A DNA stretch of 52,690 nt, from contig LXFE01000205.1 in NCBI GenBank assembly GCA_001929475.1, forward strand, positions 1-52,690, written 5' to 3'. This DNA comes from Neolecta irregularis DAH-3 (taxonomy: Eukaryota). Position 1 is the first letter of the stretch, and every line of letters begins with the position of its first letter. The position numbers and the translations under genes are program-made. The notes under the pieces were generated by a model. The model did no database searches. It worked only from the letters and a program-made list of their open reading frames with translations, and had not been told where the DNA came from. Of the stretch, positions 1 to 52,690 are shown in pieces.

Positions 1-61
1 TTTACGTTTTTTTTTGGCGAGGTGTCGCGTAAAGGGGGGTGTCGCTTAAGTCGGTGTTGAG

Positions 62-199
62 CTTATTCAATCGATTTTATAATTCTTATTCAATCGATTT
101 TATAATTCTTATTCAATCGATTTTATAATTCATTCTTCAATCGATTTTATAATTCATTATTCAATCAATTTTATAATTCATTATTCAATCAATTTTAAT
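62..199. repeat. AT-rich tandem minisatellite, ~6 copies of a 23-24 bp unit (C[A]TTATTCAATCGATTTTATAATT)
   Basis: Units start at 62, 85, 108, 131, 155 and 179; the first three are identical and later ones degenerate; no spacers between units. Confidence 0.95.
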
Positions 200-319
200 C
201 CAAAATTCGAAAAGTTATAGTTCCTTCGTCTTTACCACCCTGAATTAACTCCTACTGAATTGATTCTGATCGATTCATTACCCCTTGATCCTCGATTAAT
301 TAACTTCATATTAATTGAC

Positions 320-1213
320 ATGATATTTCATCTAGACTGCTCCGCTATAAAAACACCACCCCTCTCTACCTCGATCCTCTCAATCATCATCGTACTCGGT
401 GTAATACTCTCGTATATCCCCCAGGTACGAAATCCTTGCACCTCTCTCACAAATAGCATTACAGAATCATATTAAAGAAATCGTCAGAAGGGATTTCTCC
501 CTGGTTTCTGCTTCTCGGCATTACTTCCACATCCGACGCTCTCATAAACATTCTCATCCTCCAATATCCCATTTTAAAATGCTGCCAAGAATTGGTATTC
601 TTTCACATCTAATTATTTGACTGTTAGGGTCCTGGAAAATGTTTTATCGCCACACTTGGAATCGCTCAGATTGCAATGGGGTTCTTGATGTTTACAATCA
701 TGTATCCTTTTCATTCCTCACAACCCTAATTTATAGTGTCGTCTTGGTTACCGTTTACCCGGCCCATGAACAAGCGACTCTTGTATCATTAATCTCACTC
801 GTTCATTTCATCGTTCTCATTATTCTGTCATTGTTTCTCCAAAACAGAACCGGATTTGCAAATGTAATCGGTATTATATCCGCTGTACTCGCTGTATGTC
901 AATACGTGCCTCAAATCATGACTACATACAAGAGGAAAAATATCGGGAGTCTCAGTATTCCAATGATGCTCCTTCAAACACCAGGGAGTTTTATCTTCGT
1001 CTTGAGTTTGCTGGGAAGGGAAGGAGTAATATGGAGCACTTGGGCAATGTACTTGGGCAAGGTTCACCCCGTTTATATAGCTAACAAATAGTCACCGGTC
1101 TACTCCAGGGCATATTGTTGATTATTTGTCTGAAATTCGAATGGAGAGGGAGAGTTGACGCTGCTGAACGAGAACCTTTGCTTACATCGGAGCAGAGAGC
1201 TGACGTTGAATAA
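320..1213 (+). CDS. PQ-loop repeat membrane transporter (5 exons)
   Basis: Spliced SYIPQ|HYRIILKKSSEGISPWF and QYVPQIMTTYKRKNIGSLS PQ-loop motifs; introns 425-456, 595-627, 702-736 and 1057-1091 (GC-AG); C-terminal EREPLL dileucine motif. Confidence 0.9.
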
Positions 1214-1242
1214 TTTACTTTCTAATATTTCCATATTTAATA

Positions 1243-1875
1243 CTAGAAAAATAAAGCCAATGCAAGACTGGAAATAGCAGTTAGTCCAAGCACAGCATAG
1301 CCAGTAGCATAGACACCCTTTAGAGAAAGACCTAGATGTCAGCCTGCAAAACCGAGCACAAAACCTCGTCCTGTATCCCAAAGCAAATGCCGCATGCCAT
1401 TGAAACTGTGAAACGTAAAGGGCAAAGCAGCCAGCATCTTTAGCGAAACCTTCTCCCATCCAGGAAGAGAACTAAAAGCAGCCACGAGAGAAGAAGTATC
1501 GAGACTCCAGCCAAATATGGGCGAAAAGAGATAGGCAGAGGCAAACAGATAAAGGCCTGCAAGTCAGAAAGGGCATAGCAACTACATATGCCTCCCGAAG
1601 CAATTGTACCAGTAATTCTGTTGGCCGCAGACATATACCAGGTGAGCTGCGGCTGATAAATCGTCAAATGCGGCGACGTGGGTCGTCTCTTTCGTTGGTC
1701 TTCTAGAATCTTGTTCGCCTCACTGGCGGCAAGTGCCTGCGATGTTACCCTTCTACATCATCGTTCAGCCCCAGAAAATCATATAATAGTACCTCGCAGG
1801 AACAGCAGTAGCAGATCTAAGCAGACCTACTCTACATGTCGCGACAATCGGGTAAAAGACAGTACGCAAAGTCAT
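1243..1875 (-). CDS. SDH3: Succinate dehydrogenase cytochrome b560 subunit (SDHC), 4 exons
   Basis: [30 protein letters not shown] and [10 protein letters not shown] motifs; N-terminal mitochondrial presequence; intron 1557-1591 is GC-AG. Confidence 0.93.
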
Positions 1876-2133
1876 TGATAGTCCTGTCAAAATGAAAGCA
1901 CAGTTGGTGTTGCCCAATCCATCCAAATTAGTGGCCTTTATTTTTTCGCGGTGCTTATAAAACCGGGTTTTTCACTTCAGAGTCTCTGAATTTCATCGGC
2001 AGGTCAAAATTTCCTTTGTCGCTCCCATTTGCGGCAGGGACATGCACTTGCCGAAGAGCGATTCTATCCGAATTAATCACCCTCCATAATTTGCCATTTA
2101 TCATTGGGTTTCATGCCTCGGTAATATCTATAT

Positions 2134-2742
2134 CTATTCTTGCTTGCTGTCTCGATATCCCATTTTTCTTTGCAATTTTGAAAATAGGGGATTGTCGTTT
2201 TTTTTTGCTTTGTTTACTTTGCGCGGGTTCAGGCACATTGACCGACCTCCAACCAGCCCCCATCCTATCTTCCACTTCCCACTCATCCTAATCTTAATAT
2301 CCTCGCAATCATGTCTCATGACTTTGCCTCTTATCTCCAAAACACACCCTCCACCGCATACAAATGGGCTCGCGATAATACCACAAATCATACAAATCAC
2401 CATGATATTACCGATACTATTGACAACTCTGCATTCATCCGAGGTGGCTCTCAATGTACCATTCAAACCTGACTTGTAGACGAAATCAACTCTAGCCGCA
2501 TGGACAGGGTTAATAGATTAGCTCAAATACTCGATGATATGCAATCGCGCACCCCAGCAACGAAAAGTCCAACCTCGGACAGTGCTCTTCTCGCTCGAGA
2601 CGACAAGGTATTCTACTACTTTATCTAGTTTGATCAAAGTCTGAGCGTTCTTCTTGCACCCTATTGCCTCACCGCGCAAACTCGGTCCCGGTTGACAGTC
2701 ATCACTCGAGGCAGGTTCCATTGAGGTAAACCATCTCGACAT
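2134..2742 (-). CDS. Hypothetical protein (start and exon structure uncertain)
   Basis: Two same-frame ORFs (2518-2880, 2134-2466) joined by a 39-nt GT-AG intron 2492-2530 that removes the stop; no family recognised. Confidence 0.45.
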
Positions 2743-2856
2743 TGCATAAATGCTAATGATAGTCATTCGTCTCCTATCAACCACCAGTCCTTGCAATGGA
2801 AAGATATATCTTCGTCGCCTCCAGTGTCGTTGGTTATAAAGAATGATCGTTCGTAC

Positions 2857-4777
2857 ATGGAACCCCCAATTCATGAGCAATCATCAAGCATAACTGCACC
2901 AACTACTCCTTCCATATCATACCACGATCGAGAAAAGACTCGATCGTCGTTTCAACAGCCAAATATCTCGATTCTTACAAACCAAGCGACGATTGCTCCT
3001 ACCCAACGAGCTAGTCCTAGCGCGAGTTCGAATGGTCTAAGCTGGACCAGCGATTTGATAAAGGAGCATCTGGCAGAACTCTTACGAACAACCGAGTCTG
3101 ACGAGGAATATCAAAGTTTACCAACAAAAAGTCCTACACCGAAAATGACTATTGAGGAATTTACTAAAATTCCTGAACCAGAGCAAATGGATTCAAAGGC
3201 TTTTCAAAAGACAAGACATTCTGCTGGCAGATCTTTTGATAGAAACGTTTCTTCCGAGTCGCAGTATATAGCAAACTTCGAGGCTATGTCGCAGTCACTG
3301 TCTTTTATCAATTCTCCTGAAGCACCAGTTGCGCAGAAATACGAGAGACCACTTATCGATATTGATGTAGACGAATATTCTGGGCACACCAGTTACTGTG
3401 TGGAACCGGTACTTTCTAATACCCAAACGTCGGCCCAAAAGCACGATAAAAAGTTCGTTACGCCATCTCGACACAAGCTGGTGCATGAGCAAACGTTCTA
3501 TTCGAAGGCAAATGCTACCCAAGGGTTTGTATCGCCCGTGAGCGTTCTCTCCCTGCCTTCTGACCATGATCACCATGAATCACTGGATCGACTCACACCT
3601 CGCAAAGATCCGCGCGATGAAGAGTTACTTTTAATGACCTCTACGCTTGCACAATTGTCGAGAGAGTGTGAAAGACGTGGAAAGCTTATTGATGAACTAG
3701 TTGACGATGTAAAGCAACTGAGCAGTAGTCCTCCTCGTAGAGACGAGAAGCTTGAGAACGAACTAGCTGATGCGCGACGAGAAATTAAGGCACTTAAAAT
3801 CTTGACTAGAGAGCTCACGGAACATGCTTCAAGTCCTCATCCGCCGGTGGCCGAGTCTCTGCCTAGTCGAGAAAAGTTGCGACCTCTTGATGCCCAAACT
3901 CCAGCTCGCTTCAACGAAACTGAAACTGTTGAAGAAAAGATGGGTCGTTGGGAAACGTACCTCGAGACTCCTGTTTTCAAGTATCAATTCTATAATGTGG
4001 ATTCTGACTTGAAGGACCAAGAAAACTATGCAAATGAAGGAGAACGAACCAATTCAACAGACGGTACGCCAAGAATTACCTCGCGTCCAAGAATTACCTC
4101 GCGTCCAACAAGAATCACAACGTTTTACAAATCTTCATAAACCTCATCAGGCACAACATAAAATGGAAACAGATATCGAGCGAGTTCGACGTTTAGCAAA
4201 TCTTCATATATCTCTACATGAAACTCCAAATAAAATGGAGAATGATATTGAACGGCTCAAGCGGGCGTTACGACAGGCTCAAGAAGAGATCGATGTTTTG
4301 AGAAGCTCGGGTGGTCATGCACAACATGCAAAAGCTCTCACACCTCAAACGATGCCTGGTACTATTATATATGTGCAAAGCTGATAGTAGATTCAAAAGA
4401 TCAGGGTGTTCCGCGGGAGGAAAAGATGTACTATCGGTTACAATTGTACAAGATTGACCGGCTATGTTCGAATGAAACAGCCAATTTGTTGAAGGCATTT
4501 CATATTTTTGAGGGGGTACTTACTTTAGAATATTTTGATCCAGATGGATATACCGCTGGACATGCTACCTCAACGGGTGATGGATTCACGAGAGCAGTAC
4601 AATGAGAATAAGCTGCTGAAACGGTTCGCAGAGGACATTCATGGGATATTGTATGATGGGGAGAAGATGAAGGGGGTGGATAAGAAATGCCTTGGAGAGA
4701 TGGTAGGACGGCTAGGCAAGCTGGTGAAGGGTGTAGAGAAGCGGCGGTACCAGTCGCGGAGGAGTGTGGTTGTTTAA
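2857..4777 (+). CDS. Ser/Thr-rich coiled-coil protein, possibly spindle-pole-body associated (4 exons)
   Basis: Long ORF with heptad segments (LENELADARREIKALK; DIERLKRALRQAQEEID); introns near 3957, near 4359 and 4495-4528 (GC-AG) give a continuous frame; internal 18-bp tandem repeat at ~4069-4108. Confidence 0.7.
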
Positions 4778-4828
4778 CTTTTGAAACGGTTTTGATAGTT
4801 TGTACAATATGAATAGTTGGGCATAGTC

Positions 4829-5386
4829 TTATGAGGGCAGAATTCTTTCAAGGCAGAACGACTGGGCTTTTGCAGCGCCTTTTGAAAGAGCGATGCCTCC
4901 AATGATTGCTTCTACGCATTCACTTGCAACTTGAGCCTTTGCAGATTTGTGAAGGTCGGCCTGGGGGTTAGCGGGGGAGGGATGGCAGGGGCACAGCACG
5001 AAGGCGGGCTTCCAGCGCATGATGGCTGATACGTTGTGTTGCAGGGCAAAGTTATGGATGGCATCTGAGGAGGTTTTTGCGGTGACAGGGTTCTCTACGG
5101 ACTCGAGGCCGGCAGTCTGTAGTGTTTTTGAGAGGGATACGAACTTGATGGTACGGCGTCCTTGGGTAAGAGACAGAACAGGAAGGAGAGCGGCACCGAG
5201 GAAGGCGAGCTTGTCGTTGTAGGGGAGGGAGCCGTGTGAGTAGGACTTGTGGGTGACGCACTGCCAGACGAGAGAGGGCAGCAGGTAGGAATCTGGGGGG
5301 GCGCCGAGGAGTGCGAGGTAGAAGCGGTGCAGCAGGCGGGAGTCTGTGTTTACGGCAAAGGGGGTGGAGCGTGGGCGCAGGGACAT
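4829..5386 (-). CDS. MRPL15: Mitochondrial ribosomal protein mL57 (RNase III-like fold)
   Basis: WQCVTHKSYSHGSLPYNDKLAFLG, MRWKP and VEAIIGGIALSKG motifs; two in-frame introns (36 and 39 nt). Confidence 0.88.
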   Translation of the reverse strand: MSLRPRSTPFAVNTDSRLLHRFYLALLGAPPDSYLLPSLVWQCVTHKSYSHGSLPYNDKLAFLGAALLPVLSLTQGRRTIKFVSLSKTLQTAGLESVENPVTAKTSSDAIHNFALQHNVSAIMRWKPAFVLCPCHPSPANPQADLHKSAKAQVASECVEAIIGGIALSKGAAKAQSFCLERILPS

Positions 5387-5459
5387 GAGAGGGTGGAGGA
5401 GGTACGGGTGCGCACGTGCACAATGCGCATATATGCCATGGGCGCTGCATACAGCGGCA

Positions 5460-5803
5460 ATGCTGCTGCTGCTGCTGCTATATACCGCCGCTGCCTCTGC
5501 GCAGTTCGCCTTCTTCGACCAGATGTTCCAGCGCCCGCAGGCGATTATCTACAACGCCGACACCTACAGGGCCCAGTATGCCGCGGGTACTCAGCCCCTG
5601 GGGTTCTGCTAACGGCAGGCGAATGCAATGGCTATGTCTGCCCCGACACCCTCACCTGCGTCGACCTGCCCGCCAGCTGCCCCTGCCGCTTCCCGCAGGA
5701 GACAAAGTGTCTGGTTGGCAGCTCCTACTTCTGCATCTCGGCTGTCGAGACGGGCAACGCATGCGACTTTGTCCGCGCAGTAGCAAAGGGCCGCTCCCTC
5801 TGA
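5460..5803 (+). CDS. LCL2: Long chronological lifespan protein 2 (secreted/ER, Cys-rich)
   Basis: Signal peptide, then QFAFFDQMF, then CNGYVCPDTLTCVDLPASCPC; intron 5587-5618. Confidence 0.9.
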
Positions 5804-5848
5804 CCTCTGTATATATATATCCCTTAATCCTTGTTCCATGCATATATA

Positions 5849-6876
5849 CTAACCCTTTTGCCCTCCCTGCAGCCACTCGTACACCACCCCAAAGTCCTTG
5901 CCCCTGCGGCTCTCCGCCACCTCCGCATACACCCCCTGCGCCGCGTCCTTCAGGCCCAGCCACACCCCGCGCTCCTTCGCCGCCTCGCATGCCAGCTTCA
6001 GGTCCTTCTCCATCAGCTCCACGGCAAACCCCCCGTGGTATCCCCGCTCCACCGGCGCATCTCGCGTCACGCCCAACACAGGGTTGTTGGCCTCAGACGC
6101 CCAGCACCTCCCAGTACTCGAATTGATGATCTCTCCCAGCACCTTGGCCTCCAGCCCCAGCTCCAGCCCCAGATTCATCGCCTCGCATGTTGCAATGTTG
6201 GATATCGCAAGCAGGTAATTATTGCTCAGCTTCGCCGCTAGTCCAAGCGTGGGCGAGCCACACGCTATGATACGCTTCCCCATAAAAATAAGCGCCTGGC
6301 TCACATCCGCAAGCTGAGTCGACTCTTTTGATAGCCCTACCATAAACGTGAGCGTCCCGTTCTGAGCCCCAATAACCCCGCCCTGCATCAATGTTGGCCC
6401 GCATCATACAATATCATACCGACACAGGAGCATCAACAAACATTGCATTGTGATGTGTAATCTTTCTCGCCAGCTCGCCAGACGTCTTGATGTCAATCGT
6501 GCTGCAATCTCTAGTGAGACACAGGTCTATCAGGTGCAAATACCGATATAAATCTGCTTTCCCCGCGGTGTGATTTGCTGAAAGAGCGTCTTCATGGTTG
6601 TTCCATCCGGGAGCATCGTTATTATTGTATCCTTGGATCAACTTCTCTTCTCTAAAACCCCTTTACTGCTTCATCTACAACCTCTTGGGCCGTCTTGGCA
6701 ATATCCACTCCCGTGGGCGGTTTCACATCATACATTATAACCTTTTCTCCCGATCGTTGCAAATTCCGAGCCATCGGTAACCCCTCTCGTCAATAACTGT
6801 TACGCACCATACCTTACCATTCTACCAAGACCAATAAAGCCATAATGCAAACTTCGCCGAAATACAATTGATGGCA
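5849..6876 (-). CDS. HIBADH: 3-hydroxyisobutyrate dehydrogenase (5 exons)
   Basis: GFIGLGRM|GLPMARNL Rossmann motif, DCSTID, FVDAPVS|GGV, KLSNNYLLA, SSTGRCWAS, GGFAVELMEKDL. Confidence 0.92.
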
Positions 6877-7004
6877 TCCGTAACTTTTGATGTAGGTTGT
6901 AAAATCTTAAATGTGGGGGAACCAAGACACCTACTATTCAAACTTTAATTTGATCTGCAAAGCCAATATTCCGTAACATCTCCAACTCCACAAACGTAAT
7001 GCAT

Positions 7005-7542
7005 TTAGAATAATCTGCCAACCCCATGACAAGTCGGACAAGTTGTCTCCAACAAGAATAAACTCAACATACGCCCACTCCCTTTACATGTTCCACACAA
7101 CATGCCGCCAAGCCGCTGGTCTCCTGGCGGTAGCACTAGAGCCCCTTCGCATTAATATAATTTCAACTCAAGATATACCGGGTGGAGGCCCGTAATTTGC
7201 GGTCAAAACTGGTCGATTTTGCCTGCCAAATAAAGAATGACATGTCCCGCAAGGTCTCCCAGTTGATTTAATCCCTGTATTCGAACATTTTGAACACCAA
7301 TAATTTGGTGGAAATTGCAAAGGACCAGCCCGAGGGTACTGCGGCTGAGGGTGTTGCTGGTGATGTTCTTGCCAGTAAGACGGTGACTGGTGTTGTTGTG
7401 GATATTCTTGCCAGCAAGGTTGTTCAACCGGCCGGTTTTGAGTCGGATGCGAAGGGCCCTGTTGACTATTGAGATAGTGAGAACCTTCCGAGTACGGAGG
7501 TGGAAGATCGTTGTCGAGTTGATGTTCTGTCTTCTTGCACAT
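7005..7542 (-). CDS. HUA1: Proline-rich zinc-finger protein of the HUA1 family
   Basis: PPPY motif; YWCSKCSNTG..GRPCGTC; LPPGDQRLGGMLCGTCKGSG..TCPTCHGVGR; one intron. Confidence 0.85.
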
Positions 7543-7787
7543 TGTGGTTCAAGAATTACACACATGTTTGCCAAACTTGATTTGATTGGTCGGGATTACA
7601 CCACGACGAGCCCACCATGTTCGCCCACGATTACATTTCCCGAATATTTATGGTCCTCGTCATCCGATCAACCAGTCTATTTGGCCGGATTTCTACTATT
7701 CTCGGTCGGGGCGAAACGATGACGATACACCTTACAAATTGTGGGATTTAAACCGTGGCTTCATTTGACTTTTTTGTATTCCTCATA

Positions 7788-9401
7788 ATGCAAAGACCGT
7801 CTTCCGCGAGCTCAAGTGATTCTTCCGCCTTTATCGATGCCCTCTCAATAATGGAGTATCCCGGGCCCGTACCTTATGAGACTCTAAGTAGTCCAATGGA
7901 CTCCACAGACAGCCACAACCACGAGGACGAACATGTCGATATCTTTCACAATACAATCATGGGCGAGAACGAAGGAGAGTACGGTTTATCTCTTTTTTTC
8001 GAAAATCTCATAGTTCCAGGATTCCCATTCGGCTGCCACATATTTCTCTCCGTACATCTAAATCGAGCGTAGATTACCCGACTCCCTTTCTGCGGCACAT
8101 TCGTATGATCCCAAGAACGCCTTCTCCCATAATGGAAATCCCCATTGATTCACAACGGTTGGAAAAATTAGCTCGTGTTCTTTTTCCAGGTCTTTACTTG
8201 AAACGAGACAAGGAACAATTCCGGAAAGATTGGCTCGACCTCATGGACTGTTGTGAGTCGAATGTTCGTAGGTCGTTCAGCAAGGGCGTGGGGATGAATG
8301 TAAATGATTTTGTTGATGAAGTTCGACGAATGGTGGGAGGTCTTTTACAGGGTTTTTTAATTCTGTTAGATGAGATATGGCTTGATGGATCTTCATCGGA
8401 CCCTGGTATCATTTATTCACAACCGGCGCTTTGACACGGATCTCCGAACATATCATGAAGAACACGACCCTCCCGCTCTGCGGAATCTGGGCTCACCCAT
8501 CGAATCAACGTACCCGGCTCTCCGGTGGATGAAAGAGATGTTTGGCAAGCTACTTGACATACATGGCTATGCTCCATTGGGAAGTTCAGAGGAACTGACA
8601 TTTTTAATGATTTTACGAAACCAAGTCCAGGCATTCAGTGGGATGGTCCAGTACGGTACACAACTACGAACAAATTCACAAACAGTTCGAAGACTCTCTG
8701 TTAACCCCTTTTCTCCACACTTCTTTCACCGGAACAAAACGGACAAGTCGTCCAAAAATGATCAAGCCACATCTACATCCGGAGACCTTGAAATACAAGC
8801 CTCTCAGTCCGCCGAAAACGATGAAGCGAAACTACGATTCATTGATAAATTCGGTTTACCAGCCCTCAAAAATCATCCGTGTCTGGAATTCAATTTTTCC
8901 CCAGATATTAGTCTCGGACGACACTTGAACCTTTCATCTCGCAAGCACCGGTCAAATACCACTCTCGAGCTATATACAGGTACAAGTCCAATATGGCGAC
9001 TATACCTCGTTCATTCATCGCCACTTCACGCATACGATCAAATCATTGGCCAAATCTGCCAAATCTCATATAGTTACCTGTGGACCTTACAAATCCTCTT
9101 TCCCACTGACGAATCTCAAAAATGGGCTGTTTCACAAGGAATCTGTAAATCGTACCTCGATGCCTCACGTCTTTACCCACCTGAATCCACAAGCTGTTCT
9201 CTCTTCGTCAATAGAATGCAGCGATTAGAAAATATCGGGTACAATCAATGGGCCAGACTCCGTCTTGAATTAAAACGAGCTAGTCTGGAACAGCCTTTAC
9301 ACTATTGGTTTTTTTGGCTTTTGGTGCTATTCATCGTAGTTGGGATTCTCTGTCTTTTATTTCTAGTTTCGCTATTTTCAGTGATTGTTGCGAGACTTTG
9401 A
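7788..9401 (+). CDS. Uncharacterised fungal protein with a C-terminal transmembrane helix (3 exons)
   Basis: Three ORF segments joined in frame by two short GT-AG introns (near 7980 and 8333); C-terminal hydrophobic helix YWFFWLLVLFIVVGILCLLF. Confidence 0.7.
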
Positions 9402-10065
9402 GGAGGAGTATCAAGTCATCCTAGAATTCATCCGGTATTTTTATTTTAGCGATGACCTTGTATGGGCACTACAAAAACTGTAATTTAAAATTCAATTAAG
9501 AATATACACGGATTCGAGAAAGTAGGGCAAACTATTCATTTGTAATAGCAAGCTTATTTAAAAGTTCCTTATTATTTAAATGTCCAAACAAGTAATTAGT
9601 GGGGAAGCTAATTATCGGAAATTGAATCAGGACCACGCAGCACGCAGCACACAGGAACAAAACCAATCCACGACAACCTTCATTAGAATATACTCTTCAA
9701 ATGCACCCATTTCAAATTTCTTCGTTATGAGCGATCAAAGCCCCTCAGTTTATAAATCTTAAAGCGACGTTCAACCCAGCCATCTGTGTGGATAAAAACA
9801 AACTCCGTGACTGTACACCATTATCCAATATCAGTAAACCCAATTCGGTGGCCTCAGGCAACAGACTAATGAATGTATCATTCCAAGTTCTCCTTGATTG
9901 CCATCGGGGGCTTGGACCTTAGACCCCATGAAGCGATTTCTACCGGAAGCGGTAAGTTAGGGTTTTGTTATCAATTCAGCCGGGCGAGCCCCTCTCTCAA
10001 GCCATTCCCTTTCTTTGCTAGGATCCAGCAATTGTTATTGTCGCTACACACATTATACCGTTACT

Positions 10066-11817
10066 ATGGTCATCCAGCTGGCGCTTGCTCGTAAGAATAG
10101 GCATTTCGTAAGACGTAGGCGTCGGAGATTCCTCCTCGTGAAGTATACCAGAGTTGGGTGGACTATCGCTCCTTTACCCCGCGAAGACTACTGGTTGGAT
10201 TATGATTCAGATCCAGATCCTGTCGATTCCTTCGATGATCCATACAGTGTCGCTGTTGGTATGATTGAATACGGTATGGACAATCATACCACCATTGCAT
10301 GCGAGCAGCTTGAGAGTTTGCTTGGACAGTATCGTATTGGAAAGCTTTTCAATCAGATCAGTAGTGGTGAAACAGTATCGCAAAGTTTTCTAGATACCAG
10401 TACTGTTCAACCTACATGGGAAGAAGAAACTGGATCCAGAGAACCCGATCCATATGCAAAACCGAATAGCACAGTGGAGTTTCCCGTCCATAAGCTTGAG
10501 GTCCAGACGCCCAATATCGCTTATCTGATTTCAACAAATGCGCATGAGCAGGCTGTTGAGCCTCCAATCAATTTGTCAATCGAGACACAGTGTGGCGCAA
10601 ATATCCCGGATGGTCAAAGAAGCTTACTGACGCCGCCGATAACGCCCGGATCCAGTAAAACACAGTCAGGTTCTTCAGACTCGTCACCTGTATTGAAGAA
10701 AACACTGTCGACTCCACCCTCGTCCCTTTCATTACGTCAGTTGGAAAATGTTTCGCTTACTCCGGAGCCTTTGCCGTCAGATCTATCTGGGGAATCCGCC
10801 AGATCTAAATCGGGCAAGCAGAACGTATATTTTTGGTCGAATGATCCGAAAGAGCCTGTAAATGGATCTCGCCATTGGGCAACAAACTCTCGGTTTAATT
10901 TCCCAGATAAATCATCCAGTCTATCCTCCTCGACCTCTGGAACACATTCAGCAGTATCTGATGGAACGCTTCATTCTATTTTCGGGAACGAACGTCAGGG
11001 AAGCATGGACACAGTTGACTCCTGGCTCGCTCTCGAGATGACTGCTCTAGAATCTCGCAATGCTTCAGCAGGTCTTAACTCATATGGGCATGAGGTCCCT
11101 CATCCTAAATACCTTGATGGAAAATCCTCGCCCTGTCCAGATCGGATTTCACGAGAGTCCTCCGTGAGTCTTCTTTCGCCTCTCTTCAATGCACCACTCG
11201 CCGCGATCACTGAAGCACCCAATCTCGAGCCAATTGGACCAAAGTCCACCGTTACCCCAGTAAAACCACACAAACCATTTGCTTCTTCAGACCGCGGGCC
11301 CGAATTTCATGCTCCGGATGACTACGGGACTTGTGCGCCCACAGACCCTAAATGGATTGGGAGTTCATTTCCAGAGAATGGTGCCACCTTGACTACATAT
11401 AGTTTCCAACCAGAATCTTCAAATGTGGCCATAGTAGATCTCGATTCCTGTGGGAAGCCTAGTCCCGTGTTAGATGACTACACGTTTTCTCAATTCTCGG
11501 GATTTTCTACGCCCCCTCGATCATCGGCCTGCCCTTCACCTCTATCAGCACGGACCTCCAAGCCATCTATCCATGCTGTCGCCGGCGAAGCTATCCCCAG
11601 AGCAATCATACACTGTCAGAGTGATTCTGTACGCGAAAATGCTTTAAAGATCATACCAAGCCAAGGTCGCGCAATCCCGCATAAACCTGAAGTTCGGAAA
11701 ATTACAAGTCCCTTCTTGGAGGCCAATTCAACAATCAAACAAAAGATTCCGAAAAAACATCCAATGTCAATGAAATTTAGCGCATGGAAACTGAAGAAGA
11801 GGGTAGCAAAGAAATAG
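10066..11817 (+). CDS. Ser/Pro-rich low-complexity hypothetical protein (start uncertain)
   Basis: ~580-codon uninterrupted ORF with a basic C-terminus; no family recognised. Confidence 0.7.
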   Translation: MVIQLALARKNRHFVRRRRRRFLLVKYTRVGWTIAPLPREDYWLDYDSDPDPVDSFDDPYSVAVGMIEYGMDNHTTIACEQLESLLGQYRIGKLFNQISSGETVSQSFLDTSTVQPTWEEETGSREPDPYAKPNSTVEFPVHKLEVQTPNIAYLISTNAHEQAVEPPINLSIETQCGANIPDGQRSLLTPPITPGSSKTQSGSSDSSPVLKKTLSTPPSSLSLRQLENVSLTPEPLPSDLSGESARSKSGKQNVYFWSNDPKEPVNGSRHWATNSRFNFPDKSSSLSSSTSGTHSAVSDGTLHSIFGNERQGSMDTVDSWLALEMTALESRNASAGLNSYGHEVPHPKYLDGKSSPCPDRISRESSVSLLSPLFNAPLAAITEAPNLEPIGPKSTVTPVKPHKPFASSDRGPEFHAPDDYGTCAPTDPKWIGSSFPENGATLTTYSFQPESSNVAIVDLDSCGKPSPVLDDYTFSQFSGFSTPPRSSACPSPLSARTSKPSIHAVAGEAIPRAIIHCQSDSVRENALKIIPSQGRAIPHKPEVRKITSPFLEANSTIKQKIPKKHPMSMKFSAWKLKKRVAKK

Positions 11818-12553
11818 ATGAAATCCACGAGTTAGGATATTTACTTTTTAGCCTTAATAATGGAATGGAAATTTTGAATGTCCCATATATTCCATATAGT
11901 GCTCGTCTTGGTGATAAATCTGGTCGTCTGGTACTGATAAAGATCGCTTGCTTTATAGTCACAAACCAGATGCATCATTATTTGGTGACACGGGCGCTCA
12001 ACATTCCTTTGTTCATGTTTATACCTTGACTGGGTGACTTTTCGTGATATAGAAATTGCTCAAAAGCATCTCAAAGCTCATTCAGATCCGCTGATCTCAG
12101 CTAAAATCGAGAACCTGGGTTTATCGTTTGCGGGTACCTATCCTCTGCCATTTACAAGCATAGTCCTAAACATTGCCGCAGCAACTCTTGCCTCGGTACT
12201 CTTAACCTTGTCATTCTAGATTTTTTCCTCTTCCAGGAGTTGGGTTCACCAGTATATATCTTATATCATGTCGGGCAGGACTTTTCCCTCGACTTGGTAG
12301 AATTAATCAGGATGAGCAATCCTCATTTAACCATTCGTGGATCAGTCCGGGTCTAATAAAGCAGGTAGAGAGCTTTGCTGCTATAACAGCAAAAGAACGT
12401 AAAAATCTTGGAGAGTGAACAGAAAAAAGAGAGAAGGAAAAAAGGATGTAAATCACTTTCAATCTTGCCTCTCTCTGCCATACTTAGTTTGAGGTTTCCT
12501 GTAAGTACATCTTGCACTGTTCATAGTTTCTAGCGATTTCTCCAACCACCAGA

Positions 12554-13888
12554 ATGCCTGACGGAGCTGCCCTCAAAGCACAAGCAGTCGTAGCTCTTGA
12601 AAAGGGCGACAACAAAGATGCCATTGAACTACTGACTCGGGCAATTGAGCAAATACCAACCAGTATCGATTATTATATCAAGCGGTACTTCACAGCATAT
12701 TGCCGGACGGGACCTAACCTCATAGATCTAATGCATACCAACGCGATAAACAATACGATATGGCCCTTAGAGACTCAGAAAAGGCCGTCAAAATGGCAGG
12801 AGACGGGGGAAAACGAGAGCTTATCGGCCAAGCGCAGTTTAGACGCGGGTTTATTGCTTCGATAAAGATCGGTGTCTTACTGGTAGAATCGCGTTTTACA
12901 TGAAAGATAACTTTGCATCAGCAAAGCAGTGTTTTGAATGGGCCGAGAAATACGACGGTGAGAAAAAGCTGATTAATATCTGGAAATCAAAGCTCTCTAA
13001 TAAAGATATCTCCAGCCAATCCGCCATTCTCGAATTCCCAGATATTGAGAACGAAGCCTTCGTTCACGAAGCTTCATCTGGTATGCATATATATTTTGTG
13101 AATATTAATTATACTAGGACTGAGGGGAGGATCTCAACCATTAGGTGGTTATGGTACCCCTATGGCCGTATTCTCTTGCAAAGTCTAACCAGGTCTAGCC
13201 AGTGAGATTAGTTCAAATTCTAAGCAATCGATAGACATTCCACTGCTCGCGAGGCAGTCAAGTATTGACATTAACTTATCCTTGTAGGGACTGAAATTTA
13301 GTTTCTGAAACTACAGATCTTCCCGCAAAGGTCCGCCATGAATGGTATCAGACAGCATCTCATGTCATTGTTACACTTTTCGTTAAGAATATTCCAAAAG
13401 AAAAAATCAAAGTCGAAATTACCCCTACCAGCCTATCTGTCTCATTTCCGAATACCAAAGGGTCAGAGTTCGCATTTGATATTGACCCCTTTGCCCACCA
13501 AGTGTCAAAAGAAGAGTCGTCATTTCGAGCTCTTAGCACCAAACTTGAAGTTCACTTAAAAAAAGTCGAGCCTAAGCAATGGAATGTTCTAGAGGGAGCA
13601 GAAGAAAGCAAACCCCAAGGTATAGAATACCCTACTTCTTCGCGAAAAGGTGCCAAAAACTGGGACTCCATTGCGAACGAAACGAAAGAAGATGATGATT
13701 CAGGTAACCCCGATGCTCTATTCAAGCACCTCTTCAAAGACGCTGACGAGGATATGAAACGTGCAATGATGAAGAGCTATGTTGAAAGCAACGGTACAGC
13801 TCTAAGCACCGATTGGAGGAGTGTTTCGAAGGAGAAGGTTGAATGTTTACCACCTGATGGTATGATTGCCAAGAAGTGGGAGGTTTGA
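12554..13888 (+). CDS. SGT1: Hsp90 co-chaperone Sgt1 (TPR-CS-SGS)
   Basis: N-terminal TPR; KVRHEWYQT CS domain; YPTSSRKGAKNWD and KRAMMKSYVESNGTALSTDW SGS domain; up to 6 introns. Confidence 0.95.
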
Positions 13889-14010
13889 TAAAAATTATAC
13901 ATAGTTTTTCTTTCTATTTCTGTGGGGCCTATTCCACTTCGTTCGTCATCTGATATGTATTTTCCTGAGACACCACTTCAGGAATGTTGGTTTTGTGAAG
14001 TACCTCGTTG

Positions 14011-14991
14011 ATGTATCCTCTGCCTCCGTTGGCGTCTCCACATTCATTAAGCGGAATCGCTGGAAGCATAAGCATCGCTTGGTTTTCGTCTTGATATTCA
14101 GAGAATTAACTTAGTAGCTGGGTTGTTGTTTTCAGCCCGCAGATCATTGAAAATTACAAAAGAAGATCTGGAGACGGACTTTCGCTCGCTTTCCTCTGGA
14201 TTTGGCTTCTCGGTGATGTATTCAATGTGGCAGGTGCACTGTTCCAGGGGATCATGCCAACCATGGTATCACAACTTCTAATGCAAATGTTTTATAATGC
14301 CAGACGATCCTGGCGTTCTACTATACTCTCGCGGATGTCGTGCTCATTTTACAAGTCCATTATTACAGAAAATATGGAAATAAACTCGAATCTTTCCCCG
14401 AGCATCTGAGCGAAACTGAACCTTTGATCCCGTCAGTGTCCACCGAAGTACCCATATTTGAAATGAAACAAAAGCGAGCTCTTATTCGAAACAGTATACC
14501 AGACAAATTATCAAGCTCATAGAGATAGTCGCATACAATACGACTATTCTATTTGCCGTATGGCTAGCTGGGTTCTTTGCTTGGATTTTGCTTACCTTCG
14601 TTTTGCCTCGGTCAGGGAATTTTTGTGAAGGTGCATCTCTATCTATCCCAGGCAAACACGCTAAGCCATTATGTTCAAATGCTTATGACTAGGCCAAATT
14701 TCAGGCTGGATCTCTGCAATGCTTTATATCGGTTCGCGATTACCTCAAATCTTCAAAAATCATCGGAAAAGGTCGTGCGAGGGACTTAGCTTATTGTTTT
14801 TCATGTTTAGTGTCTCGGGGAATACGACATATGTTGCGAGCATCTTGCTGCAACATGCTTCTCGTTCGTGGCTGGCATTAAACGCGAGTTGGATTGCGGG
14901 GAGTACAGTGACACTTTTTCTTGACTTTGCAGTATTTTGTCAATTTTGGAGATACGGGACCATGTCTACAACGGCAACATATGTTGATTAA
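14011..14991 (+). CDS. Vacuolar PQ-loop basic amino-acid transporter (Ypq/PQLC2 family)
   Basis: GSISIACWVVVFSPQIIENYKRRSGDGLS and LYIGSRLPQIFKNHRKRSCEGLS; 4 introns. Confidence 0.9.
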
Positions 14992-15305
14992 ATATTGAAT
15001 CGCTTGGCACACATAACTTCTCATAACCGCCCGTGCAATTGCCTACTTGAGCCAGTTATACTTGTGATGAGTTCAGTTCTATGCAGTTGCTAGTTTTGAC
15101 CTGCCTTGCGAGACTCTTCCAATGCTTTCCCGAGTCAGCTGTAAAAATGGATTCAGTAACAGCGGCCAAATACAGGGGATATTCAGTTGACATGCCAGAA
15201 TCTATCTAAGAGGGGACGATACAAAGAACAAAGATAGTCATGGAAAAGGTTGCTCTAACTATAAGGTTAAACTATAATGCGACAGCTCACCGAAAGAACG
15301 TGTTG

Positions 15306-15692
15306 TCAAGCTGAGAGAGTACCATATCCAGGGTTATCCGAGTACACTCCCTGGATACATAAGCAGGCTGCAGGGGATATGCGATACCTGGGGCTGCTGC
15401 TGTACAGGTTCTCCTCGTTCGGCTCTCTCTTTGGCTTTATAATGAATATATTCAAGGTAGAAACTTGCCAATCAATGTCAAAAACACAGATTGTGTCTGA
15501 TACGCGTGGATATGGCCTGGAATAACACCCAAGATCGTCAGGAGAATGTTGATGAGCAAGTCACCTGTATTCTATCAACGATGAGAAGAAGGACGGAAAC
15601 GCACATCCACAGCCGTAGAGTAGAAACACGCCAATAGGTGGAAACAGAATGGTGATAAGAATAACGAGTAGGGCAGACATGTTGGAGTCCAT
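15306..15692 (-). CDS. PMP3: Pmp3/Sna family plasma-membrane proteolipid
   Basis: ILFPPIGVFLLYGCG|CDLLINILLTILGVIPGHIHA; 3 introns. Confidence 0.85.
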
Positions 15693-15885
15693 GGTAGCAT
15701 AATGCAGACCAACACGCCTCTCAATATACTGTCGCCCACGTGTAACATATCTCATCATTCTGGCTTCTTTGCTTGATGCATAACTAGTCTATGATTAGAT
15801 AATTGATTTGTGCAGCACTGGGAAGGCATTGTATATAGTAGGCATAGACCGCTACGCTTGCATTCTAAATTGTTTGGATGCTAAA

Positions 15886-15893
15886 TGACGTCA
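15886..15893. promoter_or_regulatory. CRE palindrome TGACGTCA (Atf1/Pcr1-type bZIP site) in the divergent PMP3 / aldo-keto reductase promoter
   Basis: Perfect palindrome ~75 bp upstream of the AKR ATG; a second near-site TTACGTCA at ~15956. Confidence 0.5.
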
Positions 15894-15966
15894 CGATTTG
15901 CATTTGGGAAACAATACAAAAACCGGAAGCTCGCCGTATTGGATGTCAACTTACATTACGTCAGAC

Positions 15967-17072
15967 ATGGCCACGAGGCGACTTATCGAGTTAAATTCTG
16001 GCGACAAGATTCCCGCAATGGGTCTGGGAACCTGGCTTTCGAAAAAAGGCGAAGTTGCGGTAGCTGTCAGCCATGCTCTCAAAGTTGGATATCGGCACAT
16101 TGATGTACAATTTTGTTACTAAAGGTGGACTGGTCTGAAACAACCAGTGTGCTTCAATTTACGGAAACGAAGGGGAAGTAGGCGCTGGAATAAAGAAGTC
16201 CGGTGTGCGAAGAAAGGACATTTGGTTGACGTCAAAGCTCTGGAATAATAGGTACGCACTTTCTTTTCTTGTACTGATTCAATCTAGTCACCAACCAGAA
16301 GATGTACCTAGAGCCCTGGAAAAGACCTTGTCCGATTTACAAACTGACTATCTGGATCTCTACTTGGTATTTCTTCCACAACGAATACAGCTAATCGAAT
16401 GATGCATTGGCCATGTAGTTTTAAAGCCGGGAAATCTCCAATGCCAAGGGACTCTAATGGAAAACATGCTCTTGGAGATACAGATTTCACAGTTACCTGG
16501 TCCGCAATGGAAAGGTTGCTTGAAGAAGGCAAAGTTCAAAACATCGGAATCAGTAACTTCTCCAAAGCTGAGCTTGAAAAGCTTCTTGAACATGCAACTG
16601 TTAAACCTGCCGCACATCAATTGGAAATGCATCCCTATCTTCAGCAAAACTCATTCTTGGATTTCCATAAAGAGAAAGACATTCACGTTACGGCATATTC
16701 TCCATTTGGAAATCAGAATACTATTTATGGTGCCAAAGATACTAAGATTGTTGACCACGACGTTATCAAAGGTATCGCAGAGAAACTTGGAAAGAAACCT
16801 AGTCAAGTCATTCTTTCTTGGGCAATCGGACGTGGCGTTAGCATCGTACCGAAGTCAGTTAACGCCGAACGGATTGAAGAAAACTTTCAAGGTGTGTTCC
16901 TATATTCGATAACAAAAGATAAGGACTAATAGGAGTCTTCGAACTGAGCGCAGAGGAGAGCAAAGCTATTGATCGACTAGAAAAGAAGAAACGTTACAAC
17001 AATCCTTCAAAATCATGGGGATATGAATTTTATGCTGATCTAGATGGGGCAGGGAAACAAGCAAATCTGTAA
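15967..17072 (+). CDS. NADPH-dependent aldo-keto reductase (GCY1/YPR1-like)
   Basis: [46 protein letters not shown]; 4 introns, the third lacking a usable AG. Confidence 0.93.
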
Positions 17073-17111
17073 GCTATGCGCTTAGAAGTACGATAAGACC
17101 AAATGTTGTAA

Positions 17112-17284
17112 CTAGCCTAAGTAGACGTACTTCGCGAGGGGAACATACCTAGCCTAAGTAGATGTGCTTGGCTAAGTATTTCCCCGTTCCCGTCCCTATA
17201 CACTATTTACATCAATAGCCGCCCTACCATTTCCGTCATTTCCGTCTTTGGTAAGGATATACTCGAGTGTATATCCTTACTAAA
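17112..17284. repeat. Cluster of direct and inverted repeats (possible DNA-transposon end relic)
   Basis: Direct repeat CTAGCCTAAGTAGA at 17112 and 17149; imperfect hairpin 17138-17185; 16-bp-arm hairpin 17247-17284 (15/16 match). Confidence 0.75.
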
Positions 17285-17809
17285 TCTTTAATAATTAGAA
17301 TCTCGTAGTGAAGATATCCATGGACATACATTGTCCAAGAGGTTAGGATAAACAGAATTGAGACTGTCATTTTCCTGGTCCAACGGGTGGGCATGAGCAC
17401 ACGGATATTGTCTCAGATCTTACAAGGCCACAGTTTCGCCGAAATCCCGCTTGCCCGTCCATCTTTAGCTTAAACCTCTCATGCAAAGAAAGAGCACATA
17501 TTCTCCATAGATATTAATTTATAGCTCGAAAAAAGAAAAGGAACTTCATTTCTTGTTGATGACAAATCTTTTCTGGCGTCAATCTTTGAACATTACTTCA
17601 TCTGTAAAATTTATTGTGCAAGATCGAATTTTTGTTATTAAGTTACAATCGATGGAGATGATTCTTTATCGTCGCAAAGAATTAACCCTAAAGAACAAGA
17701 AATTTCATTTTTGGGTGGATCCTGGTCACTAGAGGTACCGAGGAAAGGAAACAGATGCCTTAAGTAGCTCCTACCAAACACATAGACTTCCATCGGCCTT
17801 TTAATTCCA

Positions 17810-18436
17810 ATGACCCAGTCGGTTTTTGTCTATGGTACTCTGATGCATCCTGTGATTTTAGAGCGTGTGATTGCGTCCAAACAAAAGGTTTTAGAGCCAG
17901 CCGTTCTGAAGGTATTACTGATGAGGCTAAGGAGGCAAGAATTGATTCAACAGGATTACTTTCGGTTCTGTGTTTCTCAGACTGATTACCCAGCAGTTAT
18001 TGCTGAGACAGGGCAACAAGTTGAAGGGATTCTGATAAAGAATTTGAACAATAAAGAACTTGAAAGACTAGACTTATTTGAAGGCGACGTAAGCCGATCA
18101 CTCTGCATTGATCTAATACGAATACAGGAATATCAAAGGATATCTGTAAACATTCTGATGAAAAGTAAGGAAATAGTCAAAGGTCATGTTTATGTCTGGA
18201 TAGCGGTTAGTTTAAATTATATGAAGCACATCTCACAGAAGGGCAAAGACCGCTTGCTACGCGAGCCATGGCACTTGGAAGAATTTAGTCAACAGAAGCT
18301 TCATGCATGGATCGCGTCGCCGATCGAATTTGCTGCCATTGACGGATTAGATGAGTCGAGCAATTGCGGAAGTCACTTCGGGAGAGCTTTGAAACTTGAT
18401 GATGCATCATCTTGTGGTTCCCGCAGCGCTCCTTAG
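17810..18436 (+). CDS. AIG2-like / gamma-glutamylcyclotransferase-fold protein
   Basis: VFVYGTLM, DYPAVI, VEGILI, LDLFEGD|EY motifs; three in-frame introns. Confidence 0.88.
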   Translation: MTQSVFVYGTLMHPVILERVIASKQKVLEPAVLKVLLMRLRRQELIQQDYFRFCVSQTDYPAVIAETGQQVEGILIKNLNNKELERLDLFEGDVSRSLCIDLIRIQEYQRISVNILMKSKEIVKGHVYVWIAVSLNYMKHISQKGKDRLLREPWHLEEFSQQKLHAWIASPIEFAAIDGLDESSNCGSHFGRALKLDDASSCGSRSAP

Positions 18437-19078
18437 TATTCCCATGACCATTTGGACCCCAGGATGGACAGGGAAATTCACGGATCTGTTATGGTCTTGA
18501 TAGACTTACTTAATAGCAAGTCTGGTTATGGGATGCCAGCACAACTTATTACTGTCCTCGAATGTCCTTCATTCTCGCATGTAAGGTTTCCGTGCCCATA
18601 GTTTTGAGGTAATCATTCCTAAAGTATACAAACCACCTGTTAGAAGCACTTGCTACCAGTATATAGTCTCATTCTTGATACATCAGGGTATATCACAAAC
18701 GTCATTCGACAGTGATTTGCATTTATTGAACTTATTGAAGCGAATTTTTATCAATCGTTGACACTATTACGACACCAAATAGAGGAATTTAGGAATATTT
18801 GCCGCACCCATTGGATCGATCCTATCAACTTCCTTTTCATGGGTAGCCGATAATCACAAGCAGATATGCACATTTGAAATTTTCAAAACAACATCTTTCT
18901 ACTCTAATTTTAACTATCATTAATAATTCATTTAGATTAGCTCATATAGGACGATTTGAGGATGGTATGATGACTCGTTGAGCCAAAATTATTACATTCA
19001 GTTGACCTCAAGTCTCATCAAGACATATTCTCCTTGAATTATCACAGCAAGAATTCCCTTTCTTATTGAGACCGGGCT

Positions 19079-22015
19079 ATGGGCGCAGTAGATTCAAAGT
19101 AATCCATGTTGACTTGTTCAGCGGATTGCTAACACATAGACTTTCTTTCCGAAAAGGCGTCTTCAGGCTGTTCGAAGAGCGTGACATTCCGGCGGATGAT
19201 TCGTATTGGATCCAATTCTGGAGTCTCCCCGAATCGGAAAATGAGATATACGAGTTATTTGGGCCTCAAGATGTTAGAAGAACTCGCGAGCAAGCGCCAG
19301 AGAACTTGGAAACGTTAATAATGGCGCTCACATCCCGATTATTTGCTTTACGAAATCACCCATCTTTTCCAAATGCAGAAGTCGCCCCTGCAAGAGAAGC
19401 TTTGAACTGTATTCGAGTGCTATCGAGGCTAATGCCATTTATTTATGAAGCTGATCTGGATGAATGGGAGGCTCGCTTTTGGTGGGCGAAGAGAAGGGTG
19501 AGGCTGTACCCTCCAACACATGTGCGATCGCCAACGATCGGAATGGAGGAAAATGATGAAGTTTTATTAGGACAAGATACCGCAAACACTACAGGCCAGC
19601 AGAAAAATGTTGAAGAATTCTTTGAAACAAAGCCGCTAGCACATGAACTGGTAGATACCCTTATCGATCTCATGTTCTTTTCCGGTTTCACCCTCCCATC
19701 CTCGTTTTCTGGGACAGATAAAGTGAATTTCATTATCTGGTAGATTTCATCGACTGAATTCATCACTCATAATTTTAGGCAAACTGGCGTAGGGTGTACC
19801 ACTCCGGTTGGTACGAGTCGAGAATACGAACAGCACAAGCTTGAGATTTTGAGCTTACTCATTGCTCTAATGTCCAAGCCAATGTATCAGAGTACTAGTA
19901 AGCTTATGATATGCCCACACGTCTTATGACAATAGAGGAAATCCCGGATCTTCAAACAAATTTTGTTTCGTACCTTGTGGGATATTCGGATCGTAAAATT
20001 GTTCTCACTCTGCTGTGCTCGCTTCTTAACACAGTATAATGGAACTTTCCCTAGTCAGCTAAAGTTATAGGTTATGAAATATAATCCAACAGGATGGAAA
20101 GTCCCATACGATCATGTCATGTTCGTCGACCTTCGGCAACAACTCGTCACTTACTGTCTGCAAGTTCTAGTCGTAATTCTTGCTTATGATCCTCCCCCGC
20201 TATCTCCTGGCGCCGATTCAATCCAATCTGAAAGGCAGAACTCCAATATCTTCCGCCATTACTACAGCAAAATCCATCGAAAGTCTGATTTCCAGTTCAT
20301 CACAGAGGGAATGAATCGAATTTTAACTCAACCTATTCAAGCAAACAACTCATATACGAGCTTTTTGCCGGGCAGTCAGGCGGAGATTCGCTTATATCCA
20401 GATATGATGATGCTTTTCTGGGAAACATTTAAATGCAACGAAGTGAGTCGTAGGTCTCTGCAGCTGCTGACCATTCACCAGCGTTTCCGCAAATATCTTA
20501 TCGACACGTCAACTGGATTGGATGTCCTTGTATTGATATTATATTACTGTCGTTCGAACAAACCAGATGCTAGCCAGCTGGGATTTGTGCGCATGTGTAT
20601 TTATATCCTACAAACCGTCACTGCTGAAAACGGATTTGCTGTCAAATTAAACCAGTTGTTTCTAGGACACGCATCATTGCCTGTGAGTGTTCGACTGCCA
20701 CATTTTCAAGGGACCTACGCTGATTTTCTTATTATTGTACCCTCTAATTCGATATTTGCTAAATTTAATAGTCAATTTACCGACTGATAGCTGGAAGCAA
20801 AGGTTCGTTGAAGCCTCTTTACCCATCAATGCTGCTAAGTATCTCCAATATCGCGCCCTATGTTACGAATATATCTAAAGAATCGTCCACCAAATTGCTA
20901 AACCTAGTTACATCCATTTCTGCGCCTGGTTTTATCCTTGCAGAAGAAGGGAACTATCTTCTCCTCATGCACGTTCTGGATATTTTTAATCGTATTCTTG
21001 AAGCGCAATTACCTCGTACCCTTTTCGATGTGCTGTATAGTGCTAAGAAATAGAAAACCCATGGTTAGTGAGCCTCATCGTTCGCAATCACGAACGCTTC
21101 GAAGCTCTGAGAGACTTCACACTTGATGGTGCACTTCTGGAGATCGAAAAAATAAAGAATTCTCAAAACGACATAGCCACGAAAGGCGTTACTTCAAGTA
21201 TCGACTCGAAGGATACGATCGCCACTGGTATACCAGCGAACCAATTAGAACCTTCCTCTTCTGCTTTCTCTGTCGTCGATGATGACGGCGATAAATCTCT
21301 ACTGCCCCAGGAGCATTCTTCGTCGTTACCTGCATCATCATCTTTGCAATCACAAGAATCTTTGCAGGTAGTCTTGCCTGCTCATGGTAGATTTCTTTCC
21401 GAAAAGGCCAGAGGAAAATTACCTGAAGGTGCAGGACCTCGAAGCCCAGAAAGCGACGTTGTATCTCTCGCATTCAGAACTTGTAAAGCGTCTGGTACGA
21501 GTGGACCGTTCACCCCTTCTCAAGAATGGGTTCTCGTTTACGTTTTGGACTCTATTAATTTTTAAAGGTGGAATCTTGGTTACCGCGATTGCCACTTTAT
21601 ACAATTCTAACTTTGGTTGCCCAACTTGCGCCTCGTCTGAAAGATACTACTGATCCTACTTACCTGATTGCACAACTCCAAGAATTGAATGAATCGCGTG
21701 TTCACCCTACAGACACACCATCAAGTCAACCATTTGTTTGGACAGCTCAAGCCACAGGTTGGTATCAATCCATGATCTGGGGATCGATTTTTCTAGGCCA
21801 TGTCCAGCTATTCAAAGGCATTTTTATCTTACATTTAATACTACTAAATGTGATCAGGGTCGAAGATCAAATTATTTCAAATAGTTACTGCCCAGCAGGG
21901 ACCAACTTTGAGAAATCCTCGCGGGGCTGTAGATGCTGTTTTGACTAGCGTGAGTGCGAAGTTGGGAAGCTTGAGTGGTCTCGGAAATGCAGACGCTAGA
22001 AGCCCATCCAGCTAG
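19079..22015 (+). CDS. HID1: HID1/Ecm30 family Golgi protein (10 exons)
   Basis: MGAVDSK|LSFRKGVFRL N-terminus, ALNCIRVLSRLMPFIYE, IW|QTGVGCT, KIKLFQI..PRGAVDAV; last intron 21818-21857 is GC-AG. Confidence 0.92.
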
Positions 22016-22187
22016 TAGATGATTCAAGATTGTGTTATTGGATTTTTGCGACTTTATTTTAGTGGAGGTTTGGGCTGGGCACACGTTTGTATGGGAGGAT
22101 AATCAGGCGGCTCGAATAAAAATGATCAACTTGGTATAATTACACTCTCGAACATACATCGATCGCTGTTTGCTTATTTTGAGAATT

Positions 22188-23797
<1,610 letters not shown>

Positions 23798-24145
23798 TCT
23801 CTTAATAAAGTTGTTTGATGTTGGACGCAGTAGTTTTGCCTCAAGCTGTTCACACAATTAGGGGGCCACCCACAAATATATGACAGGTGTTAATATTCTC
23901 GGATATCTGACTAAAAGATCTTGAGATTCTTGTATCTGTAGTATATAATTTTCTAAATTAAGGAGTTTATTTCGAAGGCCTAACTGTTCTTAAAGTAATA
24001 TATGGTCTCCTGATCACGAAACGCTTACAGTAGCCTATGTTGATATAGTCAATTTGTCATCGAGAATTCTCTTGCAAATTATGCCATGGCATTCCCGTCT
24101 ATAATCCACTTACCAAAGCTGCAACCATCTTTTAAAATGGATATC

Positions 24146-25029
24146 TCAAACCGTTCCAATCAGTATTTTCTCTGTAACAGAGCGAAAAGCGTCAAACGAA
24201 GCTGATTTCTGGTAAATAGAGACTAAAGAATCGTTCTTATTGCTTTTCATATGTTGCTGCTCGGTCATCGTAATAAATGCAGGGTCTATGGGTAGGCGAC
24301 CTAGGAATGGCACATTGTTCTCTACTGCTAGGATCTCTCCACCGCCTGTTGAAAAGATGTTTGTGCATTCCTGTTATTAGTATGTATCACATTTAGTGTT
24401 GCGTACCGAACAGTGTGGACATATAAAACCACTCATGTTTTCTATAACTCCCAGGACATTCAGGCCAACTTTATGACAGAAGTTTAACTCTTTTCGCACG
24501 TCTGCAGTGGCAATAGCTTGTGGTGTTGTGACCAGGATGGCACCATCGGGCTTAAGATCTGTTAGTTGCTCGGCCATACTAATATGCTCATCAGAGGTGC
24601 CTATATGTAAGCCCTCTGTCCGATCTGAAGCGTCTCTGATATACCAGGCGGCGTATCAATAAGCAGGTAATCCAGTTGTCCCCAAGCTACATCAGTCATG
24701 AATTGTTTTATCATAGCAGTTTTCTTGGGACCTCTCCAAACAACGCTGTCTCCCCGATTTCGACTCAGAAACCCGATACTCATGGCACAAAGCTTCTTAG
24801 AGTCATCCAAATATACTGGAATCCAGCCTGCAGAAGATTGGTGAACCTGACGACTTTCCAAGCCTAGCATCCGCGGAATGCTTGGGCCCGTGAGATCAAT
24901 GTCTAATATGCCAACTTTCTTTCCGCAAATGACTAATGACAAAGCAAGCTGGAGAGCTATTGAGGACTTCCCAACGCCGCCCTTTCCACTGAGAATAAGG
25001 ACGATATGAGATACATCTTTAAGAGACAT
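24146..25029 (-). CDS. CFD1: Cytosolic Fe-S cluster assembly P-loop NTPase Cfd1 (NUBP2)
   Basis: [30 protein letters not shown]; lacks the Nbp35 N-terminal Cys cluster; 2 introns. Confidence 0.93.
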
Positions 25030-25270
25030 TACGAGATGTTACCGAACTGGGAGGAGTGACATTAATTCATTGATACCATCTCATCTTATATCTACACAAA
25101 TATCATATTGTTCTATCTACAAGGCCTAAACTATAACAATACAGTATTGTATATGAAGGTTGAACAACTCAGATAAAATGTCGCTGTCAGCGTCCCTGTA
25201 ACTACTAAATTCAACTTGCAAGCATTCAATTCTGATCCCCCTTAGTCCGCGATAGATCACCTGTGAAGTA

Positions 25271-28200
25271 ATGATTGCTATATGTACGGCCGCCTGTCTG
25301 GCCGTTTTAATGGGTTCACTATCGCCATGTGCAGCCGTCAAACAATCCGATTTTATGAAATGTTACCAATCGTCGTTTTGTCGTAGAAATAGGGAATTCG
25401 CTGATAATGCTGCTGCTTCTGGAACCCAATGGATCAGCACATATAGTCTGGATGAATCTTCATTGACATTAGAGGCGGGTGTATTGAAAGGGATTGTCAC
25501 AAATGAGATATCAGAAGGTCAAATCATCGAACTACCCTTACAAGTTTCGTTCTTGAGAAGTGGACTTGCGAGGATTCAACTTGACGAGGAAAAACGACGA
25601 ATGGGAGACATCATACTTGTCGATGACAACCAACGAGTACGAAAGGAACGTTACAATGAGGCAGAGCAGTGGGTTATCGTTGATGGACTCGACATGGATA
25701 CGAGGGTTACTGAGAAAAGAACTGCCAATGGAATCACGAAGATCTCGTATGCGAATGGGAGACAAGAGCTCGTCATCATTCATACTCCTGTTAAGTTCCA
25801 ATTTTATCGTGACGGGGAGCTTGAAATAATACTTAACGGACGGGGATTGATGAACGTTGAACACTGGAGACCAAAATGTAAACACCAGGTGGACCACTTC
25901 ATGCTGACCGCTCCAGTAAAAGAATCCGATGATCGCGACGGTGAATGGAGAGAAATATGGAACGATAAGGTTGATTCAAAACCTCGAGGTTTTTCCACGT
26001 CAATGTTTCAATAAGTCTGATAGACGACAAGGGCCGGAGTCGATTGCTTTGGATATCAGCTTCAACGGTTATAATCATGTATATGGTATCCCTGAACATG
26101 CTTCCAATCTCTCCCTAAAGGAGACTCGGTACATTGCAAATCTCCTAAACCGGGTATTAATTTCTAAGAGGAGGACCTGGAAACTATGACGAACCATATC
26201 GATTATATAATCTTGATGTCTTTGAATACGAAGTAGACAGTCCAATGGCTCTCTACGGTGCGATTCCTTTCATTCAAGCACACAAAAAGGGAGCAGACGT
26301 GGGTATTTTCTGGCTTAATGCTGCAGAAACTTGGATCGACATTGAAAAATCTGAAGTATTCAAGATTTGTATCAATTACTGAGTGCCAGTCCTCCACGTC
26401 GTCTTTTTCAAATTACAACTCCACACATACTCATTGGATGTCGGAATCTGGAATCCTTGACGTCTTTATCTTTCTCGGCCCTGACGCACCTACTATTTAC
26501 AACCAATTAGGTGAACTAACCGGATATACCGCGTTACCTCGATCATTTGCTATAGCGTATCATCAGTGCAGGTGGAATTATAACGACGAGGATGACGTTA
26601 AACAGGTTAATGACAATTTCGACAAATTTGATATACCATACGACGTCATCTGGCTTGACATTGAACACACTGACGATAAAAAATATTTCACATGGGACAC
26701 GAAGAACTTCCTTGCCCCAAAGAAGATGTTGGCCGAATTGGATCAGGCAAAGCGAAAGGTACCCCCTTCTTTTCTGGAGTCTTATTCCTGACTTGGTTTA
26801 GTTGGTAACTATTGTCGACCCACATATAAAAAGAGATTCGACTTACTATGTCTACGAAGAGTTCCTCAAAGCTGATTTATTCGTCAAGAATAGAGATGGC
26901 CTTGATTTTAGCGGATGGTGCTGGCCAGGGCACTCATTGTGGATTGACTTCTTCAATCCAAAGGCACATGAAGCGTGGAAATCAATGTTTACGTTCGAAA
27001 ACTACGAAGTAAAAAACATCCTGCATCTTCTCTGGGGTCATGACTAACATAAGAATTATAGGGCTCGGAGGAAAATCTTTTCATATGGAATGATATGAAC
27101 GAGCCTTCTGTATTCGATGGACCAGAAATAACCATGTTTAAAGACAGCCTCCACTACAACGGGTGGGAACACAGAGATCTTCATAATCTCTATGGAATGC
27201 TGTTCCATAATTCAACTGCAAGTGGAGTCAGTCATCGAACATTGAAACAGCTTCGCCCATTTGTTCTTTCCAGGTCTTTTTATGCCGGATCTCAACGAGT
27301 CGGTGCAATCTGGACGGGTGATAATACTGCACACTGGAGCCATCTGGAGATCGCAACCCCGATGTTGCTTTCCAACGGCATTGCAGGAATGGCCTTCTCA
27401 GGAGGTATGAAAATCTCTCTCTTTTTATGTCACTGATATGTTAGCTGATGTCGGCGGTTTCTTTGGCGATCCCCAAGCAGATCTGATTGTTCGATGGTAT
27501 CAAGCAGGAGCATTCTATCCATTTTTCCGCGCCCATGCCCATCTCGATACTCATCGCCGGGAACCATGGATGTTAGGCGAACCATACATTGGTCTTATTC
27601 GAAATGCAATTCGTTTACGATACCAACTTTTACCAATGTGGTATACTGCATTCCATGACGCTAGCGTCTGCGGGATGCCGATTATGCGGCCTCAATTCGT
27701 CATATTCCCAGATGATACTGAAGGCTTCGACATTGATACTCAATTTTATGTTGGAGATTCAGGATTGTTGGTTCGTCCTGTAACTGCAGAAGGAGCCACC
27801 AATGCAGACGTTTATTTTGCCGACGAAGAGGTCACAGTCATCAAAGCATTCCTGAATTGACCTATATAGCCCTATTATGACTATTTTGATTACACCTTAT
27901 ACAAAGGCCGCGGTTATAAGAATATTGAAGCTGGTTTAGAAAAGACACCAGTGTTCATTCAGGGTGGACATATCGTGACGCGAAGGGATCGTGTTCGAAG
28001 ATCGTCTGATCTCATGAGGAACGATCCATTTACATTTATCATAGCACTCAGCAACGATGTTTAAGCCTTTTGAGAACTGTTGACTAAACAAAATAGGGTG
28101 ATGCTTCAGGAAACATTTATCTTGATGATGGCGAATCCTACGATTACAAATCTGGAGCTTACCTCTTGCGCCGTTTCAGGTTCTCTTGCAAGAATAAGAA

Positions 28201-28459
28201 GTTTTTTTCGATAGATTTACATCCTGTCCCATCCGAAGCAAGGGATTATCTCAGGACGATTGAACATCTCCGAATAGAAAAACTCATTATTCTTGGGGCC
28301 GATGAGAAATTTTCTCGCGGAATCGTCAAGATCACTCAGGGCGGAAGGGTTTGGGAGACCGAGGCTACTTTCGAGAGAGGACAGAAGGGAAAAGCCAACG
28401 TGCTTATCTTGCGTGACCCAGGAGTTTTGATTTCCAGAGACTTCATTATTGATCTCTAG
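25271..28459 (+). CDS. ROT2: ER glucosidase II alpha subunit (GH31), 10 exons
   Basis: Signal peptide, [26 protein letters not shown], catalytic [22 protein letters not shown]. Confidence 0.95.
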
Positions 28460-28776
28460 ATGAGCTTCCAATTTATTACATGTAGAGTAAGTGAGTTACA
28501 TGTACGAGACATTTTCTCTGCAGTCCTGATTTTGTCTCATGGCTTGAGATTCGGAGCATGAAAGTGAAACTCACCACCAGAAAATCATCAAAGCTGAGCC
28601 CCTTCCCCCTTTTCGCAAACCGCAACCTGTATAAAATTCTACCTAAAACTCCGATATTGTAGCAAGCTGAAAATCTCGCGGTACTACCTCTCGCGTGCGC
28701 TTAAAGAGCTGTTGTATATTTGCTACTTGCGTAATTCAACTTCATCTGACGACTGACCTCGTAATATTTCTCCACC

Positions 28777-31700
28777 ATGCGTCATTTCGGACTTCTCGAA
28801 GCACCAACTTTCTACCCCACAAAAGAAGAGTTTTCGGATTCTTTATCGTTCATCGCTTCTATCGCTGAAGAAGGACGGAAATTTGGCATCGTGAAAATTG
28901 TTCCTCCAGAAGGATGGAAACCACAGTTCGCTATTGATCCTCAGGTAAACGCATGTATTGCACAATATGTTCTTATTTTCTCTAGAAGTTCTCCTTCCGC
29001 ACACGCAAGCAAGAACTAAATTCTATGGAGGGTGGTACGAGAACAAGCCTTCAATATCTCGACCATCTTTTTCGGTTTCATAAACAGCAAGGGACAAATG
29101 TCGCTCGATTGCCGGTCCTCGATAAATGTCCCATTGACCTTTATAAGCTCAAAAAGGAGGTCGAGTCAAGAGGTGGCCTTAATTTGGTAGGGATCTCTCC
29201 TGGACAATGTTATTGACTCGGGCAAGGTTACCGAGCAAAAGAAATGGGCGGAAATTGGCCGAGCCATGGGTTATGGGAAATGGAAACTGAATACCGCCAT
29301 TTCAAGTTCATTAAAAAGCGCTTACCAGAAATTCGTTTTACCCTACGAAATATATCTTGTGAGGATTCGCAATATGTCTTCAACTCCTCCTGAGGGACGA
29401 ACCAATAGTTTGCTGTTGGAAACGGGACTATCTGAAGAGGAGGATGGTAAGATGGAAGATATCTCTGACGACGAGCCGAAAGGTGTTAAACGGCCACTTG
29501 ATGATAACAATGACAGTCTGGCTCTGTTAAACCAGTTTGACAAGTTAAGCGACGAAGACCTTAAGAATGCTATACTAGATGGCGATCAGGATACGTTAAA
29601 AGCTGCGGAAGAAGGAGAACGCAAGCTTAACAAAAGTAGCCGCAAACGTATTAAACGAGGTACTGATCCCACTGACTTCAATATATCAACCGTCATAGAC
29701 CCTGATGCTCCGATGATTGCTGGTTCGAATATGACGCCTCATACCATGCCGACCTCGCCAGTTAAAAAGCTTGTGAGCAATGCTAGAGCTAAGAAAGGCG
29801 ATGTGAGAGGCCATACAAGTTACAACACAGGACTAAATAGTCAGAACTGCGAAGCCTGCGGCCGTGGAGATGACGCTACTTCAATCCTCCTATGCGATGG
29901 ATGCGATGCGGGGTTTCACATCTATTGCCTGGAGCCACCCATGGCTTCTGTTCCAAAGAAACAATGGTATTGTAGTAATTGCCTTGTTGGAAATGGAGAA
30001 TATGGATTCGAGGATGGAAGAGAATATCTGCTGCCGCAATTCGAACAAAAGGCGAACGAGTTCAGACACGACTACTTTACGAGAAAACAAAATCAAGAAG
30101 CTGAAACGAATGGTGATGAAGCCAAGCTGCTCACCGCCGGAGACGTTGAACGTGAATTTTGGCGACTCGTTGAAAGTGTTCACGAAACTGTAGAAGTGGA
30201 ATATGGAGCTGATATCCATTCTACTACCAGAGGTAGTGGATTCCCAACTATCGAACGAAACCCTCTAGATCCGTATTCAACAGATTCATGGAATCTCAAT
30301 GTCATGCCTCTTGCGCAAGAGTCTCTGTTTCGACACATTAAATCTGATATATCGGGAATGACAGTACCATGGCTGTACGTTGGCATGTGTTTTTCGACTT
30401 TCTGCTGGCATAACGAAGACCATTATGCTTATTCTGTCAACTATCAACATGTTGGTGATATCAAAACCTGGTATGGGATTCCTGGTGAAGACTCGGAGAA
30501 ATTTGAAGCTGCGATGAGAAAAGCGGTTCCTGAGCTCTTTGAATCCCAGCCGGATCTTCTTTTTCAGTTGGTTACAATGTTGAGTCCTGGGAGATTGGTC
30601 AAGGAAGGCGTGAGAGTCTATGCTATCGATCAGAAGCCGAACGAATTTGTCATTACATTTCCAAAGGCATATCACGCTGGGTTTAATCAGGGGGTGTGTA
30701 CGCCCTTCTAGATTTTCTCTGATCTTAGTATAATGTGAACGAAGCTGTTAACTTTGCACCAGCGGACTGGGAGCCATTTGGACGTGAATGTGTCGCCCGA
30801 TATCAGGAATTTCGCAAGATCCCAGTATTTTCACACGATGAACTTCTTCTTAGCGCAGCTGCGCGAGACAGCTCAATAAGAACTGCGATTTGGCTGACGC
30901 AAGGTCTTGAAGATATGAAGAATAGGGAATTTGCGGGTCGTCACCTGATTCGTTCAACGTACCCCGAGATCAAATCAGAAGTCATGGAAGAAGGTGTATC
31001 GGAAGAGCAATACCAATGCAGCATTTGCAAGACTTTTACTTTCCTTTCTCAGATTACCTGCTCCTGCACATCAAATATCGCTTGTTCGGCTCATGTTGAA
31101 GAATTATGTGATTGCAACATCAGTAGTAGAATTCTTCGCCTACACCGATCTGATGAATGGATATCAGATCTCACCACTCGGATTGCCGAGCGAGCGAGGC
31201 TGCCAACTGCCTGGCTAGAGAAACTACATACTGTAGTCGCACAAAATCAACGACCTCCTCTCAAAGCCCTTCGTACTCTATTGTCAGAAGGCGAGCGAAT
31301 TAATTATCCTATTCCAGATGTGGCCCCCTTGAAGGCTTTCGTCGAAGCCGCGAATGAGTGGGTTGAAGAAGCAAGCCGTTTTCAAACTCGAAGTGGTCCC
31401 AATCGCCGGAAAAATGGCAAACTTTGGAGAAAATCCGGCCAGGTTGTAGAACTCGAACAGCGGGACAAGAACCATAGATCCCCGGAACATCTTAAGAATC
31501 TTCTACGGCAAGCCGAGAAAATGGCTTTCAGTTCTCCAGAAATCGATCATCTTCATGACAAAGATTTAGCTATCGACAACTTTCGCCTTCACGTCCGAGA
31601 AATCATCAAGACTAGCCTGACTGTCGAACAATGCGAAGCTGCGATTGCAAGTGGTCTTGCACTCAATGTTGATCTCCCGGAAATCGAGGCTTTGCAAATC

Positions 31701-33587
31701 CATTTGAAACAAATAACGTGGGAACTCAAAGCGGATGCTGCATTATCAAGATATCTTACCCTCAAGGAGGTGGATGAGCTTATCCTCGACGGCTTGAGTC
31801 AAAAGATCAGCCCCACATTATGTAACCAGCTCCGTCGTCTCATTGAACGTCAAGCTCTTGGTCAAGAATGGGAGAACAAAGCGGCGTCTTTGTTGTCACA
31901 GGAAACTATATCGATCGACTTGCTCAAAATACACCTTGAACAAGCTTCGGCGAAATCAGTACATCTTGAGACCGTTGAAAAGATGAAGGATGTCATCAAG
32001 CAAGCTCGTACTGTTAGCGAAGGAGCCCGCGAAATGATCGAGCGAAGTAGAGTTCCTATTTTCGGGGATCGTCCACTTGCAGAAGAAGCCCGACAAGTAA
32101 AAGAGTCTATGGAAACGTTGCCCAGTAAACCTGTAGAAGCTGCAGAACTTGATAAATTGTATCATAAAATCGAGGATTGGATCAGAAAAGGAAAGCGGTT
32201 GTTTGGAAAGGCGAATGCAACACTTAATATCTTCAAACAGCATATGGAGTATGTGGAACATCGAAATGAGGCATGCCTTTCTATCACAGATAAGCCTCGT
32301 GCACCAATCGAGCCCTCTTCACGAGAGCATACTCCTGAGCTCAACGGTAATCCAATGAATGGTGACGGTTTCAAGGGCCCACGAGATGTATTTTGTTTCT
32401 GTCGGCAACCTGAAGCGGGATTGATGATCAACTGTGAATGCTGTCAAGAATGGTATGAGTCTCATGGTCTATTAAAAATTTAAACATAAGGTACCATAGC
32501 AGATGCCTGAAGATGTCAAGGAAACGACTTAAAGACGAAGAGCATTACACCTGCGCTGTGTGTGATTACAGAGTTACAATTCCTCGACAAGCTGACCGTC
32601 CTCGTCTCGATGACCTTCAAATTCTTCTCGAAGATGCGTATCTCCTTCCGTTTGTTCCAGAAGAACTTGCCATACTCGAAAGAGTAGTAGACAGAGCTTT
32701 GATTTTCAAAGGCGTCATTGAACCAATTCTCAATTCTCCATTTCTTACTAGTGCCGAATTGCCGATGCTTAGGTTCTATCTGAGAAAACTAGAAGGTTCA
32801 GAAGTTTTGTTCCTTGAAGAAACGAATTTCCTTCGTCGTAAGGTCCATGATTTGAATCCAATCGCACCAGCTCCACCTCCTGTAATAGGTCAGTCGAAGT
32901 CAACACGGAAGCCTCGCCCATCGAAACGACAAAAGGAACTCATGGCGGAAGGTCTTACTCTTGTTGAAGCACAAACACAAGAGCGAAGGGAGAAAGAAGC
33001 TGCTGCTGCTGCTGCACCCCCAAGATCCACACCTAAATCTCGGAGTCTCAAAAATACCGCTCCAAATTCACGAAACAGTTATCCAACACACTTAAGCAAT
33101 GACGCTGTAGGGATATGTACCTCGGCACGGAATAGCCCTGTTTCGCATACCCCACCACCACCTACTTGTATCTGTAATAGGCGGATTTCATCCAATGAAG
33201 CAGTTACATGTGCACATTGTCAGAGACGATATCATGTCGAATGTATTTGTGGAGCAGATTCAGTTGGTCCAAACCAACTTCTTCCTACTTATCTATGGTA
33301 TCAAATTTTAATTTGGTCATGTTAACATGAGCAGTCCCCATTGTAGTAAAGAATCCCAACAGTCTGCATATTCACACTATCCCGAATCATCGCAGCCTCT
33401 GGACATCCAGCCAGCTCAATCTGCCAATATATTTGAGCAGTATGCCTCGGGAGCTACTCTAGATAGTAACGCTTTTGCTGTAGTTGGAAGTACAGAAAGA
33501 AACCTAGTTAATGCTTTGGGAGGATATGCACATTCTAGTATGACGGATCAGGATGACAAATTTGTGGAGTCATTTCTTAATAATTAG
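28777..33587 (+). CDS. lid2: KDM5/JARID1 H3K4 demethylase (JmjN-ARID-PHD-JmjC-C5HC2-PLU1-PHD-PHD)
   Basis: EAPTFYPTKEEF, VEYGADIHST, FCWHNEDH, FPKAYHAGFNQG, three PHD fingers; 7 introns. Confidence 0.95.
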
Positions 33588-33753
33588 GCACTGTTACCTG
33601 TTATATTTGTGGTTGTTCGCTGTCCTGTTTTACTTTTGTGTACATGCTCTTTTCTTAAACTCCTCTTACTTGGTGTTACTAAAGTTTCAAGTCTTTCTGT
33701 TTGTTGAAAAGAAATACCAAACACATTCCGAAATTTGACTTTTAGTGAGATGC

Positions 33754-35870
33754 TTAGACATTCAAAAGTCTCCACAAGGCATGACGATCTGGATACTCAT
33801 GAGAAATTAAACACACAAGCCATCTTGTTTCCATTACTTTGTCGATCAAATTTGCAGTGGGCGACTTTGGAGGATATAACTGTCTCCAGAGGCCAAATGT
33901 TGCGAATGCTTCATCCTACTTCTTAAGCACATGCTAAACGTGGATCTTATCTATCTAACCTTCCACGCCTTGAACGCGATTTCTTCGACAATTGTTGGCT
34001 GAACTATCTCCTTCCCAGGAAATACACCCCACACAACAGCATTGGAGGCCGACTCACTTGTGTTTGTAAGAAACTCACCCTGGCGTAAATTCAAGGAGAA
34101 TATCCGATTCATACTGTGTTGTTTCCTGCATAGAATGAGAACAGCTCACTGTCCTTTATTCGTGCATGAAAAGCGTGCCAATCTTTCTGGTCTATGAAGA
34201 ACTCCACGAAAGCCTTGCTTTTGTTAATTACTGGGAGATAGATATTGTTTATGCTTTTTGGTATACCCATCCACCACATGGGCCCCATCCAAAAATTGGA
34301 TCATCACTGGGTACGCCAGAGATTGCAGGTTGACTACTTAGAGTCCACCAACCTCTTTCATTTAACCGCAGAAGATGGTCTCTGATTGTACTAGTCTCCG
34401 GGTTGAGTTCCAGCTCTGACCATGGGATCGCAGAAATATCCTGTCTCAAGTAGGAGCAAAAAACATTTGATATATCATTCACAGTGGCCGGGTGACCCCA
34501 AAATTGTAGCGCTTGTTGTGAGGGGATATGTAAAGAAACTCCGTATCCATCAATTTCTCCGAAAGCTAGAGGACTTAACTTTGCTTATTGCCAAAAACAT
34601 ACCAGGTGATCGAGCATCACCAAATCGCCCGTTAGTATACTCGTCCCATGTAGCTTGCCTACCCATTGCTCCTTCGCCTTCAGAGACCGATAATGCAACA
34701 GAAGCTGGCGTTTCAATGTCGGCGAGAGTTGCTGCATCAGTTGTAGAAGTGACCAAATCGATGTTGTGCAGACCTTGACAGATCTCTTCTACAATTATGC
34801 GGGTATGAGGGTTGGAAATCAATGAAGTGGTACGTCGTGAGTTCTTCGAAATATTTGATGTTGTGAATGCGGAATCGTCGATAGCAAAACTTGATCTTTC
34901 CCTATATTTCTGTACTGATTCAAGAAGCCCACTCTTTTCTATTACAAATGCAACGTTTCTTTCTAGATTTAATGTGCAGAAATGAAAGCCTCGACATCGA
35001 CCTTTGGTTTGAGTTTGAATGGCCTGAATCATACTGACTGCAACTTCTACGCCCATCTCCTTTATAGTTTGATCGTCTCTTTTCACTGATTCTAGTTTCT
35101 TCAACAAGGATGGGGGAACTTCTGCGTGAGTCAGCTTTGTGAGTCGTCGGAATGATTGATAAGATTGGATTGGCATAATAGCAGGAATGATGGGTATCAA
35201 TTCAAACAATCCAGACTCATGTTCCCTTAACACCTTTTCGTAATCGATGAATTTTTGTGTATCATAGAATAGTTGAGTAATGATCAAATCTGCGCCAGCG
35301 CGAACTTTCTCGATAAGATAGGGAAGATCGATCTTGGGATCTTGATATCTGGGTGATGAACCCTCTGAATGTCCTTCAGGATACCCTGCAACGGCAATAC
35401 AGAACCAGTCGTCGTATTTGCGCCGAATATGTCGGACTAAATCGATGGCGTACTGATATTCGGTAGGAGAATCTGCCCAATATTCGGTTGTGCGAGGGGG
35501 GTCTCCACGAAGCGCTAGAATATTCCTGATACCAGCAGCTTTGGCTTTCTCGAGTGTATCGTCTAGGACGATTTGATTCATGTTGGTACAAGTGAGATGG
35601 AGCATTGTTGTGAGTCCATATTCATTCTGACATGCTGCTGCAAGTTCAAAAGTCGACTGCGCGGTACTTCCTCCTGCTCCCCAAGTCACACTTACGAAAA
35701 GGGGATTAAAGCGGGACATTCGTGATATTCGAGAATGAAGATTCGCCATCCCCTACAAATCAGGTGTGATGTTGGTAATATATCGTGCATACGGCATCGG
35801 TTTTTGGAGGAAAAAACTCATAAGAATAGAACGGCCCCTGCCATTCGTTTAACGCCTTCGTGAGTTTCAT
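33754..35870 (-). CDS. MET12: Methylenetetrahydrofolate reductase (Met12-type)
   Basis: [62 protein letters not shown]; 5 introns, 34214-34254 is GC-AG. Confidence 0.93.
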
Positions 35871-36502
35871 ATGGGGGAGAGGGGTCACAAGTAACAAGCC
35901 AAATGACGTCCTCACAAAGAAGACAAGTTGATAATGGATTTGGAATAAACTACTTCATAACTACATACCGGACAACCTACACAATCGATCAGTACAAGGC
36001 TAAGAGAAGATGTATTGAGAAAATCTATATTGTAGCTCAGAAGTAAATGCCCGTGGGAGAGTCGACATGATCAACTTCAAATAATGGTTGACTGAGTTTA
36101 CCAGATGTTTTTGCCAGTCATCACAGCCTATCCGGAATAATCAAACCCCACATACCTGGAGAAAAAAGTCCATTTCAACGGTGCAAATGTATGGAATCAT
36201 AGGTCATCACCAGCCATGGGCAGTGCACAATTGCGCCGCGCGACGAAGCAATGGTTTTAAGCTCCAACAATCGATCGATATTTCGATTTCAGTATGTGCC
36301 CTGGATATCTGCTAGAAATGTCGGTTCATGTCGAACCGTATCAAGACGTGACACCGAGATATTGGGCAAGATATTTTCCCGGAAGGCGCACGGCCTCGCC
36401 TTTTATAGACTTTTTCCCCAACCACCAAAATTCTTCTAACCTTTCACTTTTGAAATTACACAAACTATCCTGCCATTTTGCCTATGGACTGATAAAATCA
36501 CA

Positions 36503-37286
36503 ATGTCGATTTCTACTAGTATGTCAAAGCTTGTACAGTTACAGCGTCCACTGTCTCATTCACCAAACTCTTCATTATCCATCATTGAAAGTTCTCACGG
36601 GCGCACCATCCACTACGATTCAACAGCATCCATTGTATCCAGTAATTACAAACAGACTTCTCTAAGGAATCAATGGATATTGTGGTTCGTTCGATTTGTT
36701 GGGTGAACCATGTTGACATAGTCAGGTACTTGCATAGATCACCTGGACAAAAGATACACAATTACGAAAAGGCAACACGGAAAATCGCCTCTTTTTCTTC
36801 AGTAAAGATTATACTGGTATTTCTGTGCTTATTTTCGAGGTAGAAGAATTTTGGGCAGTCTTCGTTCATTTACAACGTCCTTCCTCACTGCCAAATATCT
36901 CCGACATTCATATCTTCAAATCAGGGATTCAGCCTATGTGGGAGGATCCTATAAATATTGACGGAGGAAAGTGGATCCTTCGCTTGCGCAAGGGAATTGC
37001 AAACAGATACTGGGAAGAAATCGCCATGGCACTAGTTGGAGATCAGTTCGGCGAGGAGGTCTGCGGAGCTGTTCTTAGTGTGCGGAACCTCGAAGACGTG
37101 ATTAGCATCTGGGTGAAGAGCACGATCCGGGGAAATATCAAGGTCAAAGGCATACTAAAAATGGTGGTAGACTGTCCCTCAGATACTATCATAGACTTCA
37201 AAAGCCACAGAGAAGCGATGAATCAGCAGAAACACAATCATCACCATTACCAACAGCTGCAGGCTAGGAGAGAAGAGTCGATGTAA
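36503..37286 (+). CDS. EIF4E2: eIF4E class II (4EHP/eIF4E2) cap-binding protein
   Basis: LRNQWILW|Y, NYEK (Tyr at the Trp56-equivalent position), S|VEEFW, PMWEDP.N..GGKWILRLRKG, CGAVLSVR. Confidence 0.88.
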
Positions 37287-37340
37287 AGGGTATATTAAGA
37301 TGACAGAAGATGTACCATTTGTAACGAATGTTCAAATCTA

Positions 37341-38096
37341 CTATAATGTTCTTAGCGGGCTGCTTTGCGCATTGGTGATGGACTCGAGAACAATTTTCAT
37401 AATCGCCTCTTGAACATCCTCCAGACTTTCAGATGCATCAAGGACTCGCCAGTCGTCTTTTTCTTTGGGAATTTCTTTTAGTTTGTTGAAGACATGTCTA
37501 ACACAGTGTTGCATCTCCTTTTCTTCATATCGTTCTTTGCCGTATCCAGCTCGAGTGCACGCGACTTCTTCAGAAATATCCAGAAATATCACGGCGTCTG
37601 GGCGAGGAAGCCCGACATCGGGATTTCTACACCAACTGAAATCCAAACCCTTGTTGTGAGTTGGGCAGGACAAGCAGTGCTTGCCTTCGCACATGTAAAC
37701 GCAACTCCAGAATAGACATATCGATCTACGATGACAGTAATCCCTTCGTGTATGTCTCGCAAAAGACTCTCTCTAAGCGATTAGTTTTGACAGGACCAGG
37801 CTGATTGGGCAAACCTCGCTTCCCATCTATTTGCCGAAAACAGCAAGTGGATAGCCTGGTCATCTAAATCTGATTGATTCTTTAAGTATGAGTCAATCAT
37901 TTTGCCAATTGGAGTTTCTCTGTCCAGCTTTCTTAGTCTATATATTCAATGATGTTTTACCTGGGAACTTCCGAAGCTTTGATGCTATGCCCGTTTGTTG
38001 AAGTTTCGTCATAAGCATAGCACATTGGGATGACTTCCCAGAACGATCAAGGCCTTCTATGGCAATAAACGCCCCGCGCCTATTTGTACTTGTCAT
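37341..38096 (-). CDS. CDC8: Thymidylate kinase (4 exons; an in-frame upstream ATG at 38126 is possible)
   Basis: [64 protein letters not shown]. Confidence 0.95.
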
Positions 38097-38165
38097 AGTT
38101 TTCTCGATTCGTTTCTGGTGTTCCATGGGAGTCCCCACTTCGTCCCCTCAACTTCCCCATCCTAA

Positions 38166-39545
38166 ATGGCCGACCAAGCAACCGCTATTCAGCAATTTGT
38201 AGAGATCACAGGGGCCTCTGAAGCTCAGGCAAGGTTTTTTCTCTCAGCCTCGAAATGGGACATGAATGTACATTCTTCAGCAATCATATTGAATGTAACA
38301 CAGTCCAAAGCTTGCAGTAACTAGTTTCTTTCAAAAAGATTCGGCAGAAACAAGCGAAGGTCCTGAAGAGCCTGCTCAGTCGACATCAGTTTCGGTTCCT
38401 GCCCAAAGATTACAACGTATTCCGTATCTATCAACAGCTACCTAAATCAATTCTAACTTAGGAGTCAGCGTGGAAATATCGCAACCCTTGGTTCGATAGG
38501 AGATCCGATGGACGAGGATAGCGATTCGGAGACTGATAATCCAGAGTACTTCGCCGGTGGAGAGAAATCGTACATCTAACCAGTCCCATTTCATTTGGTG
38601 ACCGAACTTAGTGGACTATCCCTCCAGGATCCAAAAAAGAAACGAGACAACACCATTCAAGATATCCTCAGAAAGGCAGCACAAGCTCCTGAACTATCGG
38701 AGAACGATAATGATCTTCAAACCAATCACTTTGCCGGAACAGGTATCGGTTGTTTTTTAAACTAATTGACATAAAGGACACACATTAGGCGGCGAAGACA
38801 AAGAATCTACTGTAGTCAATCCCCAGAACGAGCGGCCATCTCGACATCCTAAGGTTACTCGAATCCTGAATTTTTGGAAAGATGGAATAAGTGTAGATGA
38901 TGGACCGCTGTTGAGATATGATGATCCTGCGAACGAAAGCATTCTGAATGATATTAACTCTGGGTACGAGGTTCCATAATCTAGCATGTTGATTGTGACA
39001 GGCGGGCCCCAATGGCTTTGTTGGGCGTTGAATATGGCCAGCCAGTTGACGTCAACATCAATAAACAGTTGGATCAAGAGTTCAAAGCTCTGAAAAAGCT
39101 GAATACTTGGGAAGGATCTGGGTACAGGCTAGGAAGGTACTCTAGGTATACGGTTCAGGACTCTTATTCCTTTAGTCAAATACCGGATGAACCTGCTCCT
39201 GCAGCATCCTTCCCTTCCGCACCAGCACCTGTAGAACATCTTCCCTTCGGACTTGAGCTCACGGATGGCCAACCTGTAACATCTGTCCAAATCCGTCTTT
39301 CAGATGGCACACGCATTGTTTCAAGAGTGAATTTATCCCATACAGTGGGGGACCTCTACAAGATCATCAACATGTTCGTACACGCCACCGTGAACAATTC
39401 TAAGAACACTAGGAGTCGACCAGATATGGCACCTCAAAATTTTGTCTTGCAGTCGTCATTTCCAATGAGGGAACTCAATGATAGATCGCAGTCAATTCAG
39501 GACGCTAAATTGCAAAATGCTGTTGTAGTTCAAAAGATGACTTAA
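38166..39545 (+). CDS. SHP1: Cdc48 adaptor Shp1/p47 (UBA-SEP-UBX), 8 exons
   Basis: QFVEITGA UBA-like domain, FAGGEKS|G, FWKDGISVDDGPL SEP domain, GSGYRLG SHP box, VQIRLSDGTR..FP UBX domain. Confidence 0.93.
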
Positions 39546-39591
39546 ATATATATACAAAAATCCATACTATACAATTGGAAGAAGAGGCGTC

Positions 39592-40282
39592 TTATCTAAA
39601 AAGCCTGCTGTGAACGCGGCTCTGTGGAACTGTATTGGTCTCTTCCTTATGCAAGCGATATGCTTCACGCAGATGCTCAGGAGTCAACGCACCTCTGTGA
39701 CCTCGAGAATTGCGTATTTCGAGAGCTGAAAATATCAGATTAGGTCTAAAACGAATCGCAGATGCCTTTCTCAACAATTTCACCAACGAAGACTTTCCCA
39801 AATCCGGCTACTACAATAGGGATATTTGCTGTGACGTTTTGTGCAAGCATTTGGTTGACGACCTGAAGAATCAGTCAGTAAAGGGTGATAATACATTGTC
39901 CCACCTTTTTCACGGCGGTCTTATTGAGATTTCCTCTTCGAAAGGCTTCATATCGACTCATCTGCTCCGTCGTGAATTTATTCATGAGCATGGCCATCTG
40001 CGCTGACTCCTCTTCTTTACTCGTTCCCTCGAGAACCTGGGAAATTTGAGTGGCGCCCCAATCTTCATCTTCAATTTCCTCATCTGACTCTTGGTGAGCA
40101 GCTGGAGTCTGTGCTTCATTTTGCAAGAAGGGTGATTCAATATATTGAGGAGTGTCTGCAAGAGGGGTCTTTGGAGTCCTTGCTGCATCTTGCAGTAGAT
40201 TCTGTTGGGATTTACGTCTTTTACGGAGAATCTGGGAATTTGCTGGTGGAGAAGCAGCGCTGGAAGGAGAACTTGCAGTCAT
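39592..40282 (-). CDS. TAF11: TFIID subunit TAF11 (histone fold)
   Basis: FTTEQMSRYEAFRR, KVFVGEIVEK|ALEI, GALTPEHLREAYRL; second intron 39726-39765 is GC-AG. Confidence 0.92.
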
Positions 40283-40422
40283 TGGAAGAAATGTGTACAG
40301 GATAGGTTTATGTGAAAAAAAATTGAGTACATACAAAAGAGAAACCCAAATGCAGTAACAAAACTATGTAGAATCCTCTCCAACCAAATGCTCCTCCCAG
40401 AATAGATGAACGTCCCAGAAGC

Positions 40423-41034
40423 CTATAATCCAACAGGAACAGCATCCGATAATGGTAACGACTTGTCTACAGGCTCAATAAACTCTTCTTCTGAAATGTC
40501 TTCCGACCCACCAGAGTCAATCTTTTTAGAAATAATCTTCGTCAAGTACGAACCATCGGGTTGAAGAATTCTCGTGGTTGATCTGAAAGATGCTTTGTAC
40601 GAAGTCTGCTTATTCTTATCATTATCTGGTTGCCTTAACGATTTGACAAAGCTACTCTCCAAACTCTCCGGATCACTATTCGTGGAAGAGAGTGGCAAGT
40701 CCAATGGGATCTGAAAAATTCCGGTCATATAGACGCCAGGTGTCCCTTTAAATCCTTTCAGAGAGATATCTCGGAGAGGCATGCGAGTAGCGAAGAATTC
40801 CCACTGCGGTGCAATGACGTCTAACAAGGATATTTTTGGACTGGATATTGATGATGAACTTAGCGAATCAAAAATTTCAAAAGGGGCGAGAGTCGGCGAG
40901 TCAATGTGAAAAGGCAATCCTGTGATTGACCTGACAATATCGCGACGAAGATTGACGAAAAAATCTTCGCAGAGATCAAAAAAATCCGGATCAGATGCCG
41001 CATCTTTGTTGGCAGAGTGCATGTTGGCTGGCAT
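40423..41034 (-). CDS. Hypothetical protein (single exon)
   Basis: 203-codon ORF; C-terminal beta-hairpin-like segment TTRILQPDGSYLTKIISKK. Confidence 0.65.
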   Translation of the reverse strand: MPANMHSANKDAASDPDFFDLCEDFFVNLRRDIVRSITGLPFHIDSPTLAPFEIFDSLSSSSISSPKISLLDVIAPQWEFFATRMPLRDISLKGFKGTPGVYMTGIFQIPLDLPLSSTNSDPESLESSFVKSLRQPDNDKNKQTSYKASFRSTTRILQPDGSYLTKIISKKIDSGGSEDISEEEFIEPVDKSLPLSDAVPVGL

Positions 41035-41437
41035 ATAGGCAGCGGCGGCAATATAGGCGCCTCATACTATACCGAGTGTCACGTGATAACGCTATATAAG
41101 GACCTTTAACGCGGTTTTATTTTTTGACATTCGCATCCAGACAGTGCCGCAATCCAGATTGTTTCACCATTCGTGCTTAGCCTTCGGAGTTTTTCCGCTG
41201 GTCTAGACACAGGAGAAATCACTCCCAGTGCTGTTGCGGGCTATTCATGATGCACAGAATAACAGGGCTTAAAAGAGCAGACTTTGTCTTTTCATGGCAT
41301 TCACTGTGTCAGAAATCCCATATATCGTTGTCACCTATAATTCATAGAATAGATGTCTCTATGATATACATAACAAATGCGCCTTCCATTGCCCTAAACA
41401 TGCCTAACGGAATGAAAAATAAAGAAAATGTTTTTGT

Positions 41438-44400
41438 TCATTGTAACAATTTTCCCAGAATCAACGATTGCACGATCCACTCGAGTGTGACTACACGGGA
41501 ATAACGCCCAAATGCTCCTTCTGCCCTGCGAAGTTCGTCAGGACTCACCAAGACAAGGAGGGATGCTGGTTGATTCATTTTTGCTCGCATAATCTGTGAA
41601 GCGTCGAATTCCGTAATTCGAAAAGATATATCCGCGCCCATAGCTCTTGCCAGAAACAAATATGTCTTCTATGCAAGCGTTAGCATATGTCCATAATGCT
41701 GGATCGCACTACCCTCCCTTCGTCCTTGTTCTTAGAAGTCATAACAGCAACTGACATCCCACTTAGTAGCCCCTTTCGGTCTGTCAAGCATACTCCAAAA
41801 GATAGCTGGATAGGCTTCACGGTCATTGATTTCACACAACCTAGATATTCGGACTCGCCGGCGGGAAGAAGGTATGGTCCAAAGTCAATCACCTCGTTCT
41901 ATAATGATTTTTCAGTGGTTTTCTAAATTTGAGATATACGTGAGATACGCAATCCTCCACAAAACGCACAGAAAGGCAAGGAAGACCAAAAGCTAACGCC
42001 TGAAGGTATTTGACCTTTCGACAATGGCTATCCGCAATAACACAGGCAAATTTTAAATTTCGGTATTCGGTAAGAATACTCATTACGCCTTGTCCCTGGC
42101 CAGAATGTTTGACGAAATCCTTGTGTTTGAAGAAAAGCTCTTCGAAGCCGGAATCAAGAACAATTCCAGAATGAAGCTCAATCGATTGCCGCAGATCGTG
42201 ACGGATATGGTCAGCATGGGGAGACAAGGTAATAGCAAAAGCAATTGAACCAAACAATTTGGAGATTGGTTCGAGGTTGACCTGACTATTTGGTGGTGTA
42301 GAGGTTGCACGAGGAACTGAACTGCGAGTAGTGATAAATTGTCTAGCGGGAGTTTCTCTATCACTATCTTCAGACTTACAAGTCCACGAATCCACTCCAA
42401 GAGCAGGGAATGTGCGATCACTAAGCTTATCAAACATCGACGGTGTCAGATATAATTTCTCGAGGGGAACGTCGGTAAGTATACCTGTATCTTTCCGTTT
42501 CGCTTTCAGACTTCGATGGTTTTCAACCTTTTCGACAACAAAGGTGGTTTTGCGGCAACCTTGCTCGTCGACTTTGACAACATCGCCTGGATGCAATTCG
42601 AATCGTTTTATGTGCAATCTATCAAGAGTAGTTTCGAATGTGTCATCAAATCGAACCCTGAGCTGCTTGGCTTCAGTTTTCGACCAAAGAGCGACTGGGG
42701 AAACAACCCGCGCGGGGTAGTAATAGGCCGGGTGGCCTTTGAATAAAGCGAACACTCTGTTACATTGCTTTAAACCTTGCGCAGCAGCTGCTGAAGATAC
42801 TGAGGTGGCGCGATCGGAGGTTTCTGAGACAGAACGGCTCCGAGATTTTACAAGACTGTTCGTATTTTCCATTACAATAGATAACATTGGAAGTGCCATT
42901 CCCTGTTGCTTGCGGGATTTGGTATCTGCTGAAATTGGCGTAGTATTCTTATTTTGACTATCTTGAACAACTGTGATCCCAGCTGTACGGAATTTCTTCA
43001 GTCGTCGAATTTCGCTACTTGGAGATACTTCATTTTCTTGGGATTCGATAACTGAAGGAGGGTTATCAGTCAATTGCTTACGTTTAAGAACAACATTGGC
43101 GGTAGTTGAGAGGGTATTCTGGTGCTCTAGAGTCGGGGATTGACTTCTTGTAGATCGTTGTCTAAATCTCGATAGGACAACAGGTTTATATGGTAACTCG
43201 GATGAAGGGTAAGATACTCCATTGCCATATTTAGGAGATAGAACACGACTTGGAGTTTTGTCAGCTAGTTGTGTCGCCTTATAAATTGGGGAAGTCTCAA
43301 AGACTGTTCCTGGTATTTCAACCTCACGACGCATAAACGGTGTGGCCATTGTGTCTTGACTCTCTGGTGACGAACCCTTAATCGCGAAGGACATTTTCCT
43401 TTCCTCAGACCTCGTTGTTATCCGGAAACCTGCGTCCGCAGTGTACTGGGCATTTGAGAGCCCGGTTTTCTGATCGACTTGTGTACCGAGTTCGTACTGT
43501 ATTGGCGACGGATAGGGAGCTGGTGATTTAGAATCAGAGGCTGGTTGGGGCGGGAGAAGTAGGGGTAACCCCGGAGAATCCCCTTTCAGTGAATTCACAA
43601 GTAGCGAGTCTGGAGTCTGATTCTCGTAACCATAATTACTTTGTAAAGGAGCCGATGAGAAGGGACGCTCTGGCAGATCGTCTTCCTCGTCCATTCCTTG
43701 TGCAAGATTTGTATCTACGTTTGCGCTGCGACAACGCCCAAGCTGAGGATGTTTCCCAAATTCATTGTCTTCGAGAAATGGTTCATTATCTGAAGTTGGA
43801 AGAACAATTGGCTTGCGGAGTTCATCAAACGCCCTTAAACGGTCGACATGATTTGTCCTATGCTTCCGCTTTCGAGTCCTCGGTAATGACGTAGAAGCGA
43901 CTCGAATGTTTGAAGCTTTTTCAGCAACATCTTGATGTCTCCCAGAAGTCTTATGAGAGTAACTCCCTTGCAGCTCTACCAGGGATCTTGATGGCTTCAT
44001 TTTCACTGATTGAGGTAACGGAGATGACTCCGCTTCTGGAGAATCTTGGAAGAATTGAGATAGTCGTAAATTTTGACTCGTTTTACTGCATCCATATGGT
44101 GTTTCAAATTCTTGAGTGGCCCCAGCACATAAAATAGGCGAAGGCGGCTTGAAAGACGAGTGCTGTTGATTCATAGGATCTAATGAACCCCATGAAGCTC
44201 GCGCAGTCGACTGCCCAATTGGACCAAATTTATCATTTGTACTAATTGATGCAACTCGAAGCTGCGAAAGACCTTCTTCATCATGATCCGATTGGCTAAA
44301 TGAATCGTTATTTTGGTCTTTAGACTTACGAAGAGAGGCTGGTGACGACTGAGAAGTTGATAGGTGCTGTTGAGGACTTTGGCGAATTCGTTCGCTCAAT

Positions 44401-44586
44401 ACTGATTCGGGGACTTCGTCAGTATATTGTGTAGTCTCCTTCTTCGACTGATCATGACTTTGCCGCGAGATTGCAAATTTGCGAATTTGATTATCATCCT
44501 GTAAGTACAGTTATTCAAGGAAAATCTAGTTCAGGTTAACATACTTCGATAATCTGAGAGTTCTTCAAGAGTTCTTGAGGGTCCAT
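41438..44586 (-). CDS. crb2: DNA-damage checkpoint mediator Crb2/Rad9/53BP1-like (SQ/TQ-rich N-terminus, tandem Tudor, BRCT pair)
   Basis: RVFALFKG..YYPARV..VRFDD Tudor domain; FACVIADSHCRKVKYLQALAFGLPCLS and EWIVQSLILG BRCT motifs; 3 introns. Confidence 0.88.
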
Positions 44587-44869
44587 CTCAAGGATAGTAA
44601 GGTCTTATGTTACAAAAATTCAATTAAATACCATCCAAAAAACGGATCTCTACAGATCTGTGGGAAAAGGTAAACAGTTATGGGTCTGATTTGACGTGGG
44701 ATTGTAGTGATCAATGGGCGACTTGCCTCTTTCGGTCACTCATCACCAGATAGATTGGACATCCGTTGAACGGACGTGACACCTGACAACTCCGACAACT
44801 ACAGAAATATATCGCATATCATTATCTTGCCTTGATATCTGGAAGATCTGTCGAAGTTAGCTAGATGCG

Positions 44870-47287
44870 ATGGATGATTTGATTGGGTTGCAATGGTCTT
44901 CGAATGCTTCAACCTCCAATCAATCCACCCAACCGGTATCCTCAAGCACTCAGAATACAGCAAAAGGATGGTTTCGGCAGCCTTCTTCGTCCCGCGCCTT
45001 GAAGAATGCAAGTCCTGCACCTCCAGACTCCTTTTCTGGGCTAGTAGAGCTTAGCAAATCGCCCGTCTACGGACGATCGACTTCCACTCAATCAAAAGAT
45101 TCGGCTGCAGCTGCCAGCCAGAATGATACGAATAAATTTGGGATTCATATTCCAATTACTTCAGCCGCTGAAATTCAACAAAAATGTGTCTCAAGTACCC
45201 CTACGTATCGCTTCTGCAGACTGTACAAAACTCACTATCTAGCCACTTGGTGACCAGTTTGTACCCCTCATCAGAAACAGATGTAGTCCAGTGTCAATAT
45301 TTCCAGCCGCCTTTGAAGTTTGAAGCCAATGATTTAGAAGATCCATTTAGTCTCTCGTCTTTCAATGGAGATCTTCAAACCCCTCGAGCCTCAAGACACA
45401 ATCGTGCTTCGATCGAGGAAGGAATGAACTTTGATATTCTTGGAATTTTAGGTCAGCCAATCAGCGTTTCTGAATCGCCCGAAACGCATTCGAGTTCTGT
45501 CGTTTCGGAGCAGCCAACTCAAGACCCTCGCGATGAAGCTATCACCTCGATTATTGATATGGGTTTCTCCATCGAGCAAGCTTTAGCAGCTTTATCCGAG
45601 ACAGATACAGGCTTCGACCTCGAGATGGCTTTAGACCTCCTTCTTCGGCAGAAATACAACGAGGAACGCAAGGAGAGCGATTATTATAGTACCAGCTCGA
45701 AAGAAAGCCCTGTTGTTCCTGCGAGGTGGGATGTTCAAAATCATGTATCAAAAGCTCGCGACCCTCGAAAATCCAGTTCCCAAGCTAGATCATACCAATC
45801 ATTCGGCAGCAATAGGTCTACACCAGAATTGCTTCCTGCATTCTTCAACCGGGCAGGAAGTATATGGAAACAGTCAAGGGCGAAGGTCCAAAAAACGGTA
45901 GAAGATTTCTCGAAAGATGATTCAGGAAACCAGGTGCCAAAATGGATGAGAGAAAGCTCAAGTCAAGGATCAAGCAGGACACAAACTCCGGCTAATCACA
46001 TAACTGAAGAGGCCAAAATGCTTGAAATGGAAAAGCCGAAACGAAAAGGAGAAAAATTCGTCGACAACAGACAAAATTTACCAGTAACACCACAGAGCTC
46101 CTCACAACCAAAGACTAAAGTCACGCGGAAGACATCCCTATCTGATCTTGACCAGAAAGCCGAGAAACCTTATGTAAGTCCGCTCAGAAGACGAAAGCAA
46201 GCCCTGGAATCCGAATCGTCACAGAATTTCAATAACATCACTGCAGGTTTGAAGATCCATCCAACCATCCCCAACGGTTTGAAAGCCGCGACTTCTCGAT
46301 CTGAATCTCCGGCAAATCCTCAATATGTCTCCCAGTCACATTTGATGCGACCACTTATACAAATATCACCAGGTTCCTTATCAAATGTCACAAAGTATCG
46401 GCTACAAGGTTTGAAGGCTTTCCAGAGGGGGGATTTCCCAGCTGCATTGGAATCATACACCAACGCTCTCTCAACCCTTCCTCCGCTTCATGAGCTTCGA
46501 ATCATCATCCATGCGAACCAGGCGTTGTGTAACATAAAACTTGGAGACGCAAAAGCAGCAATACAAAATAGCGAAGATGGGCTTCTCATTATCGGTCCTG
46601 GCAAAGGGAAAAATGAATATATCAATCTAGACAACTCCATAAGAGATATGAAGCAGCTCTGGGTTAAAACCGTGACAAGAAAGGCTCAGGCGTTTGAACA
46701 ACTCGAGCGGTACTCAGAAGCTAAGGAAGCCTGGACTCTTTTACTGAACGAAGGCTTCAGCGGACAAGTAGCTCTTGAAGGTAAACGACGATGTGAAAAG
46801 GCATTTGCTCCCATACCTGTGAGTGTGGCACAAAGATCTGCAACTGTTTATCGTCCAAAACCCTCAAGATCTTTGAATAGCGAAGCAGTTACAAGACTTC
46901 GCCAAACAACTGCCGAATTAGCCGAAGAAGACGCAAGGAAGCTTGCTATGCATGACTTTGTCTCCTCAAAAATCGACGCTTGGCAGCGTGGCAAAGAACT
47001 CAATGTTCGTGCTCTACTCGCTAGTCTCGACAACGTTCTTTGGCCCGAAACCGGTTGGCAGAATGTAGGAATGGATAAATTGGTCAACCCCGCAAGAGTC
47101 AAATTTTTTTATTTTAAAGCAATTGCCAAAGTTCATCCTGATAAGGTGTGTTTAAAAAAAGGTGTTAAGCTGATGTTGCTAGATTTCAAAAGAAGCAACC
47201 ACTGAACAAAAAATGCTCTCTGCTTCTGTTTTTTCAGCTTTGAACAAAGCATGGGATGATTTCAAGGCGTTAAATGGGCTGTCATAG
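44870..47287 (+). CDS. SWA2: Auxilin-like clathrin uncoating factor (UBA-TPR-J)
   Basis: MDDLIGLQW N-terminus, IIDMGFSIEQA UBA, TPR region, NVRALLASL..KAIAKVHPDK J domain; 2 introns. Confidence 0.9.
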
Positions 47288-47765
47288 GATGTGTGTAATG
47301 TATGGGCTACCCGACCTGAGTCACAGAAGGAAAGAATGTATACGAGTCTATGTCAACACTCTGACTCATGGGGAAAACAAGTTTAAAGATATTTTAGGGT
47401 ATAGTAGAATCAATACTTAAGGATTGATCAATGAAGAATCGGAGATCAATCGACTAGGGCCTCTATCCTCTTATCGCTGATGTTGCTGGTAATATGGGAA
47501 GCAGACAATTCCAGCGATAGGACCCAATTTTACTTCCAGTTAGTCGATTCAGAATTCCTGCCGCAGACAATAGCGCTTATACTGACACAAGTTCTCAAGC
47601 ATTGGCGGGCGGGCGTTGGGCACCTATAATTCAAGTTCTAAAATGAAATGTATTGAAGTAGATGGCTATTCGACACATCAATGTCTTACACTCATTTCAA
47701 AGAGTAGTCAAACATGTTAATCCTTCAAGGCTATAAATGTCCACATTCACCCTACTCTTGGTAAC

Positions 47766-49117
47766 ATGACTTTGGCGAATATTTTGGCTATTCTTTTGTG
47801 CTCAGTGCTTTCACATGCAACTGAGCGCATAACGCAGATACCCGTTGGGATTTCGGATGCTGGTTCTGGGAGCATCTCTTCCCAGGCCGACAATTCTGCC
47901 TTCGGAATACCTCAGGGGTATGAAGCCTGTGGAGAGAGTCCCAAGGGGAATGTGAGATGGGTTGAAAACCCGGAGGTGCAATCGAGTTTGGACGATTACA
48001 CAATTCTTTATTCTGATTTTTCTATAGTTACGTATTCACAAATTGAAAGAGGATCCACAATTACTATGATGCGCAGTCCTCGGTTGCTCAGATCTTGGAG
48101 TGGTTGGCTTGATAATGTCGAGGAGTCCGAGATTGGAAATCCTGAAGACGAGTTAGATAAGCAGGAATTACTGCGGCGTCTCAAATTACGGAGAAGGTCT
48201 CGTGTAAGAGGAGAGAAATTTGGACCGGACCATGCGATTTACGAAAACAGCGATTTCGGCTCTTCACTTCCACAGCATTTCGATTTGAGCCAAACTGGAC
48301 AAACTGAGTTGTCAAGTTCTACTGACAATTTGCTTCCATTCTGTGTGTCAGGGCCATTATATGCAGGCTCCTTGGAGGAAATTTCCCGGATACCGGGATT
48401 TCCAAAGAAAACTGTGCGCTTTGCGGATGAATTAGAGTACTCTCAATATCACGAGAGTGATTTGGTCCTGTCTGACCAAGACACCGGCGTACCTTTCCCA
48501 AACGCCCACAATTCTAATATCAGATAGGAGAAGAGGCTCTCAGCGAATCCAATCTTGGGAACGGGAAGAAATTCGACGTAATCCTCCGCAAACCAGTTTC
48601 TGAGTTGTTACTCGCTCCACGTGGTTTTGAGTTACAAGTTCAGAGCGGCAAGAATGTGCTTGGGTCATTGTACGTGGATACTGCTAGCAATACCCTTCGA
48701 ATGACGGAAACATCCTCTTTGGACTTGAAGAGCAGCAGTGAAGATTTCATCCTCACTCGAGAGGGCTTTTTGAGACATGAGAAATCGCAATTATTTGTAG
48801 GGGATTTCTTCACTCAGTATCCCAAGAGCCTTTATCTAAGAGCTACTCCAGTCAAGATGCTTCATTTGACACAAGAACAATCACAACTCCCGCTAGAACA
48901 GTTGCAATACGTGGTCGAGCAGTTTGAAATTGATCGATTTGGATCCCTCCATTCCAAAGTAAGAGCAAGATGGACGCCTTTGATCTGCAAAACTGCAGAG
49001 GGAATCTATCAAGTTTATTACAATTTTAGGAGAGCATATAAAGGGGAAGACTGTCGCGCAGTTCAATTGACGATTATTGGGCGGTCAAAGAAGGACAAGG
49101 ATTGTAGTATCATGTAG
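47766..49117 (+). CDS. Secreted protein with a C-terminal fungal cell-wall beta-domain-like region
   Basis: Signal peptide MTLANILAILLCSVLSHA; TATA at ~47732; a 35-nt intron near 48489 joins the ORFs in frame; C-terminal W..C..Y..C..V.L pattern. Confidence 0.7.
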
Positions 49118-49671
49118 AAATATAATCGGTCATACTTTACGGCGTCAGATTTGACGTCCATTTCTTTACAATATGAAATTAATTCTTGATTGAAATCATC
49201 TATCACATGTGAAAGTTTTAACTGGTTTATGTGTTGGTAAATTCGACGTTGTTTTCATCCAATGGTTGTTAAACAGACATATATCTGCAAAAGTCCGAAA
49301 AAAGTGTCCCGCGTGGTATTACAATGAACTACTAAAAATAATCTTGTCCACGTAATTGACCAGAAATAAACTTTGACAATGGCCACAAACAGGATAGACT
49401 AGATCGCAATGTAGAACAATCCCTTATCAGATTAATCGACATAGCACCAAACGTTCATAAAAAAAAATTAATTCATCCAACACTCCAAAACATCATCACG
49501 TTAGAATTCAGCACGAAAATGGCTAGTGACTAAATTAAAAGCCAAAAAACGAAGAAAGGTGTCATCGCCCGGGAAAAAAAGTTGTCTGGTCTATTAAAAC
49601 GTGACTTTGGAGAAACTACCTTTGACCGATAATCTCGAGTCTTCCATTTCTTACACAAAAAAACAATAATA

Positions 49672-50349
49672 ATGAGAGGACTGGTGGTGATGCATCGGAT
49701 ACCAAGGGTTATGGTACCACCCCGTCTGTTTTTTTCAAGGATAAAGGCGGTACACCCTATTACATCCCGATTTTTCAATACACATAATCGTACAATAAGC
49801 CAAAATAAACACTTGAGAACTGAAAATATATAGCCCAAAGACATAAATCGCATTCAAATGAACCTATAGGACAACCGTAAATCCAATCAAGTGTGAGGTT
49901 TGACAAAGGTAGGTTAAAAGTAACGTTTGTGACGCCGCAGGACGAAAAGCGGACTCTTGATGTACATGAGGGCGAATCGTTGATGGATATAGCACAAGAG
50001 CATGACATTGACTTGGAATGTACCTTTATCTATAGTGTGAACACTTTACGCTGATGGTTGAAATAGGTGCATGTGAAGGGTCGATAGCTTGTTCAACATG
50101 TCATGTAATCGTACAACCTGAATTTTACGAAAAATTGCCTGAACCAACTGAAGAAGAAGAAGATATGCTTGACCTTGCTTTCGGCTTAACAGAGAGTACG
50201 TGTGCCCTTTTTAGTTACGGTACCTGAATTGTATAGCTAGTCGTTTGGGATGCCAAGTCATTATGAAAAAAGATATCGATGGACTTGTTGTAAAGTTACC
50301 TAGTGCAACACGAAATATACAACGCCTAGGAACACCAAAGACAGAATAA
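49672..50349 (+). CDS. YAH1: Mitochondrial 2Fe-2S ferredoxin (adrenodoxin type), 5 exons
   Basis: Spliced [38 protein letters not shown]; presequence; absent from the ORF track because of fragmentation. Confidence 0.93.
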
Positions 50350-50458
50350 ATAAATTAATCTATGGCGGGCGAGCTGTAGAGGATCGATCATATTTACAAG
50401 TATTGAAAATTCGAAATAGAGACCCCATGTTACAAGGATTAAACCATTCGAAATAAGG

Positions 50459-51255
50459 TCATGTATTTCCCTTTTTGATGAGATCTAAGAAACTGGCTTT
50501 AGATAGTTCGACAACTATACAAGAATAAGTATCATCCTACTTTTGAATTTTAAAATAATACCTTGATCTTGCCGTTGATCAATTCCACAAACGCCTTGTT
50601 CCTTGACTTGTTTGGATACTACTTCACTTTTAATCTGACTAGCTCTAATCGCATTGAAAAGTTGAATCACTACAGATAAACACCACTTTAAAATATACGA
50701 GAGGAATTTACCTCCTTGTTGAGCTGTCTTTCGTAACTTTTTTTCAGTTTGGAGGATTTTTCTGACGGTCTCTGGATCGTTGTTTTCGCCGGTTGGTAAA
50801 ATATCAATGACATGTCCGACATCTCGATCCTTTTTCTTCTGCGCCGATAACATCTTTTTAGCCTTGTACTCCAAAGTTTCTTCTTCTCGTACTCGATCAC
50901 TCGTCTTGGCTCGAATTAATATGGGGTCCTAAGATTAGTTTGGTTAGATATAGTTGTTACCGCTCGATCAGACGTTTTTATATGTGAATTAAGGATTTTG
51001 GCCATTGAAGTTGCGAAATCGGCTGTTTTTTCAGCTTGGGATTTGGTTTTTGGACGGATTTGGTGGTCTGAGTCTATTTCTTTGTCGTTTTCATCTTGTT
51101 CTGATTCGGTCTCATCGTCGGATTCTGTCGAATTAATACTGGAGAAATTCTTGAATACCGTTATCCATATACTGATCAGAACTCGATAATTCTTCGATTT
51201 TTCTTGGAAGGGAGGAGGTTTGCTGGTGTTTCTGTGGGTTTGCAGGTGGACCCAT
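50459..51255 (-). CDS. RRP15: Ribosomal RNA-processing protein Rrp15 (5 exons)
   Basis: FATSMAKIL, DPILIR, EKKLRKTAQQG|VIQLFNAIR, LSKASFLDLIK. Confidence 0.9.
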
Positions 51256-51358
51256 ATTGTAGAAGTAATTTTAAAAATTTGAGGTTGCGCTGGTAAGGTT
51301 AATAAACTTTGGGTTCCGCCGACCGCGTTGTGCCTCAAAATTGGACGGGTAAATCGAA

Positions 51359-52653
51359 ATGTCGACGTATCGTCCATATGCCTATCTTCCCGAGAAAGAT
51401 CCCTTTCCGCTTTCGTTGGGGATTCCAGATGCAGATATCGGTAGTCGATCAAATGTATTTTCGGACGTCGACTATGAAAAATACTTTGAACTTCCCAATG
51501 CACAAGAGCTCTTGAGTCGATTTGCTCAAGAGGCAACTGTACGATATTTTACTGGGATGATTGCACAACCATGGGAAGTAGCAAAGACGATACTTCAATG
51601 TCAACTATCTTCATCCGCAACAAAATCAGAGCGGCCTCTGGAGTATCAATCTGACGATGAAGATGTATGTTAATAACAATAAAAAATGACTAAAGACTAG
51701 ATATTCTCGGAAAAGAGTTCAGATGGTGATGAACCGTCTTATTTTTCGTCAATTCCAGTACCAGGGTACATGAATCAACAAGGAGGACGCAACACAGATC
51801 GAACGGGCTATATAATTCCGTCGAGTGGAGATAAAATTGCAAGACCGAGCTACCAACTTCAAGTATCTTCAACACAAGTGCGGAAAATTGTGTCTGCTTT
51901 GTGGAAACAGGAAGGTGCGCGGGGTTTATTGAAAGCGCAAAACACGACGTTTGTGTATTCTGTGGTTTATTCAGTGATGGAATCGTGGTGTTCGTCTTTG
52001 TTGGCGGCGGTGTTTTCGTTGCCTGATCCGATATTATTTGGGATGGATGAATCTCTAGCGCCGATGATGTCGCTGGGGTGTACTGTGGCAGCTTCTGCGA
52101 TTACAGCGTTGGTACTTGCACCACTTGACATTGCGCGGACAAGGTGGGGTTGAATGGATTTTTTTTGCTAATTATGAGGTTGATGCTTACGCCCTTTGAT
52201 GTTGGGCCCCGGGATATTGTGCCTCCGCGGGCTGTGAGTACGTGGATCTGTCCCAAGGGTCTTGTTGTGCCGACTATTTTGCATTCCACCCTTCCGTCTA
52301 TGGTGGGGACGTCTGTTTCGATGTTTCTGCGCCGTCAGTGGGTTGTTGAATGGCCTGCATTTGCGGCGATGTCGTCGTTTGTGACGATTGCGTTTGAGAT
52401 GCTTGTGCGGCTGCCACTGGAGACTATATTACGCCGCGGGCAGCTGGCGGCAGCGGAGCCCAAGAAAACCATCGTGCGAGTAGGCGTGTACTACGGGGTG
52501 ATGGGGACTGCATGGCACATTGTGCGGAACGAGGGCGGGATGGGTGGACTGTACCGGGGCTGGAAGGTCGTCGCATGGGGCGCGTTTGCGCCGTGGGCAT
52601 TGTCTCTGGTGAATGTGGAAGTTGCGGGCGGCGAGGGCGAGTCTGAGTTTTGA
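51359..52653 (+). CDS. UGO1: Mitochondrial outer-membrane fusion protein Ugo1 (carrier-like)
   Basis: YRPY, AQPWEVAKTILQ, LWKQEGARG, LAPLDIART|RL, RLPLETILRRGQL, GLYRGWKV; 2 introns. Confidence 0.9.
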
Positions 52654-52671
52654 ATAGATATGATATGTATG

Positions 52672-52690
52672 ATATATATATATATATATA
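52672..52690. repeat. (AT)n microsatellite running to the window end
   Basis: Uninterrupted AT alternation to the last base. Confidence 0.9.

Follow-up and report, generated by a model that had tools for sequence, protein, structure and literature searches.

The window analyzed here is an entire contig of Neolecta irregularis DAH-3, 52,690 bp long, and one contig of a 14.5-Mb genome. An earlier note had pointed to nine introns in it that begin with GC rather than GT. All nine intervals are found in the window sequence, each with the hexamer listed below at its 5' end and AG at its 3' end, and they lie in nine separate, unrelated genes across 39 kb. A possible tenth, which we do not count, is listed last.

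1057..1091, + strand: GC-AG intron of 35 nt, GCAAGG, phase 1, in a PQ-loop membrane protein gene
1557..1591, - strand: probable GC-AG intron of 35 nt, GCATAT, phase 1, in SDH3
4495..4528, + strand: GC-AG intron of 34 nt, GCATTT, phase 0, close to the 3' end of a little-conserved gene of the 700-aa class
14652..14692, + strand: probable GC-AG intron of 41 nt, GCAAAC, phase 1, in a Ypq-type transporter gene, before the second PQ-loop
21818..21857, + strand: GC-AG intron of 40 nt, GCATTT, phase 1, in the HID1/ftp105 gene
22371..22409, - strand: GC-AG intron of 39 nt, GCATGC, phase 0, exon end CTC, in the RBBP4/Mis16 gene
34214..34254, - strand: GC-AG intron of 41 nt, GCATAA, phase 0, exon end AAA, in the MTHFR gene
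37650..37684, - strand: GC-AG intron of 35 nt, GCAAGC, phase 0, in the thymidylate kinase gene
39726..39765, - strand: GC-AG intron of 40 nt, GCATCT, phase 1, in the TAF11 (TAFII28) gene
23692..23736, - strand: possible GC-AG intron of 45 nt, GCAAGA, in the 5' part of the RBBP4 gene, which is not conserved; uncounted

The nine introns are 34 to 41 nt long (the median for GT introns is 39 nt), and each carries a CTRAY-like branch motif 6 to 10 nt before its 3' end. As had been claimed, every one starts with GCA and none with GCAAGT; the claimed exon ends, CTC before 22371 and AAA before 34214, are likewise there. Eight of the nine have lengths that are not a multiple of 3, and the 39-nt intron at 22371 contains an in-frame TAA. 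Hence, read-through is impossible for all nine. The U12-type donor TATCCTT (/RTATCCTT) occurs in none of them. Separately, the interval 702-736, considered as a U12-type intron, was rejected as a chance resemblance.

Is a GC donor needed to preserve conserved protein motifs, as the earlier note held? Homologues fix the junction in seven of the nine introns; at 1557 and 14652 the GC donor is only probable. Protein comparison makes the borders residue-exact or gap-free in five cases (1057, 4495, 22371, 34214 and 39726). The spliced product at 1057 reads ..WSTWAMYL/VTGLLQGILLII.. and aligns without gaps to 12 homologues, in which V-T-G-x-L-Q-G is conserved; the best GT alternatives would put GK or GKVHP in place of VTGLLQ. 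At 4495, where P0077 is the only homologue, the spliced C terminus aligns to it over 114 aa (49% identity, E 5e-35) across ..SNETANLLK/NILIQ.., while the unspliced reading has just 31 alignable aa. The exons flanking 22371 abut exactly, at residues 374/375 of S. pombe Mis16 and 366/367 of human RBBP4. At 34214, the upstream exon ends in ..VYQK, which is residue 460 of 8uy2_A, the last MTHFR exon begins at 494, and the 33 codons of the downstream exon exactly fill residues 461-493; the best GT alternative loses VYQK. Searched by itself against the PDB, that downstream exon gave no true match. In the Pfam TAFII28 family, the upstream exon at 39726 runs to position 61, the split codon is position 62, and the downstream exon starts from 63.

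At 21818 and 37650 the GC junction is the sole workable one, and all in-frame GT alternatives remove conserved residues. HID1 homologues conserve both GWYESLLWGFIF upstream and IRLFRV..PRGAVDAV downstream, and only the GC intron links the two frames without loss of at least 8 residues. The gene finder's own GT intron nearby, 21758-21796, was rejected, since the residues it would excise are conserved in homologues. In the thymidylate kinase gene, the upstream exon ends in ..GVAFTCAK at TMPK residue 112 of the human and 106 of the yeast protein, and the downstream exon begins at 114 and 110, respectively, in a loop whose length is variable there; each in-frame GT alternative removes at least 7 conserved residues.

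For the two remaining introns, in-frame GT alternatives had been claimed, and these are present and plausible in both. Homology does not decide either case, and the intron model favors GC by 5 to 9 bits before any GC penalty is applied. Judged by Pfam Sdh_cyt spacing, the GC model of SDH3 at 1557 is 1 residue short, a 29-nt GT intron 1 residue long, and a 53-nt GT intron 7 short; the intron-model scores are 16.3 bits for GC versus 7.6 and 11.2 bits for the 29-nt and 53-nt GT introns. The SDH3 exons matched different chains in the PDB, none of which bridged the junction. At 14652, frame and Pfam PQ-loop positions are compatible with the GC model, which scores 13.1 bits versus 6.2 for a 62-nt GT intron (14631-14692) that would lose ASLSIPG from a loop variable among homologues. 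The uncounted candidate at 23692-23736 was picked by the gene finder and scores 12.2 bits versus at most 7.2 for GT alternatives; its N-terminal exon is without homology. A further GC candidate, 48487-48527 (GCGTAC), was rejected because the GT-AG intron 48489-48523 is just as good.

Perhaps, then, the GC introns are products of wrong gene models that overlook nearby GT donors or an unspliced reading, or of an assembly that shows C for a genomic T? The GT alternatives at 1557 and 14652, the tie at 48487-48527, and a deposited annotation that leaves the GC intron of HID1 unused all lean this way. At seven introns, however, any other junction breaks the residue-exact or gap-free collinearity with homologues, and across the set the in-frame GT alternatives fall 4 to 12 bits below GC on the species' own intron model. 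Nine T-to-C errors, all at intron position +2, are not credible at the 199-fold coverage reported in the genome paper (PMC5309816). We regard an artefact as very improbable.

The intron census of the contig comprises 85 GT and 9 GC introns, or 9.6% GC, with the GT set taken from a self-trained gene finder with a strict intron prior and still containing some errors. The fungal mean is 1.009% over 130 annotated species (PMC7072748, Table 1), so the contig's share is about 10 times the fungal norm. As a control, the finder was allowed GT plus one further donor dinucleotide at a penalty of -3 or -5 bits. At -3 bits, GC yielded 8 introns and a gain of 28.2 bits; the other 14 dinucleotides yielded 0 to 5 introns each and gained no more than 7.9 bits. 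With the -5-bit penalty, GC yielded 6 introns and the others 0 to 2. Several of the non-GC picks were in fact these GC introns, displaced by 3 nt. The claimed excess of GC-AG introns is real in the window, with GC donors in 9 of 94 introns and with GC ahead of all 14 other non-GT dinucleotides in the control. We put the GC-AG share of the contig's introns at roughly 7-10%.

Could the contig be an outlier, with nine real introns in a genome whose GC-AG share is an ordinary 1-2%? The window covers 52.7 kb of 14.5 Mb and was chosen after a reader had flagged it, which leaves room for fluctuation and selection. Against this, the probability of at least 9 GC introns among 96 is 6e-7 at a rate of 1.009% and 1.4e-4 at 2%; the seven firm introns alone give 5e-5 and 2.9e-3, and the scatter of the introns over unrelated genes also argues against a local effect. 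Such an explanation seems to us distinctly improbable.

The earlier note had also proposed that 5' splice sites are weak in this lineage, and this holds for all introns here: GT donors are almost free of signal past GTA. The information in the 85 GT donors is 0.55 bits at -1, 0.78 at +3, 0.18 at +4, 0.04 at +5 and 0.09 at +6, where finder errors in the GT set may mean that the signal at +4 to +6 is somewhat understated. The companion claim, that GC donors have no compensating consensus, stood only in part. They gain nothing at +5 and +6, with G at +5 in three of the nine, but they fit the local AG/GYAT pattern better than GT donors do (p of about 0.01). Over seven flanking positions, the match to the U1-complementary consensus averages 3.89 for GC and 2.85 for GT donors (permutation p 0.003, n = 9 GC), and on the species' own donor matrix the scores are 3.41 versus 1.98 bits (p 0.011, n = 9 GC). 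The gain comes from A at -2 (7/9), G at -1 (7/9), A at +3 (9/9) and T or A at +4 (9/9). Branch and acceptor scores, by comparison, are 7.79 bits for GC and 7.82 bits for GT introns. With nine GC donors, we find modest compensation on the exon side and at +3 and +4, and none at +5 and +6.

We favor, at a probability of about 0.7, the reading that these are genuine U2-type (major-spliceosome) GC-AG introns, amounting to about 7-10% of the contig's introns, in a sequence context whose weak donors appear to tolerate C at +2. Neolecta introns are tiny, mostly 31-47 nt, and would be defined by their length, by a strong CTRAY branch site that lies 6-10 nt before the 3' AG, and by a minimal donor, (A)G/G-Y-A-(T). 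A T-to-C change at +2 would then be relatively cheap, because +4 to +6 add almost nothing even in GT introns, and a GC donor would survive where A at -2, G at -1, A at +3 and T or A at +4 are good. With a GC content of 37.5% in the introns and 43.9% in the contig, GC pressure is not the cause of the excess. We infer that the standard spliceosome removes these introns, that removal is efficient in RNA, and that the rate applies genome-wide.

Might the Neolecta spliceosome itself be altered instead, at the U1 5' end, the U6 ACAGA box, U1C, Luc7 or Prp8, such that +2 is pyrimidine-agnostic and pairing at +4 to +6 dispensable? The near-absent conservation of +4 to +6 in the 85 GT donors is extreme for a fungus; the neighboring RBBP4 intron has a GTAAGT-, GTACGT-, GTGAGT- or GTATGT-type donor at 22 of 22 intron-bearing loci in other organisms; and base composition, as just noted, does not account for the excess. 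Yet the GC donors rely on -2, -1 and +3, as they would with ordinary U1 pairing, and Aureococcus and Micromonas pusilla carry GC-AG shares of 39.6% and 22.2% (Chlorella, 7.7%) while the first two keep a canonical U1 5' end, AUACUUACCUG (PMC3033335). This algal precedent speaks against an altered spliceosome in that a change in the U1 RNA would not be needed. Rfam gave 0 matches in the 52,690-bp window, and no snRNA gene lies there. We consider an altered spliceosome unlikely. Only marginally less doubtful is the specific proposal that GC donors occupy 8-10% of introns genome-wide because 5'-site recognition, through U1 snRNP proteins or through the U6/Prp8 contacts, has changed so as to read no more than G-pyrimidine-A and to disregard +4 to +6; if true, that share would be the highest known for a fungus or a non-GC-rich genome.

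The introns that we read as products of the major spliceosome resemble ordinary U2-type GC-AG introns, which account for about 1% of introns, in their GC...AG ends, in having the branch site and length of the host's GT-AG introns, and in the absence of U12-type signals. They differ in their roughly tenfold frequency on the Neolecta contig and in compensation confined to -2, -1, +3 and +4. Elsewhere, GC introns are reportedly usually accompanied by a near-perfect AG/GCAAGT donor; none of the Neolecta GC donors is of this kind. Ciliates such as Paramecium also have tiny introns, within a narrow length range, and donors with little beyond GTA, and in both respects Neolecta is similar, whereas its strong, yeast-like CTRAY branch site sets it apart. 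To our knowledge, no GC-AG excess has been described in ciliates with very short introns.

Lineages rich in GC-AG introns are another parallel. In addition to Aureococcus, M. pusilla and Chlorella, they include Emiliania huxleyi, with about 60% GC-AG (PMC4028052), and Symbiodinium, in which GC donors are about as common as GT and GA is also used (PMC4083563). Neolecta, known here from one contig, would share with them a lineage-wide donor shift toward GC with an otherwise normal AG acceptor. These sources tie the excess to a genomic G+C of 65-70% in Aureococcus, M. pusilla and Chlorella (PMC3033335) and in E. huxleyi (PMC4028052). Neolecta does not share this trait: its genome is 44% GC (PMC5309816), and its introns are poorer still. 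Unlike the algae, it is a fungus with a lower share (about 9%) and introns of 35-40 nt. On the sequence of this one contig, Neolecta would be a new fungal, low-GC addition to the known GC-AG-rich lineages. A literature search found no paper joining "Neolecta" and "GC-AG," and the main text of the genome paper (PMC5309816), whose supplements may describe introns, has no occurrence of "intron" or "splic."

In E. huxleyi, GT-preferring ab initio models mispredict genes, and the same is seen here. The C terminus is false in at least one deposited protein, P0001 (HID1/ftp105): because the GC intron is unused, the protein runs on out of frame and ends without the conserved C terminus. Searches that should return the own records of both PQ-loop proteins came back empty, a weak sign of the same annotation problem. 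Public data also hold P0025, a 79%-identical relative; when its DNA was sought in metagenome contigs, 53 pattern matches were obtained and 0 were confirmed.

At a rate of about 9% and about 4-5 introns per gene, the problem could extend to a large fraction of Neolecta gene models. Work on intron evolution and on how fungal multicellularity arose draws on these models (PMC7940399, PMC8476143, PMC5309816). If the rate is genome-wide, GC-donor tolerance would be uncoupled from high G+C, the sole explanation offered so far for GC-AG-rich genomes, and Neolecta would offer a small fungal genome for finding out what determines that tolerance.

An earlier note had read nine introns of this contig as beginning with GC. 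Direct inspection of the sequence bore this out: each interval starts with the hexamer proposed for it and ends in AG. The nine introns measure 34-41 nt, with a CTRAY-like motif lying 6-10 nt from the 3' end, and in each case one splice phase links two open frames with recognisable protein sequence. The junctions were judged by protein homology on this one contig (a slash marks the splice point):

1057-1091 (+), PQ-loop protein: spliced ..WAMYL/VTGLLQG.. is gap-free against 12 homologues that keep VTGxLQG
1557-1591 (-), SDH3: probable GC-AG intron
4495-4528 (+): the spliced C-terminus aligns with the homologue P0077 over 114 aa (49%, E 5e-35), running through LLK/NIL
14652-14692 (+), second PQ-loop gene: probable GC-AG intron
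21818-21857 (+), HID1: homologues keep GWYESLLWGFIF upstream of the junction and IRLFRV..PRGAVDAV downstream
22371-22409 (-), RBBP4/Mis16: the upstream exon, to its last residue, matches Mis16 219-374 and RBBP4 221-366; the downstream exon, from its first, matches 375-418 and 367-418
34214-34254 (-), MTHFR: the upstream exon runs to 8uy2_A residue 460 (..VYQK) and the last exon picks up at 494; the exon between them has exactly 33 codons
37650-37684 (-), thymidylate kinase: the junction falls in a variable-length loop, between residues 112 and 114 of the human protein and 106 and 110 of the yeast protein
39726-39765 (-), TAF11: in Pfam TAFII28 the upstream exon reaches position 61, the split codon is 62 and the downstream exon runs from 63

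GT alternatives at 1057 wreck the VTGxLQG motif, and each in-frame GT alternative at 37650 deletes at least 7 conserved residues. At 21818, the GC intron is the only join of both frames without large deletions. P0077 was the one homologue returned by a whole-library search with the 405-aa exon of the 4495 gene, and the unspliced reading aligns with it over 31 aa only. At 1557 and 14652, profile spacing and loop alignments do not discriminate between the GC model and an in-frame GT alternative; hence we grade these two introns as probable. The intron model prefers GC at both by 5-9 bits, counted before any GC penalty.

If the 34-nt intron at 4495 is kept, about 37 further codons can be read before a stop at 4605 (4495-4605, +). 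Retention may therefore yield an isoform with a different, unconserved C-terminus.

Is GC simply the dinucleotide that a permissive search would pick? We used a self-training gene finder (codon log-odds; donor, branch and acceptor matrices; an intron length distribution; Viterbi decoding per strand), which placed 86 introns in the window when trained on GT only. In 15 re-runs, GT plus one other donor dinucleotide was allowed at a fixed penalty, with the matrices unchanged at the remaining positions. At -3 bits, the finder chose GC 8 times for a total-score gain of 28.2 bits, and the remaining 14 dinucleotides 0-5 times for a gain that never exceeded 7.9 bits. With the penalty at -5 bits, it chose GC 6 times and the others 0-2. 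Several control hits were GC introns cut 3 nt aside (e.g., 22371-22412, 22371-22415, 39726-39769 and 37650-37687), which puts the true background even lower. Six of the 9 GC introns were recovered; at 1057, 4495 and 14652 the finder's gene models stopped or were lacking, so that these three were missed. The finder also proposed two more. One, 23692-23736, is a possible further GC-AG intron. The other, 48487-48527 (+; GCGTAC, 41 nt), was rejected: GT-AG 48489-48523 (GTACCT, 35 nt) is as good, with about equal scores after the GC penalty. Either intron would connect two long stretches of open frame, of 255 and 195 codons, in an unnamed gene.

The GT set comprised 82 finder introns, after removal of the false positive 21758-21796, plus three from a PQ-loop gene that the finder missed (425-456, 595-627 and 702-736, by tblastn of the homologous protein P0025). 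The census of the window is thus 85 GT and 9 GC introns (9.6% GC), or 7/92 (7.6%) with the firm GC introns alone. The mean fungal GC-AG share is 1.009% (PMC7072748, Table 1). At that rate, the probability of at least 9 of 96 is 6e-7 (1.4e-4 at 2%); for the firm introns, that of at least 7 of 94 is 5e-5 (2.9e-3 at 2%). We conclude that the GC-AG excess is real on this contig, at 9.6% against 1.009% and with GC outdoing all 14 control dinucleotides. It would very likely extend genome-wide.

The excess had been described as lacking any compensating consensus, and this was half right. GCAAGT is indeed absent, but the GC donors are better at the remaining positions: A at -2 in 7/9, G at -1 in 7/9, A at +3 in 9/9 and T or A at +4 in 9/9. 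They match the U1-complementary consensus at 3.89 positions versus 2.85 for GT donors (p 0.003) and score 3.41 versus 1.98 bits (p 0.011), which on nine introns points to a modest local compensation. Branch plus acceptor scores do not differ (7.79 bits for GC versus 7.82 for GT introns), nor do lengths.

The proposed low U1/U6 pairing holds, but it is not specific to the GC introns. GT donors of the contig are almost featureless beyond GTA (0.55 bits at -1, 0.78 at +3, 0.18 at +4, 0.04 at +5 and 0.09 at +6; the most frequent starts are GTAT, 27, and GTAC, 21), while the CTRAY branch motif, its 6-10 nt distance to AG and the narrow length distribution are sharp. Low pairing is therefore a trait of all Neolecta introns. 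Judging from sequence, ordinary U2-type splicing would most likely remove the GC introns, which are very short and have a donor reduced to G-Y-A. The modified spliceosome that the earlier note had proposed is possible. However, the U1 5' end is reported as canonical in Aureococcus and M. pusilla, both GC-AG-rich (PMC3033335), and an altered U1 RNA is therefore less likely to be needed in Neolecta. An Rfam search of the 52,690 bp found no RNA genes.

Perhaps GC pressure was responsible for the excess? It is the explanation offered for Aureococcus (39.6% GC-AG), M. pusilla (22.2%) and Chlorella (7.7%) (PMC3033335), and for E. huxleyi (~60%; PMC4028052); in Symbiodinium, GC is about as frequent as GT (PMC4083563). 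In contrast, such pressure is not at work in Neolecta, since its introns are 37.5% G+C (window, 43.9%; genome, 44%, PMC5309816). Neolecta would be a new fungal, low-GC addition to the known class of GC-AG-rich lineages. We found no published work naming both Neolecta and GC-AG. The main text of the genome paper (PMC5309816) nowhere mentions introns, on which its supplements may bear; high intron density has been published (PMC7940399).

Outside Neolecta, we compared 80 metagenomic loci encoding RBBP4 homologues. The intron is absent at the 22371 site from 58; in the remaining 22 an intron, GT-AG in every case, sits 1 nt upstream of where it lies in Neolecta. The donors of the 15 distinct introns are GTAAGT (6), GTACGT (3), GTGAGT (2), GTATGT (2), GTGAGC (1) and GTACGC (1). 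At a near-equivalent site, then, the donors of other organisms are strong and canonical. The Neolecta intron follows the Leu codon of ..PEL (phase 0), and the metagenomic intron is in phase 2 of that codon (loci compared, L001-L026 and L074); the offset comes either from a slide by 1 nt or from independent gain.

The GC-AG introns have practical consequences for the deposited Neolecta annotation. The deposited HID1/ftp105 protein P0001 (821 aa, ending ..TAQATGWPCPAIQRHFYLTFNTTKCDQGRRSNYFK) lacks the GWYxSxxWG and IKLFQI..PRGAVDAV segments, both kept in homologues (21758-22015, +). Its annotation removes a GT intron placed at about 21758-21796 and continues in the wrong frame across the region that contains the GC intron. 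Exons 14695-14988 (+) and 630-1055 (+) of the two PQ-loop genes had no Neolecta record of their own in a search among longer proteins (best matches, 54% and 79% identity), a weak hint that, at the GC introns, the deposited models break off or are missing.

P0025 (252 aa; public contig of 2,528 bp) shares 79% identity with the PQ-loop protein of 221-1213 (+), with all four exon junctions common at the protein level. Hence, DNA or RNA of a close N. irregularis relative is present in public data; a search of the metagenome collection did not recover the P0025 contig. In the same gene, the 35-nt GT-AG intron 702-736 (+) starts with GTATCCTTT, a full U12-type donor match, and contains TTCCTCAC; its CTAAT branch is a normal one, 7 nt away from AG. 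Dikarya are reported to lack minor introns (PMC10639083), and a rough estimate from donor frequencies gives ~0.3 U12-type donors by chance among ~95 introns. The U12-type look is probably chance.

At about 4830-6400, where the gene finder placed no gene, G+C is higher (48.5% over 5001-10000) and both strands hold many long overlapping open frames rich in Pro/Ala/Gly/Arg.

What the first reader, a model, noticed from the sequence alone, without database searches (positions are those of the whole stretch)
16367..16401. Aldo-keto reductase intron ends in TG, not AG
Seen: CTC TAC TTG|gtatttcttccacaacgaatacagctaatcgaatg|ATG CAT TGG CCA. The conserved DLYLxHWP motif needs a 35-nt GT-TG intron (or a 32-nt GT-GA intron). 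The only AG (tacag) lies upstream of the CTAAT branch motif and gives an immediate TGA, and read-through also hits a stop. The TG sits 7 nt after the branch A, where AG sits in neighbouring introns. With CDC8, this makes two non-AG acceptors in ~50 kb, both keeping the terminal G. Inference: tolerance of BG acceptors.
Basis: partly seen in the sequence, partly recalled or inferred. Interest (0 to 1): 0.72.

Follow-up and report, generated by a model that had tools for sequence, protein, structure and literature searches.

The report
Spliced fungal intron ending in TG
A 35-base intron in an intact enzyme gene of the fungus Neolecta ends in TG instead of the near-universal AG yet is cut out exactly, and this fungus's copy of the splicing factor that guards intron ends in yeast has lost most of an otherwise almost unchanging loop, which offers a testable reason.

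Summary
Confirmed. The aldo-keto reductase intron 16367-16401 is GT-TG. A deep DNA contig agrees with the window base for base, and a spliced transcript contig skips exactly these 35 nt, excluding the 32-nt GT-GA option. No AG removal keeps the catalytic His motif, so TG is the sole acceptor. The organism is Neolecta irregularis. Acceptors here sit 6-12 nt past the branch A and closer AGs are skipped, so position plus the final G most likely fixes the cut. New here: Neolecta Prp18 differs at 9 of 16 near-invariant loop positions, the most among 140 homologs. Deleting that loop activates non-AG acceptors in yeast (PMC10711555). The causal link is inferred, not shown. Three more BG introns are supported by homology only (CDC8, a DEAD-box helicase, SPT5). 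My insensitive survey did not show a rate above another fungus's baseline outside this window. The scan had already noted non-AG introns on other DNA of this genome and in Rozella, whose Prp18 loop ranks second most diverged.

The parts
16367..16401 (+). Intron 3 of the aldo-keto reductase gene, 35 nt, phase 0, GT-TG, sole acceptor
   Evidence: 35-nt skip in a spliced contig of run X2, depth 930; public protein P0001 reads through the same junction; no canonical alternative keeps HWP
16367..16374 (+). 5' splice site, ordinary U2-type donor
   Evidence: Score above 79% of 1710 predicted AG-intron donors
16389..16395 (+). Branch-point motif, inferred branch A at 16394
   Evidence: Score above 73% of predicted branch sites, 7 nt from the intron end; lariat not observed
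16400..16401 (+). TG acceptor: A(-2) replaced by T, G(-1) kept
   Evidence: Window sequence; no difference in the X1 contig
15967..16104 (+). AKR exon 1 (the public model starts at the ATG at 15943)
   Evidence: not covered by the X2 contig
16105..16147 (+). AKR intron 1, GT-AG, 43 nt
   Evidence: Frame and homology; not among the joints shown
16148..16251 (+). AKR exon 2
16252..16287 (+). AKR intron 2, GT-AG, 36 nt
   Evidence: Joint
16288..16366 (+). AKR exon 3, ends at DLYL
16402..16891 (+). AKR exon 4, begins MHWP with the catalytic His
16892..16935 (+). AKR intron 4, 44 nt; skips a TAG 3 nt from the branch A and uses a GAG at 6 nt
   Evidence: Joint 'skips 44'; distances; the public model wrongly reads into this intron
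16936..17072 (+). AKR exon 5 to the stop codon
37924..37960 (-). CDC8 (thymidylate kinase) intron 1, 37 nt, GT-GG, 9 nt after the branch A
   Evidence: Only this end gives the FPDR motif with the spacing of 4 of 4 homologs; the AAG at 5 nt is out of frame and the GAG at 15 nt deletes DR; no RNA tested

Best explanation
An ordinary major-spliceosome (U2-type) intron whose acceptor has mutated from AG to TG and is still spliced as the only 3' site. Shown: the 35-nt removal in a transcript contig, the intact enzyme, and the lack of a usable AG. Inferred from this genome's intron anatomy: these very short introns (median 38 nt) are defined by donor and branch point. After branching, the spliceosome docks a G-ending site in a narrow window 6-12 nt past the branch A. 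The last G can still pair with the first intron G, and only the A(-2) contact is lost (pairing scheme from PMC10711555 and from recall). Inferred and least certain: tolerance is helped by decay of the Prp18 conserved loop, which in yeast stabilises the docked 3' site and enforces YAG.
For: Spliced joint and base-identical DNA contig. Depth of bin 16300-16451 (715.9) equals 930 x 117/152, so no intron-retaining contig was laid there. Public protein uses the junction. One-residue spacer in 96 of 96 matching homologs. Catalytic Asp, Tyr, Lys and His align with aldehyde reductases (residue roles recalled). Distance rule: 1678 of 1710 predicted AG introns end 6-12 nt after the branch A and 10 at 3-5 nt; in 5 of 15 transcript-confirmed introns an AG at 3-5 nt is skipped. 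Relaxed -3 base: AAG 333 and GAG 74 of 1710 predicted, with one GAG confirmed in RNA. Prp18 loop: 9 of 16 near-invariant columns changed, against at most 1 in 121 of 140 proteins, while only 3 of 18 invariant columns outside the loop changed. Saitoella and Pneumocystis homologs keep the loop (0 and 1 changes). Yeast loop deletion activates an AUG acceptor (PMC10711555). The Prp8 alpha-finger, U2AF small-subunit zinc finger 1, Slu7, Fyv6 and U2/U5/U6 are present, and the parts I inspected look normal.
Against: RNA support is one assembled contig from one run that the tool labels 'DNA?'; I infer cDNA from 15 shown joints at introns, gene-specific depth and an intergenic gap. Contigs drop minor isoforms, so splicing efficiency is unmeasured. 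The distance distribution comes from a self-trained model and is partly circular. The BG rate outside the window (2-4 of 1611) is not significantly above 0.086% in Ganoderma. PMC10711555 says substrates with a short branch-to-acceptor distance do not need Prp18, so loop decay may be a consequence of the short distance rather than the cause of tolerance. GA-AG and GC-AG donors are not explained by Prp18. Loop and outside divergence are weakly correlated across homologs (rho 0.32).
Confidence: 0.86

Rival explanations
1. A real, spliced GT-TG intron, but only one of the rare exceptions (about 0.1% of introns) that any fungal spliceosome allows; the Prp18 change is unrelated.
For: Ganoderma has 79 GT-BG among 92,107 curated introns. 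2-4 of 1611 outside the window fits that rate. Short-distance substrates do not need Prp18.
Against: 2 of about 103 in the window (P=0.004, post hoc). My survey is a lower bound and missed 1 of the 2 window cases. GAG and GC/GA ends are also common. The two most diverged Prp18 loops of 140 belong to Neolecta and Rozella. This rival shares the 'real intron' core with the best explanation and disputes only the cause.
Confidence: 0.3
2. Allele mismatch: the assembled genome carries a mutant T allele, while the RNA came from nuclei with AAG.
For: X1 and X2 are different samples with different organism labels. No X2 contig covers the intronic base. Contig assembly can hide a minor allele.
Against: No differing letter was listed for X2 over the 28 of 30 bins it covers. 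Independent BG introns recur in other essential genes.
Confidence: 0.05
3. Assembly error, or a recent pseudogene with a retained intron.
For: X1 may be the source of the assembly, so it is not independent.
Against: A depth-434 contig is identical. The spliced form exists. The frame and catalytic residues are intact. The gene is single-copy in G000 at DNA level.
Confidence: 0.03
4. The joint is a reverse-transcriptase template switch, RNA editing to an AG, nested splicing, or U12-type splicing.
For: A 2-nt repeat (TG) flanks the joint.
Against: Two letters is very short for switching, and the protein needs this exact removal. A-to-I editing cannot turn TG into AG, and editing the nearby AA would give an out-of-frame 33-nt intron. 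35 nt cannot hold two introns when the 1st percentile length is 31. Donor and branch do not match U12 consensus (consensus recalled).
Confidence: 0.03

Closest known systems
BG 3' splice sites activated in Saccharomyces cerevisiae prp18 deletion and conserved-loop mutants (Roy et al. 2023, PMC10711555; passages, section 18 and Discussion read)
   Same: B-G ends, AUG among the best used; GAG also raised; many lie under 10 nt from the branch point; last G kept.
   Different: There they are alternative error sites in an engineered mutant and favoured by poly(U) tracts. Here TG is the only site of an intact gene in a natural genome with no pyrimidine tract, and Prp18 is present with a substituted loop.
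Human TG 3' splice sites of U2 introns (Szafranski et al. 2007, PMC2374985; abstract read)
   Same: U2-type intron ending in TG.
   Different: Human TG sites were found only as alternatives next to an AG, never as the sole site. This one has no usable AG: the next downstream AG is 24 nt from the branch A and out of frame.
Rare GT-TG/GG/CG introns in curated fungal annotation (Ganoderma lingzhi, PMC11590231; passages and Table 1 read)
   Same: Fungal GT-BG introns in annotated genes.
   Different: There BG (79) is not favoured over other non-AG ends, and no mechanism is offered in the passages read. Whether the Neolecta rate is higher is open.
GA-AG introns of Oikopleura and Eurytemora (Frey and Pucker 2020, PMC7072748; passages read)
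   Same: Lineage-wide tolerance of a non-canonical end; three GA-AG candidates also occur in this genome.
   Different: Concerns donors, not acceptors. Neolecta is not mentioned in the text or in the one supplementary file held.

Membership tests
U2-type spliceosomal intron | GT donor matching the genome's donor profile | tested here: met
   79th percentile of 1710 predicted donors
U2-type spliceosomal intron | Branch motif able to pair with U2, at the normal distance | tested here: met
   CTAAT, 7 nt from the end; U2 branch-binding region intact
U2-type spliceosomal intron | Exact removal from the transcript | tested here: met
   35-nt joint in one contig of one run
U2-type spliceosomal intron | Terminal AG (canonical class) | tested here: not met
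   Ends in TG; hence a non-canonical variant
U2-type spliceosomal intron | Lariat at the branch A; dependence on the major spliceosome | not testable with these tools
   No raw RNA reads available
U12-type intron | RTATCCTT donor and TCCTTAAC branch | tested here: not met
   Donor differs at +5 and +6 and the branch is unlike (consensus recalled)
U12-type intron | U12 snRNA in the genome | tested here: inconclusive
   No match, but no positive control rang
Human-type alternative TG acceptor (TG-AG tandem) | TG used beside a competing AG site | tested here: not met
   No AG removal keeps HWP
Prp18-deficient BG acceptor use | Prp18 absent or its conserved loop impaired | tested here: inconclusive
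   Prp18 is present; the loop is changed at 9 of 16 near-invariant columns; functional impairment not tested
Aldo-keto reductase (PF00248) | Asp-Tyr-Lys-His catalytic tetrad in an intact frame | tested here: met
   D54, Y59, K84, H117 of P0001 identical in the alignment to aldehyde reductases (roles recalled)

The most novel reading that the evidence does not exclude
Neolecta has a natural spliceosome in which the Prp18 loop that checks the 3' splice site has decayed, so acceptors are chosen by distance from the branch point plus a final G, and sole BG acceptors persist in essential genes. Rozella, with tiny introns and the second most diverged loop, evolved the same state independently. This would be a natural counterpart of the yeast prp18 mutant and a sequence marker for AG-independent splicing.
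Probability: 0.4. Interest if true: 0.85.

Novelty: new variant of a known kind. Interest (0 to 1): 0.66.

Why it matters
The terminal AG is among the firmest rules of gene structure, and in humans TG was reported only beside an AG. A sole, spliced TG acceptor in an intact gene shows the rule can be dropped in nature. The diverged Prp18 loop turns the question of how the spliceosome enforces A(-2) into a direct test: nine named substitutions that can be put into yeast Prp18, where a reporter acceptor is already known. In practice, gene models for this genome need non-AG and non-GT ends: the public AKR model is truncated at intron 4, and no Neolecta CDC8 protein appeared.

Tried and rejected
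1) A self-trained gene parser with all 15 non-AG ends at equal cost was insensitive and noisy. It missed CDC8 and at first mis-parsed AKR. Of 47 candidates against 1676 AG introns, 11 ended in G, which is no enrichment. I read translations for all 47, DNA context for 16, and sent flanks of 17 to Pfam (30 of 73 flanks). Dropped as canonical or upstream artefacts: CYT1, CCT8, a ubiquitin protease, U2AF1, HSP70, a PPR gene and a TIM17-like gene. Three were better read as GA-AG donors. One is ambiguous between GG-AG and GT-GG. Most others were unverifiable. No non-G acceptor gained homology support, but the check was not exhaustive. 2) A local donor-plus-branch scan (164 loci without an in-frame AG, output cut) was dominated by false positives and not used. 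3) PDB searches with short flanks found nothing; the longer SPT5 query worked. 4) The run finder listed no holder on record as RNA. X2 does not cover exon 1 or intron 1; no conclusion drawn. 5) U12 search inconclusive. 6) Literature: 8 library searches listed no paper on non-AG introns or Prp18 in Neolecta; 'Neolecta' + 'non-canonical' + 'splice sites' gave 0. PMC5309816 has no 'splic' or 'intron' in the main text and, in the supplement places shown, only intron density. PMC3629103 has no 'canonical'. The library lacks most subscription papers, bioRxiv supplements are closed, and I recall, unverified, a statement that Neolecta has many non-canonical introns; prior description is not excluded. 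7) Loss of Prp18, Slu7, Fyv6 or U2AF small subunit, and change in the Prp8 alpha-finger, were considered and not found. Prp22 and Cactin were not examined.

Full report
Observation. The gene is an aldo-keto reductase; the best database hit is a 290-aa protein annotated for Neolecta irregularis DAH-3 on a contig of the window's length. Removing 16367-16401 joins DLYL to MHWP in an open frame. Retention stops after 118 residues, the CAG at 16390 stops three codons later, and none of six GT/GC-AG combinations with a long frame keeps HWP. The spacer between DLYL and HWP is one residue in 96 of 96 homologs matching the motif; 23 of 119 did not match my pattern. The four catalytic residues align with aldehyde reductases (roles recalled).

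Reads. Two runs were laid on 12500-17050. X1 gave one contig of depth 434 with no difference in 4551 bases; it may be the assembly's source. X2 is labelled 'DNA?' but shows 15 listed joints (2 more hidden) at introns of four genes, gene-specific depth and an intergenic gap, so I treat it as cDNA. Fourteen joints are GT-AG. The fifteenth skips 35 nt at the AKR site (one contig, depth 930). It fits three registers, TG..AA, GG..AT and GT..TG, of which only the last has a normal donor. This excludes the 32-nt option in that contig. The bin depth of 715.9 equals 930 x 117/152, so no retained form was laid, though contigs drop minor forms. The public protein also reads through this junction.

How the acceptor is chosen. 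In 808 kb of the genome (window plus about 756 kb used) a self-trained parser gives 1710 AG introns of median 38 nt. Of these, 1678 end 6-12 nt after the branch A and 10 at 3-5 nt; the last three bases are TAG 737, CAG 566, AAG 333 and GAG 74. These are predictions and partly circular. Independent of them, 5 of 15 transcript-confirmed introns skip an AG 3-5 nt from the predicted branch A. One is AKR intron 4, which passes a TAG at 3 nt and uses a GAG at 6 nt. The TG of intron 3 is the first G-ending site inside this window (7 nt); a second in-frame TG at 10 nt is not the one used. I infer that donor and branch point define the intron and that a G-ending site at the right distance is docked.

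Other cases. CDC8 intron 1 (37960-37924) needs a GG end to give the FPDR motif of 4 of 4 homologs. A DEAD-box helicase intron (C2803, 60928-60891) fits Pfam spacing only with a GG end; its AG alternative needs a 23-nt intron and adds five residues. In SPT5 (C3237, 18526-18491) read-through leaves an exact 12-residue insertion against fission-yeast and other yeast Spt5, matching a 36-nt GT-TG intron, though retention would keep the frame. Two more are only probable. None of these has RNA support here. Against my reading: the parser's 47 non-AG candidates were not enriched for G (11 of 47), and 2-4 BG of 1611 introns outside the window is not significantly above Ganoderma's 79 of 92,107. These counts are lower bounds, since the parser missed CDC8. 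Three GA-AG candidates and 131 GC donors among 1710 suggest donors are relaxed too.

A candidate cause. In yeast, loss of Prp18 or deletion of its conserved loop activates BG and GAG acceptors, AUG among the best used (PMC10711555). The loop stabilises the docked 3' site (PMC8022279; passages). Neolecta has one Prp18 gene (protein P0121). Against 149 homologs its loop carries N258H, W261N, V265I, T266A, V268A, H271K, R273K, A284T and H285K at columns 90-99% conserved; six of these residues occur in none of the homologs. That is 9 of 16 near-invariant loop columns, the most among the 140 of 150 rows complete enough to score; 121 have at most one change. Only 3 of 18 invariant columns outside the loop differ. 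Saitoella and Pneumocystis keep the loop. After seeing earlier scan notes of BG introns in Rozella (unchecked), I looked up ten of the most diverged loops. The second-ranked protein is Rozella allomycis Prp18 (6 of 16 in the loop, 1 of 18 outside). Caveats: its two public models differ just before the loop, so mis-annotation is possible, and I could not test the Rozella introns. The Prp8 alpha-finger, U2AF small-subunit zinc finger 1, U5 loop 1, the U2 branch-binding region and the U6 motifs look normal, and Slu7 and Fyv6 are present. The direction of cause is open: the same yeast paper notes that short branch-to-acceptor distances make Prp18 dispensable, so short introns may have freed the loop first.

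Comparison. It works like the BG sites of Prp18-impaired yeast and is a U2-type intron by donor, branch and removal, but it fails the AG criterion. It differs from human TG sites, reported never to be the sole site (PMC2374985, abstract). Eight library searches and term searches of PMC5309816 and PMC7072748 with their held supplements found no report for Neolecta; the library is incomplete and I recall an unverified statement on non-canonical introns in this fungus. The scan itself had noted non-AG and GA-AG introns on other contigs of this genome, and the CDC8 case.

Verdict. It is a new variant of a known kind. The distance-plus-final-G mechanism is well supported by anatomy. The Prp18 loop is a specific and testable but unproven cause (about 0.4-0.45). 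Interest 0.66.

Noticed in passing
G000 C702 (L010 about 1130-2310, minus strand); protein P0121: Prp18 with nine substitutions at near-invariant positions of the conserved loop, flanking helices conserved.
   Followed up: yes
protein P0248 / P0276 (Rozella allomycis): Second most diverged Prp18 loop of 140; the two public models differ at three residues just before the loop, so a junction may be mis-annotated.
   Followed up: partly
window 16892-16935: AKR intron 4 uses a distal GAG over a proximal TAG; the public protein reads into this intron and is truncated.
   Followed up: yes
L048 about 5740-5776 (C2531, ARP3); L081 about 4285-4320 minus (C809, aminotransferase); L029 about 6633-6670 (C3033, TRM732): Three introns best read as GA-AG, two with the donor GAAAGT (conserved motifs partly recalled, no RNA).
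   Followed up: partly
C2803 60928-60891 minus; C3237 18526-18491 minus; C493 2250-2215 minus; C3033 8635-8671 plus: Further BG candidates: DEAD-box helicase GT-GG and SPT5 GT-TG (homology-supported), a GT-GG and a GT-CG (probable only).
   Followed up: partly
window 17058-17182 (hairpin at about 17253-17282): A dispersed repeat of about 120 nt overlaps the AKR stop codon and 3' end; 39 other places matched its first part, copies 81-96% identical. A perfect hairpin follows. Possibly a small non-autonomous transposon.
   Followed up: partly
L031 269-417 minus (C1963): The U6 snRNA gene contains an intron-like insert of about 50 nt just before the AGC triad.
   Followed up: no
G000 C4303:125-265 and C2568:207-436: Extra partial, diverged Prp8-like matches besides the main gene on C2538, one with a stop; possibly pseudogene fragments or contamination.
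   Followed up: no
window 13302-15255: One X2 contig runs from the SGT1 gene through the PQ-loop gene into the 3' end of the minus-strand gene near 15255, so transcripts abut or overlap.
   Followed up: no
window 63-197: Tandem array of a 24-nt AT-rich unit, 5.7 copies, at the contig start.
   Followed up: no
window about 4800-6250: GC content rises to about 53% over three short genes against about 43% elsewhere.
   Followed up: no
window 37341-38096 minus: No Neolecta protein of 180 aa or more was returned for CDC8, which may mean the public model is missing or truncated (a weak negative).
   Followed up: partly
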